Below, piece by piece: positions 1 through 64,000 of a stretch of 64,000 bases of DNA. The notes under the pieces are model-generated. The model was not told where the DNA came from and ran no database searches. It worked only from the letters and a program-made list of their open reading frames with translations. This DNA comes from Verrucomicrobiota bacterium (GTDB taxonomy: Bacteria; Verrucomicrobiota; Verrucomicrobiia; Opitutales; Seribacteraceae). Within the stretch, counting starts at the first letter, position 1. Each line of letters opens with the position of its first letter. Where the stretch lies: the NCBI GenBank assembly GCA_027622665.1, contig JAQBYT010000010.1, positions 56,768 to 120,767 of the forward strand, in the 5' to 3' direction. Position numbers and translations under genes: made by a program.

Positions 1-309
1 CACCTCGGTATTTCACTTCTCGCCATGACCCACGTCGCGGCAGCCACTCACCACCTCTCCTACGCTTGTGATACTCATTACCCATGGCAATCGGAACAAG
101 ACGAGATCGCTGACGGCGGGCGAGTTACAATCAGCAACGGAGAAGTTTCCGTACTTGAAAGCGGAGGACTTGGAGTGAAATTGGACTACGACCAGATCGC
201 CCGAGGGAAGGAATTGTATCACGCAATCCCCTATCGCAAACGGGACGACGAAGCGGAAATGCGCAAACACATAGACCCCGACTGGAAGCGAGTTTTGCCC
301 CGTTGGTAA
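1..309 (+). CDS. gudD: Glucarate dehydratase family (enolase superfamily), C-terminal part; 5' end outside the window
   Basis: Frame 1 is open from base 1: HLGISLLAMTHVAAATHHLSYACDTHYPWQ...GLGVKLD...RDD. HLGIS, CDTHYPW and GLGV are typical of this family. It lies directly upstream of a KDG dehydratase. Confidence 0.8.
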   Translation, partial: HLGISLLAMTHVAAATHHLSYACDTHYPWQSEQDEIADGGRVTISNGEVSVLESGGLGVKLDYDQIARGKELYHAIPYRKRDDEAEMRKHIDPDWKRVLPRW

Positions 310-388
310 AACATCGAGCTCAAACAAAGAATTTTGCTTGTCCCTGACAAGTGACAAGCTCCATAGATTTTAGAACTATTAAAACAAA

Positions 389-1297
389 ATGTCCGACCAA
401 CCGTTCAGCGAACTTATCCCCGAGGGAGTCATAGGCTTCCCCGTAACACCTTTTCATGCCGACCACGCTCTTAACCTAGAGGGATTCAAAAAGAATCTAG
501 AAGTCATACTTCAAGAACCATTTACTACGTTCGTTGCCGCGGGCGGCACGGGCGAAATGTATTCCCTCGACCGCGAGGAATATGTCGCAGTCGTACAATC
601 CGCAGTAAACGTTACGGAGGGACGGATGCCGGTAATAGCAGGCGTCGGTTACGGGTCACGCATTGCCGTGAGCATGGCCACCGAGGCAGCCAAGGCGGGG
701 GCCGCCGCTTTGCTCATTTTGCCCCCCTACTATCCAAACCCCGCATTCGAAGGTCTAACTGCCTACTGTAAGGCCATTGGCAATGCTACCGACCTTCCCA
801 TGCTTATCTATACCCGGGATTGGTTGAACCTATCCGCGGAACAAGCAGAAAATCTCGCCGAGGAAGTGCCCACTCTCGTGGGCTGGAAAGACGGGCAAGG
901 CGAATTGCGAAACTTCCAACGCATCAGATCTCGACTCGGTCAACGCTTCACCTGGATTGGCGGCGTAGGCGACGACCACGTCAGCGGCTATTACGGGATC
1001 GGAGTACGTCGCTACACTTCCAGTATTTCATGCGTTGCGCCAAAGCTTTCCATCCTCCTTCATGAGGTCGCTGCCGCACGCGATGAAGGAACACTCGCAG
1101 CAGTAACTGACAAACATGTCTTGCCTCTTTACAACCTACGTACTCGATGCAAAGGATACGAAGTATCGGCAATGAAAACTCTGCTCGAACTTAGAGGTCT
1201 TGCGGGCGGCCCAGTTCGCCCTCCTCTGATCGATGTAAAAACCGAGGAGCACCCTGAACTACAAGCCATTCTAGACGGATGGAAAGAATTTCTGTGA
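389..1297 (+). CDS. kdgD: 5-dehydro-4-deoxyglucarate dehydratase (DapA/NAL family)
   Basis: FPVTPF, AAGGTGE, LILPPY, KDGQG Schiff-base Lys region, KGYEVS and GPVRPPL motifs; neighbour of glucarate dehydratase. Confidence 0.88.
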   Translation: MSDQPFSELIPEGVIGFPVTPFHADHALNLEGFKKNLEVILQEPFTTFVAAGGTGEMYSLDREEYVAVVQSAVNVTEGRMPVIAGVGYGSRIAVSMATEAAKAGAAALLILPPYYPNPAFEGLTAYCKAIGNATDLPMLIYTRDWLNLSAEQAENLAEEVPTLVGWKDGQGELRNFQRIRSRLGQRFTWIGGVGDDHVSGYYGIGVRRYTSSISCVAPKLSILLHEVAAARDEGTLAAVTDKHVLPLYNLRTRCKGYEVSAMKTLLELRGLAGGPVRPPLIDVKTEEHPELQAILDGWKEFL

Positions 1298-3813
1298 CGC
1301 CTACACGAGCATGCTTATATTTTGCCTTTGTCCTTTCCTTTACGGCTTGCGGCGACAAGGCAGACCGGGGCACTAACAAGACGAATGGTGAATCGGGAGA
1401 AAAAGAGGAAAAGGTAAAACTAGTAACGATCGAAGGAATCCGTCGACCGGAAAGCTTCATCGTGGAAAAGCTCCACGACATACCATTGGTCCCCTTCGGT
1501 TCATTGATCAGCCTAACCTTCGACTCCAAGGGAGACCTTCTGGCGGGTTCCGAGAAGGGTCCTCTCAGTCGTATTCGCTTGAACGACGAAGGGAGGGTCG
1601 AGGAAATGGAGGTAGTCCGAGGTGCCCCTGGGCAAGTTCATGGCATCCTGGAAGCATTCAACTCACTCTACTTGGTAAGTAATGAAAAAGAAGGACTCGT
1701 CAGATGCCGCGACGTGAATGATGACGGGATCTATGACCAGACGGAACTTCTTCTGCCTCTGCAGGGAGAAGGTGAGCACGGACCACATGCGATTATTCTG
1801 TCAGCGGACGGCGAAAACCTAATCCTAATTGCGGGCAACCATTGCCCCACGACATTGGAGACGACCTTCTCTTCCTTGCCCGCCCCAGGCGGTTGGATTG
1901 GTCTCCTTCCCCCGGATGCCTCAAAGATCGAGATTATCGCCTCAGGTCTACGGAATGCCTACGACGTAGTTCTCAATGCTCAGGGTGACCTCTTCACCTG
2001 TGACTCAGACGCCGAACAAGACGCAGGGCTTCCTTGGTATCGCCCTCCACGCTTTCTTCATGCTGTCAATGGAGCTGACTTCGGCTGGCGGAAAGGTCCT
2101 GAAAAATGGCCCAAGCACTATGCCGACTCCTTGCCTCCTATCGCAGAGCTCGGACCATCGTCACCGGCCGGATTGGTGTCGGGACACCTCACCCATTTTC
2201 CAAAACCTTACAAGAACGCCATTTTCGTCTTGGATTGGACCTTCGGAACCATACACAGCATCCATCTGAAACCGGAAGGGGCAGGCTACAAAGCGAAAAG
2301 TCAGGTATTTCTCTCAGGGCCAAACATGCCGGTAACCGATGCGGCAATTCATCCTGACGGGTCACTCTATTTCGTGACGGGTGGTCGGGGCGTTCCCTCC
2401 AAGTTGTACCGAGTTCGACACGAAAATCCAACCGGACCGAGTCAAGAATCTCAGCCTAGCCCGAGGCTCAGGGAACAAAGGCTCAGACTCGAGAGTTTTC
2501 ACCAGAGTAATCCTAGCGACAGGGCTCTTCGTGAAGCATGGGAAAGCTTGGGCAACCCTGATCGTTGGGTTAGGCATGCCGCTCGAATCGCCCTTGAGAG
2601 ACAACCCGTAGATGGTTGGCGTACCCTTTTTGAAAAAGAGACAAACAATCGGGCATCCATCCACGCTTCGCTTGCCCTTGCCCGCAAAGCCCCCGTCCAT
2701 CGCCGGGCCGCACTTGCAAAACTTAGCAATTTGAATTTCGAGTCATTGAACGAGGGAAACCAACTCGCCTACCTGCGAACACTTGCGATTGCCTCCAAGA
2801 TAGACCCCGCTCCACCGCCGGAGCTGTTGGCCATAATAACCCCGCAGTTGAACGCGGCCTACCCTGCCGCAAGCGATGCCCTCAACATGGAGTTGAGTCG
2901 TATTCTCAGTCGTCTCGAACCCAAGGGTTTCATCAACAAGACCCTCAATCTTCTGCAAACTCGTCGTAGTTCCCGCACTGACGTAGATTTCGCCATACTG
3001 AACCAAAACCCAACTTACGGAGATAGGTTCCGACGCTTTGCGGAAAGTCCGGCCGACCCACTCGGTCTCCACTTGGCCTTCATGGCGTCCCATGCCGATG
3101 CCGGAAATTGGCGACCCGCCCAAATGCAACGACTGGCAAGCTGGTTGCGCGAGTCATTGAAACATGCTCCTACAGGCACTAACTACCACGATGTTATTAA
3201 TCGCCTTTCGGACAATGTCGAAAACGCTTTGACTCCGACTAGGAGGGCAAAACTGGGAGCACGTGCAACATCGCCATCAAGTCCTCGTATACTCCCGCAA
3301 GGTCCGGGCAGCAACTGGACGTTGACCGCAGCATTGAAAGCGACCGAGGCGCTAAGCAGTCGCAATTTTGCAAACGGTCGACGAACCTATGAAGCCGCCT
3401 CTTGCGCCGATTGCCATATTTTCGCAGGCAAGGGAAAAGCACTCGGACCCGTTCTCGACGGCTTGTCTCAACGTTACTCTCGAGGAACTATGCTTGAGGC
3501 CATCATTCACCCAAGCCGAGCACTACCCGAAACCTACGCCACTTCCGTCATTACTACCAAAAGCGGCAATGTCTTTTCCGGTCGCATCGTATCACGGGAC
3601 AAAGAGGGTCTGTTTATAGCGGAAAATCCATTCGCTCCCAATGACATTGCAAGACTCGAACAAAGCGTTATTAAACAAGAAGAAACCTCGCTAATTTCCC
3701 CAATGCCTACCGGCTTATTGAACTCGCTGAATCCAGACGAATTGAAAGACTTGACGGCCTACCTACTAGCTGATGGGAAGGTGGAAGACTCTAGATTTTT
3801 TCGTTCCAATTGA
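1294..3813 (+). CDS. PVC-type heme-binding protein: sorbosone-dehydrogenase-like beta-propeller, HEAT-like repeats and C-terminal CxxCH cytochrome c; probable lipoprotein
   Basis: GEHGPH, GLRNAYD, PWYRP and DWTFG propeller motifs; CADCH; C-terminal SPMPTGL; lipobox-like LSFTAC. Start placed at GTG 1294, overlapping the kdgD stop (ORF track starts at 1279). Confidence 0.82.
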   Translation: MTPTRACLYFAFVLSFTACGDKADRGTNKTNGESGEKEEKVKLVTIEGIRRPESFIVEKLHDIPLVPFGSLISLTFDSKGDLLAGSEKGPLSRIRLNDEGRVEEMEVVRGAPGQVHGILEAFNSLYLVSNEKEGLVRCRDVNDDGIYDQTELLLPLQGEGEHGPHAIILSADGENLILIAGNHCPTTLETTFSSLPAPGGWIGLLPPDASKIEIIASGLRNAYDVVLNAQGDLFTCDSDAEQDAGLPWYRPPRFLHAVNGADFGWRKGPEKWPKHYADSLPPIAELGPSSPAGLVSGHLTHFPKPYKNAIFVLDWTFGTIHSIHLKPEGAGYKAKSQVFLSGPNMPVTDAAIHPDGSLYFVTGGRGVPSKLYRVRHENPTGPSQESQPSPRLREQRLRLESFHQSNPSDRALREAWESLGNPDRWVRHAARIALERQPVDGWRTLFEKETNNRASIHASLALARKAPVHRRAALAKLSNLNFESLNEGNQLAYLRTLAIASKIDPAPPPELLAIITPQLNAAYPAASDALNMELSRILSRLEPKGFINKTLNLLQTRRSSRTDVDFAILNQNPTYGDRFRRFAESPADPLGLHLAFMASHADAGNWRPAQMQRLASWLRESLKHAPTGTNYHDVINRLSDNVENALTPTRRAKLGARATSPSSPRILPQGPGSNWTLTAALKATEALSSRNFANGRRTYEAASCADCHIFAGKGKALGPVLDGLSQRYSRGTMLEAIIHPSRALPETYATSVITTKSGNVFSGRIVSRDKEGLFIAENPFAPNDIARLEQSVIKQEETSLISPMPTGLLNSLNPDELKDLTAYLLADGKVEDSRFFRSN

Positions 3814-4061
3814 TTGAATTGCAGAAGTAAATTCAACGGCAGATCCGGAATAATTCTTCGTCTGACTGATCTGAAGCAACGCCGCTAGCAAGGGTTAACC
3901 TTGGTTCATGACTATGTCGAGTTGAGGTGGTTCCACCCGGAGCGTAAAGGCAGGCAAGGACGCCACGCATAACATCACCATCTCAACGGCTCAGGGTCAC
4001 AACTAATCAAAATTGGTAACGCATTGGCGTTGGAATAGATACATTTGTCGGTGACAACTAA

Positions 4062-4360
4062 TATATCCTGACCGCGCAAGGCATTCTCCAACTCATCGAA
4101 GTCGCTTCAGGCAAGATCGTGAAGAGGTCCCCCGTGGGCAAATACTGCAAACGGAGCCCGTTCATTCATGTGGAGTAGGAAGCTCTACGACACCGACAAA
4201 GCACACCAGAGCCTTATCCTTTCGGCCGACCTCGACTTCGAAGTCCTAACCGGAAACCCCGCAAACAAAATGCCCCAAGGTTCCCCGCCTTCTCTACCGG
4301 GCAGGCATTTCTACGCATCTAAGAACGCCTATGCGGCAGGGGCAAGTCACTCTAAAAGGT
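4062..4360 (+). pseudogene. Degraded C-terminal remnant of a PQQ-like (BamB-like) beta-propeller gene
   Basis: ILTAQGILQLIEVASGKIVKRSPVG...SP, then after a frameshift KLYDTD...LILSADLDFEVLTGNP...QGSP...GRHF. This resembles the recalled C-terminal signature KLY...FEVLAxN...ASPA..GRxFIR. Stops and frameshifts are present. Confidence 0.5.
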
Positions 4361-4362
4361 CA

Positions 4363-5090
4363 TCATTTTTTCTTACCCCAGCGCGTTTCCCAGATGGCGG
4401 CAAGTTGTTCGACACGTTCGGGGTACTTGGGGGCAATGTTATTTGTTTCAGTGCGATTCTCGGCGAGATGGTAGAGGGCCCAGGGACGCCTACCTTCGCG
4501 GACGATCTTGTACTCGCCCTTCACGATGGCATGAGTACCGCCGTGGTTGAAGACGTAGGCGTGGTCGCGATCGACGGTCTTGCCTTTAAGGATCGGGACC
4601 AGCGAGAAGCTTTCGTGGGGTTTGGTTTCCTTGCCGTTGAATTCCTCGGGGTACTCAGCCTCGGCGAGCTCTAGACAGGTGGCCATCATATCGACGACGT
4701 GTCCTCGCTGTTTTGAGATGGAGCCAAGTTTGGTCTTCAAGCCGGCGGGCCAATGGACGATGGCGGGCGTGCAGGCCCCTCCGTTGTGGACATTCATCTT
4801 GTAGCGGCGCATGGGGGTGTTTTGGGCATTGGCCCAGTTGTGCCCTACGCTGCCGTAGGTCATGGGGCCGCCCATGGGGACGTCGAACTTGTCGCCCACG
4901 GCAATGGTCTTACCGGCTTTCTTGGCCTTGGCGAGTATGTTGTTTGCCGTGTTCCAGCCGTTGCCGCCGAGGTGTTCGGGACAGGCCCCGTTGTCATGGA
5001 AGTAGATGATGAGGGTGTCGTCGAGTTGCTTTGTTTTTTCGAGGGCTTGGACAATATTGCCCACAGCTTGGTCCATGTGGTCGACCATGG
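4363..5090 (-). pseudogene. Arylsulfatase C-terminal half, N-terminally truncated (no CxPxR active site)
   Basis: AMVDHMDQAVG, FHDNGA, WANAQNTPMRRYK, GGACTPAIVHWP and HVVDMMAT motifs. Upstream the frame reaches a TGA within a few codons at a rearrangement junction. Confidence 0.85.
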
Positions 5091-5153
5091 CCTCTCCCCC
5101 CGCTGGAGGATCGCGTCAAGCCATGGGACACCATAGACCACAAGCCATGGCGT

Positions 5154-5836
5154 ATTCTGACGAAGGGCTCGCACAGGTAGCAAAGCTAAAGAACATCGTT
5201 TCACTACATCTTGGAGGAACCAAGATAACTGGTGCGGGCATGGTACACTTGAAGGGATTGAAACAACTTCAGCGACTTCATCTAGAGAAAACCGAAGTTG
5301 ACGACGACGGTCTCGCCGAACTCGGAGGTTTATCCGAGCTCGAATACCTTAATCTCCATGCCACAAAAACAACTGACGCAGGATTGGAGAATCTGGTCGG
5401 TCTCAACAAACTTAGATGCCTCTACCTTTGGCAAACCAAGGTTACCGATGAGGGGGTGACTAAACTTGGGAAGGTTCTTCCCGATCTCGTCATAGATACC
5501 GGAGCCGACCTCTCCACGGTCACTGCCTCAGAACCTCCTGCAAAAAAAGTAGACATCAAATGGAATCCCGCCGGGACCGTGGGACCGCCCCGTTCACAAA
5601 ACGGTCCAAATACCGCCATTCACTTCGAAAACAAGTCGGGGAGGAAAGTAAAGGTGTTCTGGCTCAAGTACACGGGCGGTTTGCAATTATACGGCGAATT
5701 GAATGAAGGCGATACTCGACGGCAAAATACCTACGCGGGGAACGTATGGGTAATCACCGATGAGAAAGACAACCGGCTCGGACACTTCATCTCCGTAAAA
5801 GACGATGGACTGGCTATTGTCCCGCTAATAAAGTAA
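5154..5836 (+). CDS. Leucine-rich-repeat protein with C-terminal VHL beta domain; N-terminus apparently lost at the junction
   Basis: About four 24-aa LRRs (LxxLxxLxLxxTxxxDxGL), then RSQNGPNTAIHFENKSGRKVKVFWLKYTGGLQLYGEL...QNTYAGNVW, a VHL-beta-like pattern. The coding pattern begins mid-repeat; the ORF-track start at 5006 runs through unrelated sequence. Confidence 0.75.
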
Positions 5837-5849
5837 AAAGAACGAAGAA

Positions 5850-6905
5850 AGTCTTCGAAAGAATCGTGAAGGTAATTAGCGTCCATCACCATCGGTGATT
5901 ACGCAAAAGGATCAACTTGTCGTTGGGCAACACGTCCGAGGATGCAACATAAGCGTTACCATCGGCATCCCAACGAATGGGAAGCGGGAGTTCCGCCCCT
6001 AGCAATTCATCGTCGAAAAGGTTTATGTCGAAACCATCGAGCACCTAAAAAGACTTCATTTCCGTTTCAACATCGATTCCCTTGAATCCGGTCAATTCAG
6101 AAGATTTCCGAGTAATGGGTGGTTGATCTGCAAAAACCCGAGCCTATGCATTCTCTATGAGTCCAGGCTAAGTCGACCACTCCTGCTTGAAAGAAGGCAA
6201 GCCCCTTGACGCATTCGAGAATACGCGGCGATTCTCATCGCCAAAAAGACATTTCCAATTGGCGGGTCTCCAGTACTCGTACCAAAGCCTATGCTTTTCA
6301 CGCACAGTTGCGACTAACTTGGTGGACGGTTTAATTTCCTCCACGAAATCACGAATAAAAGGAATATTGCGGGGAGTAGCCATTTCCTCGACCGCCAGAG
6401 TGTAGACGTCGAAGGAGGTCTCCTCGACACTCCATTCGAATGCCGAGGGAACAAGCAAGGTCACATCCGTTCGTCGAGCGAGAATAGGGACCAGTTTATC
6501 GTAAGCCTTGGTAAAGTCTTCCAAGCGACGAGGACCATCCAGTAACTGAATCTTACCGAACCGAGAGATCACCACAGTAGTCCCAACTTTCTTCAATTGC
6601 ACGTCTCAATCCTCTAAGGTTTGTCACCGCCAACGGTCAGAGATCTGTGCTTTGGCGGTAAACCGCATCTCCATCCCAAGCCAAATCCCGAAAACGAGGA
6701 TTGGTGACAAGAAAGCGTTTCGTAATAGAAGTTTCTACAAGACCTTCCTTTTGCATCCGCACCATATCGGAACCACCGACGAAGGCCACAACATCATCTT
6801 TTTTTCAGAGCAAAATCGGGTTTAGCATCAGCATCGGACGAGCAAAGATGAATCCCGTGGAGGACACCAATCGTAGCTAACAAGACCAGTTTGGCCAGTC
6901 AATCT
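5850..6905 (-). pseudogene. Decayed N-terminal part of an SGNH-like + PVC-type beta-propeller protein gene
   Basis: Minus-strand fragments read FALKKDDVVAFVGGSDMVR...RFRDLAWDGDAVYRQ*, then QLKKVGTTVVISRFG...WYEYWRPANW...*, then EMKSF*VLDGFDINLF...IRWDADGNAYVASSD..PNDKLILL, then a frameshift to TDGDGR. There are multiple in-frame stops (e.g. TAG at 6045-6047). The architecture matches 25376-28540. Confidence 0.8.
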
Positions 6906-7088
6906 CAAGACAACCCCGATGGCGATTGCAACTGAGAAACCCAATTTGCGGACGAGTAACTTCTAGCATCAGGCAACCTTTCCATCTAATTATTGGAAGT
7001 AAACGAACGTTGCATTAATACAGATTTAACCATTCAAGTTTGAGACAAAATAAGTCCGAAACCAAACATAGATTAAGATAAAGGCGAT

Positions 7089-7706
7089 ATGCAGTCAGCG
7101 AAAGAAGCAATTAATCGACTACGAGAAGGCAACCGGCGATTTGCCGAGGGTAATGAAAGCCTCCACTCGATTGCCGATTCGAAGAAAAGGAAGATGTTAA
7201 TCGAGAGACAGAATCCATTTGCAATCATACTCGGATGCTCCGATTCAAGAGCACCCGCCGAAATTCTCTTTGATCACGGACTTGGGGACCTGTTCGTCAT
7301 TCGAGTTGCAGGAAACATCGTGGCTCCGTCTCAAATTGGTAGCATTGAATTCGCCGCCGAACGATTTGGCACCTCCTTGGTCGTAGTATTGGGGCATTCG
7401 GAATGCGGAGCCATTCAAGCCACCTTGGAAGAATTGGCCCAGCCTAGGGAAAACCGTTCCTCGAACCTTCACTCAATCGTGAAGCGCATCAGCCCATCGG
7501 TGGAACCCCTACTGCAGACGGATTTGCGAGACAACCCGACCGAACTTATGCGAAAGGCAGTACGAGCAAACGTAATTGCCTCAGTAGGAAACCTTCAAGC
7601 GGGTTCTCCAATTCTTACCGAACTGGTTGAACAGGATAAATTACAGATTATTGGAGCCGAGTATTCGTTTGATTCGGGACTAGTTGATTTCTACGAAGAA
7701 CCCTGA
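7089..7706 (+). CDS. Beta-class carbonic anhydrase
   Basis: GCSDSR and GHSECGA zinc-ligand motifs; GDLFVIRVAGN. Confidence 0.95.
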   Translation: MQSAKEAINRLREGNRRFAEGNESLHSIADSKKRKMLIERQNPFAIILGCSDSRAPAEILFDHGLGDLFVIRVAGNIVAPSQIGSIEFAAERFGTSLVVVLGHSECGAIQATLEELAQPRENRSSNLHSIVKRISPSVEPLLQTDLRDNPTELMRKAVRANVIASVGNLQAGSPILTELVEQDKLQIIGAEYSFDSGLVDFYEEP

Positions 7707-7799
7707 CTCTTCATCGCGATCGGGAGAACGGGAAGGAGAACGGTTCAGAAGGTTGCGGGCCAAGCAACAAACCAAATCAATCAAGCCAAGCTTGACCTG

Positions 7800-9302
7800 C
7801 TAGGAACAAATCTCCTTAACCACATGCCCATGGACATCGGTCAGACGGAAATGGCGGCCTTGAAAACGGTAGGTCAGGCGTTCGTGGTCAATGCCTAGGA
7901 GGTGCATAACCGTAGCTTGGAAATCGTGGACATGCACCTTGTTCTCTACCGCATTGAAACCGAGGTCGTCCGATGCCCCGTAGGTCATTCCGGGCTTTGT
8001 CCCGCCTCCCGCCATCCATACGGTGAAGGCATAAGGGTGGTGGTCGCGTCCCCATCGTTTGCGGTTCTTGATATCACCCTGAATGAAAGGGGTGCGACCG
8101 AACTCGCCTCCCCAAATAACCAAGGTATCGTCGAGCATACCTCGCATCTTCAGGTCTTGCACGAGTGCGGCGCTGGCTTGGTCGGTGTCGCGGCATTGGT
8201 TGTAAAGCTCAGTAGTCAAGCTATTGTGTTGGTCCCAGCCGGCATGCATGCATTGGATGAAATTGACTCCCCGTTCAGCCAAGCGCCGGGCCATGAGGCA
8301 GTTGTAGGCAAAAGTACCAGGCTCCTTCACCTGCGGCCCATACATCTTCAACACATGTTCCGGCTCGTCCGAGAAATCGGTTAGTTCGGGAACCGAAGTC
8401 TGCATCTTGTAGGCCATCTCGTATTGGGCGATTCGGGTCTGAATCTCGGGATCACCCGCTTGATTGAATTTCAACTGGTTCAACTCGGCTAGATCGTCGA
8501 GTAAACCACGCCGCAGTTCGGGTTTCATGCCGTCCGGATTCTTTAGGTACAACACGGGATCGCGACTGCCGCGGAACCGAGCTCCCTGGAAACGAGTGGG
8601 AAGAAAGCCGGAACCCCAGTAGAAATCATAAAAAATCTGGCCACAGGAAGTGCCTTTGCTGATGGAAGTCATGACAACGAACCCAGGCAGTTGGTCGGAA
8701 GTGGAACCGAGTCCGTAATTGAGCCATGCTCCCATGGTGGGACGCCCGGGCATCTCTGATCCGCTGAGTAAAAAGGATATGGCCGGAGCATGATTGACCG
8801 CCTCGGTGTGCATGCTCTTAATGAAGCAAAGGTCATCCACTATCTTGGCGGTGTGGGGCATGAATTCGCTCACCCAAGCCCCTGATTGACCATGCCGGTG
8901 AAAAGGTTCCACTGGTTCCAGCATGAGCTTCCCGCTCGGGTTGCCGGTCATGGTGCTGAAACGTTTACCGCCAAGGTATTCCTCGGGGACCGGCTTACCA
9001 TGCAACTTGTGCAGACGAGGCTTGTAGTCAAAGAGATCGACGTGCGTGGGGGCACCGTTCTGGAACAGGTAAATGACGCGCTTGGCCTTGCCGGGAAGGT
9101 GAGATGCTCCGAGACTTCCTCCTTGCTGGGTTGGAGATGCACCCAGCAAACCGTCACGGCCAAGCAAACTGGCGAGGGCGGTCGTTCCAATGCCGGTGGC
9201 TCCTCGGCTGAAGAACTGGCGCCTATTGATGGCGAGTTGGCTGTCCTGCACAGGTTTCGGAGCAGCGGGGTCGAGAATTCTCCATGATTGGTTCATAGTC
9301 AT
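7800..9302 (-). CDS. DUF1501 protein (cassette A), Tat signal
   Basis: [51 protein letters not shown] and RLTDVHGHVV. ATGA overlap with the upstream gene. Confidence 0.92.
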   Translation of the reverse strand: MTMNQSWRILDPAAPKPVQDSQLAINRRQFFSRGATGIGTTALASLLGRDGLLGASPTQQGGSLGASHLPGKAKRVIYLFQNGAPTHVDLFDYKPRLHKLHGKPVPEEYLGGKRFSTMTGNPSGKLMLEPVEPFHRHGQSGAWVSEFMPHTAKIVDDLCFIKSMHTEAVNHAPAISFLLSGSEMPGRPTMGAWLNYGLGSTSDQLPGFVVMTSISKGTSCGQIFYDFYWGSGFLPTRFQGARFRGSRDPVLYLKNPDGMKPELRRGLLDDLAELNQLKFNQAGDPEIQTRIAQYEMAYKMQTSVPELTDFSDEPEHVLKMYGPQVKEPGTFAYNCLMARRLAERGVNFIQCMHAGWDQHNSLTTELYNQCRDTDQASAALVQDLKMRGMLDDTLVIWGGEFGRTPFIQGDIKNRKRWGRDHHPYAFTVWMAGGGTKPGMTYGASDDLGFNAVENKVHVHDFQATVMHLLGIDHERLTYRFQGRHFRLTDVHGHVVKEICS

Positions 9303-12300
9303 TCCTTGTTCAGGGTTTCATCCAAGTTAAGCAAATTCAAGCAAAGGGCAGCCCATGCAGCTCGAATGATCGGAGAAACCTCGGATTTCGGCTTGGAATC
9401 GCCGTGTGTGAGAAATCGACGGGCAGCTTCAGGGTCTTCCGTGAAGCTGGCGATGCCTCGCTCCAAGCTACGTTTCAATAGGGTCAGTTCCTCCGCAGAT
9501 GGGTTTCGACCAAGCACCCTCTTCGTGGCTAAACGCAGCCGCGTCTCGTCATCCATGGCGTCGCGAAGAAGGATATCGGCAAGGGCGCGGCCAGCCTCTA
9601 CATAAGTAACGTCGTTCATGATGGTGAGTGCATGCATGGGCGTGTTGGTCCGCAAGGGTTTCACCTCGCACACTTGGCGCTTGGCCACGTCGAAAAACAT
9701 GGCAGGCCCGATAATGCGGCGCCAGTAGGTGTACAAGCTCCGCCGGTAAAGAGCCAGGCCCTTGTCCTCGCGGTACTGTTTTTTCCCGAAAGTGGCGTCC
9801 GCCCAAAGGCCTGTAGGTTGGTAGCTATAGACGGCTTTCCCACCTATTTGCGGGTTCAGCAATCCCGAAACGGCAAGAGCCTGGTCGCGAATCATCCAGG
9901 AAGGCATACGAAAACGCGGGCCCCGGGCCAAAAGCCGATTCTCGGGATCCCGTTCGTATTCGGCAAAGGAAGATAGGATTGAACTGCGACGGTAGGTTTC
10001 ACTGGTGACGATGGTTCGAATCAAGCCCTTTACGTCCCAACCGGATTCCATGAATTCGGCGGCCAACCAATCGAGCAGTTCGGGATGACGAGGATATTCC
10101 GCCTGCACACCAAAATTTTCGGTCGTCTTGACCAAGCCCACCCCGAAAAGCATTTGCCAAAAGCGGTTCACGGTGACGCGGGCAGTGAGGGGATGCTTCG
10201 GATCCATCAACCATCGAGCCAAATCCAAGCGGTTAGGATTTTCCGTCTTGGGCAAAGGAGGCAACCAAGCCGGCACATTGGCGGAAACTGGTTTGCCGCG
10301 CTGGTTGTAGAGACCTCTGTCGAGCATGAAGGTCTGCCGGGGTTTCGCCATGTCGGCCATAACCATGACTTTGGGGAAGGAACTTTGGGTCTTCTTCACC
10401 TTTGCTTCGAGCTCGCGTTGCCTTTGCCGCAAGGCGAACAAGCTACCGTCCTGGGCCGCAAAGGCCTCCATCACAGTCTTTTGATCAGATGGGCTACGTT
10501 TATCGGAAGCTGTTTTTAGAGCAGAGATCAAGCCGTCTCGATCGCTCTTCAGGGAGGGTTCCGAACTGGAAGTCGAAGAGAATCGGAAATGACCAAGATT
10601 GTGATGTTTGTGCTCTGAATTGAATTTCAAGGTGACCTCCAATTCGGCTCCCTTGACCACCTCGATGCTTTTCTTGAGGCGAAAGGCGGCCGCATGATCG
10701 CGCTCAATGGGTTTGCCCGCCCAAACCGCCCACCCGGAGGTCGGGTTGTCGTCAAAGACATTCGTGACCTTGAGCAGTCCTTGTTCGAAGGTTACGGTGG
10801 CGCTGGCGACCTCAAATGGAACAAACTGGTCCACGGGGGTCTTTCGAACCTTGAATAGGATATCGGTAAGGACGAAGTTCCCGCTATCGGAACGAGCCAA
10901 GCCACCATGCGTCATTTTGGGATGACGAATGGCCTCTAGCCTGAAGCCGGTGATCTTTCCTGCGCCCAGGAGGTAAACGACTTGATATTCGTCCTTTTCG
11001 GGATTTTCACCCGAGGCGTAGATCAAACCGCTTTCCAGAATCTCGAGGGTTTGCTTCTTTGCCTTGGCTTCTTGTGGAAGGAGTCTCTGCCAGTCGTTCG
11101 CGGGCAGGTTTTTGAGAACCTTTGCTTCCCACTTAGCTTTAGCGCTGCCCTGTTCCTTTTGGCGGCTTTCGATATCCTTTTGCAAAGCGTCGATATCCTT
11201 TCGCAACTGGACCAATTCTTCGTTCTGGACGGTGGTGCCTGCCTGCAGAACGGGTTTTGTGAATGGATCCCCTCCCCCGCCATTGACCGGCGTCTGGTTG
11301 AAGAAGGCGTTGAGTTGGTAATATTCACTCTGCAGCAAGGGATCGAACTTGTGATCGTGGCAACGGGCGCAAGTCAAGGTGAGCCCCATCCACAAGGTAC
11401 CCATGGTTTCCGTCATGTCCCAAACGTACTCGACCCGATTTTCCTCCGCGATACGACCGCCTTCGCCATTGATCATGTGGTTGCGGTTGAACCCGGTCGC
11501 AAGAATTTGTTCCTGGGTGGCGCCAGGCAACAAATCGCCGGCAAGTTGCCAAATGGTAAACTGGTCATAGGGGAGATTCTCGTTGAATGCCTTTACCACC
11601 CAGTCCCTCCACGGCCACATGGTACGTTCGCGGTCACCTTGGTAGCCGTTGGTGTCGGCATAGCGGGCAGCCTCCAGCCAATCCCAAGCCATCCGTTCAC
11701 CATAGGCAGTGGCTTGCAAGGTGCGTTCCACGAGTCGCTCCCATGCATCGGGCTTTTCATCCCCCAGAAAAGATTCGATTTGCCCTGCGGTGGGCGGAAG
11801 ACCGGTGAGGTCGAGCTTGAGACGGCGAATGAGGGTCTCGCGGTTGGCCGAGGGATTGGCCTTGAACTCGTCCTGTTTCAAACGAGCGTCGACCAGGACG
11901 TCTATGGGATGCCTCTCCTTGTCCTTCACGGTTGGCCGGTCGACTGGTTCAAAGCTCCAGTGATCTTTCCATTTGGCTCCACCGGCAATCCACTCCTTGA
12001 GCAAATCGATTTTCTTCTTGGACAGGTTGCGGTTAGAGTCATGGGGTGGCATCCTTTCCTCGGGGTCATTGGAAGAAATGCGAGCGAACAGCTCACTTTT
12101 CGCCGGATTGCCCGGCACAACCGCTGCATAACCACCAAGATCAGCCAAAGCGCCTTCCTTTATGTCCAAACGCAACTTGGCCTTGCGTTTCTTGGCATCG
12201 GGCCCATGGCAATGAAAGCAATTGTCGGAAAGAATGGGGCGAATGTCCCGGTCGAAAGAAACTTCTTTCGCATCAACACAGCAGAAAGTGCCCGAAATGA

Positions 12301-12352
12301 TCACTGTCAGCAGAGAGACAGGATTAATTCCAAGGTATTTCTGCCTATTCAT
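9299..12352 (-). CDS. PSCyt1 + DUF1549 + DUF1553 (PSD1) protein (cassette A) with galactose-binding-like insert
   Basis: [64 protein letters not shown] and RTNTP. Central insert ITGFRLEA...GNFVLT. Confidence 0.92.
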   Translation of the reverse strand: MNRQKYLGINPVSLLTVIISGTFCCVDAKEVSFDRDIRPILSDNCFHCHGPDAKKRKAKLRLDIKEGALADLGGYAAVVPGNPAKSELFARISSNDPEERMPPHDSNRNLSKKKIDLLKEWIAGGAKWKDHWSFEPVDRPTVKDKERHPIDVLVDARLKQDEFKANPSANRETLIRRLKLDLTGLPPTAGQIESFLGDEKPDAWERLVERTLQATAYGERMAWDWLEAARYADTNGYQGDRERTMWPWRDWVVKAFNENLPYDQFTIWQLAGDLLPGATQEQILATGFNRNHMINGEGGRIAEENRVEYVWDMTETMGTLWMGLTLTCARCHDHKFDPLLQSEYYQLNAFFNQTPVNGGGGDPFTKPVLQAGTTVQNEELVQLRKDIDALQKDIESRQKEQGSAKAKWEAKVLKNLPANDWQRLLPQEAKAKKQTLEILESGLIYASGENPEKDEYQVVYLLGAGKITGFRLEAIRHPKMTHGGLARSDSGNFVLTDILFKVRKTPVDQFVPFEVASATVTFEQGLLKVTNVFDDNPTSGWAVWAGKPIERDHAAAFRLKKSIEVVKGAELEVTLKFNSEHKHHNLGHFRFSSTSSSEPSLKSDRDGLISALKTASDKRSPSDQKTVMEAFAAQDGSLFALRQRQRELEAKVKKTQSSFPKVMVMADMAKPRQTFMLDRGLYNQRGKPVSANVPAWLPPLPKTENPNRLDLARWLMDPKHPLTARVTVNRFWQMLFGVGLVKTTENFGVQAEYPRHPELLDWLAAEFMESGWDVKGLIRTIVTSETYRRSSILSSFAEYERDPENRLLARGPRFRMPSWMIRDQALAVSGLLNPQIGGKAVYSYQPTGLWADATFGKKQYREDKGLALYRRSLYTYWRRIIGPAMFFDVAKRQVCEVKPLRTNTPMHALTIMNDVTYVEAGRALADILLRDAMDDETRLRLATKRVLGRNPSAEELTLLKRSLERGIASFTEDPEAARRFLTHGDSKPKSEVSPIIRAAWAALCLNLLNLDETLNKE

Positions 12353-12440
12353 AAATGTAGATCATCATGCAAGGTAATGTCACAAAAACTCTGTTTGCGT
12401 ACCGTAAGAGTATTAGCATTTGAGGAGAGAACAGAGGCAT

Positions 12441-13877
12441 TCACCCGATAATATCTTTAACCACGCGTGATTTCTCCACGCCTGTCAGTTTCTGGTCAAG
12501 ACCTTGAAAGGGGAAGCTCAGCGTGCGGTGGTCAACTCCGAGGAGGTGGAGCATAGTCGCGTGGAGATCGCGCACGTTCACGGGGTTTTCGACTACGTTG
12601 TAACTGAAGTCATCGGTCTTGCCATAATGTATGCCGCCCTTAATGCCACCTCCGGCGAGCCATCCCGAAAAGCAGCGAGGATGGTGGTCGCGACCATAGT
12701 TTTCACGAGTGATATTGCCTTGACCATACACCGTGCGGCCAAATTCCCCCACAAAAACAACCAACGTGTCGTCGAGAAGCCCACGCAACTTCAGATCCTT
12801 GAGCAAGGCGGCGGTGGGCTGATCGACGTCCCTGCATTGCCCTCTCATGTTATTGGGCAAGCTGGAATGATGATCCCAACCACGATGAAACAGTTGCACG
12901 AAACGAACGTCCCTCTCGGCCATTCGTCGAGCGAGAAGGCAATTTCTGGCATAAGACCCAAGTTTGTTCACCTCCGGGCCGTACATGTCCAGAACCTCCT
13001 TCGGTTCCTTGGAAATATCGGTCAACTCGGGCACCGACGACTGCATGCGAAAAGCCATCTCCTGCTGTGCGATGGTTGTCTGTATCTCGGGATCTCCGAT
13101 CTCCGCCAAATGCTTCCGATTCAAGGTGGCAAGCGAGTCGAGCATGCTCCGGCGCACCTGGCCATCGATACCCTTGGGATTGGAGAGGAACAAGACCGGG
13201 TCGCCCACGGTTTGAAAAGAAGTACCTTGATACTTGGAAGGCAGGAAACCACTCCCCCACAGCCGGGCATATAGGGCCTGAACATTCACCCGCCCGCTCC
13301 AGAAAGCCGAAGGCAAAACCACGAAATCCGGCAAGTCCTTGTTCAAGGATCCCAAGCCATAGCTCAGCCAAGAGCCCATGCTTGGCTTGCCGGGTGTTTC
13401 CGACCCGGTGCAAAAGGAGGTCTTGCCGGGGTCGTGATTAATGGCGTTGGTGTTGAAGGAATGAACAAGGCAGAGGTCGTCCGCAGACGCAGAGAGGTGG
13501 GGAAGCAGTTCGCTCATCCAAACTCCGCTCTTTCCTTTTTGGGCGAACTTAAAGGTCGATGGAGCAACAAATTGTTGCTTGCCTCGAGTCATCGCGGTCA
13601 CGCGCTGCCCTTTGCTTATGGATTTGGGCAACTCGGTTTTGAAGAGCTTGTGGAGATCGGGTTTGTAATCGAACAAGTCTACTTGGCTCGGGGCCCCGGC
13701 CATGAACAGGAAGATGATACGTTTCGCCTTGGGCTTGGTAACTGAACCTGCATTGGCGGCGAACCCCTGCTTGGAGAGCAAGGAAGCCAAGGCGGCTGTC
13801 CCCAAGCCCATTCCAGCATTCAGTAAAAAGGAGCGGCGCGATTGGAGGAGGTCGAAGTCTGTCAAAGGGTCCTTCAT
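12441..13877 (-). CDS. DUF1501 protein (cassette B), Tat signal
   Basis: [39 protein letters not shown] and GRDHHP. Start placed at ATG 13877, 1 nt after the partner's stop (ORF track 13919). Confidence 0.92.
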
Positions 13878-13878
13878 G

Positions 13879-16317
13879 TTATTCACGGGTCTTGGTGATA
13901 TCAAGGTTGTAGAGAGCATTGACCAGAACGGTCCAAGCGGCGAGCTGAGCCTTCTTCTCCGCGTCTCCCACGTTCAATCCCTGGCAAATCGCATCCGCCA
14001 ACGCCGGTTGCTCGAGATAGTTCTTTTGCAGGTTTCGCACAAGGTCGTCCAGAACTTGCCGTTCCTTCTCGTCCGGCAACTTGGATGTCACGGTCTCGTA
14101 TGTGAAAGCCAGTCGCCTTGGTCCATTCGTCGCCTCTGCCTCCAAGGCCTTTCGAGCTAGCTCTCGAGCCGCCTTGAGGTATTCGCTTTCGTTGAGGAGC
14201 AACAAAGCTTGAGCCGGTGTGTTGGTACGTTCGCGACGGGCGATGCAGGCGTCACGAGTGGGGGCATTGAGGATAGTCATCTGGGGCGGAGGCATACCGC
14301 GTTTCCAGTAAGTGTACAGACTGCGGCGATAGATGGCGTCCCCTCCATCGGCCTTGAATCTCTCTCCTGTCATTGTGACCGATTTCCAAAGGCCATCCGG
14401 TTGAGGTGGCTTGACGCTCTTGCCAAACATCGTGTTCACGAGCAAACCACTGGTCGAGAGTATCTGGTCGCGAATCATTTCGGCGTCCATCCTGTAGCGG
14501 GAACCTCGGGCCAAATTTCGATTTTCAGGATCCTTCGCGAATTGTTCCGGTTTAGAAACGGAGGATTGGCGATAGGTCCTCGACAGCACGATCTGCTTGA
14601 TCAACGTCTTCACGTCCCATCCTGATTCAATGAACGACACCGTGAGATGATCGAGCAATTCGGGGTGACTGGGGACTTCGCCTTGGGCCCCGATATCCTC
14701 GGAAGTCTTCACCAAGCCCGTCCCGAAGAACTGCTGCCAAAAACGATTCACTACAACCCGTGCAGTAAGCGGATTACTGGGATCGACGAACCAATCGGCA
14801 AGATCCATGCGGGTCGCGGTCTCGCCCGCTTTCTTCAAGGCGGGTAAAAATTCGGGCGTGTTGCGCGTGACTAATTCTCCGGGAGCGTCGTATTGGCCCC
14901 TTATCCTGATATGGGTGGGGCGCACCTCCATTCGTTCTTTCATGACCATCACCCGAGGAATTTCACGATCGAGCCGATCACGATTTCCCTTCAAGGCATT
15001 GTACTTGCCGGTCAAGGATCCGAGTTCTTGCGAAAGGACTTTCTTTTTATTGGCCTCTTTCTCTCCAGCTATTTTCTTCTCAAGCTCTTTTACCTCATTG
15101 TCGCTCTCTGCGAGCTGCTTGCTGAACTGCTCCAAGTTCTTGTGCTGCTCAGGTGTTCCCAAGGGCAAAAAGGGAGGCTGAAGGCCATTCTTGGGCCGAC
15201 CGCCGGTTTCAGGGGCAGCGTCGATGTTATTGAAGAAAGCGAACAAGGAGTAGAAATCTTTCTGGGTGAGTGGATCATATTTATGGTCGTGGCAGGTAGC
15301 GCAATGCACGGTCATCCCCATGAAAGTGGTACCAACGGCCGTGACCCGGTCGACCACGTTCTTGAAGAAGCTCTCCTCGGGCAATGCTGTGCCACGGTCA
15401 ATGATGAGGTGCAGTCGATTGAAAGCCGAGGCTACCAGTTGATCGCTTGTCGCATTGGAGAACAAGTCACCAGCCAACTGATAGCGAACGAAGTCGTCAT
15501 AGCCCAAATTGTCGTTAAATGCCCGGATCACCCAATCGCGATAGGCAATGAAATTACGGTAAAAGTCCTTGTGCATGCCATTGGTATCGGCAAAGCGGAC
15601 TAGGTCCAACCAGTATCGGGCGACATGCTCCCCATATTGCTTTTTGCCCAACAAACGATCGACGAGAGCTTCGTAAGCCTCAGAACGATCATCCGACAAA
15701 AACGCCTTTATCTCATCTCGGGTGGGTGGCAACCCGGTCAAGTCGAGGCTGACCCTTCGTATCAAGGTTCGTTTGTCCGCTTCTGTGGAAGGATGAAGGT
15801 TCAGGGCTTCGAGCTTAGCCAAAACAAGCCGATCGATCGGAAGGTTGCTCCAGTTGTTGTCTTTGAGTTTGGGAGCATCCGGTTTCTTGGCGGGAACAAA
15901 TGCCCAGAACCGCTCATAAGGGGCACCCGTTTCGATCCATCTCTTGACGATTGCTTGCTCCTCTTTGGAGAGCGGTTTCTTGTGTGCCTTAGGAGGAGGC
16001 ATCACCTCATCGGCGTCATCGGTGGTGATTCGATACCAAAGTTCGCTGTCCTTGATCGAGCCGGGATTGATCGCCGTCGTACCTTCGTGGGTGCGATAGG
16101 CACCGTCCTCGCCATCCGCCCGGTCCAACCGAAGCTTCGACTTGCGTTCATGAGCATCCGGCCCATGACACGCGAAACATCGGTCGGAGAGAATAGGAAA
16201 GACATCCCGATTGAAAGACACCTCCTTGGCTTCGGCAGTAATGGCATGGCTAAGTAGACACACCAACGAACAAGAAATCATTACGAGTCGAAATCTAGCT
16301 GACATCGGATAAATCAT
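13879..16317 (-). CDS. PSCyt1 + DUF1549 + DUF1553 protein (cassette B), minimal form with no central insert
   Basis: [15 protein letters not shown] and [11 protein letters not shown], then only a short coiled coil before the DUF1553 motifs ([15 protein letters not shown]). Confidence 0.92.
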
Positions 16318-16447
16318 CTGGACAAAACGTTAAGGGTTAGGCCTCTCAATGGTCAAGAGATGAAACAATCTATACACTAAATCTCTAAAGGGTGATTGAC
16401 GCTAAAATAGCTTTCTCGAACCACCGCTCTTAGCATATGGATTCGAC

Positions 16448-17860
16448 TTAGGCGATCAGTTGCTCGACTGCGTGGTGCTCCTCGACCCCGGTGAGGCGGA
16501 AGTCCAAGCCTTGGAAACGGAAGGACAATCGAGAATGATCAATTCCGAGAAGTTGTAGGATGGTGGCTTGCAGGTCGTGGACATGCACCGGGTCCTCGCT
16601 GACGTGGAACCCGAGTTCATCGGTCTGACCGAGGGTGATGCCGGGTTTGACCCCTCCGCCGGCCATCCACATGGTAAAGGCTTGTGGGTGATGGTCTCGT
16701 CCGCCGCTGCGCTTAAGTGCAGCGCTGGCCTCAACCATCGGGGTACGGCCGAATTCTCCTCCCCAGACGACAAGGGTATCTTCGAGCATGCCCCGTTGCT
16801 TGAGGTCCTGCACGAGGGCGGCGCTGGCCTGGTCTATCGCCTTGGCGTTGTTCTTGACGTTTCCCTCGACGTTGGAGTGCGCATCCCAACCCCCGTGGTA
16901 AAGCTGGATAAAACGAGTTCCGCGTTCGGCCAACCGGCGAGCCAGCAGGCAGTTGCTGGCGAAGTCGGACTTGCCTTCCTTGACTCCGTATAGTTCGAGG
17001 GTCTCCTTGCTTTCCTTGGAGAAGTCCATCAATTCGGGGGCCCGTGCCTGCATCCGGTAGGCCATCTCGTAGGCATCGATGCGGGCGGTGATTTCTGGGT
17101 CACGCAACCTTTGATGAGTCCCGCGATTGAGCTTGTTCAGCAGGTCGAGGGTCTGGCGCTGGGCGGTTCGGTCGATCCCCTTCGGGTTGGAGACGTGAAG
17201 GATTGGGTCAGAGCCTTCTCGAAAGGGAACTCCCTGATGCTCGGAGGGCAGGAAGCCGGATCCCCACATTGCGGATCCTCCGCTTAGGTTTCCTCCGCTT
17301 CTCATGACAACGAAGCCGGGAAGGTCATCCGACTCGCTCCCTATTCCGTAGCTAAGCCAGGAACCCATGCTTGCCCGCCCGGGGATTCCACTGCCCGTAG
17401 TCATGAACAGTTGGGCCGGGGCATGATTAAAGTGGTCGGTATGCATCGATTTGACGAAGGTCAAGTCATCCGCGACCTTGCTCAGGTAGGGCAACCGGTC
17501 CGAGAGTTCGGCCCCGGAATCTCCGTGCTTGGCAAAGGGAAAGCGTGGACCGAGAACGGCGGCGTCCGGCTGGATGAAGGCGTAGCGTTGACCCTTGATC
17601 ACGGAGGGAGGAATGGGTTTGCCCTCCATTTCCTTGAGCTTGGGTTTGTTGTCGAAGAGCTCGAGTTGGCTGGGAGCGCCGGCCATAAAGAGATAGATCA
17701 CCCGCTTGGCCTTGATCGGGAAGCGCATGAAGTCGGGCTTGCCGGTTGCTCCGAAGGATTCCTTGGCGAGCAGTGAGGCGAGGGCGATCTTGCCGACGCC
17801 AATTCCGCAATCCTGAAAAAAGTGACGGCGCGTGCGATGGAGGAGAGGAGGAACGTTCAT
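16448..17860 (-). CDS. DUF1501 protein (cassette C), Tat signal
   Basis: [45 protein letters not shown] and GRDHHP. ATGA overlap with its partner. Confidence 0.92.
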   Translation of the reverse strand: MNVPPLLHRTRRHFFQDCGIGVGKIALASLLAKESFGATGKPDFMRFPIKAKRVIYLFMAGAPSQLELFDNKPKLKEMEGKPIPPSVIKGQRYAFIQPDAAVLGPRFPFAKHGDSGAELSDRLPYLSKVADDLTFVKSMHTDHFNHAPAQLFMTTGSGIPGRASMGSWLSYGIGSESDDLPGFVVMRSGGNLSGGSAMWGSGFLPSEHQGVPFREGSDPILHVSNPKGIDRTAQRQTLDLLNKLNRGTHQRLRDPEITARIDAYEMAYRMQARAPELMDFSKESKETLELYGVKEGKSDFASNCLLARRLAERGTRFIQLYHGGWDAHSNVEGNVKNNAKAIDQASAALVQDLKQRGMLEDTLVVWGGEFGRTPMVEASAALKRSGGRDHHPQAFTMWMAGGGVKPGITLGQTDELGFHVSEDPVHVHDLQATILQLLGIDHSRLSFRFQGLDFRLTGVEEHHAVEQLIA

Positions 17861-20799
17861 GGCTTGGTGATGGCTTCGTCTAGGTTCATGATGGCTCGGG
17901 CAAGGAGAACTTTTCCAGCAAGTTCGGGAGTTGCTTTCTTGTCGTCGGCAATTTCACCGGGTTTGAGCTCCCCTTTGGTCAGGCGTTCGATTTGTTGGTC
18001 CAAGTAAGCTTGGAGAGCTTTGGTTTCTTCCCGGTTCGGGGCACGGGTAAGAAAACGGCGGAAGAGAGTGAGGACGGGATCCTTCTTTTGCAGGTGAACC
18101 TCTGTCCCGGCGGCACGGGCAAGCTCTAGGAACATCTCGTCGTTCAGTAGGGTCAGAGCTTGAAGGGGGGTATTGCTGCGGTCCCGCCTGGCGAGGCAGT
18201 TCTCGCCCGAGGTCCCGTCGAAGGTCATGTATCCGGCGAAGGGAGCGGTGCGCTTGACGAATGTGTAGATGGATCGTCGGTATCGATCCTCTCCTATGGA
18301 AACCTTCCAACTTTTGCCTCCGAAGGCATGGGCGAGCACACTAATGGGTTGCGGAGGATAGACGCCAGGTCCAAACATCTTGGAAGAAAGCTTTCCACTG
18401 GCGGCGAGCATGTGGTCACGAATCAACTCGCCTGACAAGCGAAAGCGGGGTCCTCGGGCAAGGAGGCGATTCCGGGGATCAAGTTCCAATAAACCCTCTG
18501 TCATCTCGGAACTTTGCCGGTAGGTCGAGCTGGTCACGATCAGGCGATGAAGTTTTTTTAGGGACATCCCTCGCCTGCGAAATTCCACCGCTAACCAATC
18601 GAGAAGCTCAGGGTGATCGGGGGCGGATGCTTGGGTGCCGAAATCTCCGCTCGTTCGGATCAATCCTTGCCCGAAGAAGGAGCGCCAGGCCCTGTTTGCG
18701 GTCACCCGATCGCCGAGGGGATTGCTTTCACTCACGAGCCAACGGGCGAGCTCCAAGCGGTTGACCGGGTCCTTTGGGCCGTTCTGTGCAAATACCGCGG
18801 GTATGCTTGGGCTTACCTGATGCTTCGGACTTATGTATTCTCCGCGATGACGAAGATAAATGGGGCGTGGGTTATCCACCGGTCTTTCTTGCATCACGAG
18901 GGTATTTCCGAGACGGGGAATTCTCCTCTTCAAATCTTCGAGGGGCTTTCGTTGCTTTTGCCACCGCGGATCTTGCTCGAGAAAAACCTTTCGCAAATGG
19001 GCAAGCTCCCCCACAGTGATATTCGAGTCTTGAGTAAGGATGGCTTCGATATCTGTTCCGTGTTTCTTAGCCTTGGGTTGTTTGGCGTCGGAAGTGGCGG
19101 AGAGGCGAAAGCGACCGAGACTGACCACGAAGTGTCGCTCAAAGAGCATCTCGATGGAAAACGGGATGTTTGCCGGGATGGGTTTTTCGAGGGGGAGAAC
19201 GAGATGATTCGGTTTGCCGGTCTGTCCGGCAGTAGACCATCCCGAAGACCCGTCCCTGTCGGTAACATTCTTAGCATCCGCCGAACCGCCTCCAATGCTG
19301 ATCTTGCCATAAGTGTGCGACGGGGCGTTGATCTTATGCTTGAAACCTTTGGACCTGACGGTGAATTCGCTAAGAAAGAAATCCCCGTTCCGCCCCTCGT
19401 AGTAGCATCTTCCCGGGCCACGCTGGGGTAGGCGATCGTCGGGCAAGACCTCCAAGCGCAAGGCGGAAATCGCGTGGTTACTGGTGAAATTCAAGTCAAA
19501 GACATCTCGTTTGGTAACATCGCCGGATGAGAAAATCGAACCATCCTTCATCACCTCAAGTTTGGGCAGGTTTGTCTTCATCGCGGTCGGGCGGATCGTA
19601 GTCCAGTGCGTGGCGTTCTTTGACGCTTCCTTCATCCAAACCTGAAAGGCTTCCTCGAATCCTTCGATCTCTTTTAGCAAGGCAACCGTCTTGGCCTCTA
19701 TTTGCTTTTGAACTTCTACCTTTTGCTTGGCTTGCTGTTCGGTATCCAAGAAAAGATCGGGTTCCTCGACATTGTCAAGCAGGGCCATAAGACCGTAGTA
19801 CTCGTCGTGGGTGATCGGGTCGTACTTGTGGGTGTGGCACTGGGCGCATCCGGTGGTCAGTCCCATCCACACCGTACCGGTGGTGGCTACCCGATCGACC
19901 GCGGCGTAGAAGCGAAACTCAAGAGGATCGATCCCCCCTTCCTCGTTCAGCTGCGTGTTTCGATGAAATCCGGTGGCAATCTTTTGTTCCTGACTGGCGT
20001 TGGGCAACATATCCCCGGCCAACTGCTCGATGGTGAACTGATCATAGGGCATATCCGCGTTGAGGGATCGGATGACCCAGTCCCGATATGGCCAAATGTT
20101 TCGAGGACGATCCTTTTCATAGCCGTTGGTATCGGCGTAGCGCGCGAGGTCGAGCCACTCACGACCCCATTTTTCCCCATAATGCGGAGAGGCGAGCAAC
20201 TCGTCGACCAATTGGTCGCAGGCATCGGGTCGCTTGTCTTGAACGAAGGCATCCGCCTGTTCCGGAGTGGGGGGCAGTCCGATCAAGTCGAGGTAGAGCC
20301 GTCGCACCAATGCGTAGTGGTCGGCTGCCTTGGAGGGAGATAGATTCTTTTGCTCGAGCTTAGCTAGAACGAAGGTGTCGATCGGGTTGCGTCCCCATTT
20401 TGATTTCGTTTGTGGAACCTCGGAGGAAACAGGCGGCACGAAAGCCCAGTGCTTGTCGTACTTGGCACCCTCCGCGATCCATTGGTCGAGCAAATCCTTT
20501 TCCTTTTCCGTCAAGGTCGCCTTGGATTCCGGTGGGGGCATGATTTCCTCGGGATCGTCGGATCGGATGCGGTAGTGAAATTCACTGTCCTCGATTTCAC
20601 CCGGAACGATGACCTCTTTCTTCAAGGCATCTCCCCTAAGATCCAACCGCAACTTGGCTTTGCGCCCTCCCTCGTCCGGACCGTGGCAGGCGTAGCACTT
20701 GCTAGCCAACAAAGGACGAATGTCCCTATTGAAATCCACCGCGAACAAGGGGAGGGTGTGGCAAAGGAACAGAGCGAGAATGCAGGACTGGAATTTCAT
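17857..20799 (-). CDS. PSCyt1 + DUF1549 + DUF1553 protein (cassette C) with galactose-binding-like insert
   Basis: Signal peptide MKFQSCILALFLC (start 20799; ORF track 20910), CYACHGPD, CAQCHTHKYDP, insert ISALRLEVLPDD...GDFFLSEF and SNTPLQAL. Confidence 0.92.
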   Translation of the reverse strand: MKFQSCILALFLCHTLPLFAVDFNRDIRPLLASKCYACHGPDEGGRKAKLRLDLRGDALKKEVIVPGEIEDSEFHYRIRSDDPEEIMPPPESKATLTEKEKDLLDQWIAEGAKYDKHWAFVPPVSSEVPQTKSKWGRNPIDTFVLAKLEQKNLSPSKAADHYALVRRLYLDLIGLPPTPEQADAFVQDKRPDACDQLVDELLASPHYGEKWGREWLDLARYADTNGYEKDRPRNIWPYRDWVIRSLNADMPYDQFTIEQLAGDMLPNASQEQKIATGFHRNTQLNEEGGIDPLEFRFYAAVDRVATTGTVWMGLTTGCAQCHTHKYDPITHDEYYGLMALLDNVEEPDLFLDTEQQAKQKVEVQKQIEAKTVALLKEIEGFEEAFQVWMKEASKNATHWTTIRPTAMKTNLPKLEVMKDGSIFSSGDVTKRDVFDLNFTSNHAISALRLEVLPDDRLPQRGPGRCYYEGRNGDFFLSEFTVRSKGFKHKINAPSHTYGKISIGGGSADAKNVTDRDGSSGWSTAGQTGKPNHLVLPLEKPIPANIPFSIEMLFERHFVVSLGRFRLSATSDAKQPKAKKHGTDIEAILTQDSNITVGELAHLRKVFLEQDPRWQKQRKPLEDLKRRIPRLGNTLVMQERPVDNPRPIYLRHRGEYISPKHQVSPSIPAVFAQNGPKDPVNRLELARWLVSESNPLGDRVTANRAWRSFFGQGLIRTSGDFGTQASAPDHPELLDWLAVEFRRRGMSLKKLHRLIVTSSTYRQSSEMTEGLLELDPRNRLLARGPRFRLSGELIRDHMLAASGKLSSKMFGPGVYPPQPISVLAHAFGGKSWKVSIGEDRYRRSIYTFVKRTAPFAGYMTFDGTSGENCLARRDRSNTPLQALTLLNDEMFLELARAAGTEVHLQKKDPVLTLFRRFLTRAPNREETKALQAYLDQQIERLTKGELKPGEIADDKKATPELAGKVLLARAIMNLDEAITKP

Positions 20800-21042
20800 T
20801 ATAAGGTATATGCCATTACGATCCCAAATCTTATGCGACCAAGAAACAATACCACAAGGACGAACCTTAAGACGGCAAATCGCCGGTGTCTGGATTGTAA
20901 ATTCATACAATGAAAATCACCATGCCAAAAATTCAATTTCCGATAAGGATCATCGATTGAGTCAAGTTCTAGTTAGGCAACAATAGAAAATCCCTTAGAT
21001 TATATATTGCTAACTGAAGGGGAATCCCGTCGGATAGGATGA

Positions 21043-22386
21043 GTGAAAAAGAAATTTAGCCAAAACCCTTCTCGTCGTAATTTTCTTAATGCCATGGGCG
21101 GAACCGCCCTAGCCTTTCCTTTTGTGGTTACGGCCAAAAACACAACAAAGGTTCGGATCGCAGCCGTTGGGTGCGGAGGCAAAGGATGGACGGACTTGAA
21201 TGGAGCAGCCAGACACGCTGAACTCATCGCCTATTGCGACGTAAACGTGGCTGCGAACCGCAAGGGCGGTTATAATTTGGTCAAGGAGAAGTGGCCACAG
21301 GCTAAAGGTTATTCGGATTGGCGGGAAATGTTCGAGAAAGAGGAAAAAAACTTTGATGCGGTGACAGTGAGTACACCTGACCATATGCATGCTCCCGTCA
21401 CAATGAACGCTCTTCAATTGGGCAAAGGGACTTACACCCAAAAGCCAATGACTCGCACCATTCAGGAAGCCCGAGCGATTACCGAAGCAGCGGCTAAGGC
21501 GGGTGTACCGACTCAGATGGGTAACCAACATCACAGCGGGCTCGGTTACCGCACGCTATTCGAAATGGTGCGCGGAGGGGCAATCGGCAAGGTTGTCTCG
21601 GCTCACGCATGGTCCAACAGGCCGGTCTGGCCGCAAGGCATTGATCGACCGTCCGGTTCGGATCCAATTCCGGCAGGTTTCGATTGGGACAAATGGCTTG
21701 GAGTTGCCCCGGAACGCCCCTTCAAGCTAGACACCTATCACCCCTTCAAGTGGCGCGGTTGGTTCGACTTCGGAGCAGGAGCCTTGGGCGACATGGGTTG
21801 TCACATCATCGACCCCGTGGTCTGGATACTGGGACTGGGTCCTGCAAAATCCGTTGCCTACGAAGGACCATCGCCCAAACCCGAAACTTTCCCGACCGCC
21901 GAAGTTCTCACATACCGTTTCGCAGGCACAGAGTTCACTTCCGGCGACGAGCTAATCATGAAATGGTATGACGGCGGCCAACGCCCGACCAAGAAAGGCA
22001 CGCACTTGCCCATGGACGCCGAAGTACCTAGCCAAGGAGCAATGTTCATAGGAGAAGAAGGGACTGCTCTTTGCCCGCATGGCGGGATGCCTCGACTGTG
22101 GCCGACGGAAAAGTTTTCTAAGCTTGCGCGGCCCAAGGTAGAACGACTCGATCACTACAAAGTCTGGTTGGATGCCTTCCGAACGGGAGAAAACCCAAAC
22201 AGCTATTTCGGATACGCAGGTCCACTGACCGAAACCGTTTTAATGGGAGTAGTTGCCGCACGCATCGGAAGCAAAAAGAAGCTCATCTGGGACGCAAAAA
22301 AACTACGTTTCACGAACTCGGAACAAGCCAACTCGTTCGTTCGTCCAAAATACCGTAATGGCTGGGAAATCGAAGGACTAGGCTAA
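21043..22386 (+). CDS. Gfo/Idh/MocA family oxidoreductase, Tat-exported
   Basis: SRRNFL Tat motif, VGCGGKG Rossmann motif, STPDHMH, QKP, QMGNQ and GALGDMGCH. Confidence 0.93.
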   Translation: MKKKFSQNPSRRNFLNAMGGTALAFPFVVTAKNTTKVRIAAVGCGGKGWTDLNGAARHAELIAYCDVNVAANRKGGYNLVKEKWPQAKGYSDWREMFEKEEKNFDAVTVSTPDHMHAPVTMNALQLGKGTYTQKPMTRTIQEARAITEAAAKAGVPTQMGNQHHSGLGYRTLFEMVRGGAIGKVVSAHAWSNRPVWPQGIDRPSGSDPIPAGFDWDKWLGVAPERPFKLDTYHPFKWRGWFDFGAGALGDMGCHIIDPVVWILGLGPAKSVAYEGPSPKPETFPTAEVLTYRFAGTEFTSGDELIMKWYDGGQRPTKKGTHLPMDAEVPSQGAMFIGEEGTALCPHGGMPRLWPTEKFSKLARPKVERLDHYKVWLDAFRTGENPNSYFGYAGPLTETVLMGVVAARIGSKKKLIWDAKKLRFTNSEQANSFVRPKYRNGWEIEGLG

Positions 22387-22393
22387 GAGCAAA

Positions 22394-25270
22394 CTATTCG
22401 GCAGGACCGTACCTAACTTCGCGGTCGGCTAGCTTGACGGGTTGCTCGGAGGGCAAATCCTCACGGATCAGCTCCAAGCCACTCAGTAATGCAGCACCTT
22501 CGATCGCTCGAAACTTGATCAAAATAGAATCATCTATTGAAATGCCCCCGAAAGACTCGACCGTGGACCGCATGGCACCTCCGGCGGCTTTGACAACGTC
22601 GTACTTCGACAATAGTTTTTTGCCTTGGACGAGAACGTCAAACATACGCTCTCCGGACTGAAGAGGATCCGGTTCGAGAAAGGTTAGACGCAAAAGATAT
22701 TTCCCTTTTGAAAATCCCTGGATTCTTACGGACTCTATCCCCTCGGACAAAGAAGCTGCCACCCAAGGCCATCCCCGTCCGCCTTCAACCCGAAGTGAGT
22801 GATGATAGCGGTAGATCGCGCCTTCCGGTAAAACCTTTATCGGAAGAATTGGGGAAGGCCCGCCCACGCTCGGAGAGTCAATCCAAAGTGTTCCGCTTTC
22901 AGTAGCTCTGTCACCTGGCGCCCCGAAGTTGAGACCTAATCGCCTCAGTTTCCCATTGAGACGCTCGGGAGGAACTTCACCCCAGGAAGTCCATTGCTCA
23001 TGCGTCTGGGGCATGGAGACCATGGCCATGGCCATAGGAAGAGGATAGCTGCAAGTGCATCCCTCGTAATAGTAAGGAACACTTAACACGCCATTCGCAG
23101 GGATGATGCTGTTGGTGCAACCGGAGCGGGGTCCGCTCAGGTTGATTGTGCCGCTTTCGATTCGCTTGTCGTAGTAAGACGCAGTAGCGGAACGCATTGT
23201 ATAGAGATATCCATAGTCGACGCCGCCGTCGCAACCGTAACTCTTTGGAAATACGCGAGGTTCTCGCTCTCCCGTCAGAGGGTTGAAGCGTTCACCGGCT
23301 CGAGGCTGTTCGGGTTTCCACGCATTTGCCTGATGCGGTGGCCTATACTGACTGGGTTGAAGGTTTTCAAGATCGACCTTGCCGTGCCGCTTGCGCACTT
23401 CGATTTCCTCGTTCGATCCCATGACTCGTCCGGTAAAAACGTCGGACAAAACCGCCGGCAGTAAACGATAATCAGAATTACGAGTACGCTCATTCTGGTT
23501 CTCCATCCAATTTTTCGGAGTAGAAACCATCACCCCATCAACGAACTTTGGCTGAGGCGAACGCTTAAAATGCCCCAATTCATCCCCGAACCACAATACC
23601 CCAAGCGGAAAACGCACATTCTCGTCAGAACTTTTTTCCCATTTCCCAAGGTAATTGGTAGCCCCGGGCAAAGCACCCTCTTTTTGGAGTAAAGTGAAAC
23701 CATTATGCTCACTTAGTCGAGCGGCCGGAAACTCACTAAGTTTAAAGACAGTTCGGAATGCGTTCCTGAACTTCCGTGAACCCACGATACAAAGAGAACC
23801 GCCATAAGGTCGCAATGTAGAGTAAACCTTAGACCAGAGTTCCTTGTTCCATTTTATGTCGGCTGATTCGTCCGCCAACACCAAGCCTGCAAAATAGCGA
23901 GGAAAACCCAAAGCCAGTGGATTGCCCCCGAACAAGCCCACCCTGTCTGCCGTTACGCCGGCAACATTGATTTGCTCGCGCAGTCGTTGCATATCCCCTA
24001 CCCTGCCTACCCCTACCAGCCGTGCGGAAGAATTCTCGACAAGGCCCATCCATTTTTCAGTCATGCCGAGAATTAGCCCATAACCCTGGCGAAACTCAGT
24101 CGCGTCTAGGATTGCGGCAACAAGGGAATCTTGCACGCCCGATGGCTTGCCCTTCGGGTCGAACTGGTAAACTCGGGGGGTAACCTTTGCGGCGGAGAGG
24201 CAATGTATTTCACCACCCAAAGTGATTACGTAAAGCCGACCGTTCGCGGTCAGCATCTCGTAAATTTCACCTGATACGCCTTCGACTCCATCTGAAAAGC
24301 TAATCGTTCGATCACCGGCGTAAATCGTAGATCGCACTCCTGGTTGACCGCTCTCGTTCACCCTATCCTCATGGCGTCGCTTGTTGACGTCGCTGTCGAA
24401 GAGCAAACCTCTACGTTGCAAACGCTGCTTTTCTTTTTCCGATGCAGTCGAGGCAAACCAGCCTCCCGGCAAACGTCCCTGGGACGGTAATTCAAACTCT
24501 TTCAGCTTGCCGGTGGCGGCATTGAAACGAGCGGGGAAAGCAACGCTGCTAGGCACAATCAGGTCGTCGCCATCCAGCAAGAGGTATCCTTGGGGGGCAA
24601 GACCACCGGTTGCTTGAGCGTTGTGGGGCTGGGTGCCGTACATGAATCCGCAACGGTCGTTAAGCCAGATTAATTTCCCTGTCTTGGCATCGAGACAGTA
24701 GACGTAAACGCCCTCCATGGGCCACACACCGGCGGCGAACCATACCTTGCCCTCCTTGGCCACAGGGCCTCCACGAACGGGCCAAAGCGAGATCATGCGA
24801 CCATTGCCCAGCACCTTCCTGGTCGAGGGGACACCACGGAACTTCCAAAGCAGTTTTCCCGTATCCGTTTGGATGCAGTAGAGAAATCCATCGTCGGATC
24901 CCACGAACACGCGGTCATCCATAGCGGTGGGAGCGAAACGAATGGGACCCTCCGTCAGAAAGCGCCAAGCTTGTTCGCCGGTTGCGGCGTCATAGGCGGT
25001 GACCGAATCCGTCCAAGACGAACCGATGATCAATTTCCCGTTGGTCACGATAGGTTCGTATCCTTTGTCGAACTGAAGACGCGAATCCTTGTAGGCGGGC
25101 ACTAGCGGAGGAAGTTTCAAGGTCCATTGCAGATGCAGGCTGACCGGCAGAGCCTCTAAAGTGGCTCCGGTTCTGCCTGCGTCATGTCGCCATGTCGGCC
25201 AATCCTCAGCCTGAACGCCAATGAAAGCGAATAGAAGAAAGGTGAGGGTCTGTCTCAAACGGACTTTCAT
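22394..25270 (-). CDS. PQQ-like beta-propeller protein with central methyltransferase-like region and C-terminal malectin-like domain
   Basis: DWPTWRHDAGRTG start, repeated GxxxW propeller motifs, GLAPQG, LRPYGG and PLGVLWFG. Cys cluster YGC...RSGC...GCTCSYP. C-terminal LTFLEP...GERMFDVLVQG...DVVKAAGG...ALLSGLEL is malectin-like. Confidence 0.82.
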   Translation of the reverse strand: MKVRLRQTLTFLLFAFIGVQAEDWPTWRHDAGRTGATLEALPVSLHLQWTLKLPPLVPAYKDSRLQFDKGYEPIVTNGKLIIGSSWTDSVTAYDAATGEQAWRFLTEGPIRFAPTAMDDRVFVGSDDGFLYCIQTDTGKLLWKFRGVPSTRKVLGNGRMISLWPVRGGPVAKEGKVWFAAGVWPMEGVYVYCLDAKTGKLIWLNDRCGFMYGTQPHNAQATGGLAPQGYLLLDGDDLIVPSSVAFPARFNAATGKLKEFELPSQGRLPGGWFASTASEKEKQRLQRRGLLFDSDVNKRRHEDRVNESGQPGVRSTIYAGDRTISFSDGVEGVSGEIYEMLTANGRLYVITLGGEIHCLSAAKVTPRVYQFDPKGKPSGVQDSLVAAILDATEFRQGYGLILGMTEKWMGLVENSSARLVGVGRVGDMQRLREQINVAGVTADRVGLFGGNPLALGFPRYFAGLVLADESADIKWNKELWSKVYSTLRPYGGSLCIVGSRKFRNAFRTVFKLSEFPAARLSEHNGFTLLQKEGALPGATNYLGKWEKSSDENVRFPLGVLWFGDELGHFKRSPQPKFVDGVMVSTPKNWMENQNERTRNSDYRLLPAVLSDVFTGRVMGSNEEIEVRKRHGKVDLENLQPSQYRPPHQANAWKPEQPRAGERFNPLTGEREPRVFPKSYGCDGGVDYGYLYTMRSATASYYDKRIESGTINLSGPRSGCTNSIIPANGVLSVPYYYEGCTCSYPLPMAMAMVSMPQTHEQWTSWGEVPPERLNGKLRRLGLNFGAPGDRATESGTLWIDSPSVGGPSPILPIKVLPEGAIYRYHHSLRVEGGRGWPWVAASLSEGIESVRIQGFSKGKYLLRLTFLEPDPLQSGERMFDVLVQGKKLLSKYDVVKAAGGAMRSTVESFGGISIDDSILIKFRAIEGAALLSGLELIREDLPSEQPVKLADREVRYGPAE

Positions 25271-25375
25271 ATTCAATTCAGACACCCAAAACCTCTAGAG
25301 GAATGGATACAAGAAGGAAACGCTTCTGCCGTTAACAACTACGGACAGGACACTAGGCCTTGTCGGGAAACTGGT

Positions 25376-28300
25376 TCAGCGAGGGTGTTGTTTCAGCAAG
25401 TCAATCGGGTGGTAGAAACCGATGTGACCCTTCACTGCCTCACGGACTCGAGCCACTTGACCGGACTGAATCGGGGAGGCGTTGTTACCGAATGAATTGC
25501 GAACATAGGTGAGCACGGCGGCAAGCTCATCGTCTTTCAGTAGGAATTCAAAAGGCGTCATGGGTACTTGCCCGGGATAGGTTTTACCTTTGACCTCAAT
25601 CGGCCCCATCAAGCCTTTGAGTGTCAGTTTGATCAAGAGATCGGGATCTCCCGCTGACCAGCGTGTACCGGCTAATGGAGGAAAGCCGGAATCGGGCAAA
25701 CCTTTGCCATTTGCCTGATGGCAGGTTACGCAATGGCCCTCGCGGTTGTAGACCTCCGCTCCCTTAACGAATAGTCCGGCATCCTTTTTTGAGAGGTGCT
25801 TGGGAGGAGAAACCTTATAATCATCAGCTCCAGGCAGAACGGGAGCATTTTCGAGGACACCCTTGGCAAAATCGAGAGTTTGTTTATAACCCTTGTCGAT
25901 GCCTTTGGCTTCGGCTGCCACAAGTATTTCCATGCCGGCTTTTTTATTAAGGAAAGATGCCGCCACGATGGCCTCCATACGGACACGTCCATGCGAATCG
26001 TTGGCTGCCTCAAGGAGCAATGCTTTGCGATTGGCCACTTTGTTCAAGTTGAAGCGCAACACTCGTGCAGCGGCGGAGCGTATGCGATGATCTTTCGACT
26101 TGAGCAGTTGCTTGAGCAAAACGAAGTCGGTTTGATTAGCTCCCCAAGTAACCCATAAGGCTTCGAGTTTGAGACGTTCGTCCGCATCATCGGGGAGATT
26201 TTCGACCCATGAATGAGTGGCCTTGACCACTTCGGTTGCGTTTCGCCCACGTAATTCGCGTCGCGTGCGATAGCGAGAACGATACTCATGCAACTTGAGA
26301 TTTTCGAGGAGTGCGGGGACGGTGGCTCCCGCTATATTGGCGGGTTTAACCAAGGGGCGGGAGGGGTAGGACACGCGATAGATACGGCCATGTTGGTGGT
26401 CGCGATTGGGATCGCGGGCATTATGTTGCATATGCCCGATCAAGGCATTTTGCCAATCCACCACATAGAGGGAACCGTCCGGGGCGAACTCAAGGTCGGT
26501 GGGTCGAAAGTTGAAGTCTTGGGACACAAGGAGGTCATGTCGATACTCGGTTGTGAAACCGGGATCTTTATCGATTATCTTGTGCTGCTTGGTACCGAGG
26601 AAGCCAATGTTATTGTTGATCAATACATCTCCTTGGACCTCGTCAGGAAAATGGCGACTCGACACGAACTCGACACCGGAAGTCGGCCGAACATTATTCG
26701 AGGTAAGCAGGTTGGGAGCCTTGAGGTTAGCCCCATAGCGAGCTTTTACGCTACCCGGCAGCATCCACGACAAACTGGTGCCCGAGGTGTGCAGGAAAAC
26801 ATCCTGACCATAATCGTCGAACGCCACGCCCCATGGGTTCGGTATGTTGAACTGGGAGTAGCGAATGACAGTCCTGCGTTGCGGGCTGTAGCGAAAAAAT
26901 CCACCGTTCGATCCTCGTTGAGGACCAAACACGGACTCCACGTTGCTGTGGAGGAAGACGCCCTCGCACATGATGAATGCTCCCGACGGGTCGGCGCAAA
27001 AAGCTGAAATGGCGTGGTGTGTGTCGTGGTCGTCGAATCCGGAGAGCATGACTTCTCGTTCGTCGTAGCGGTCGTCTCCGTCCGTGTCTCGCAGTCTGAT
27101 CAGACTGCCGCTTTGTGAGACGTAGACACCATCGTGTGAAATCTCGAAACCGATTGGGATGTGGAGGTCGTCCGCGAAATTGATTTGCTTATCGGCCTTG
27201 CCGTCGTTGTCGGTGTCCTCGAAAATTATCAGCTTGTCGCGAGGTCGAGCCTCGCCGATTCGGTAATGAGGATAACTGGCCATCGTGGAGACCCAGAGGC
27301 GTCCTTTGTTGTCGAAGGCCATTTGCACCGGATTGGCCAAGTCGGGAAAGCGTGATTCATCGGCGAACAATTCGATCTTGTAGCCTTTCGCGACCTCGAT
27401 CTTCTTCTGTGCGATCTTGCCGGGCGTATAATCCAAGGGGCCGTTCTTACTGTTCTTGTTTTTCGGCAAATAATTAGTCTCGACCAGAGGCAGTTTGGAG
27501 GTCTTGGCATCCTCCTCGGCCAAGTCCAATTTCTCCCCGTTCGAGATCGCCCATATTGCGCGGTCTCGGATTTCAGTATACTCTCGGGTTTTCTTTAGTT
27601 CGAAAGGGTAATTCTTCGGACCAAACGGGTTGTATCGGCGACCGTAGACGTGCACACCATTGGGGACCTTATAGTCGTTCAGCCAGTAGTAATTCTTGTC
27701 CATGACGGCCTTGTGGACCGCAGGGCGCAACTCCGACAAAGGATTCTCCGCCTGAAAAAGGGAATCGGCTAGAAGCTGAGCTAGCTTACGGTATCCCGAG
27801 TCGTTCAGCAAGGCGCCGTCCACGGTGTGGGCTTGTCCATCGGCATACCACTGGGCGGATGGACTGAATGCGTCGACGAACAGGATGCCGTTCCTCTTGG
27901 CCACCTCGCGCATACCCTCGACGTACAAGATGAGATTGGCGTTTTGCACGGCGCCGTTGGTGATGCCCTTCATGGGTTGAATCGCCGTGGGGGAGATTAG
28001 GGCCAAACCGGGAGCTCCCTTTCCATTGTATTTCTGGGCCAAGGTATGCTTGATGAACGCATCGAGCTCCTTCTTGAATCGACCCAGTTCCTTTTGGCCG
28101 TCGAAGGAAGAATTGAACCCGAAGAAGGCGAGTACCATATCGGTCTTCAATCGGGTGAGCCACTGGTCTGGAGTTTCAAAATGACCTCTTGGGCCCGTGG
28201 TTGCCTGATGTTTCGGGCTGATCAATTCCTTGGCATTAGGGAAAGCGTATTGGCCATGTTGTTCGCGTCCGGGATGCGGGCGAAAACCCGGGGTATTCCC

Positions 28301-28540
28301 TTCGTCGCACAAGTTCCGCACGGTCAATTCCTTCAAAGGGAAGCGAAGGTGCAGTTCGGTCTCAAAATGGCCGTAATGGATCATTCTCGACCCCATGCCC
28401 GCACCGACGAGCGAAATCCGATCGCCTTTCTCCAAGGGCAAGTCTGCGGCGGCATTCAGCAGGTGGCCAAATAAACCGAAAACCAAGAGCAAGGCGTGGC
28501 AGGTTGGGCGATAGGCGAAGGCAAAGTGTCTGTTGATCAT
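25376..28540 (-). CDS. SGNH-like + PVC-type beta-propeller + HEAT + cytochrome c protein
   Basis: GDRISLVG/VRNL SGNH-like N-terminus, LANPVQMAFDNKGRLWV, EDTDNDGKAD, DTHH, NPWG, IGHMQH, HEAT repeats and CVTCH. Start likely ATG 28540 (ORF track 28630). Confidence 0.88.
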   Translation of the reverse strand: MINRHFAFAYRPTCHALLLVFGLFGHLLNAAADLPLEKGDRISLVGAGMGSRMIHYGHFETELHLRFPLKELTVRNLCDEGNTPGFRPHPGREQHGQYAFPNAKELISPKHQATTGPRGHFETPDQWLTRLKTDMVLAFFGFNSSFDGQKELGRFKKELDAFIKHTLAQKYNGKGAPGLALISPTAIQPMKGITNGAVQNANLILYVEGMREVAKRNGILFVDAFSPSAQWYADGQAHTVDGALLNDSGYRKLAQLLADSLFQAENPLSELRPAVHKAVMDKNYYWLNDYKVPNGVHVYGRRYNPFGPKNYPFELKKTREYTEIRDRAIWAISNGEKLDLAEEDAKTSKLPLVETNYLPKNKNSKNGPLDYTPGKIAQKKIEVAKGYKIELFADESRFPDLANPVQMAFDNKGRLWVSTMASYPHYRIGEARPRDKLIIFEDTDNDGKADKQINFADDLHIPIGFEISHDGVYVSQSGSLIRLRDTDGDDRYDEREVMLSGFDDHDTHHAISAFCADPSGAFIMCEGVFLHSNVESVFGPQRGSNGGFFRYSPQRRTVIRYSQFNIPNPWGVAFDDYGQDVFLHTSGTSLSWMLPGSVKARYGANLKAPNLLTSNNVRPTSGVEFVSSRHFPDEVQGDVLINNNIGFLGTKQHKIIDKDPGFTTEYRHDLLVSQDFNFRPTDLEFAPDGSLYVVDWQNALIGHMQHNARDPNRDHQHGRIYRVSYPSRPLVKPANIAGATVPALLENLKLHEYRSRYRTRRELRGRNATEVVKATHSWVENLPDDADERLKLEALWVTWGANQTDFVLLKQLLKSKDHRIRSAAARVLRFNLNKVANRKALLLEAANDSHGRVRMEAIVAASFLNKKAGMEILVAAEAKGIDKGYKQTLDFAKGVLENAPVLPGADDYKVSPPKHLSKKDAGLFVKGAEVYNREGHCVTCHQANGKGLPDSGFPPLAGTRWSAGDPDLLIKLTLKGLMGPIEVKGKTYPGQVPMTPFEFLLKDDELAAVLTYVRNSFGNNASPIQSGQVARVREAVKGHIGFYHPIDLLKQHPR

Positions 28541-28622
28541 ATCTAAGATGGAAAGGAGAAAGGAAGGAAGCAACATAAGGATTTGCGGAGAGCGAATCAA
28601 TCCGTAAGCGGAAAGAAGGTTT

Positions 28623-29085
28623 TCAGGCAAGAACGGCTTTCACGACGTGGTCACGCACGTCGGCAAGCCGAAAGTGTCGTCCCTGGTGCTTGACTTCGCC
28701 GAGGCTTGCCACGAGAAGCTCGCCCTTCGACACCGGCATCTCATGAATTGCATCGGAAACGCTCTCGATTCGATCGGTAAATGGAAGAACCCGATCGCCA
28801 ACTTGAATTGTAGTGCAGATTCCAGATCGTCCACTTACGCGTTTCTTCTCCTCGTGGCACCCCTTGTTGATATCACTGTCAAACGGAAGGCGAAGATCCT
28901 TGTAGGCAGGAACAGGCGAAGGCAGCTTAAGAGGTCCATTAAAGAAAGAGCCCTGCAGGAAGTTGCTCATCTGTCGCGGCAGTCCTGTGTCAATCATAAC
29001 GGCACATTGGCCAATCAGTCGAGGCATAGCCAGAAGTTAAAAGTAAAATCCCAATTACGCGAAGCAAGTGTCACAAATTTATTAT
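28623..29085 (-). pseudogene. Chimeric relic: two fragments of a paralogue of the PQQ/malectin gene fused to the last ~22 codons of a DUF1501 gene
   Basis: Reads STDWPMCRYD*HRTAATDEQLPAGLFL*WT, frameshift, LKLPSPVPAYKDLRLPFD|SDINKGCHEE...VGDRVLPFTDRIESVSDAIHEM...SLGEV|KHQGRHFRLADVRDHVVKAVLA*. The pieces align by eye to 22394-25270 and to the DUF1501 C-termini in this window. Confidence 0.85.
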
Positions 29086-29186
29086 CTCTATTGGAGAAGA
29101 AGAATGGTTGTGAACCGACCAATGTTTATGGTCATATGGAAATCTACAATGATTTCACGAATATTGAATAGACCTAACTATTTCGC

Positions 29187-30539
29187 CTAATTCTCAGTAG
29201 GTTTCTCCGATTCATAACCTGGTAAGGCAACAAAGGAATGAATGGCTTTGGCGTCAGGCTGATTCCAGACATGAATTCTTCCATTAAAAGAGGAGGAAGC
29301 CACAAGTTTTTTCAACGAATCAAAGGCAATCGACAAGATCCAATCGTCATGTCCTGTAAATTGGTGCTTTTGACTACCATCCTTAAGGGAGTATTCGTAG
29401 GCAATTCTGTCATTGGAGGTAATGAAAAGTGATTCTCCCTGAGAGATGATCTTGTGTGCTCCCGCACCAAAACGATGGATATCCCTGCTTTTCTTTCCGT
29501 CCTCAATCTTCCAAAGTGCAAGAAGCTTGTCCTCACTTGTGGAGTAGACTTGGTTTCCATCCGGGTGAAAAGCAACTCCGTTTACCGACCCGGAATGTCC
29601 GGAGAAAGTGACGATTCTCTTGCCGCTCTCGAGATCAAAGACTTTTGCTGTCTTGTCGCGACTACCAGAGGCAAGCCTCTTGCCGTCCGAACTCCATGCC
29701 ACAGCATTAACCCAGTCCGAATGGTTTGCGAACGTTTTAAGGATTTCCCATTCCTGATTATGCTTTTCAAAGACACGAACCCGGCCATCAGTCGATGCCG
29801 TGGCCAACCTGAGGCCATCGGGTGCGAAGCGGGCATCCAGGGCAACGTCAGGAGTGCGCGCAAGTACGTCTACTAGTGCGCCAGTGGCTGCATCAAGAAT
29901 CCGAACCTCTCCATAAAGCCCTGGTGCACCACAGGCAACGGCCAACAAACGACCATCGGGAGACAAATCAATCGCATATGCACGCTGTCCGATATTGCCA
30001 ATGCGGCGAAGTAGTTTCCCATCCTCCGGGTTCCAGACGGTGATCTCGTGGTAACCTCCCGCAAAAAGCTCACCCCCGTCAGAACTAAATGCCAAAGCCT
30101 GTATGGAGATTCTTGAGGAATATTTCACAGGCGATTTCGGGTGAACGGGGGGAGGGATTATCGAGGCAAGAGAAGCATCTGGTTCACCATCGAATGTTGA
30201 ACCTTCCTCAATCCAACGCTTGAACAAGGCAATTTGCTCCCCGGAAAGCGGATCTCCCTTCGATGGCATTCGCTCGTCTTTGTCATCCGTGGTCAACCGG
30301 TAATACACCTCGCTTTCATCAAGGTTCCCGGGAGTGAATCCGGGATGGTCACCCGACCCCTTTGAGATGGTCCGGGCAAATGTGTCTACTCGGTATTTCC
30401 CCTTGGCCTTCTTGGGTCCATGGCAGGACTGGCACTTGGTGAGTAATATCGGTGCCAAGTCTTTGCTGAAACTTACTGGTGCAGCATCAACTTGAACGCC
30501 AAGCATGCAGGTTAAAAGAATAGTGAGATATCCAGTCAC
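29187..30539 (-). CDS. Planctomycete cytochrome c (PSCyt1) + WD40-repeat protein
   Basis: FSKDLAPILLTKCQSCHG...RMP...WIEEG, then WD40 repeats (HSDWVNAVAWSSDG..LASGSRDKT; GHSGSVNGVAF; GHDDWILSIAF). Confidence 0.92.
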   Translation of the reverse strand: MTGYLTILLTCMLGVQVDAAPVSFSKDLAPILLTKCQSCHGPKKAKGKYRVDTFARTISKGSGDHPGFTPGNLDESEVYYRLTTDDKDERMPSKGDPLSGEQIALFKRWIEEGSTFDGEPDASLASIIPPPVHPKSPVKYSSRISIQALAFSSDGGELFAGGYHEITVWNPEDGKLLRRIGNIGQRAYAIDLSPDGRLLAVACGAPGLYGEVRILDAATGALVDVLARTPDVALDARFAPDGLRLATASTDGRVRVFEKHNQEWEILKTFANHSDWVNAVAWSSDGKRLASGSRDKTAKVFDLESGKRIVTFSGHSGSVNGVAFHPDGNQVYSTSEDKLLALWKIEDGKKSRDIHRFGAGAHKIISQGESLFITSNDRIAYEYSLKDGSQKHQFTGHDDWILSIAFDSLKKLVASSSFNGRIHVWNQPDAKAIHSFVALPGYESEKPTEN

Positions 30540-30545
30540 TAATGA

Positions 30546-32744
30546 TCAATGATTGAAGAGAAACTCATTGCGATTGAGAATAGCCCAGCAAAGGTCCTCC
30601 AATGCCTTGCCCTTGTCCGTTGCTTTCTCCAGATATGCAAGGGCAATGGCCTTCTCCTTTTCATTCGGGAAGCGGGAAAGTGCAGACAGATGGAGATGTT
30701 CCACAATTTCAGGAAGAGGTTTCTTGGCTAAAAGAGACTTTCGAAAAAGTGAGTCACCAGCCGTCAGCATACCGTGAAAAAGTTTACCGTTAAAGAGTTG
30801 TAACGCCTGGCCAAGCCCGGCATCACCTGCCCGTTCACAAGAGCAGACAGTTTGCCGTTCAGGTTGACCAAAAACCTTCAAGAACTCAGTATCACCGATC
30901 ATGGAACGATTTCTTTGGGCAAGATCAGGTGCCGGCAGGTGTACCGCCTTGACCGTAACGGGAACCCCATAAAAGTTCATTGGCTTGCCAGTGACTTGCC
31001 CCAAAGCATCCACAAGCTGCTCCGCCTCAAGGCGTCGGGGTTCGCGAAAGGAGAAAAAGCGGGTATCATCACGGTTAAACTCATTGGACTCCCCGGAAGT
31101 CTGGTATACATTGCTGCTGACGATGGTTCTTATAAGATGGCGACGATCAAAACCGCTTCTGATGAAATCCCGCGAAAGTTCCTCCAATAAAGGCTCGTTG
31201 GAGGGAGGGTTAGTATCACGGAAATCATCAACGGGTTCAACGATTCCAATACCCATTAGAGCTGCCCAGATACGATTAACCTCCACCCTGGCAAAAAACG
31301 GGTTACTTGGCTTGGTCAACCATTCGGCGAAAACCTGACGGCGGTCCTTATCGGGAGGCAGAACAAAGGCACCCGTATCAGGCACCCAAGGCGCCACGTG
31401 CCTGCCGGCGACAGGATGGCGAACCTCACCTTTCTTGGCATCCCAAATAAACGTTTCTCCACCATTCCCTAGTTTCTTGGTTTTAATGCGCGCAAAAAAA
31501 GCGGTGAGTCCGTAGTAGTTGTCCTGCGTCCATCGCTCGAAGGGATGATTATGGCATTTTGCACACTGGATTCGGGAGCCTAGAAAAAGTTGCGCTGTCG
31601 ACTCCATGGCATCCTCAGCATTAATTGTCGTTCGGATAAAATTAGCCTCAGGATTCAGCAAAGAACTGCCTTTAGCGGTAAGTAAATCCCGAGCAAAATC
31701 GTCGTACGGCTGATTGGCAGAAATGGATCGTTCCAGCCAATCGGCGAATTTATATACAGCACTCTCCCCAACCTGTTTCCTTGAAAGACGAAGAAGGTCC
31801 CCCCATTTGCGTGCCCAATACTTGGCATAGTCAGGAGAATCCAATAAACTCTCAATCAGTTGAGATCGCTTGGCCGGAGTTTCATCTGAGAGAAAGGTCC
31901 GAGCCACTTCCGCTTGCGGAAGCAACCCTGTAAGGTCGAGGTGAATTCGGCGAAGAAAAGCGGCATCGGCAATCAAGGGGGAAGGAGGGTAATGCAGCAG
32001 ACGAAGCTTGGCGTAGACCTTGTCGTCGATGTAGTTGACAGCAGGAGGTGCCTTCCAAGTAAAGCCCTCTGGTTTTCGGGAAAAGGTGATACGAATACTT
32101 TGTACTTGCTCCAGATATCGCACAAGGATGGCAACCTGCCCACGGCTGTTTCCGGTCACCTTTCCCGAGCCATCCACCACCGCAATGTTTTCATCTGAAG
32201 TTGTGAAAACAGCAAGGCGAGTCACATCCCGGGAAGAACCATCGGAAAAAGTGGCCCGGGCGCCAAGTTGAAGAGAAAATTCAGGCCACTTTAAAAGCTT
32301 TGATTCACCTGGGGTGATCTCGAGCTCAACACATTGGTTGTCCTCCACAGGTGTCGGACAACCTTCGCGAATCCATTCACGAATAAGGTTGTAGGCATAA
32401 CCATCAGGTTTCAGACGTTCACCCCCCTCATGAGCAATGGCCATTGTGGGCTTCAACAGGAGAAGGCTTTTGCTGGGTTCAATAAGATTGATTCTCCGCC
32501 CCAATTCCTCTCGAAAGATCGTATGGGAATCAAGGGAAGGATCGAAAGCCCGAAGAGAAAGCCTAAAGTGGCCCTTGCCATGTGGTGAACCATGGCAACT
32601 CCCCTGACTGCACCCTTGTTTCGATAGAATGGGGAGTACCTCGTGGTTAAAGGAAACATGTGACTTTCCATCACAAATCATATGCCCAAAAACAACTAGG
32701 GACAGGACTGGGCACCTGATTTTCATGTAAATCTGTCCTACCAT
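30546..32744 (-). CDS. DUF1549 + DUF1553 protein with Ig-like (Big_2-type) domain
   Basis: GCSQGSCHG, Ig-like ATFSDGSSRDVT, NYIDDKV, FLRRIHLDLTG, CAKCHNHPFERW, PPSNEPLL, CSCER and EFLFNH terminus. Alternative start at 32726. Confidence 0.9.
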   Translation of the reverse strand: MVGQIYMKIRCPVLSLVVFGHMICDGKSHVSFNHEVLPILSKQGCSQGSCHGSPHGKGHFRLSLRAFDPSLDSHTIFREELGRRINLIEPSKSLLLLKPTMAIAHEGGERLKPDGYAYNLIREWIREGCPTPVEDNQCVELEITPGESKLLKWPEFSLQLGARATFSDGSSRDVTRLAVFTTSDENIAVVDGSGKVTGNSRGQVAILVRYLEQVQSIRITFSRKPEGFTWKAPPAVNYIDDKVYAKLRLLHYPPSPLIADAAFLRRIHLDLTGLLPQAEVARTFLSDETPAKRSQLIESLLDSPDYAKYWARKWGDLLRLSRKQVGESAVYKFADWLERSISANQPYDDFARDLLTAKGSSLLNPEANFIRTTINAEDAMESTAQLFLGSRIQCAKCHNHPFERWTQDNYYGLTAFFARIKTKKLGNGGETFIWDAKKGEVRHPVAGRHVAPWVPDTGAFVLPPDKDRRQVFAEWLTKPSNPFFARVEVNRIWAALMGIGIVEPVDDFRDTNPPSNEPLLEELSRDFIRSGFDRRHLIRTIVSSNVYQTSGESNEFNRDDTRFFSFREPRRLEAEQLVDALGQVTGKPMNFYGVPVTVKAVHLPAPDLAQRNRSMIGDTEFLKVFGQPERQTVCSCERAGDAGLGQALQLFNGKLFHGMLTAGDSLFRKSLLAKKPLPEIVEHLHLSALSRFPNEKEKAIALAYLEKATDKGKALEDLCWAILNRNEFLFNH

Positions 32745-32767
32745 TTTTTAGTACCCTTCATAATATA

Positions 32768-34822
32768 TTATTTACCTGCCAGTTCAATTGTAACCTTATT
32801 GGAAAAAACACGCATATAACGAGCATTCTCAAGTTCCCCAAGGACAGAGGCTGAAACCACAATTTCACCACCCGGAATTGCGTTCTTTGGGATATTTAAT
32901 TTCAGGATAGAAAAACCTTTTTCTTCATCGAGATCCTGAGCTTTGACTGGAACCTTCCATTCTTGGGGAAACCCATGCCAAGAAGTTTTCGGCTTTAGGA
33001 AACGGAAAGATTTGTCCTTCTTTTTCAAGAAAACCTTAATCTCTACTACATCCCCGGGTTTTCCGCTTATTGGATCTAGAAACACCTCAATCTTCCTTGG
33101 CATAACAAACAAAGGGATTCGATTAATCAATTCTACGGGAGGAAATAAAATATTTGGCAGAACGTTCTGGAAGGCTGACGTAAAGTCGAGAACGTCGGTC
33201 CACTCCTGTGGAGTATCGCCCTCTTTGGAGTAAGAAGCGCGCAGACGCAGTAAATCCCATTCGCCAGGTTTCATGGCTTCGGGCACATGAATTTCAAAGT
33301 CAAAATTGCCCTTTTCCTTGCCAATGTCGGAAGAACCGAAAACCTCGTAATCCCCACGGTCACCAAATGGAGTTAAGCCAATGGTTTCATTGAAACTTTT
33401 ACGCAGGGTCTTGAGTTTCAGTGTGACGGTCGAACCAGGTTGGCCGGAGACAGTCAAGTGAGGAGCTTTTCCTGCATCCCAATGAAAACTAAGCGGTGTA
33501 GCCTGAATATGGGCGGAAATGGAATAGTAATAAGCCGGAGTCCCACGACCAGCCAATTCACTGACACGAAGAAAGACACGCCCATCTGCAGGCGCTACAT
33601 GGCGAAGAGGTTCCTCGACTGAGTTACCCTCCCCTGCGGAAGCCAGAATCCGGCCTTTTTCATCCTGCAGAGAAAGCAAAAGAAAAGAAGGTGATCCCAG
33701 GCTGCGGCAGAAAGGACGGAAATGCAGATACTGCCCCTTCTTTAAGTCGAAAGCGTAGATATCGACGTCATCCGGCATTTGCAAACGCCCATTGAGGGTT
33801 ACGGAGGATTCAATCAAATGGGCTTCAGAAAATTGATTATTTGGTTCCTTCTCGATAAATTGAGGCTCTTCCACCAGTCGCAGTGGAACAAAGCCGGATG
33901 CATTATGTTCACTACCCCTAAAACCAAGACTGTGCCGGGATGGTGTGCCGTAAAGACCAGATGCCCGGGTGGATCGGGAAAGTGAGGTTTCTCCTGAAGA
34001 GTCCACGGATACAAAGGATGTCTCTATCCCTGCCTGAGCAACCATTGGAAAGGCAGCCATTGGTAATGGGAAATTGCCGACCCGCAATCGATAGAACTTA
34101 CCACCCTGATAGCGAACTTCCCTAACCTCAATATAGGCTGTTTCATCCTTGCTGAAAACATGAGCTAATCGAGGGTCCTTACCGGATCCCGGTTCATCAT
34201 CGGAGGCAGCGAGAATCCGTCCACTTGCATCCAACAGCTTAAGAACAGCATCCACATCCTCCCCAAGGCGACTGCCTATAACTTCAATGGCAATCCGTTG
34301 ACCGGACCTAGCTTTCAACTTGTAATAGTGAACGTCAAGATTTGGAGTCTTCGACTCAATGCCAAGCGGTGGATCTAGGAGAACTGAATCGTGGCGGCGA
34401 GTGGTGGGTTCCACCTTGCGAGTCGGCAGATCATCGACAAGAAAAAGGATCGGGGGAGTGATACCCATAGAGGTCACCAAGCGAAGCCAACCCACACCCA
34501 CTTGGACATCCTCCTTCAATGACACCTTCAGGCGAACCTTGTTTCTGGGCTGTGCACCCAAGCCATCCGCAGGTGGCTTGGGTTCCTCACTAATAATTTC
34601 CTGCCGACAGGGGAAGGAAGCAAGTATCACCAAATCACCATCACCAGAAAAGCCGAGATTCTTGCCGGTAAATTCAAGTTCAACTGGCTCGCCAACAATT
34701 ACCGTCCTTGGTGAAACTGATGAAATTTGCTGAGCCCCAACCAACGGAGGCAGGATAACGATCATGAACAAGCCGAAGTGAACTCGCAGGTTCTCCACTT
34801 TCGAGTAAAGAAAAGCACACAT
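32768..34822 (-). CDS. PPC (pre-peptidase C-terminal) domain-containing secreted protein
   Basis: GQRIAIEVIGSRLG..DAVLKLLDASG...DPRL, YRLRVG, EKEPNN and NGRL..PDDVDIY motifs typical of PPC-repeat proteins in PVC DUF1501 operons. No catalytic triad seen. Confidence 0.8.
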   Translation of the reverse strand: MCAFLYSKVENLRVHFGLFMIVILPPLVGAQQISSVSPRTVIVGEPVELEFTGKNLGFSGDGDLVILASFPCRQEIISEEPKPPADGLGAQPRNKVRLKVSLKEDVQVGVGWLRLVTSMGITPPILFLVDDLPTRKVEPTTRRHDSVLLDPPLGIESKTPNLDVHYYKLKARSGQRIAIEVIGSRLGEDVDAVLKLLDASGRILAASDDEPGSGKDPRLAHVFSKDETAYIEVREVRYQGGKFYRLRVGNFPLPMAAFPMVAQAGIETSFVSVDSSGETSLSRSTRASGLYGTPSRHSLGFRGSEHNASGFVPLRLVEEPQFIEKEPNNQFSEAHLIESSVTLNGRLQMPDDVDIYAFDLKKGQYLHFRPFCRSLGSPSFLLLSLQDEKGRILASAGEGNSVEEPLRHVAPADGRVFLRVSELAGRGTPAYYYSISAHIQATPLSFHWDAGKAPHLTVSGQPGSTVTLKLKTLRKSFNETIGLTPFGDRGDYEVFGSSDIGKEKGNFDFEIHVPEAMKPGEWDLLRLRASYSKEGDTPQEWTDVLDFTSAFQNVLPNILFPPVELINRIPLFVMPRKIEVFLDPISGKPGDVVEIKVFLKKKDKSFRFLKPKTSWHGFPQEWKVPVKAQDLDEEKGFSILKLNIPKNAIPGGEIVVSASVLGELENARYMRVFSNKVTIELAGK

Positions 34823-34834
34823 CGGTATCGATGG

Positions 34835-35734
34835 TTAAGGGTTCGCGGTAATCTTGCCCGAAGACGGGACTTTCACCATGTAGAGATCAAACTTCCCTTT
34901 GCGTTCTGAGACAATGGCCAGTTGCTTGCCATCCGGATGCCATGCCGGGTAGTCATCGCGCTCCTCACTATCAGTTACCCGCCTTACATTGGCCCCGTCA
35001 ATGTTCATCACGTAAACATTGTAAAAACCATTCCGTAAGCTGGTAAAGGCAATCTGCTTTCCATCCGGTGATACAACCGGGCGGATATCCATGATGGTAT
35101 TCTCCGTCAGCCTTTTCTCGTTGGATCCACCAGCATCCATGGAGTAAATCTCGTAGTTATTCTCCCGGGTATTGGAGAAAATAATAGTCTTTCCGTCAGG
35201 GGTGAATGAAGGCCAGTTGGAAATACCTTCACACTGGGTCAACTGCTTCTTGTTCTTGGCCTCCATGTCCACCGACCATAATTGCTGGGGGCCCTTCTCC
35301 GCAAAGGCGTAGACGACAACGGAATTATCCGGTGCAAAGGCAGGACTGCGTGTGCCTCCACGACCACTGTGCTTAACGAAGTAATCCTTTTTATCCACCA
35401 AATCCTTGATAACAAATTGAGCCGTCAGGTTACCTATGCACTCGGTGTAGGAAACATATCGACCGTCCTGGGAAAAAGCCACCTCCACATGGTGACGGTT
35501 GGCACTTTCGTAATAAGGTTTGGTCTCGAGAGTCTCGAGATCGATCTGCCAGAGACGAATGAGGTCGCGGTTTTCATCAACACCATAAACCAAGGTGGTT
35601 CCACCATCAATGAAGGCGGGATCACGCTTGTTCGATCCATCGGTCGTGAGCGGAATGGGCTTGGCGGATAAAAACCCTGCAGTTATCAAACCAACGAGCT
35701 GTAAACAGCCCCCCGAAAAACTATAAAAGTTCAT
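34835..35734 (-). CDS. TolB-like / PD40 beta-propeller protein
   Basis: Repeated PxxSPDGxxIAF-like motifs (PAFAPDN, PSFTPDG, PVVSPDG, PAWHPDG). Start likely ATG 35734, overlapping the DUF1501 stop. Confidence 0.88.
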   Translation of the reverse strand: MNFYSFSGGCLQLVGLITAGFLSAKPIPLTTDGSNKRDPAFIDGGTTLVYGVDENRDLIRLWQIDLETLETKPYYESANRHHVEVAFSQDGRYVSYTECIGNLTAQFVIKDLVDKKDYFVKHSGRGGTRSPAFAPDNSVVVYAFAEKGPQQLWSVDMEAKNKKQLTQCEGISNWPSFTPDGKTIIFSNTRENNYEIYSMDAGGSNEKRLTENTIMDIRPVVSPDGKQIAFTSLRNGFYNVYVMNIDGANVRRVTDSEERDDYPAWHPDGKQLAIVSERKGKFDLYMVKVPSSGKITANP

Positions 35735-37070
35735 GAATGATTTTTCCTCCGTCCAGCACATTCATCTCCGCCCTCTCCCTTGCACCTATACCACTTAGCT
35801 CGGCAATGGTGGTACCCATCATGAGGGGGGTTATGGGTTCGGTCACTGGATGTTCGCCCCGTTTATCACTCTCCCCAATGACGCGACCAGGTTGAATCCC
35901 CGCTCCTGCCCAGACTGAAAAGTAACAATCCTTATGGTGCTCTCGGGCAGCTCGATTGCTGATCTTTGGGGTACGTCCAAACTCGCCTGTGGCAATAACT
36001 AGCGTGTCCTCAAGAAGTCCACGGCTGTTCATGTCATCCAGAAGGGCGGAAAAGGCCCGGTCGAAGATTGGGCAATGCCTATCCTGCAAAAGCTCAAAAT
36101 TATAAATGTGGGTGTCCCATCCAAAGTCCCCGTTGGGGGTGAAGGTCTCCACATACTCGCTCCAGTTTACCTGCACATAAGGTACGCCGGTTTCCACCAG
36201 TCGACGGGCAAGAAGGCAACTTTGCCCGAATGAGGTTTGTCCATAAGCATCACGGGTGGACTGGGATTCGGTCGTGAGGTCAAAAGAATCTCGGGCCTTT
36301 GGGTCTGTCAACAAACCGTATGCCGCATGATGAGCCTGGTTCCATCCAGCTACACCAGCACCCTCCAAAGTGCGACTTGTGTCGTCCAGTTGAGCCATCA
36401 ACCTGCGCCGGTCATGAATTCGGTTGGGCGTCATTCCGGACAATAGATCCAGAGTGGGTATGCCCACCTTTCCATTCTCGGAGCAACTAACAAGGAAAGG
36501 ATCGTATGCCTTGCCAAGGGTGCCTCCACCGTAACCCTCAATTCTCCGGGGCAAATCCCGTGGAATACCTTGACCCAAGTAGAAGAACGGAGGCAAGGCA
36601 CCCGAACGCCCACGATGCTTGGATACAATCGATCCGAAATTAGGATGTACTGTCGGGTTTTCCTCATACCCGGTGAGGCCCACTGTCCCCGCGCCGGGAT
36701 GTCCCCCGTTGGTGGTTTGCATCGATCGAATCACGGAATAAAGATGGCTTCGCTTGGCCAGTTGAGGTAGCAGCTCAGTCACTTGAAGCCCATCTGTCTT
36801 TGTGGGTATGACCCCAAACGGCCCTCGATATTCCATCGGGGCATCCGGTTTCGGGTCGAAGGTATCGATGTGACTTGGACCACCCCACAACCAGAGAAGG
36901 ATGACGGACTTGGCCTTGGCACGATCTCCCAGTTTACGCGCAGCCTCCAAATCGAGCCCGCCATAACCGGCGCCAAATGCAAAAGGTAAGGCTGATGCCG
37001 TCTTCAGGAAAGATCGCCGACCAATTCCATTTTCACAATCTCTTGTTTTGAAATTTCCGAAATCTAACAT
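35721..37070 (-). CDS. DUF1501 protein, distinct subfamily heading a five-gene operon
   Basis: DC..GIGRRSFL, LWLWGGPSHIDTFDPKPDAPMEYRGPF, FGQSCLLARRLVE, WDTH, GEFGRTP and AREHH. Confidence 0.9.
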   Translation of the reverse strand: MLDFGNFKTRDCENGIGRRSFLKTASALPFAFGAGYGGLDLEAARKLGDRAKAKSVILLWLWGGPSHIDTFDPKPDAPMEYRGPFGVIPTKTDGLQVTELLPQLAKRSHLYSVIRSMQTTNGGHPGAGTVGLTGYEENPTVHPNFGSIVSKHRGRSGALPPFFYLGQGIPRDLPRRIEGYGGGTLGKAYDPFLVSCSENGKVGIPTLDLLSGMTPNRIHDRRRLMAQLDDTSRTLEGAGVAGWNQAHHAAYGLLTDPKARDSFDLTTESQSTRDAYGQTSFGQSCLLARRLVETGVPYVQVNWSEYVETFTPNGDFGWDTHIYNFELLQDRHCPIFDRAFSALLDDMNSRGLLEDTLVIATGEFGRTPKISNRAAREHHKDCYFSVWAGAGIQPGRVIGESDKRGEHPVTEPITPLMMGTTIAELSGIGARERAEMNVLDGGKIIHELL

Positions 37071-37117
37071 TTCAGATACATTAGGCGTATCGTAAAAAAA
37101 AGTATAGAATAAACAGC

Positions 37118-38581
37118 CTAAACCAAGACATTTTTCACAACGCGTCCGTGTACATCTGTGAGCCGAAAGTGTCTTCCTTGGTACTTGTAGGTGAGGCGCT
37201 CATGGTCGATTCCGAGCAGATGCAGGATAGTTGCGTGGAAATCGTGCACGTGGACCCCGTTCTCGGCGACGTTGTAGCTGTATTCGTCGGTGCGTCCGTA
37301 GGAGAAGCCTGGCTTGGCGCCGCCTCCGGCCATCCAGATGGAGAAGCAGCGGGGATGGTGATCGCGACCGAAGTTCTTTGCGTCGAACTTGCCTTGGCAA
37401 TAGTTGGTGCGCCCAAACTCCCCTCCCCAAACGACTAAGGTGTCTTCCAGCATGCCGCGTGCCTTCAGGTCGGTAACGAGGGCGGCAGATGCTTGGTCGG
37501 TTTCCTTGCACTGGCGGCGGATTCCTCCGGGCAGACCACCATGCTGGTCCCACCCTGGGTGGTAAAGTTGAATGAAACGAACATCTTGTTCGGCCAATCG
37601 GCGAGCAAGTAGGCAGTTGGCGGCGAAAGTCCCCGGCTTACGGGCATCTTGGCCATAGAGCTGGAAGGTCGAGTCCGGTTCTTTGCCAAGGTTGGTCACC
37701 TCGGGAATGGATGATTGCATCCTGTAACCCATCTCATATTGCGCGATGCGTGTTTCCAACCTGGGGTCTCCCGTTCGTTCCAGCTGCAATTCGTGAAGAT
37801 CCTTGAGGCGATCGAGCATCTTTCTCCGTCCCTCGGAGGATACGCCCTTGGGGCTGTTGAGGTAGAGGATAGCGTCTTTGTCGGGCCGAAACCTCGTGCC
37901 GGCATGTTTACCGGGAAGAAAGCCGCTTCCCCAGAGGCGTGACACCAGTGGTTGCCCCCCTTTGTTCTTGGTCACCAAGGTGACGAAGTTGGGCAGGTTT
38001 TGGTTCATCGTGCCGAGTCCGTGGGAGAGCCATGCGCCCATGCTGGGCCGTCCCGGAAACTGAGAACCTGTCTGCATAAAGGTCACTCCGGGCCCATGGT
38101 TAATAGCCTCGGTGTACATTGATTTCACGATGCAAAGATCGTCGGCGATTTTAGCCGTTTCGGGAAGCAGGTCGCTCATCCAGTGGCCACTCTTTCCGTG
38201 TTGGGAAAACTTGAAAGGTGAACCGACCAGAGGCAAGCTTGCCTGATTACCCGACATGCCGGTCAAGCGCTGCCCCTTGCGAATCGAGTCTGGGAGTTCC
38301 TTACCGGTTTCCTTGATCAATCGTGGCTTGTGATCGAATAAGTCGATTTGGGAAGGAGCCCCTGACTGGAACAGAAAGATCACGCGCTTGGCCTTGGCCG
38401 CATGATGGAGACCGTTTCCGGTTTCGGCATGCAGCATATTGGCGAGGGCGATTCCGCCCAAGCCGCCCCCGAAGCGTTGCAGAAAGCCCCGACGGTCAAG
38501 CCCGAGGGCGGATTCGAATCCCGTGCATTTGGATGAATGTTTTATGTCAATGGGAGTTTTACCGTTTGGAGATGCTTGCAT
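37118..38581 (-). CDS. DUF1501 protein (cassette D), Tat signal
   Basis: DRRGFL, FQSGAPSQIDLFDHKP, INHGPG, GWDQH, GGEFGRT and GRDHHP. Start uncertain: the only in-frame ATG ahead of the RR motif overlaps the partner gene by 23 nt. Confidence 0.9.
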   Translation of the reverse strand: MQASPNGKTPIDIKHSSKCTGFESALGLDRRGFLQRFGGGLGGIALANMLHAETGNGLHHAAKAKRVIFLFQSGAPSQIDLFDHKPRLIKETGKELPDSIRKGQRLTGMSGNQASLPLVGSPFKFSQHGKSGHWMSDLLPETAKIADDLCIVKSMYTEAINHGPGVTFMQTGSQFPGRPSMGAWLSHGLGTMNQNLPNFVTLVTKNKGGQPLVSRLWGSGFLPGKHAGTRFRPDKDAILYLNSPKGVSSEGRRKMLDRLKDLHELQLERTGDPRLETRIAQYEMGYRMQSSIPEVTNLGKEPDSTFQLYGQDARKPGTFAANCLLARRLAEQDVRFIQLYHPGWDQHGGLPGGIRRQCKETDQASAALVTDLKARGMLEDTLVVWGGEFGRTNYCQGKFDAKNFGRDHHPRCFSIWMAGGGAKPGFSYGRTDEYSYNVAENGVHVHDFHATILHLLGIDHERLTYKYQGRHFRLTDVHGRVVKNVLV

Positions 38582-41500
38582 CGAAGTTCATGAGGGCCGA
38601 AATTAGCATAGTGACTGCGGCGAGGTGAGTCGGATCGTCCGTTTTCGTCTTGAATTCGCCAGTCAACTGCGGTCTGTGAGTGAAGAATTCCTTGGCCTTG
38701 GACAGGTCGGAGAAGACCACTTTTTGTTCGGCCAGCAATTGGTAGAGAATCTTGAGTTCCTGCTTCTCGGGCTTTCGACTGGTAAGTAGGCGGAAGGCAT
38801 GGGCCACGAGTTTGTCGTCTTTTTGCTTTCCGAACTTATCCACCAGCTTATGGGCGGTTACCCGGGCCGCTTCGACAAATTGGGGGCCATTGAGCAGAAC
38901 AAGAGTTTGGGAGGGAGAGTCCGTTCGTTCTCGCCGCACCATGCAGACGTCACGTTTCGAGGAGTCAAAGGTCATCATCACGGGAGCCGGGGCAGTTCTC
39001 TTCCAGAAAGTATAAACGCTCCGGCAATACACGTTGGGCGCCCGGTCAGGGTTGATGACCTTAAAGGAAACCTTAAGGTCATAGGGCTTCACGCCCGGGC
39101 CTCCCTTCTTGCGGTGGAGCAAACCACTGACCGCCAGCGCGGAGTCCCGCACCATTTCGGCGGGAAGACGGTAGGCAGGGCCTCGTGAAAGCAAAAGGTT
39201 TTCCGGGTCGAGGTCCCTGTCCGTGCGAGTGAGTTCGCTCCCTTGGCGGTAGGTGGAGGAGAGGACCATTTGCCTGAACAGGTGACGGAGATCCCAACCC
39301 GAATCGATAAAATCCCGGGCCAGCCAATCGAGCAGCTCGGGGTGGGTGGGTGGCTTGCCTTGGCTTCCGAAATCCTCGGAGGTGGATACCAAACCTCGCC
39401 CGAAGATCATTTGCCAATAGCGGTTGATCGTGACCCGGGCCAAAAGGGGGTGATTAGGGGAAGTCAGCCAGCGGGCCAAGCCCAAGCGGTTTGAAGGATT
39501 TGATTTATCCACTGAAGGAAGAAAGCCCGGCGTTTCGGCGGTCACGACTTCCTTTCGGTCCGAATACAGGCCCCGATTGAGTATATGGGTCTCGCGATTA
39601 CCCGGCATCTCGCGCATCACCATGATCTCGGGAATGCGTTGCCGGGCCTCGCCAAAGGCCTCCCGTTCTTTTCTCAGCTGAATCGCCTGCTTTAGGTAGG
39701 GTTCGTAGGCGGACTGAAGAAAGATCTCGAAAAGGTCTTCCTTGGTTGCTTCAGAATCAAATTGAGCTAGGGAGCGGACCTCAGAACCAGTCAGTTTCCG
39801 ATCATAGACATAGAGTTCGTCGACCGAACCGTTCTTGAAGCCGCGGTCCCGCATCCGCTGTCCCAAGGCCAGAAAGGGGTCTCCACCACCAGTTATCTCG
39901 CGGGTCAGGTGGTCCCGGATGACCTCGGATTCGAGAAGGACGCCGTTCTCGAAGAGTTCCATTCCTTTGGCCATCGAAGAACCGTCGTAGGTCACTGCCA
40001 AGTGAGTCCACTTGTCCAGAGGGACGACTTTCTTCGAGCGAATGCGTACGGCGTTGCCCGGCCAGAAATGAACGAGAGCGAAAGAAGGTTTTCCCTCTTC
40101 CAAAAGTAATTCGTACCCGCGGCTTGCAGCATCGGTCCAAGCCTTGGATCGACGGGCCACCACCCCTCTGTCAAGAAGCTGACTGGGGTTGACCCAGAGG
40201 GCCAGACTGAAGGGTTGGTGCCGATTGAAGTCGCCGACTCCCTTGGGCAGGTTGACTGGGTCGTCTCCGGTCAGCTTCATGGCCTGGTGCATTTTGCCCT
40301 CCACGAGCTTGTTGTTTGCCGAACTGCTGGCCGGCTTTTTCGGATCAACGGAGTTGCTCAGTTTACCGCCCTTGAACTCGTCGAAGCTCAAGTGGGCAAC
40401 GGGGCCGGACAATTCAAGAACTTCCCCTGACTGGTTCCCATCCCATTTGGCAAAGGCATCGTTGGCCTCATCGGAGTTCTCCACCTTTCGGAGTTGCTCT
40501 TGGGCCTGCCGAATTCCCTCATCGCTGGGGAGATCCCCGAGTTCCAGGGTGGGAGTCGGAACCGAACCCGTGAAATAGGAATAGAGCCCCGATTCGTCGA
40601 CGTTGTTGAAAAACGCCGACAACGAATAGTAGTCCTTTTGGGTGATCGGGTCGTACTTGTGGTCGTGGCATCGCGAACACTCGAAGGTAAGACCGAGGAA
40701 GGCGGTACCGACGGTATGGACGCGGTCGGCGACGTACTCGATGCGGAATTCCTCAGGCACGCTTCCTCCCTCGACTTTCTGGGAGTGCAGGCGATTGAAG
40801 CAAGTGGCCAGAATCTGATCGCGGGTGGCATGGGGAAGCAGGTCGCCGGCGATTTGCTCGGTCACGAACTGGTCATAGGAAAGATTCTCGCGGAAGGCTT
40901 TGATAACCCAGTCCCGCCATGGCCAGACATAGCGATTGCGGTCAACTTGGTAGCCGTAGGTATCGGCATAGCGTGCGACATCCAGCCACTCGGCGGTCAT
41001 GCGTTCGGCGTAGGCATCAGAATCAAGGAGACGATCTACGGCCTTTTCGTATGCATTGGCTTCCTTGTCGGCGAGAAAATCGTCCAATTCATCCAAAGTC
41101 GGAGGCAATCCGGTGAGGTCGAAGGTTACGCGACGAAGCAAAGTTTCACGGTTTGCTTCATCGGAAGGATGCAGACCGCTGTTCTTCAGTTCGTGAGCAA
41201 TGAAATGATCGATCTCGTTGCGAGGGTCCGAGCTGTCGCTCCGGGGAACGGGAACGCTTGCAGGGAGTGGCTCGAAGGACCAATGCTTCTGGTATTTCCC
41301 ACCCTCCAGGATCCATTGGTCGAGAAGATCCTTTTCCTTGGGGGACAGGGGAAGCTTCGCCTTGAGCGGCGGCATGACCTCGTCCGACTCGTCGCTGCGG
41401 ATACGCCAGTGGAGTTCGGAATCCTCCAGCTTACCGGGAACCAGTGCAACTACGCCGCCATGAGACTTTACGGCATTCTCGAAGGAATCGAGCCTCAGCT

Positions 41501-41645
41501 TGGATTTTTGGTTTTTAGCGGCCGGACCATGACACTTGAAACACTTGTCGGACAGGATCGGTCGTATCTGCTGATTAAAGTCAATTTCCGCAAGGAGCGG
41601 AACAGGACCAAAAATAAAAATGCAAGCGGCATATCGGATAGTCAT
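38559..41645 (-). CDS. PSCyt1 + DUF1549 + LamG-like + DUF1553 protein (cassette D)
   Basis: GGAGG RBS upstream of ATG 41645; [17 protein letters not shown]. Insert FSLALWV...WTHLAVTYDGS...LFENG...GSVDELYVYDRKLT is a LamG/concanavalin-like jellyroll. Confidence 0.92.
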   Translation of the reverse strand: MTIRYAACIFIFGPVPLLAEIDFNQQIRPILSDKCFKCHGPAAKNQKSKLRLDSFENAVKSHGGVVALVPGKLEDSELHWRIRSDESDEVMPPLKAKLPLSPKEKDLLDQWILEGGKYQKHWSFEPLPASVPVPRSDSSDPRNEIDHFIAHELKNSGLHPSDEANRETLLRRVTFDLTGLPPTLDELDDFLADKEANAYEKAVDRLLDSDAYAERMTAEWLDVARYADTYGYQVDRNRYVWPWRDWVIKAFRENLSYDQFVTEQIAGDLLPHATRDQILATCFNRLHSQKVEGGSVPEEFRIEYVADRVHTVGTAFLGLTFECSRCHDHKYDPITQKDYYSLSAFFNNVDESGLYSYFTGSVPTPTLELGDLPSDEGIRQAQEQLRKVENSDEANDAFAKWDGNQSGEVLELSGPVAHLSFDEFKGGKLSNSVDPKKPASSSANNKLVEGKMHQAMKLTGDDPVNLPKGVGDFNRHQPFSLALWVNPSQLLDRGVVARRSKAWTDAASRGYELLLEEGKPSFALVHFWPGNAVRIRSKKVVPLDKWTHLAVTYDGSSMAKGMELFENGVLLESEVIRDHLTREITGGGDPFLALGQRMRDRGFKNGSVDELYVYDRKLTGSEVRSLAQFDSEATKEDLFEIFLQSAYEPYLKQAIQLRKEREAFGEARQRIPEIMVMREMPGNRETHILNRGLYSDRKEVVTAETPGFLPSVDKSNPSNRLGLARWLTSPNHPLLARVTINRYWQMIFGRGLVSTSEDFGSQGKPPTHPELLDWLARDFIDSGWDLRHLFRQMVLSSTYRQGSELTRTDRDLDPENLLLSRGPAYRLPAEMVRDSALAVSGLLHRKKGGPGVKPYDLKVSFKVINPDRAPNVYCRSVYTFWKRTAPAPVMMTFDSSKRDVCMVRRERTDSPSQTLVLLNGPQFVEAARVTAHKLVDKFGKQKDDKLVAHAFRLLTSRKPEKQELKILYQLLAEQKVVFSDLSKAKEFFTHRPQLTGEFKTKTDDPTHLAAVTMLISALMNFDASISKR

Positions 41646-41713
41646 TTTCAAACCTCCTAAATAGGCTGGCAGCGCATGAAGCCAAATGTAATTTGAACCG
41701 GGCAGGAAAGTTT

Positions 41714-43186
41714 TTACGACAGAATGGGTTTCACGACGTGTCCGTGTACGTCGGTGAGTCGGTAGTCTCTGCCTTGGAACTTATAGGTGAGCTTCTTGTG
41801 GTCAACTCCGAGCAGGTGCATAATGGTGGCATTCAAGTCGTGAACATGCACGGGATCTTGCGTGATATTATAGCAGTAATCATCCGTTTCTCCCAGCGAG
41901 AATCCTTTCTTGATCCCAGCTCCAGCCAGGAAGACGGTAAAGCATCGAGGGTGGTGGTCCCGCCCGTAATTAGTCGCCGTGAGCTTGCCTTGCGAATAAA
42001 CTGTTCTTCCGAACTCTCCGCCCCAGACGATCAAGGTGTCCTCCAGCAAGCCACGCTGACGCAGGTCGGCGATCAAGGCAGCAGTCGGTTGGTCCGTGTC
42101 GCGGCACTGCCCCTTCACCGCATTCGGCAGTCCCCCGTGATGGTCCCAGCCCATGTGGAAAAGCTGGATGCAGCGGACGTCGCGCTCCGCCATGCGCCGG
42201 GCAAGCAAGCAGTTCGCCGCATACGTTCCGGGTTTGAGCACGTCCGGGCCATAGCTCTCCAAGATATGCTTGGGTTCCTTGGAAACGTCGGTCAGCTCGG
42301 GCACGCTTGACTGCATGCGGAAAGCCAACTCGTACTGGGAAATTCGGGCATCGATCTCGGGGTCGCCAACCAGTTGATGATTCTTGCGATTGAGAAGGGC
42401 AATCTCGTCCAGCATCCCGCGCTTCATCTTGCGATCGATTCCCTTTGGATCGGAAAGATAAAGGACGGGGTCACCCGAGTTCCTGAACTTTACCCCCTGA
42501 TGCTGTGTGGAAAGGAAGCCCGCTCCCCAAAGGCGATCGTACAAAGGCTGGTCGTCGGGACGACCCGTTCCAAAAGATGTCAGCACGACGTAAGCGGGCA
42601 GGTCCTTGTTCTCGGTGCCCAAGCCGTAACTTAACCAGGACCCAATGCTCGGACGACCGGCCAATTGGTGCCCGGTCTGGCAAAAAGTGATCGCCGGGTC
42701 ATGATTGATCGCCTCGGTGTGCATCGACTTGATGAAGCACAATTCATCCGCCTCTTTCGACAAGTGGGGGAGCACGTCGCTCATCCAATGACCCGAATTC
42801 CCCTGCCGTGCGAACTTGAAGATGCTGGGCGCTATGGGAAAGCTCTTTTGCCCCGAGGTCATGGTGGTCAGGCGTTGGCCTTTCCGAATGCTGTCGGGCA
42901 AATCCTTCCCCCGCTGTTTTTCCATGAGAGGCTTTGGATCGAACAAGTCCATTTGGGAAGGCGCTCCAGACTGGAACAGATAAATGACACGCTTGGCCTT
43001 GGCCGGGAAATTCGGGAATCCGTTGCCGGTCGTCTTTGCTTCACTGGACAGCGAGGGAAGCAAGCCGGCAAGGGCGGTGGCGCTCAATGCGGCGGCCCCG
43101 TTGCGGAGAAAGATCCGCCTATTCAGGAAGTCTTGAGTGGCTCCCAGGTTCGGTTTGTTCGTGAGAATGTTTTGGAATTCATTCAT
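41714..43186 (-). CDS. DUF1501 protein (cassette E), Tat signal
   Basis: NRRIFL, FQSGAPSQMDLFDPKP, HTEAINHDPA, GWDHH, GGEFGRT and GRDHHP. Confidence 0.92.
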   Translation of the reverse strand: MNEFQNILTNKPNLGATQDFLNRRIFLRNGAAALSATALAGLLPSLSSEAKTTGNGFPNFPAKAKRVIYLFQSGAPSQMDLFDPKPLMEKQRGKDLPDSIRKGQRLTTMTSGQKSFPIAPSIFKFARQGNSGHWMSDVLPHLSKEADELCFIKSMHTEAINHDPAITFCQTGHQLAGRPSIGSWLSYGLGTENKDLPAYVVLTSFGTGRPDDQPLYDRLWGAGFLSTQHQGVKFRNSGDPVLYLSDPKGIDRKMKRGMLDEIALLNRKNHQLVGDPEIDARISQYELAFRMQSSVPELTDVSKEPKHILESYGPDVLKPGTYAANCLLARRMAERDVRCIQLFHMGWDHHGGLPNAVKGQCRDTDQPTAALIADLRQRGLLEDTLIVWGGEFGRTVYSQGKLTATNYGRDHHPRCFTVFLAGAGIKKGFSLGETDDYCYNITQDPVHVHDLNATIMHLLGVDHKKLTYKFQGRDYRLTDVHGHVVKPILS

Positions 43187-43199
43187 GACAGTCTAGGCT

Positions 43200-46100
43200 T
43201 CAGTCCTTGGTTACCACACGGTCGAGATTGAGCAGGATGCTTGCGGTGGCCGAGTAAGCTGCCAGTTCACGCGCATCGAGCGAAGGATCGGGCTTCGAGG
43301 TGCCTTGCATGATGAGAGATTTCGCTGCTTCCGGTTTCTCGTTGAATTCTTTCCTTCTGCGCTCAAACCCGGATTTTAGTACAGCCAAAGTTTCCTTGTC
43401 CGGCGTCCGTGCGGTGACGAGGCGAAAGCCGGTGGTCAGGCGCGACTCCACGGTGTCGCCGCCTTCATTCATCATCCTTTGGGCCAAGGCCCGAGCGGCC
43501 TCGACGTAAGTGACTTCGTTCATCAAGGCCAATGCCTGCAGCGGCGTGTTTGTGCGGGACCGCTTGGGTGTGCAGATCTCTCGGTTGGGTGCGTCGAACA
43601 AAAGCATGGAAGGCGGAGCTGCCGTGCGCTTCCAGATGGTGTACATGCTTCTCCGGTAAAGTCCATCGCCTGTGGTGGCCTTGTAATTGCGCAAGTTGCC
43701 GTATCGATTCGTCTCGTCCCATACTCCGGTCGGCATGTAGGGGCGGGTGCTTGGCCCCCCGATTTTCGGCACGAGCAAGCCGCTGATGGCCAAGGCTTGG
43801 TCGCGCACCGTCTCCCCTTTCAAACGAAAGCGCGGACCGCGGGCCAGCAGACGGTTTTCCGGATCCTTGCGATAGAGTTCCTCGGGAGCGCTCGAGCTTT
43901 GGCGGTAAGCCTTGCTCAGCATGATGAACTTAATCATCGCCTTCATATCCCATGCTTGGGCAGGCTTTTCGGCAACCTTGGGCAATCGGGACGGTTTCGC
44001 AAATTCAACCGCCAGCCAGTCGAGAAGCTCGGGATGGACGGGCCACTCCGCCTGCGAACCGAAATTTTCCGAAGTTTTCACAATTCCAACCCCGAACAGG
44101 CGTTCCCAAATGCGGTTTACCCATACGCGGGCGGTCAAGGGATGATCACCTGAGACCAGCCAACGAGCCAACCCAAGTCGATTGAGAGGTTGGTCCGCAG
44201 CCAATGGAGGAAGGATGGCGGGCAGTTTCCTTTCCACCTTGTCAGTGGGTTGGTCGTACTCTCCTCGATTCAGGACAAAGGCATCCTTGGGAGCAGGCTT
44301 TTCCTTCATCACCATGGTACTGGGAAGCGTGTTCTTGAAATTGTCCAAAGCCTTCTTGGCTTGGGCAACCTTGGTCTGCGCTTGGGAAATTGGATTTCGG
44401 GCATTTGCCTTGAAGTATTGTTCCAGTTTCTTCCTGTTCCCCGGTTTCAAGGATCCAGGCTCCATTCGCAGCAAGGAAACGAGATTGGCCGGCAAGCCGG
44501 GTTTGCCACCGAGCGACGTTACCTTTCTCTCCGAGTAGGAAACGCGGAAGCGTCCCATGTTGTGCTGGGATAGGGCTTCATGAAAGAAACGGACCACTAG
44601 GAGACCTCCCTTTGGAAGCTTGACCTGGGAATCAGGCAGGAACATGGCCTTGATCGGTTTGCGGCGGGTCGGTCCATCCACCGCCCAGCCGGTGCCGGGG
44701 TTCCCGTTGTTGACCATGCTGATGTCCCACCCCTGCTGGGAATAGTCAGCTTCGCGACGGGTCAGCTTGACCGGCATGGGCTTGCCTTCAGTGGGTCGAA
44801 TTTCCGCTTCCACGCGTGTGAGCACGAAGTTTCCATTGCTGTACCGGCCCAAGCTCTTTTGTGGAATCCGGTCGTCGGGTAGGCAGTCGAGCAGAATCCC
44901 GGAAAACATGCCGGCCGCCAATGGAGACTCTATTTCATAAACATCATGGGTCGGGTTCTTGCCGCCGGGAAGCCACGATCCGTCCGGTTGCCTCTTGAAA
45001 GTCGCCCCGCCCTTGCTCGTCACCTTTTCATCCACCAAAGGGATCCATGCTTGCCGGGGCTTTCCGTTCGCAAAGGCCTGTCTCTCCTCGTTCATCCATT
45101 TTTCAAAGGCGGCGGCCAAGCCTGCTTTCTCGCTCGCTTGCGCTTTGGCCTGCGCTTCCTCCAGTTTCGCCTTCAGTTCCACTTCCTTTTTTTTGTGGTC
45201 TGCTCCTGCCACCTTGATGAAAGGCATCGTATTGTTGCCGTTCTTGCCATTGGCCGCCAGCACGCCGCTTTCGTCATTCGAGTTGAAGAAGGCGAAGAAT
45301 TGATAGAATTCCTTTTGTGAGATCGGGTCGTACTTATGGTCGTGGCAGCGGGCGCAGTTCATGGTCAGGGCCATCCATGTCATGCTCGTGGTCTCCACCC
45401 GGTCGATCACCGTTTCCACGAACCACTCGTCCACGATTCTGCCACCTTCCCCGTTGAGGCGATGGTTTCGATTGAACCCGGTCGCCACGATTTGGTCATC
45501 GGTCGGGTTCGGCAACATGTCGCCCGCCAATTGCTCGATAGTGAACTGATCAAAGGGAAGGTTCCGGTTGTAGGCGCCGATCAACCATTCCCTCCAGAGC
45601 CACATACTGCGGCTTCCGTCGCTCTGAAAACCATTGCTATCGGCATAACGGGCTAGATCGAGCCATTCCAACGCCATTCGCTCGCCGTAGTGCGGGGAAG
45701 ACAGCAACCGATCGAGAACCTTTTCATAGGCATCGGGAGTATTGTCTTCTGCAAAGGCATCCATTTCCTCCAGCGTGGGGGGTAATCCCGTCAGGTCCAA
45801 GCTGACTCTCCTGAGCAAGGTCTCCTTGTCCGCTTCCACCCTCATGCTCAAACCCTCGACCAGCAGGCGTTTCTTGAGGAAGGCATCGAGCGGATGCTTG
45901 GCATCGGGATACTGAGGCACGGCTGGTCGCTTCGTAGACGCAAAGGCCCAATGGCCTTGGTACTCGGCGCCTTGTTCGATCCATTTGCGCAAGATTTCCT
46001 TTTGCTCCTTCGTGATCGACTTACCACTATCGATGGGGGGCATGTGGTCGTCATCGTCGTCGGGCAGAAAGATCCTGAAGACAAGTTCACTCTTCTCCGC

Positions 46101-46358
46101 ATCCCCCTTGATCATCACCGGATCCCCCGACTTGGCCGGTTTGAATGCATCCGACTCCAAGTCCAGCCTCAGTCCGCTCTTCCTTTTCTTTTCATCCGGT
46201 CCGTGGCAATGAAAGCAGGCATTCGAGAGAATGGGGCGAACGTCGCGGTTGAACTCGAGTTTCTCCTCCGCCCGTGACGCGGTGATCGAGAAAGCCAAGA
46301 AAATGGTTATTACAAGTACTAGTTTGTCCATGAAATCTGAAATTGAATCGATCTTCAT
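43200..46358 (-). CDS. PSCyt1 + DUF1549 + DUF1553 protein (cassette E) with galactose-binding-like insert
   Basis: [26 protein letters not shown], insert FSGILLDCLPDD...GNFVLT and RTNTPLQAL. Start could be 46358 or 46331. Confidence 0.92.
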   Translation of the reverse strand: MKIDSISDFMDKLVLVITIFLAFSITASRAEEKLEFNRDVRPILSNACFHCHGPDEKKRKSGLRLDLESDAFKPAKSGDPVMIKGDAEKSELVFRIFLPDDDDDHMPPIDSGKSITKEQKEILRKWIEQGAEYQGHWAFASTKRPAVPQYPDAKHPLDAFLKKRLLVEGLSMRVEADKETLLRRVSLDLTGLPPTLEEMDAFAEDNTPDAYEKVLDRLLSSPHYGERMALEWLDLARYADSNGFQSDGSRSMWLWREWLIGAYNRNLPFDQFTIEQLAGDMLPNPTDDQIVATGFNRNHRLNGEGGRIVDEWFVETVIDRVETTSMTWMALTMNCARCHDHKYDPISQKEFYQFFAFFNSNDESGVLAANGKNGNNTMPFIKVAGADHKKKEVELKAKLEEAQAKAQASEKAGLAAAFEKWMNEERQAFANGKPRQAWIPLVDEKVTSKGGATFKRQPDGSWLPGGKNPTHDVYEIESPLAAGMFSGILLDCLPDDRIPQKSLGRYSNGNFVLTRVEAEIRPTEGKPMPVKLTRREADYSQQGWDISMVNNGNPGTGWAVDGPTRRKPIKAMFLPDSQVKLPKGGLLVVRFFHEALSQHNMGRFRVSYSERKVTSLGGKPGLPANLVSLLRMEPGSLKPGNRKKLEQYFKANARNPISQAQTKVAQAKKALDNFKNTLPSTMVMKEKPAPKDAFVLNRGEYDQPTDKVERKLPAILPPLAADQPLNRLGLARWLVSGDHPLTARVWVNRIWERLFGVGIVKTSENFGSQAEWPVHPELLDWLAVEFAKPSRLPKVAEKPAQAWDMKAMIKFIMLSKAYRQSSSAPEELYRKDPENRLLARGPRFRLKGETVRDQALAISGLLVPKIGGPSTRPYMPTGVWDETNRYGNLRNYKATTGDGLYRRSMYTIWKRTAAPPSMLLFDAPNREICTPKRSRTNTPLQALALMNEVTYVEAARALAQRMMNEGGDTVESRLTTGFRLVTARTPDKETLAVLKSGFERRRKEFNEKPEAAKSLIMQGTSKPDPSLDARELAAYSATASILLNLDRVVTKD

Positions 46359-46396
46359 CGGCAACGGAAATGAATCAGGGGATGCTCTTGCCAATC

Positions 46397-47845
46397 TTAG
46401 GCAAGGATGGGAGCGATCACCTTGCCCGCGACGTCGGTGAGGCGAAAGTCGCGGCCGCCATAGCGATAGGTGAGTTCCTTGTGGTTCAAGCCGAGCAAAT
46501 GGAGAATGGTGGCATGAAAGTCGTTCACGTGCACTTTGTCCACTGCTGCCTTGTGACCCACCTCGTCCGATTCCCCATGGGAAACACCGCCCTTTACGCC
46601 GCCGCCCGCCATCCAGGCAGTGAAGCAGTGCGGGTTATGGTCGCGCCCGGGCTTGCCGCTTTTTTGCGCCACGGGCAGACGGCCGAATTCACCCGCCCAT
46701 ACGATAAGTGTTTCGTCCAACAGGCCGCGTTGTTCCAAATCGGTCAGCAAACCGGCGATGGGTTGGTCCGTTTCCTGGGCGAATCCGGAATGGTTTCCCT
46801 TGATGTCGCTATGACCGTCCCAACTGCGCTGGTTCGCCATGCCGCCGGAGTAGATCTGAATGAAACGGGTACCGCGCTCGACCAATCGTCGGGCCATCAT
46901 GCACTGGGCAGCGAAGTGCTTCGATTTTCCTACGTTCAGGCCGTAGAGCTCTTTCAAGTGTTCGGGTTCATTGGCGAGGTCGAGGGCCTCGGGGGCCGCG
47001 GTTTGCATGCGGTAGGCCAACTCGAAGCTCTCGATGCGGGCCGCCAGTTCCTCCTCGTGCGGATTCTTCTTGAGATCCTGGCGATTGAGCTGGGCCAACA
47101 AGTCGAGCTGGCGACGTTGGCGGGAGGTGTCCTGCTCCTTCGGGCGGTGCAAGTTGTCGATGGGGTCTCCCTTCGGGCGAAAGTGGGTACCTTGGTAGAC
47201 GCTGGGCAAAAAGCCGGCTCCCCAGTTGGCAGCATGGCCCTTGGGCAGACCGCGCCCGAGAGGATCGCTCATGACCACGAAAGAGGGTAGGTCGCGACTC
47301 GATGAACCCAAGCCGTAGGTCGCCCATGCCCCGGCGCACGGGTAGCCCATGCGGGGTACGCCGCAATTCATCATGAAGAGGGCGGGACTGTGATTATTCG
47401 ACTCGGTATGCCCTGAATGGATAAAGGCCATCTTGTCGACATGTTCTCCAAGGCGAGGAAAGATCTCAGAGACCATTTTACCGCATTGACCGCGTGGAGT
47501 AAACTTGAAGGGGCTTTTCATCAATCCACCCACCGCGTTGGCGAAGAATCCGGTAAAGCGATCGAAACCCTCGAAGGTCATGCCGTCCATTTTCTCAAGG
47601 GCGGGCTTGTAGTCCCAGGTGTCAACGTGGCTAGGACCTCCGTTTACGAAGATCCAGATGACCGACTTGGCTCGGCCAGGGAAATGAGATTGCTTAGGAG
47701 CCAAGGGATTGGGAGCCCCAAGCAAACCTTCATCTTGTAGGAGACCAGTAAGGCCAAGAGCTCCGAGGCCCATTCCGCAACGGTCGAGCATTGCTCTCCG
47801 ATTCATGGGATGGGAAATTGAGTTTTTATGAAAGAAATCGCTCAT
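46397..47845 (-). CDS. DUF1501 protein (cassette F), Tat signal
   Basis: NRRAML, FVNGGPSHVDTWDYKP, HTESNNHSPA, WDGH, GEFGRLP and GRDHNP. Confidence 0.92.
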   Translation of the reverse strand: MSDFFHKNSISHPMNRRAMLDRCGMGLGALGLTGLLQDEGLLGAPNPLAPKQSHFPGRAKSVIWIFVNGGPSHVDTWDYKPALEKMDGMTFEGFDRFTGFFANAVGGLMKSPFKFTPRGQCGKMVSEIFPRLGEHVDKMAFIHSGHTESNNHSPALFMMNCGVPRMGYPCAGAWATYGLGSSSRDLPSFVVMSDPLGRGLPKGHAANWGAGFLPSVYQGTHFRPKGDPIDNLHRPKEQDTSRQRRQLDLLAQLNRQDLKKNPHEEELAARIESFELAYRMQTAAPEALDLANEPEHLKELYGLNVGKSKHFAAQCMMARRLVERGTRFIQIYSGGMANQRSWDGHSDIKGNHSGFAQETDQPIAGLLTDLEQRGLLDETLIVWAGEFGRLPVAQKSGKPGRDHNPHCFTAWMAGGGVKGGVSHGESDEVGHKAAVDKVHVNDFHATILHLLGLNHKELTYRYGGRDFRLTDVAGKVIAPILA

Positions 47846-47849
47846 GTTA

Positions 47850-50588
47850 TCATCGAAGGTAGCTGAACTCGTTTAAACCGAACAAGGTTTGAGCAAAATC
47901 AATCAAGGCGAGCCTGTGTGGGTTCGCTTGCTTGGCTTCACGATAGGAAATTTCCTGATTTTCAAGGAAAGCAATGCTGGCAACACTTTCACCGGCATCA
48001 GGTTCCCTCCCCAAGGTGGCCAAATAACCGGCATCGACGGCCTTCTCTAAGCTTTCGCCAACCTCCTTGAACAATCTTTCGGCTAAAGTGGTGGCATACC
48101 CTCTAACATTCGGACTATTCATAAACATGAGAGCCTGCGGCGCAATAGTGGTACTGATCCGTCGACCTTGGCTGACGAGGGGTTCGGGGGCGTCGAAGAG
48201 CTGCATTGTCGGGATCAACCGACTTCGCTTTATGAAGAAGTAGACGCTTCGTCTTTTGCTTCTCTCGTCGAGGGTTCCTTTTCCGTACATGGTTTTGTCT
48301 AGTTGACCGCTCACCGTGAGTAAACTGTCGCGAATCACTTCGCCTTCCAGCCTTCTTGGACTGAAGCGCCAGAGAAATTGATTGTCGATATCCTTAGCTG
48401 CCTTGGCTTCATCGTGGGCCGAACTTTGGCGCCAAGCAGCGCTGGAGAGTATCAGTTTATGCATCGGCTTGAGTCGCCAACCATTCTCGATCAAGCGGTA
48501 TGCTAGCCAATCGAGCAGCTCAGGGTGCGTGGGCGGTTCCGATTGGTAGCCGAAATCGTTCGGCGTGGCCACCAGTCCTTGGCCAAAGTGATGCTGCCAG
48601 AGACGGTTCATAATGACGCGAGCCGCCAAGTGCCCGGCTCCGTCCTTCACGTCGGTCAACCAATCGGCCAAGGCCTTTCGCTGGTGCGATGTGCGGGCGC
48701 CCTCTGGGCGCTTGGCCTGCCAATGACTGGATTTCTTGCCGTTGCGCATGAGAAGGGGAAGGAAGGACTGGCTGACCTCTTCGCCTTTCTTGTCGGGATC
48801 ACCTCGATCAAGGAAGTATATCTTCTTGTAGAAATGCGGATAGCCTCGCCCGTCGGCATGATGCTTCATCGGCTTAAAACCCTCGCTGGAGACCATCATC
48901 TTGACCTTCTTGGGACTCGGCTTCTTGCTCTCGTGGGCAGTGATCTTGGCATTCAATTCCTTCCATTTGGAATCGATGCCTCGGTAAGCGTCACGAAGGG
49001 AGGTTCGTTGCCTTTCATCAAGCCCTTCCACGCCGCCCGGTTGACTCACTGCCTTGAATAGGGCCACCATCACTTGGCTTTGGCTTTCCGCCTTGAGGGG
49101 TGGGGCCAGTTGCGAGGAGACCGAGAAGCGGGGTCGCCCTATGACGTGGCTGGTATTCACGAAGAAATCCATTTCGAATGTAAATTCGGAGCCCCCCTCG
49201 TTGTTCACAGGCTCGGCGAACTCGAACACGCAGACGTGATCCTTGCCGATTTGCCCGTCCACCGCCCAACCCGTCTTACGCTTGTCGCCATCGATAGACG
49301 AAGCAATGGAAAGAGTCGTTGTGTTTTGTTGGTGATCAGCCCGTGGGTTGACCAGCTTGACGGGCTTTCCTTTCCCTTTCTCACCCACTTTCTTCGCGAA
49401 CACGCGGATGTCGCTGAGGGCGATGTTGCCGTTTCCGGCTCGACCGGGACCGTTGCTCTTCATCGAACTGTGGGTCAACGCCTCGAGGCGAAGGGCCGTG
49501 ACCTTGGGCAGCGCCACCTTGGCCGTGACTACCCAGCGGTCGTCCGAGGGGTTCTTTCCGGAAAGCAGGAAGGATCCGTCCTCTTGGGCGGTGAAGGTTG
49601 CCCCGTCGAGGGATTTGGGCTCGGCGTCGTCCAAAGTAGCCCAAACCGAGGCATTAGTGGTTTTGCCTTCGGGGTCATTCAACCAGTTGTCGAAGCGCTT
49701 GGGCAATTCCTCCCGTTCAAACTTCTCCCGTACGGCGACAAGCGGTTCCCTTTCCTTTTCCCATTTCGCCAATCCGTCGCGGTATTGCTGTGTGTCCATG
49801 GGAGCATCGATCTCGCTCCGTATGGTGAGTCCGAAGGAGGAGGTCAGTCGATAATAGTCCTTGGTCGCGATGGGATCGAACTTATGGTCGTGGCAGCGGG
49901 CACATCCCACCGTCAGAGCGAGGAAGGCCATGCCCGTGGTGTTCGCCATGTCGTCTAGTTCGTCGTAACGGGCCGACTCAAATTCCTTTTCCGTGAGCTG
50001 GGTGGGGAATACCCCGGCTCCAAGGAAACCCGTGGCGCTCAGGGCCAGCGGGTCGTCGGGGGAGATCTCGTCACCCGCCATCTGCCAGCGCACGAATTGG
50101 TCATAGGGCATATCCTGATTGAAAGCTTTGATGACGAAATCTCGGAAATGATAGGCGTGGGGACGATCGTAATCCTGCTCAAAGCCATGGCTTTCCGCGA
50201 AGCGGGCAACGTCCAGCCAGTGCCGGGCCCAGCGCTCGCCGAAATGTTCGGAGGCGAGAAGTTCGTCGATCACGGTCTCAAATGGCTTACCTTTGCCGTC
50301 CACCAGCCCGGGCAGTCCGACGAGGTCGAAATGGAGACGTCGGTTCAATGCGTTGGCCTCGGCTTCCTTATTGGGAGCCAAGCCCTTCTCCTCAAGCTTG
50401 GACAAAATGAAGCGGTCGACGTCGTTGCGAACCCATTTCGCATCCTTCACTTGCGGAGGCTTGGGATCAGTCAATTCACGCCATGCCCAATGCTTGCCAC
50501 GCTGCTGGTCCCAATCGATGGGCTCATCGTTCGCCCATGACGTTCCGTGAAGAGCAAAGGCGATGGCAAGAAGCAAAAAATGTTTCAT
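47850..50588 (-). CDS. DUF1549 + DUF1553 protein (cassette F) lacking the N-terminal PSCyt1 heme domain; galactose-binding-like insert
   Basis: Signal peptide [19 protein letters not shown] followed almost directly by [22 protein letters not shown]; insert VTALRLEAL...[15 protein letters not shown]. Alternative start at 50597. Confidence 0.9.
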
Positions 50589-50658
50589 CGAATGCATGTG
50601 CAATGCCCAAAGATTAGTTTTCTAATAGGTCGGATGGCAACCCTAGCCTAAGCCAAAG

Positions 50659-52236
50659 TCATTTTTTCTTCTGGGACTTGGTTGCGTCCTCGATGAATTC
50701 GTCCTGCTTGGCCAACCAGAGCTTTTCAAGTTCCTTTACTTTTTCGGGATGCTTGGCGAAGAGGTTCTCGGTCTCGGTTCGGTCTTTGGCCAAGTCGAAC
50801 AGTTCCCAGTTCTTTCCATTGGCGGACACTAACTTCCAGTCCTGCACGCGTATGGCTCGGTTTCCGTCGTGCGACCACCACAGGTAATTGCGATCAATGG
50901 AGCGATCCTCGGCGAATGCGGGCACGAGAGTTTTGCCGGGCGCGGGGGGGACCGACTTGTCCTTAGCCATCTTTGCTTTGGCCAATTCAAGGATGGTTGG
51001 AACCACGTCGATGGCGTGTCCCGGGGTCTGTCGCAGTTCGCCGCGAGCCTTGATCCCCTTAGGCCAATGGACGACAAGCGGAGTGCATGCACCACCTTCG
51101 TGCACCCAGGTCTTGTGCATGCGGAAGGGCGTGTTGCAAGCGGTTGACCAACCGGCCCCGAGACAAAGATAAGTGTAGGCTGACCCCAGCGGGGCCTTCG
51201 GGTCGTGCCCGTCGCCGCGCACCATAACCTCGGCGCTGGCCCCGTTGTCGGAGAGAAACAAGACCAAGGTGTCGTCGAAGGCCTTCATCTTCCGCAATTG
51301 GTCGAGAACCCGCCCAATGGCTCGATCCATCGAGTCGATCATGGCGGCATGCACCGCCATCTTATCCGCTTGAAAGGCCTGCTGCTCCTGGGTCAGGGTA
51401 TTCCATGGCACGGGATAGCGAACTTCCCCCGAGCCGAGTATCTTGTAGGCGTCGGGAAAGTGGTGGTGGGGACCGACGTCGCGTTCCACTGGGGAAAGAT
51501 TGCCCTTGGCGAGACCAAGCTCCTTCTGCTTCTTCCAGCGAGCCGAGCGTATCTTGTCCCAACCCTGCTTATAATGTTCACGATAGCGTTCGATGTCCTT
51601 GGGTAGGGCATGCAGGGGGAAGTGCGGCGCGGTGAAAGCTAAATAGTGGAAGAATGGTTTGTCGGCATGTATCTCGGCGTGCTCCTTCAAGGTGGTGACG
51701 GCATGATCGGCGATGGCGTCGGTGACGTAGAACTTCGGGCGGATCGGGGTCGCCGGTTGTTTTTTGTCATCGAGATAGTGGGACTTTAGCCGGAAGAACC
51801 CATGGTTGTTAACATAGTAGGAGCGGTCGAAACCAGTAGCTAAGGGAAGACCGTCGATATGCCATTTGCCGGAGTGATAGGAACGATAACCGGCAGACTT
51901 AAGCAACTCGGGCAACAAGCGGGCCCACGAGGGACGGTTGCCTCGCTTTACTCCCGGCAGGCTGTCCCGACGGACTTGCTGCGCATAGTAACCCGTGAGC
52001 AAGGTGGCCCGAGTAGGCCAGCATCGGGCGGTGTTGTAAAACTGGGTGAAACGGAGGCCGTTTTTAGCAAGCTCGTCGAGATGGGGTGTTTCGATTTCAC
52101 CACCGTAGCAACCGAGGTCGGAGTAACCCAAGTCGTCCGCCATAATGAGAAGAACGTTCGGCGTTCGTCCTGTGATCTCTAGGCTTGGCGAAAAAAAGAA
52201 ACAACAAACGCCCAATAAAAACAAAAATCTTTGCAT
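50659..52236 (-). CDS. Arylsulfatase (formylglycine-dependent, Cys-type)
   Basis: ADDLGYSD, CWPTR, GKWH, APHFPLHA and SDNGA. Signal peptide MQRFLFLL (start 52236; ORF track 52413). Confidence 0.93.
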   Translation of the reverse strand: MQRFLFLLGVCCFFFSPSLEITGRTPNVLLIMADDLGYSDLGCYGGEIETPHLDELAKNGLRFTQFYNTARCWPTRATLLTGYYAQQVRRDSLPGVKRGNRPSWARLLPELLKSAGYRSYHSGKWHIDGLPLATGFDRSYYVNNHGFFRLKSHYLDDKKQPATPIRPKFYVTDAIADHAVTTLKEHAEIHADKPFFHYLAFTAPHFPLHALPKDIERYREHYKQGWDKIRSARWKKQKELGLAKGNLSPVERDVGPHHHFPDAYKILGSGEVRYPVPWNTLTQEQQAFQADKMAVHAAMIDSMDRAIGRVLDQLRKMKAFDDTLVLFLSDNGASAEVMVRGDGHDPKAPLGSAYTYLCLGAGWSTACNTPFRMHKTWVHEGGACTPLVVHWPKGIKARGELRQTPGHAIDVVPTILELAKAKMAKDKSVPPAPGKTLVPAFAEDRSIDRNYLWWSHDGNRAIRVQDWKLVSANGKNWELFDLAKDRTETENLFAKHPEKVKELEKLWLAKQDEFIEDATKSQKKK

Positions 52237-52514
52237 TCTACTATTACAAACCGTTTCTACGTCAGTCGGCAAGATGGTAAAAAATGGGATAGGAAATACA
52301 GAGTAAGAATGGTCGGAAATGATAACATGTGGACACAGGATGAGGAAGTCGGACGAGGAGGAATCAGATGGCGCGACCATACAAAGAGACAAATGCTCGG
52401 GCGAAGATCTCATGGAAGATTAGCAGGAATCTCAGATCTGCCCCTAGCGATCAGAACTACTGAAAGACGAAGTAACGATGGACATGTTCCGAAAAACAGT
52501 TTGGTTTCAATCTA

Positions 52515-53957
52515 ATGGAACCATCCCTTTTCCTCACCTGCTTTTTTGCCTACGTGGTGGGCATGATAGTTTTCGGGTGGTGGATGTCCCGCCGGAAACA
52601 AACGGGTGACACCTTTCTTCTCGGCGGACGCGCCCTACCCTTCTTCCTCACACTGGGAACTACGGTCGCCACCATGGTAGGCACGGGATCTTCCATGGGA
52701 GCCGTGGGCAAAGGTTATGCCAATGGATGGACGGGTTCTCTTTACGGGATCGGAGGCACGATCGGCATTTTATTAACTGCTTGGTTATTCGCTCCCGTAC
52801 GAAAACATCGCTTCATGACGATGGCGGAAGAGTTATCGTCCAATACTGGAGCAAACCAAACCGTATCGAGCATAGTCGGGATCTTCTCCTACCTCGCCTG
52901 CGTGGGTTGGCTTGGATTGCATATACTGGGTGGAGGGAAATACTTAGTTTTCGTTACGGGAATTGATCCTTTTTGGGGAAAGACCTACATTGCCTTGGGC
53001 TTCGGAATCTACGCCATGATCGGGGGCTACCTTGCCGTCGTCTGGACTGATTCGGTGCAAGCGATCGTTTTGTTCGCGGGATTTTTGGTCATTGCCTTCT
53101 TCTCCTTCCAGGCAGTGGGAGGATGGAGCGGATTACAGGAAGTCAATGCGATCTTGGCCGCAAAACCCGACGCCCCGTCTACCTTGACCTTGATCTCGCT
53201 CACAGTGGTTATTGCGGTCGGGGTATTGGGCAACCCCTGCTTTCGTCAGAGAATCTATTCAGGTAAAACCATCCCGGAAATCCGCAAGGCTTTCGTAATA
53301 TCGGGAATCCTGTACTTAGGTTTCGCTGGCTTGCCCGCAATAATCGGAATGGCCGCTTACAAGAATTCCCCGAACTTGACCAACGCAGATCTGGCTTTCC
53401 CTACAATGGCCACCGACATGCTCCCGGTAGCCGGAGGCATCGTCATCCTGTTGGCGGGACTTTCGGCCACAATGTCGAGCGCCAGTTCCGATGCCGTCGC
53501 AGGCGTAACCACCTTGGTTCGGGATTTGTACAAACTCGTTTTTGGAAGTATGCCTCAAGCCGGAAGAGTGGTGTTCATATCACGGATAGCCATCGGCTTG
53601 ACCACCGGACTCGCCTTAGCCATGGCGTTGGTAGCCGACAACGTAATCGGCTACATCAAGGTTATGATTCCCCTATTTATTTCCGGAATGTGCGTGTGCG
53701 GAATACTCGGGCGCTTGTGGAAAAGATACAATGCCGCGGGCGCGATTGCCTCGCTGCTCGGGGCCTGCGGAACCTCCACGGCCGTTATGCTCGTTCCGGA
53801 ATGGGAGGCATACTGGGAAGGCGAACCTGTGATTCCCTCGATCCTGATTGCAACTGCAGCAGGCGTATTCGTTTCTCTACTTACTTCCCCTGAAAAACTT
53901 TCCCGTAAAGAGGCTCGTGCCCTTCTCGCCAAAGAACGTGAAACCATGGAAAACTGA
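52515..53957 (+). CDS. Sodium:solute symporter (SSS family)
   Basis: Many hydrophobic helices; FLLGGR, GGYLAVVWTDSVQ, QRIYS and SATMSSASS motifs. Confidence 0.93.
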   Translation: MEPSLFLTCFFAYVVGMIVFGWWMSRRKQTGDTFLLGGRALPFFLTLGTTVATMVGTGSSMGAVGKGYANGWTGSLYGIGGTIGILLTAWLFAPVRKHRFMTMAEELSSNTGANQTVSSIVGIFSYLACVGWLGLHILGGGKYLVFVTGIDPFWGKTYIALGFGIYAMIGGYLAVVWTDSVQAIVLFAGFLVIAFFSFQAVGGWSGLQEVNAILAAKPDAPSTLTLISLTVVIAVGVLGNPCFRQRIYSGKTIPEIRKAFVISGILYLGFAGLPAIIGMAAYKNSPNLTNADLAFPTMATDMLPVAGGIVILLAGLSATMSSASSDAVAGVTTLVRDLYKLVFGSMPQAGRVVFISRIAIGLTTGLALAMALVADNVIGYIKVMIPLFISGMCVCGILGRLWKRYNAAGAIASLLGACGTSTAVMLVPEWEAYWEGEPVIPSILIATAAGVFVSLLTSPEKLSRKEARALLAKERETMEN

Positions 53958-53967
53958 TTGGCTAATT

Positions 53968-55524
53968 ATGAAACTAAAAATCCTTCTTACCGTATTATTC
54001 ATTACTTTTTCCGGCATCCAAACCTTTGCCGAAAAACCAAACCTCGTATTCATCCTCGCCGACGACCAAGGCTACGGCGACGTTTCCCATGCCGGAGGCA
54101 AAGCACCTACTCCCCACATTGATCGACTGGCAAAGGAGGGCATGCGGTTTACAGACGCTCACACCACCTCTTCGGTCTGCACGCCGACGCGATACAGTAT
54201 TTTGACAGGGCGATACAACTGGCGATCACCGCTCAAAAAATCCGTTCTTTTCGGACTTGATACCCCTCTGATCCCCAAAAGCAGAACCACGGTAGCCGGC
54301 TTTCTCCGGAAACAGAACTACCATACGGGGATCGTTGGGAAATGGCACCTTGGCCTTGGTTGGCAGAAATTCCCGGACGGAAAAACTCGCAAGGCGGAGT
54401 CCGGCCCGACCAAAGGCGGCGGCTGGGATATCGATTACGGCAAACCCGTAAAGGGCGGTCCCAACGCACTTGGATTCGACGAATCCTTCATTATTCCCGC
54501 ATCTCTGGACATGTTTCCCTACGTCTATCTTAAAAATGGACTTTGTACACAGCCGGCAACCGTCACAAAAGCCTTTCATCGGTCGGGACCTTCCGGCAAA
54601 GACTTTGAAGCAATCAATTGCCTTCGTGACTTTGCCCGTGAAGCGCGATCCTTCATTGCCGGTTCCTCCCACAAAAAGGACAAGCCCTTCTTCCTGTACC
54701 TGCCACTGACCAGCCCGCACACACCGATCGTCCCCGCCAAACGTTTCCAAGGCAAATCATCCCTCGGCAAATACGGAGACTTCGTGATGGAAACGGACTG
54801 GGTGGTCGGCCAAGTTCTCGCCGAGCTCGATGAACAGAAGGTTGAAGGTGAAACTCTAGTCATCTTCACCACCGACAATGGTTGCTCGCCTGCCGCCGGC
54901 ATCCCGAACCTAGTCAAGAAAGGCCACAAACCCAACGCGCATTGGCGCGGGCACAAAGCCGATATTTTTGAAGGCGGACATCGAGTGCCCTTCGTAGTTC
55001 GCTGGCCCGGGAAAGTAAAGCCGGGTTCTGAATACAAAGGCATCGTCAGCTCCGTGGACTTCTTTGCGACTGCCGCCGACGTCATTGGCGCAAAAGATAA
55101 GGTCAAACCCGAAGCAGCTGAAGATTCGTTCTCATTCCTGAGTGCTCTTCGAGGGGAAACCACCGCGACAAGACCTTCCCTCATTCACCATTCCATCGCA
55201 GGTAGTTTCGCGATCCGTCGCGGCAAATGGAAGCTGAACCTCTGCCCTGGATCTGGAGGTTGGAGTAATCCGCGTCCAACCGTTGCCCTTAAAAACAAAA
55301 AGCTTCCTCCGGTGCAACTGTACGACCTCGAGACTGACCCGAGCGAGAAGACCAACTTACAAGACAAGCACCACGAGATCGTCACCGAACTAGTGAATGC
55401 TCTTACTCAAGCCATAGCCCAAGGAAGAACCACGGAAGGTCCTAGGCAAACCAACGAAGGGTGGCCCAACACTTTTCCGAAACCCGTGCTCGCGATGTTC
55501 CCTCAGCTCGCTGGCGAAAAATAA
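53968..55524 (+). CDS. Arylsulfatase (Cys-type)
   Basis: ADDQGYGD, CTPTR, GKWHLG, SPHTP, TTDNG and EGGHRVP. Signal peptide MKLKILL at 53968. Confidence 0.93.
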   Translation: MKLKILLTVLFITFSGIQTFAEKPNLVFILADDQGYGDVSHAGGKAPTPHIDRLAKEGMRFTDAHTTSSVCTPTRYSILTGRYNWRSPLKKSVLFGLDTPLIPKSRTTVAGFLRKQNYHTGIVGKWHLGLGWQKFPDGKTRKAESGPTKGGGWDIDYGKPVKGGPNALGFDESFIIPASLDMFPYVYLKNGLCTQPATVTKAFHRSGPSGKDFEAINCLRDFAREARSFIAGSSHKKDKPFFLYLPLTSPHTPIVPAKRFQGKSSLGKYGDFVMETDWVVGQVLAELDEQKVEGETLVIFTTDNGCSPAAGIPNLVKKGHKPNAHWRGHKADIFEGGHRVPFVVRWPGKVKPGSEYKGIVSSVDFFATAADVIGAKDKVKPEAAEDSFSFLSALRGETTATRPSLIHHSIAGSFAIRRGKWKLNLCPGSGGWSNPRPTVALKNKKLPPVQLYDLETDPSEKTNLQDKHHEIVTELVNALTQAIAQGRTTEGPRQTNEGWPNTFPKPVLAMFPQLAGEK

Positions 55525-55569
55525 CCGCGAGATCCGCAAAATTCACTTCATGCCTTACGCTTACGAAAA

Positions 55570-56514
55570 ATGAAATTGAGAATTCAAGGAACCTGTCTTC
55601 TCATGACTTTTGTCGCGATCGTCTTGGCGTCAACAGCTTCCATCGGACTATCTCAGAGCAAACAAAAGAAAACCAAAAAAAAGCCGCCCTTCAGTTGGGT
55701 TTCCCCGGCATCCGACTGGAAAGCAAAAACGCTACCGAAAAACATTCGGCATGCTACCTTCAAAAGTCCGAGTATGAGTATCGACGTCGGTTACTACGTC
55801 TACCTTCCCGATGGATACGACGCCAAAAAGAATGAAAGTAAAAAGTACCCCGTCGTCTATCACCTGCATGGCGGACGGCCCGGTTCGGAAAGCAAAACCG
55901 TTTCCCTCGCGACCTTCATCGACAAGGCCATGCGGAATGGAAAAATTCAACACACCATATACGTCTTTCCAAACGGAGGTCCCGTGAGCTGGTATAATTA
56001 TCCACAGGTCAAAAACGGACAAGGCGAAGATGTATTTATTAAGGAGATGATACCTCACGTCGACGCCACCTACCGGACCTGTGGAACCCGTGCAAAACGA
56101 GGCATCCAAGGTTTCTCTCAAGGGGGCCGCGGCACCACTCGTATCATCTTCAAGTATCCGGAACTGTTTGGTTCAACCGCTCCGGGTGGCTCGGGGTACG
56201 AACCCGAGGAACGCATCCGCGACAACGACGGCGCGGAGTCCGACAGAATCCGCTTCGCTCCCGGCTACGATGCTTGGTCCCTCGCCAAGGCCTACGCCAA
56301 GCGAAAGAATGCCCCGCCCCTCAAGCCTCTCATCTGGGTCGGCGCCAAGGGGTTCAACTACGAGTACAACCTCAAGTTCATGAAGTACCTAGATGAGCTC
56401 GGCATTCCTTACAAAAAGCTGATCGTTCCCGACGCTCCGCACAGCACAAAAATCATCTACGAAAAAAGCGGGATTGAACTCATGCAATTTCACGACCGAA
56501 ACTTCGGAAAGTGA
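55570..56514 (+). CDS. Secreted alpha/beta-hydrolase esterase (XynZ/Fes-like esterase family)
   Basis: YYVYLPDGY, YPVVYHLHG, EMIPHVDATYRT and a GFSQG nucleophile elbow; signal peptide. Confidence 0.85.
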   Translation: MKLRIQGTCLLMTFVAIVLASTASIGLSQSKQKKTKKKPPFSWVSPASDWKAKTLPKNIRHATFKSPSMSIDVGYYVYLPDGYDAKKNESKKYPVVYHLHGGRPGSESKTVSLATFIDKAMRNGKIQHTIYVFPNGGPVSWYNYPQVKNGQGEDVFIKEMIPHVDATYRTCGTRAKRGIQGFSQGGRGTTRIIFKYPELFGSTAPGGSGYEPEERIRDNDGAESDRIRFAPGYDAWSLAKAYAKRKNAPPLKPLIWVGAKGFNYEYNLKFMKYLDELGIPYKKLIVPDAPHSTKIIYEKSGIELMQFHDRNFGK

Positions 56515-56675
56515 AGCAAATCTCGGTGATGCGGAAACCTCAAATGTTAAAACAGTCACCGTCCTTTAAAATAATAATCGCAAGCAACATTGTTCTTGTC
56601 GGGCTCAAGCACCTTTGGAAATAGAAGAAGATTCAATCGTTGCCTCTTAATATTTCAGTTAAAAGAAGGAGATTA

Positions 56676-57575
56676 ATGAAACTCAGCATAATTTTTCTAG
56701 CCATATTGACAGGGCTTGCAACTGGAGCCGTAGAACCGAGAGACGGGCCCAAGTACAACTTCGTCTGCGCAGACTATTCAAAGGGCGAAGTTTGCATCGT
56801 ATCCAGCAAGGGAGAGGTCAAGCGAGTCATCAAAACGAGAAACCCAAACGACGTATGGTCATTACCCAATGGCGAAGTCATGTTTGCTTGGAGAATGGGC
56901 GTCAATATTTACGACAAGAGCGGAGAGAAGGTCTTTGAATGGAAGACCTCGGAGAAACGCGATGAGATTCACACCTGCCAACCCCTTCCCAACGGCAATA
57001 TTCTTATCGCCCAAAATGGACCCGCCCGAATGATCGAGGTCACTCGCGAGGGCAAAACCGTAAAAGAGATTCCGGTCAAGACCCGAAACAACGATCTACA
57101 CATGCGATTCAGAATGTGCCGAAAATTAGATAACGGTCATTATTTGTGCATGGTTTCCTGCGATAGTGAGATCCGTGAGATTGATTCGGAAGGGAAGACC
57201 ATTCGTGTGATCAAGGATCTCCCCGGAGTACAAATGGCCAAAGCCCATGCAGTTATGCGCCTAGCGAACGGCAATACACTTTTCTCCACCGGGGCCAGCG
57301 CCACGGCAGTCGAGGTAGATAAAGACGACAAAGTTGTCTGGAAGCTGGAGCGAAAGGACCTGCCCGAGATAAAGATGGGCTTCATGACCGGTATGAATCG
57401 TCTTCCAAACGGGAATACGGTCATCTGCTTTTATCAGGGAAGCCATCACGTCATTGAAGTGACGCCCGAGAAAAAGCTAGTCTGGAAATGGCGATTGCCC
57501 TCACAAAGGACCGTCGTCAGCATTCAGATTCTGGACCAAGAAGGCGATGCTTCAAAAGGCCAAATATTTAAGTAA
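56676..57575 (+). CDS. Secreted beta-propeller protein with LxNG repeats (arylsulfotransferase-like / PQQ-like fold, function unknown)
   Basis: Five repeats (LPNGEVMF, LPNGNILI, LDNGHYLC, LANGNTLF, LPNGNTVI), each followed by a G/K-x-V-x-W-like strand; signal peptide MKLSIIFL. Confidence 0.7.
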   Translation: MKLSIIFLAILTGLATGAVEPRDGPKYNFVCADYSKGEVCIVSSKGEVKRVIKTRNPNDVWSLPNGEVMFAWRMGVNIYDKSGEKVFEWKTSEKRDEIHTCQPLPNGNILIAQNGPARMIEVTREGKTVKEIPVKTRNNDLHMRFRMCRKLDNGHYLCMVSCDSEIREIDSEGKTIRVIKDLPGVQMAKAHAVMRLANGNTLFSTGASATAVEVDKDDKVVWKLERKDLPEIKMGFMTGMNRLPNGNTVICFYQGSHHVIEVTPEKKLVWKWRLPSQRTVVSIQILDQEGDASKGQIFK

Positions 57576-57617
57576 TTTCCATGTTTCATCCCCCTTCACA
57601 TCAGGAGGCTTCCGGCG

Positions 57618-59033
57618 ATGAATGCACGTATCATTGAAGCCGTCATGGCGCTGTCCCTTGGATTGATCGGTTCGAACGTCATTCAAGCAAAAGACGCCAA
57701 ACACACCAACATCATCCTCTTCCTCATTGACGACTTGGGTTGGAAGGATCTCGCTTGCTACGGCAGCGCCTTCTACAAGACCCCAAACATCGACAAGTTG
57801 GCCTCCCAAGGCGTACGCTTTACCGATGCTTATGCCGCCTGCGCAGTATGCTCGCCCACCCGAGCAGCCATCCTAACCGGAAAGTACCCGGCTCGGCTAA
57901 TGCTGACCGAGTGGTTGCCGTCGGGACGCTGGAACCCGAAGGCAAAGCTGAGAAGCGGCAGGTTCCTTCGCTCCCTCCCCTTGGAAGAAAAAACCCTCGC
58001 CGAAGCCCTGCGGGAAACCGGTTACCGCACCTGTATCGTGGGCAAGTGGCATCTAGGTGGAGAACCGTTCAACACTGCTCGCCACCATGGGTTCAATGAT
58101 TCCATCGCAGCCAACGACCACGGAAATCCCGGCAACTACTTTCACCCGTAAAAAGGGCGGTGGTCCATACCCACGACAAAGTTAAAGGCAACTTGGCAGG
58201 TCCTACCCGGAGGGAAGGATGGGGAATACTTGACCGACCGATTGACCGACGAAGCCGTAACCTTCATCAGGGAGAATCAGCGGCAACCATTCTTTCTCTA
58301 CTTCTCCCACTATGCGGTACACACGCCGTTGCAGGCCAAGAAGGCAATGATTGAAAAATACAAGTCCGTTCCAAAGGAAAAACGGCAGGGCAACCCAGTT
58401 TACGCCGCCATGGTAGAAAGTGTGGATCAAAGTGTGGGACGCGTAATGGAAGAGCTCAGGGCTTTGAAACTTCACGAAGAAACCCTCGTTATTTTCACTT
58501 CGGACAACGGAGGCTTCGCCGGAGCCACCGATCATGCCCCACTTCGGGGGAACAAAGGATCTTATTACGAGGGAGGCATACGGGTTCCTCTCATCATGCG
58601 ATGGCCGGGAGTTGCTAAATCCGGCCGAGTGAACAACACCCCCGTCATCAGCATGGATCTTTACCCGACTTGCCTAACCGCAGCGGGCTTGCCTATGCAC
58701 CGTGCTCAGCACCGCGACGGCATCGATTTACGCCCGCTCCTAAAAGGTGAAAAGCATCTAAGCCGAAAAGCTCTTCACTGGCACTATCCGCACTACAACA
58801 GTCATCCGTCCGCCGCCCCGTCCTCTGTGCTAAGAAAAGGCAACTGGAAACTGATTGAAGCATTCGACCCCCAAAGCATTGAACTCTACAACCTAGAAAA
58901 AGACCTGAGCGAAACCAAAAACCTCGCTGATGTTGAACCTGAGAAACTAGCGGAACTTCAAAAAGAACTGAGCGATTGGCGCGAATCAGTAGGAGCGGAG
59001 AAAATGGAATCCAATCCGGATTATCAAAACTGA
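57618..59033 (+). pseudogene. Sulfatase (Cys-type) interrupted by a single in-frame TAA at 58149-58151
   Basis: IDDLGW, CSPTR and GKWHLG precede the stop. The same frame continues KGRWSIP...GEYLTDRLTDEA, HYAVHTP, SDNGG and EGGIRVP to 59033. YFHP*KG most simply derives from YFHPYKG. Confidence 0.88.
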
Positions 59034-59098
59034 TTTCGGTATTGGGAAACTGCCAAAAAATCGCTGACAGTCTAGCTCTTTAGAGGTAACTACATCTG

Positions 59099-59554
59099 AT
59101 GTCGTCTCAGCAAAAGTTCCATGACAATGAAGCCTTGGCTGCCTATGTGGAGGGTCTCAAGTCTCACGATATAGCAACTATAGCCGAATCGCTTGCTGAG
59201 AACGTGAAGTTCGTCACATCCGTAAAGACAATGGGCAAGCCCGCAATACTAGAGTTCCTCAACGCCTTGTATGCCGGTTTCCCCGATTGGAATTACGACC
59301 ATGACAATCCCGTTCGGCACGGCGATGGTTCCTACTCCATCCTCTGGCGGCAGGGTGGAACTCATACGGCGATGCTTTCCTTCCCGGGTTTTGATGCCGT
59401 GCCAGCTACGGGAAAGACCGTCGTCATTCCCAAACAACGTTTCTTCTACCGCGTTGATTCGTCGGGTCTCACGGAGATTCGACCCGACCCCGTGCCCGGC
59501 GGAGCTCCTCGTGGCATCTTTGAGCAGATTGGCGTGGAGCAGTCACCTCTTTGA
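59099..59554 (+). CDS. SnoaL-like / ester cyclase (NTF2-like) protein
   Basis: LAENVKF, LYAGFPDW, GTHT and VPATGKTV motifs. Confidence 0.75.
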   Translation: MSSQQKFHDNEALAAYVEGLKSHDIATIAESLAENVKFVTSVKTMGKPAILEFLNALYAGFPDWNYDHDNPVRHGDGSYSILWRQGGTHTAMLSFPGFDAVPATGKTVVIPKQRFFYRVDSSGLTEIRPDPVPGGAPRGIFEQIGVEQSPL

Positions 59555-59609
59555 GATTCGTCATGCAAAGATTTGCACGTGTAACGGTTTTTCCATACGT
59601 TCACACTTT

Positions 59610-62141
59610 ATGCCGAAACGCCTGAATCTATTGCTTTGTCTGCTGGTGCTTCCCTTTGCCCTGGATGCCGGACAGGTCGTTTCCCTGTCGGAAGAGACGG
59701 TCAAACCATTCCTCGCGAAAAACTGTGTGCGTTGCCATGGCCCGGACAAGCAAAAGGGCAAGATGCGCCTGGACACCCTACCACTGGAGATTGGCAACGG
59801 CGCGGTTGCACAGCGATGGCTGGATGTGCTGGACGCATTGAATGCCGGGGACATGCCGCCCGAGAAGGAGGAGCAACCGGGCCGGCGGGAACTCACGCTC
59901 GTGCTGAGGGCCCTGACCGAGACCATTCGGGATGCTCGCAGGCAACTTTCGGATCAGGGCCGGGAAGTGGCGATGAGAAGGTTGAACCGCCGGGAATACG
60001 TCAACAGCATCGATAGCCTCTTCGGTTTTCGGGTGGGCACGGACTCCTTGCCTGAGGATGATCCCGCCGACCCTTTTGACACCATCGGCTCGCAGCAGTT
60101 CTTCTCCTCCTATCATTTTGAAAAATACCTCGAGATGGGTCGGGTGATTGTGGCGGATGCTTTTGCTCTGGGAAATAATGGGCGACAACAAGTCAAGACA
60201 CAGGTGGAGGAACCGGAAGTCCGGACCAACAAGCAAATCCGCGATCGCTACCGCCAGCGCATGGAAAGATGGCGCGAAGTGGTGGCCGCACTCGAAGAGG
60301 GCCAGACCTTCAAAGACGACAATTTCCCCTTGAATTTCGATGCCAAGGACAGACGCTTTGATGGAAGGGGCCTCCATTTTTACCTGAACTTTCATGCCGA
60401 ACGATCCGCGGGTCCGGCGGCTTACCTGAAGAGGGAACTGATCGACAAGGGGCTCTACTTGACCCGGCGGGCGGGTGGTCGATGGACGGCGGGCATCGTC
60501 AAGCATGGCTATGATCCGCGGGGCGCCTACAAGGTCCGTTTGCTCGCGGGGATCAACGAGGAACCGCCGGAGTCGCGTACTTTCGTCAGCGTGAACGACA
60601 AGGGCCGGGTTCTGGCTCCGCTCAAGATTTACGGGACTGCCCATGAAAACGAGATGATCGAACTGGATTACCAACCCCTGCACGGATCCAGCCACTTTGG
60701 ATTCCAAGTGGAGGAGAGACGCAACGAGATGATCGATGGCAAGGCGTATGTCCGGAAGGTCGATCCCTATGGGGACTGGTCGAGCATTTTCGTGGACCGG
60801 TTGGAGGTGGAAGGTCCCTTTTACGGAGAACTGACCTTGTTTGAGAAACTGGCTTTTCCCAACGGGCCATCTAAGAAAAGAAACCATCCCGTCGAACGGA
60901 CCGATGTGGAGGCGAAGGCTCTGATCGATTCCTTTGCCCACGAAGCCTTTCGTCGTCGTGAAATGGATCCCGCTTTTCTTCAGAAGCTTCATGACCTTTA
61001 CGCGTTGGGAAGGAAATCCGGGCTGGAAGTTGAGCAAGCCTTGGTCGATCCCCTTGCCGTGGTCTTGGCGTCTCCTGGCTTTCTTTATTTGAGCGAGGCG
61101 GAGGATGCGGGCCCAAGGCGCAAGCCCTTGACGCAGCACGAACTGGCGGTTCGGTTATCCTATTTTCTCTGGAGTGCTCCGCCCGACGAGAATCTCTACC
61201 AGGCCGCTGAGAAGGGAACGCTGAAGAGCTCGGCTGAATTGACCAGGCAGGTGGACCGTATGCTGGCCGACCCCAGAGCGGAAGCTTTTTATCATTCCTT
61301 CATGAGCCAATGGTTCGAACTGCACCGATTTGATGACATCGCGGTCAACCCCGAGGATTACCTGATGTTCGACGAGCAGGTCCGTTACTCCGCCCGCGAG
61401 GAACCCATTCGTTTCTTCGAGCACCTGATGAAGGAAAACCTCTCCTTGGGGAACCTGATCGATTCCGACTTCGCCATGCTTGATCCTTTGCTGGCTCATT
61501 TTTACGGAATCAAGGGAGTGGACGGCCAGGGCTTCCGCAAGGTGAACCTTCCGCCTGAATCGCCACGGGGCGGCTTGATTGGAACGACCGCGTTTATGAT
61601 CATGGGCTCGACCGGTGATCGTACCTCGCCGATCATTCGGGGAACCTTGGTTTTGGATAAGTTTCTGCATGATCCGTCGGCGGATCCTCCCCCCAACGTG
61701 CCCGAGTTGACGGATGCTTCCAAGGAACCATTGCCCATTCGAAAAATGATCGAATTGCACCAGTCCAAGGCCCAGTGCGCATCCTGCCACGCCAAGATCG
61801 ATCCGATCGGATACGGTCTGGAAACCTTTGACGCGGTCGGTCTGTGGCGCGAAGAGGCGAAGGTGGGCAAGCGGATGGAGAAGATCGAACAGGGAGGAAC
61901 CCTGCCGGAAGGTCGAACTTACGCGAACTTCGATCAGTTTAAAGCCTTGCTTCTTGGGCGAAAGGAACAACTGGTTCGGTCTCTGGTCGAGGGAACGATG
62001 AGCTATGGTCTGGGTCGCACGGTCGAGTTTTCCGACGGGGATGACCTCGATGCCTTGACCAACCAACTGATCAAGGATGGCCTGGGAGCCAAGTCGCTCA
62101 TTCACAATCTGGTCCAAAGCAGTCTTTTTCAAAGCAAATGA
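59610..62141 (+). CDS. PSCyt1 + DUF1587/DUF1595/DUF1592/DUF1588/DUF1585 cytochrome-like protein
   Basis: CVRCHG, MRRLNRREYVNS, AFRR, VLASPGFLY, LAVRLSYFLWSAPPD, RGGLIG, TSPIIRG, CASCHAKIDPIG and YGLGR. Start ATG 59610 with a signal peptide (ORF track 59271). Confidence 0.9.
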   Translation: MPKRLNLLLCLLVLPFALDAGQVVSLSEETVKPFLAKNCVRCHGPDKQKGKMRLDTLPLEIGNGAVAQRWLDVLDALNAGDMPPEKEEQPGRRELTLVLRALTETIRDARRQLSDQGREVAMRRLNRREYVNSIDSLFGFRVGTDSLPEDDPADPFDTIGSQQFFSSYHFEKYLEMGRVIVADAFALGNNGRQQVKTQVEEPEVRTNKQIRDRYRQRMERWREVVAALEEGQTFKDDNFPLNFDAKDRRFDGRGLHFYLNFHAERSAGPAAYLKRELIDKGLYLTRRAGGRWTAGIVKHGYDPRGAYKVRLLAGINEEPPESRTFVSVNDKGRVLAPLKIYGTAHENEMIELDYQPLHGSSHFGFQVEERRNEMIDGKAYVRKVDPYGDWSSIFVDRLEVEGPFYGELTLFEKLAFPNGPSKKRNHPVERTDVEAKALIDSFAHEAFRRREMDPAFLQKLHDLYALGRKSGLEVEQALVDPLAVVLASPGFLYLSEAEDAGPRRKPLTQHELAVRLSYFLWSAPPDENLYQAAEKGTLKSSAELTRQVDRMLADPRAEAFYHSFMSQWFELHRFDDIAVNPEDYLMFDEQVRYSAREEPIRFFEHLMKENLSLGNLIDSDFAMLDPLLAHFYGIKGVDGQGFRKVNLPPESPRGGLIGTTAFMIMGSTGDRTSPIIRGTLVLDKFLHDPSADPPPNVPELTDASKEPLPIRKMIELHQSKAQCASCHAKIDPIGYGLETFDAVGLWREEAKVGKRMEKIEQGGTLPEGRTYANFDQFKALLLGRKEQLVRSLVEGTMSYGLGRTVEFSDGDDLDALTNQLIKDGLGAKSLIHNLVQSSLFQSK

Positions 62142-62176
62142 AATTCTTTTAAACCCATGCCCATCAAACTTTCAAA

Positions 62177-63295
62177 ATGAACTCTCTCAAAACGGTTTCA
62201 CTCCTCACTCTTGGAACGTTACTTGCGTCTTCCGTTTTACATGCCAAGCGGCCGAAGCCACCGACCCGTGCGTTCGATGCCCCAGGGGCGCCAACCTTCA
62301 TCCGGCTCGATGACAAGCCGGGAGTCAATCCGCCGGTCGATGCAGTGGGAAACTTCCTGATCGGACCGGACTACCGGCCGGCTCCCGAGCGCGGAATTCC
62401 CAAGGATTCGCCGAGGGGGAAAGTCCTGCAATTCACCATCGATTCGAAAAACACCAAGTTGCTCAACCCCGGCATCGCCCGCAAGGTATTCGGCAAGGTC
62501 GATCCGAAGAACCCCAAGACTTTGATCGTCGAGACCCACGAGATCGATTACGTCCGGCAGATCACCGTATACGTTCCCGCCCAATACAAGAAGGGAAGCC
62601 CGGCTCCCTTCATGGTTTGTCACGACGGTCCGAAGGGAAAGCCCAACCAGATGATCCCCAACGTGCTGGACAACCTGATCGCCCAGAAGCGCGTCCCGCC
62701 CATGATCGTAATCCAAGTCGCCAATGGGGGAGGAGATGCTCAAGGGCATGAACGGGGTAAGGAATACGATACCATGTCCGGTCTTTACGCCGAATATATC
62801 GAAGCGGAAGTTCTTCCCCGGGTGGAAAACAAATGCGGGGTGAAGCTCACCAAGGATCCCGACGGACGGGCGGTGATGGGAAGCAGTTCGGGCGGTTCCG
62901 CCGCCCTCATCATGGCTTGGTACCGGACCGATCTTTACCGCCGGGTCCTGACCACCTCGGGCACCTTCGTGAACCAGCAGTGGCCCTTCGATTCGAAAAC
63001 CCCGGGCGGGGCTTGGGATTTTCATGACAAACTGATCCCGAACTCTCCGAAGAAACCCATCCGGCTCTTTCTTGCGGTGGGAGATTATGACCTCCTCAAC
63101 CCAAACGTCATGCGCGACGGCATGCATGACTGGGTGGAAGCCAACCACCGCATGGCCAAGGTTCTCAAAGCCAAGGGTTATGAGTACCAATATCTTTTTT
63201 GCCAAAATTCCGGTCACGGGATCGGCAATGCCAAGATTCAATTCCTACCCCATGCCATCGAATGGGTTTGGCATGGATACAAAACGAAAGACTGA
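62177..63295 (+). CDS. Enterochelin-esterase-like (Fes family) secreted esterase
   Basis: VYVPAQY, VLDNLIAQKRVPPMI, ERGKEYD, GSSSG nucleophile and DWVEANHRMA. Confidence 0.85.
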   Translation: MNSLKTVSLLTLGTLLASSVLHAKRPKPPTRAFDAPGAPTFIRLDDKPGVNPPVDAVGNFLIGPDYRPAPERGIPKDSPRGKVLQFTIDSKNTKLLNPGIARKVFGKVDPKNPKTLIVETHEIDYVRQITVYVPAQYKKGSPAPFMVCHDGPKGKPNQMIPNVLDNLIAQKRVPPMIVIQVANGGGDAQGHERGKEYDTMSGLYAEYIEAEVLPRVENKCGVKLTKDPDGRAVMGSSSGGSAALIMAWYRTDLYRRVLTTSGTFVNQQWPFDSKTPGGAWDFHDKLIPNSPKKPIRLFLAVGDYDLLNPNVMRDGMHDWVEANHRMAKVLKAKGYEYQYLFCQNSGHGIGNAKIQFLPHAIEWVWHGYKTKD

Positions 63296-63297
63296 TC

Positions 63298-63957
63298 ATG
63301 CATTCTCGTTGTTTACCTTCTTTGCTGGTTCTCCTCTTCTCCTTTTTGCCGTGTTTGGCAAAGCCCCAGAGTACGCCTCCCGAGATCTGGGCGGAGTACG
63401 ACCCCGATGCCGGGGAGTGGAAGGAGGAGATCGTTCATGAAAGCGTGAAGGATGGAATCCTGAACCGGGAAACCTACGTCAGCGCCTGGGTTCGTGGGGA
63501 AGAGATCAGGGTCTACTGCAAGTATTCGGTCAAGGATGGCCTCAGAAAGGCTCCCGGTTTACTCAACGTTCACGGATGGATGGGAGCGCCCGGTATCGAC
63601 AAGACCTACGTCGATGAGGGTTGGGCGGTGATCGCTTTCGATTACTGCGGAGAAACTGGCAAGCGGGTTCACTTCACCAAGTATCCGAAGGTTCTCGATC
63701 ACGGAAATATGGACAAGAAATTCGGCGGGAGCGTCCGGTCCAAGACCCGGGACGGACAATCCATAACCGATCCCAAGCAGACCTCGGACTATTTGTGGTA
63801 CGCCGTGCAAAGGCGGGTACTCAGCTATTTGCTCAAGCAAAAGGAAGTCGATGGTTCCCGCATCGGTGCAAAGGGGTATTCCTACGGCGGGACCATCATG
63901 TGGAACCTGGGCATGGATCCCCGAACGCCAGGAAAGGGGTCATTTCGTAATGCTTAA
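63298..63957 (+). pseudogene. Dienelactone hydrolase / acetylxylan esterase-like protein truncated shortly after the catalytic Ser
   Basis: PGLLNVHGW and RIGAKGYSYGG nucleophile, then MDPR followed by TPGKGSFRNA*. No downstream Asp/His region is present. Confidence 0.6.
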
Positions 63958-64000
63958 GGTTGCCTTTGCTTTCAGTATGTGGATGTTCCTTTGTTTATGG
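63950..64000 (+). CDS. Possible 5' end of a secreted protein running off the window
   Basis: ATG 63950 downstream of a purine-rich AGGAAAGGGG stretch; MLKVAFAFSMWMFLCLW looks like a signal peptide and stays open to the window end. Confidence 0.35.
   Translation, partial: MLKVAFAFSMWMFLCLW

Follow-up and report, generated by a model that had tools for sequence, protein, structure and literature searches.

Bacteria of the PVC group encode a module in which a DUF1501 protein is paired with a protein containing PSCyt1, PSCyt2 and PSD1 domains; the module has been published and its function is unexplained (Kamneva et al. 2012, PMC3542564; He et al. 2017, PMC5615132). The available text of the first of these reports already proposes a Tat-exported cofactor enzyme and a cytochrome that act with sugars (Kamneva et al. 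2012, PMC3542564). Our literature search, covering mostly non-subscription papers, found no functional or structural study of the module.

We compared the published module, as far as the available text describes it, to an array of six cassettes in the window (the whole stretch of 64,000 nucleotides that was analysed, from a Verrucomicrobiota bacterium). The two have the same domains, gene order, signals, optional LamG and F5/8 inserts and many copies per genome, and the four-gene complex cluster of the published module is also present in the window. The array is not different in kind, and is not itself new biology. The fold of DUF1501, the His at its nucleophile position, the fidelity of the partners and a cluster of six cassettes are not described in that text. 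What is new here is strict partner fidelity, a model of DUF1501 with an alkaline-phosphatase fold and an invariant His at the position of the sulfatase Cys, and a predicted helical partner core with a stalk.

Layout of the six cassettes

All six cassettes are on the minus strand, with the gene for the PSCyt2 and PSD1 protein (PF07583 and PF07587; the partner) upstream and the DUF1501 gene (PF07394) downstream. The genes are listed below (D, DUF1501; P, partner). Residue numbers for D2 count from the ORF at 12441-13919 and those for P2 from the ORF at 13879-16317.

7800..9302, minus strand: D1, DUF1501 with a Tat-type signal
9299..12352, minus strand: P1, PSCyt1-PSCyt2-unnamed discoidin-like insert-PSD1, two CxxCH
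12441..13877, minus strand: D2, DUF1501, alkaline-phosphatase fold predicted by model
13879..16305, minus strand: P2, PSCyt1-PSCyt2-bare coiled-coil stalk-PSD1, CxxCHxH at residues 339-345
16448..17860, minus strand: D3, DUF1501
17857..20799, minus strand: P3, PSCyt1-PSCyt2-unnamed discoidin-like insert-PSD1
21043..22386, plus strand: twin-arginine Gfo/Idh/MocA oxidoreductase
22394..28630, minus strand: two-gene stretch between the blocks
22394-25285, minus strand: PQQ-type propeller/malectin protein, in the two-gene stretch
25376-28630, minus strand: PVC-type haem-binding CxxCH protein, in the two-gene stretch
29187..37070, minus strand: inserted "complex" DUF1501 cluster, five genes between the blocks
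29187-30539, minus strand: PSCyt1-WD40, in the complex cluster
30546-32744, minus strand: Big_2-PSCyt2-PSD1, the seventh PSCyt2/PSD1 gene, in the complex cluster
32768-34822, minus strand: PPC protein, in the complex cluster
34835-35761, minus strand: PD40 propeller, in the complex cluster
35721-37070, minus strand: seventh DUF1501, in the complex cluster
37118..38581, minus strand: D4, DUF1501
38559..41645, minus strand: P4, PSCyt1-PSCyt2-Laminin_G_3-PSD1
41714..43186, minus strand: D5, DUF1501
43200..46331, minus strand: P5, PSCyt1-PSCyt2-unnamed discoidin-like insert-PSD1
46397..47845, minus strand: D6, DUF1501 of a second subclade
47850..50588, minus strand: P6, PSCyt2-unnamed discoidin-like insert-PSD1, without PSCyt1, one CxxCH

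From cassette 1 to cassette 6, the two genes of a pair overlap by 4 nt (ATGA, 9299-9302), are 1 nt apart, overlap by 4 nt (17857-17860) and by 23 nt, and are 13 nt and 4 nt apart. An earlier note on this DNA had described six same-order cassettes with these junctions and ATGA overlaps, and all were found again in the sequence. P2/D2 is the minimal type of cassette, as the stalk of P2 lacks any insert.

Every DUF1501 has RR and a hydrophobic stretch, NH, WDxH, GEFGR and GRDH; VHVxD is in five of the six, with VNVRD instead in D2. The partners all have CxxCHxHKxDP and a hydrophobic, Sec-like N-terminus, and five of them have a second, N-terminal CxxCH (PSCyt1) that P6 (47850-50588) lacks. Export signals of both subunits were called from motif and hydropathy, and by these checks the twin-arginine, His/Asp, haem-motif and Sec-like features that the note had listed are as it said. 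It had also envisaged Tat export and haem loading; on the machinery side, the genome has a TatC gene and two CcsA-type (haem machinery) genes. Judged by sequence, with adjoining genes, signals and CxxCH called by motif, and paralogues with inserts, the six cassettes belong to the PVC module.

The six DUF1501 paralogues are 39-60% identical and the partners 29-48% (aligned stretches), and the six are not the closest relatives of each other. They are thus diverged rather than recent duplicates, as had been claimed, and we rejected recent tandem duplication as the source of the array. Scans for promoters and terminators were at chance level, with no excess. A repeat search found no mobile-element ends, the repeats being the paralogues themselves, and no tRNA genes were found.

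Partner fidelity and the array in its genome

We found 46 partner ORFs and 69 DUF1501 ORFs in the genome, so the array is a local share of a genome-wide expansion. Together these ORFs make up 4.9% of the genome, or 7.7% once DUF1552 pairs are added. DUF1501 directly follows the partner in 41 of the 46 cases, and in 62/70 and 30/37 in two planctomycete genomes. Viewed from the other gene, 21 of 61 full-length DUF1501 lack a directly upstream partner; in the class-I clade, all 30 have a partner gene adjoining or nearby.

The pairs are faithful. P2 was the best match for the partner upstream of the D2 orthologue in 74 of the 74 loci that have one. Trees of 124 DUF1501/partner pairs had 60 of 121 splits in common, with no conflicts at support 0.99 and one at 0.95. 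As a control, trees of the partner's own two halves had 52 of 121 splits in common. In these loci and trees there is no partner swapping, and the trees of the pair are as congruent as those of two halves of one protein. The earlier note had proposed dedicated pairs and tree comparison as a check, and at the level of genes its proposal stands. Co-inheritance without binding would also give congruent trees, however. Covariation between the chains (164 and 124 non-redundant pairs) reached a top z of 8.8, compared to 8.5-9.7 in shuffles, and contacts within a chain reached z 11-15 in the same analysis; at this depth there is no sign of a co-evolving interface. Signals between partner residues 289-313 and DUF1501 residues 102-114 and 213 (113 pairs), and hub-like signals on 248 pairs, disappeared after redundancy was removed and were set aside as phylogenetic noise.

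Orthologues stay 80-96% identical across phyla; the P2/D2 cassette is also in Rubritalea profundi, Oceaniferula spumae and Neorhodopirellula pilleata (loci L087, L116 and L133). A search with P2 gave 31,860 clusters at E 1e-10. No third fixed gene was found near D2 in 80 loci, the best neighbour cluster being present in 11.

The array is more clustered than expected by chance. Of 5000 random placements, one put seven PSD1 genes within 45 kb (P 0.0002); three within 15 kb are ordinary (P 0.31). In a genome of the same genus (G003), the order P6-P5-P4-two genes-P3, and P2-P1, is retained, with the genes at 25376-28630 and 22394-25285 in the same place between the blocks. In five cassettes the partners are 80-87% identical to those of G003, and P4 is 69% identical. 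The complex cluster (29187..37070) and the Gfo/Idh/MocA gene (21043..22386) are missing from the corresponding places there.

Why are the cassettes together? We think it somewhat probable that catabolic islands simply collect them, and that as a cluster they share neither a function nor regulation. The six do not form a clade, array cassettes come and go between genomes of the same genus and are solitary in others, of 39 long loci that hold a D2 orthologue 14 carry a second DUF1501 among varying neighbours, and promoter and terminator counts are not above chance. Against this stand the non-random clustering, the order and identity kept in G003, and the short gap (few bases) from cassette 6 to cassette 5. 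The notion that the array is a specificity library was overstated: it holds 6 of the 41 directly paired cassettes, and its members are not closest kin and lie apart in other genomes. The array likely gathers old cassettes that specialised separately, and is not a single multi-cassette machine.

Predicted structures of the two subunits

The model of D2 (pLDDT 90) matched the alkaline-phosphatase superfamily (Foldseek E 1e-7), with PafA at VIA Z 19.7 (rmsd 4.4, 280 aligned), NPPs at Z about 19 and sulfatases at Z 17.5. DUF1501 is thus predicted to have an alkaline-phosphatase fold, and the likeness drawn in the earlier note is borne out at the level of the model. Sequence searches were less informative. 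PDB searches with D4 or P2 singly gave nothing, a PDB profile search gave an artefact of the signal peptide and sulfatase/LtaS matches that were weak (E 0.006 at best), and a single-sequence comparison with NPP was uninformative. Neither subunit is covered by an NCBIfam model, and an Atlas search with DUF1501 matched DUF1501 clusters alone.

The invariant set in D2 is H162, D349, H351, E392, R395, R410 and H412. In a redundant set of 368 DUF1501, H162, D349, E392, R395 and H412 are present in all and H351 in 367. H162 aligns with the sulfatase Cys, a match that is weak by itself (E 0.44) and depends on spacing and helix position in the model; E392 aligns with the Asp of SDNG. The [CS]xPxR nucleophile motif of formylglycine sulfatases (S1) is absent, with His at that position in 368/368, and H162 also stands in place of the Ser/Thr nucleophile of AP, NPP and PafA. 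No conserved acidic residue ends the first strand: positions 73/74, mapped from the model since profile alignment of this strand failed, are M/V/Q and A/N/S. DUF1501 thus appears to share its core fold with PafA, NPP/ENPP, sulfatases and LtaS (Z 17-20, about 240-280 aligned), with E392 aligned at a metal-site position and the His and Asp of WDxH and GRDH probably at others. It differs in the nucleophile, in the first-strand Asp, in sequence (12-17% identity) and in having a fixed cytochrome partner.

DUF1501 could be a hydrolase with a His nucleophile, or a transferase of sulfo, phospho or acyl groups, and would then hold one metal at D349/H351/H412; the partner would target and activate it, and its haem would be structural or regulatory. 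We consider this unlikely. In its favour, the top fold matches are without exception hydrolases or transferases, H162 occupies the nucleophile position, an oxyanion could be bound by two invariant Arg, there are 82 sulfatase-like ORFs in the genome, and the DUF1800 type of partner mostly lacks CxxCH (absent in 3 of 4 sequences from DUF1800/DUF1501 pairs). In contrast, neither CxPxR, a Ser/Thr nucleophile nor the acidic residue at 73/74 is there, and hydrolysis leaves the haem motif of the partner unexplained: C339, C342, H343 and H345 (CxxCHxH) are in 293 of 293 partners (also a redundant set).

PSCyt2 and PSD1 are predicted to fold together into a single helical core; a coiled-coil stalk would carry the variable domain at its tip. 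A whole-model search found no PDB fold match for the core, the matches being generic coiled coils and the cytochrome FoxE. The model of PSCyt1 matched FoxE (Z 9.3, rmsd 3.0, 97 aligned), and with the CcsA-type genes this makes PSCyt1 a predicted c-type cytochrome domain. The core CxxCHxH is in a region for which no fold match was obtained, and may bind a metal instead of haem.

The stalk inserts are exchangeable and often of sugar-binding type. They include LamG, F5/8 type C, NPCBM, GH2 sugar-binding, 3-keto-disaccharide hydrolase-like and Golvesin_C domains, a variety that fits the idea of specificity in the earlier note; several inserts have no Pfam match. The unnamed insert matched unnamed Atlas clusters; among named clusters F5/8 type C was nearest (0.81), which is no more than a lead.

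Possible functions of the pair

Our working proposal, which we hold tentatively and would not call probable, is that each cassette encodes a dedicated periplasmic haem/metal oxidoreductase heterodimer, with sugars or glycan fragments as its likely substrates. DUF1501 would bind the metal and carry out catalysis, and the partner would supply haem c and present the substrate. D349, H351 and H412 would retain one metal site of the alkaline-phosphatase fold. Because H162 replaces the usual Ser/Thr/Cys nucleophile and the first acidic ligand is missing, H162 and E392 would be further metal ligands, and R395/R410 would hold an anionic substrate. The subunits, exported by Tat and Sec, would meet only in the periplasm, and electrons would flow from the metal site into the CxxCHxH haem of the core, and onward to the class-I PSCyt1 haem where present. 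SorAB-type and Sox-type enzymes, with a Tat-exported cofactor subunit and a Sec-exported cytochrome c, may offer an analogous working scheme; their folds and cofactors are unrelated.

Several results weigh against an oxidoreductase. Covariation between the chains was not above shuffles, P2 has no insert, and several inserts lack a Pfam match. Sulfatases were not enriched near partner genes (within 10 kb of 14 of 46, compared to 10.6 at random; P 0.15), and the link to sulfated products in the earlier note was overstated. The DUF1501 without a direct partner and the DUF1800 partners without CxxCH indicate that haem is not a feature of the whole family. We know of no redox enzyme with an alkaline-phosphatase fold.

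The partner might instead be a dedicated maturase that makes a single oxidative change to the active site of DUF1501, after which DUF1501 acts alone. MauG is a model for such an enzyme, and sulfatases require modification at the position matching H162. Two CxxCH in five of the six partners and the conserved core residues W138, W236, W527 and Y668 would suit a maturase. We regard it as quite improbable, given one translationally coupled partner per enzyme, the sugar-binding-type inserts and the single haem motif of P6.

It is also improbable, in our view, that the pair is an envelope scaffold for electron transfer, metal handling or sensing that converts no substrate, a reading close to the available text of Kamneva et al. 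(2012). Transmembrane or catalytic annotation is absent, complex clusters contain WD40, Big_2 and PPC interaction domains, and the high identity of orthologues across phyla would fit. The pocket-like set of invariant His, Asp, Glu and Arg, and dozens of kept paralogues with differing inserts, better suit enzymes with differing substrates.

Returning to the oxidoreductase proposal, a broader and rather unlikely extension is that DUF1501/PSCyt2-PSD1, DUF1552/PSCyt3-PSD4 and DUF1501/DUF1800 are one superfamily of periplasmic two-subunit enzymes, in which an alkaline-phosphatase fold has moved from hydrolysis to redox chemistry. DUF1552 (HXXSHH) is a homologue of DUF1501 (probability 97-98%, E 1e-10) and has the same invariant His, but has His-x3-His where DUF1501 has Asp-x-His and lacks the GEFGR Glu. 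The partners share short helical segments (probability 37-73%) in another order, a weak homology. The centre would be composite, with the His-rich metal site of DUF1501 and the CxxCHxH haem bridged by H345 or a DUF1501 His, and exchangeable domains at the stalk tip would direct each pair to its own glycan.

Among the unexplained protein families of Planctomycetota and Verrucomicrobiota, this module is one of the largest. Our results narrow the question to specific residues that could be mutated, a minimal pair that lacks an insert (P2/D2) and six natural pairs for cognate and non-cognate comparison. These modules take up about 8% of this marine genome, and if the redox reading is true, a major oxidative branch of polysaccharide breakdown would have gone unrecognised.

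The array in its genome

The six cassettes, each a PSCyt2/PSD1 partner gene (P1-P6) followed by a DUF1501 gene (D1-D6), lie where the earlier note had placed them, all on the minus strand. The tight coupling it described also stands (junctions of -4, +1, -4, -23, +13 and +4 nt), as do its motifs, found in 6 of 6 pairs except for VHVxD (5 of 6; the claim was "mostly"). A second CxxCH lies within the N-terminal PSCyt1 domain of five partners and is absent from P6. The copies were said to be diverged, and we found that the six DUF1501 proteins share 39-60% identity and are scattered in trees. In trees built from 38 full pairs, with 3 of the 41 left out as broken or cut, the six members are dispersed among cassettes of other contigs, so the array is not a recent tandem duplication. 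It is real and of an ordinary kind. Kamneva 2012 (PMC3542564) already describes the module and its inserts, and trees that cluster by locus type. A five-gene cluster, which includes a seventh gene each for DUF1501 and PSCyt2/PSD1, lies between the two blocks of three cassettes; it matches the complex cluster of that paper but has a PD40 gene in addition. Features in and around the array are as follows.

1279-3813 (+) and 25376-28630 (-): two large exported proteins with a single haem each, belonging or similar to the PVC haem-binding CxxCH type; a DHDPS-family gene lies beside one of them
4363-5088 (-): broken sulfatase gene, C-terminal half remaining; another genome (G004) has a 518-residue ORF there
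12441-13919 (-): ORF of D2, to which DUF1501 residue numbers refer
13879-16317 (-): ORF of P2, to which partner residue numbers refer
22394-25285 (-): fusion of a PQQ-type propeller with a malectin domain; retained between the two blocks in the same-genus genome G003 (79% identity)
28623-29027 (-): scar bordering the inserted complex cluster on its left; two 75% copies lie in it, one (28638-28692) of the C-terminus of D4 (37133-37187), the other (28877-28928) of the first part of the PQQ-propeller gene (25066-25117)
29187-37070: complex cluster
57618-59033 (+): sulfatase gene broken by an in-frame stop that splits the ORF
59271-62141 (+): PSCyt1/PSCyt3/PSD2-5 protein, then an esterase gene in place of the usual DUF1552 partner

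Genome-wide, 46 PSCyt2/PSD1 ORFs and 69 DUF1501 ORFs were above score cut-offs. A DUF1501 ORF directly follows 41 of the 46, and the array holds 6 of these 41 cassettes. Together with 37 DUF1552 ORFs and 30 DUF1552 partners, the modules occupy 7.7% of genome bases. Under random placement that ignored gene size and island structure, seven PSD1 genes per 45 kb were equalled in 1 of 5000 trials and three per 15 kb were ordinary.

Inheritance of the cassette

The order P6D6-P5D5-P4D4, two shared genes, P3D3 and P2 is also found in G003, with an additional cassette ahead of P2 and with D2-P1D1 on a separate contig. Neither the complex cluster nor the Gfo gene is present at the corresponding place. 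In same-family genomes, individual cassettes sit in different surroundings, and orthologue identity across related genomes is 84-94% for DUF1501 and 64-87% for partners. The cassette is the unit of inheritance.

We found 80 loci with D2 orthologues (79-96% identity) in Verrucomicrobiota, Planctomycetota and others; the closest matches among named genomes are Opitutia records, which makes a marine member of the Verrucomicrobiota the probable host, and single records are named Crocinitomicaceae and Vicinamibacteria. A partner gene was upstream in 74 loci, five were cut by a contig end and one had no partner. In all 74, the best match of the upstream partner among the 46 in our genome was P2. Fourteen other cassettes in these loci had the expected partner in 10 cases (4 of 4 at DUF1501 identity of at least 70%). 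Because the DUF1501 proteins are so similar across phyla, the spread of P2/D2 suggests cassette transfer or very strong constraint.

Pairing was similar in two planctomycete genomes, sampled as all 70 strong PSD1 matches of one and 39 of 42 of the other: after filtering for coverage, a DUF1501 gene follows in 62 of 70 and 30 of 37 cases. The earlier note had proposed dedicated pairs and named congruent trees as a check. Among 124 non-redundant pairs, partner and DUF1501 trees have 60 of 121 splits in common, without any conflict at support 0.99 and with a single one at 0.95; the partner's own two halves have 52 of 121 in common. In a DUF1501 tree built from 61 full-length proteins, the clade with all six array members has 28 directly paired copies and two more whose partner gene lies just downstream or 4.7 kb upstream, and the remaining 19 unpaired copies fall in a separate clade. 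By these sequence comparisons, partner and DUF1501 are inherited in lock-step, which is not by itself proof of binding.

The two subunits and their possible function

The likening of DUF1501 to the sulfatase/alkaline-phosphatase fold was upheld by its predicted structure (pLDDT 90), which matches that superfamily (PafA Z 19.7, NPPs ~19, sulfatases ~17.5; in Foldseek, E 1e-7). In a profile alignment with 71 sulfatases of the genome, H162 (D2 numbering) falls on the catalytic Cys, the next Pro is in register as well, and E392-F393 coincides with the Asp-Asn of SDNG. The H162 segment taken alone aligned poorly; in the model, H162 begins the helix expected at the nucleophile site. DUF1552 aligned to DUF1501 (probability 97-98%), its invariant H142 falling on H162. 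In a redundant set of 368 DUF1501 proteins, H162, D349, E392, R395 and H412 are invariant, H351 and R410 each occur in 367, and no conserved acidic residue was found at the first-strand end. By analogy with alkaline phosphatase, D349/H351/H412 are presumably one retained metal site, with the second rebuilt. From the His at the Cys position, the missing acid and the rebuilt site, we conclude that DUF1501 differs from a standard sulfatase or phosphatase. A hydrolase or transferase with H162 as nucleophile would fit that position, and we consider it rather unlikely.

The P2 model (pLDDT 91) predicts a small cytochrome domain (PSCyt1; best match FoxE, Z 9.3), a helical core that had no match in whole-model fold searches, and a two-helix stalk. 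Intra-chain couplings (Y228-I573, V189-V577, I264-L667) join PSCyt2 to PSD1 and so indicate that these Pfam domains are halves of a single core. C339, C342, H343 and H345 are present in 293 of 293 partners, including those that lack PSCyt1. Because the core has no conserved Met, and H551 (235 of 248) and Y668 (245 of 248) are not invariant, a second haem ligand could come from the other subunit.

The stretch between the core halves ranges from 41 to 533 residues and holds LamG, F5/8 type C, NPCBM, GH2 sugar-binding, Golvesin_C and other domains. P1, P3, P5 and P6 have one unnamed insert family, which also occurs in 48 of 150 representatives and whose nearest named family is F5/8 type C (a lead only); the P2 stalk is bare. 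P3 and P4 orthologues differ in length by 120-220 residues. Insert exchange, like the pairing and the motifs, is directly observed. One 1975-residue partner (G000:C43:26147-32074) combines PSCyt1, WD40 and PSCyt2/PSD1 with a copy of the unnamed family that is split. An envelope scaffold is an improbable reading of the module.

Our tentative preference, ahead of these and of a maturase, is that each cassette encodes a periplasmic haem/metal oxidoreductase of two subunits, whose substrates would derive from sugars and probably be anionic; the binding of the subunits to each other, their cofactors, the path of the electrons and the substrate itself are all putative. Kamneva 2012 had guessed at a Tat-enzyme plus cytochrome. 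Three results count against this reading. CxxCH is absent from most DUF1800 partners. Sulfatase genes are not enriched near partner genes in this genome, which does not match the tendency reported by He 2017 (PMC5615132). Inter-chain covariation was not above shuffles (top z 8.8 versus 8.5-9.7) in 124-164 pairs that yielded intra-chain contacts; power is low at this depth, and an interface that never varies would leave no trace in such a test. A maturase is about as improbable as a scaffold. Compared with the PSCyt2/PSD1 core, PSCyt3/PSD4 and DUF1800 partners have only short helical segments in common (probability 37-73%).

Our literature searches found no functional study of the DUF1501/PSCyt2-PSD1 module. 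Its residue-level anatomy and strict pairing make a long-standing question about it easier to test.
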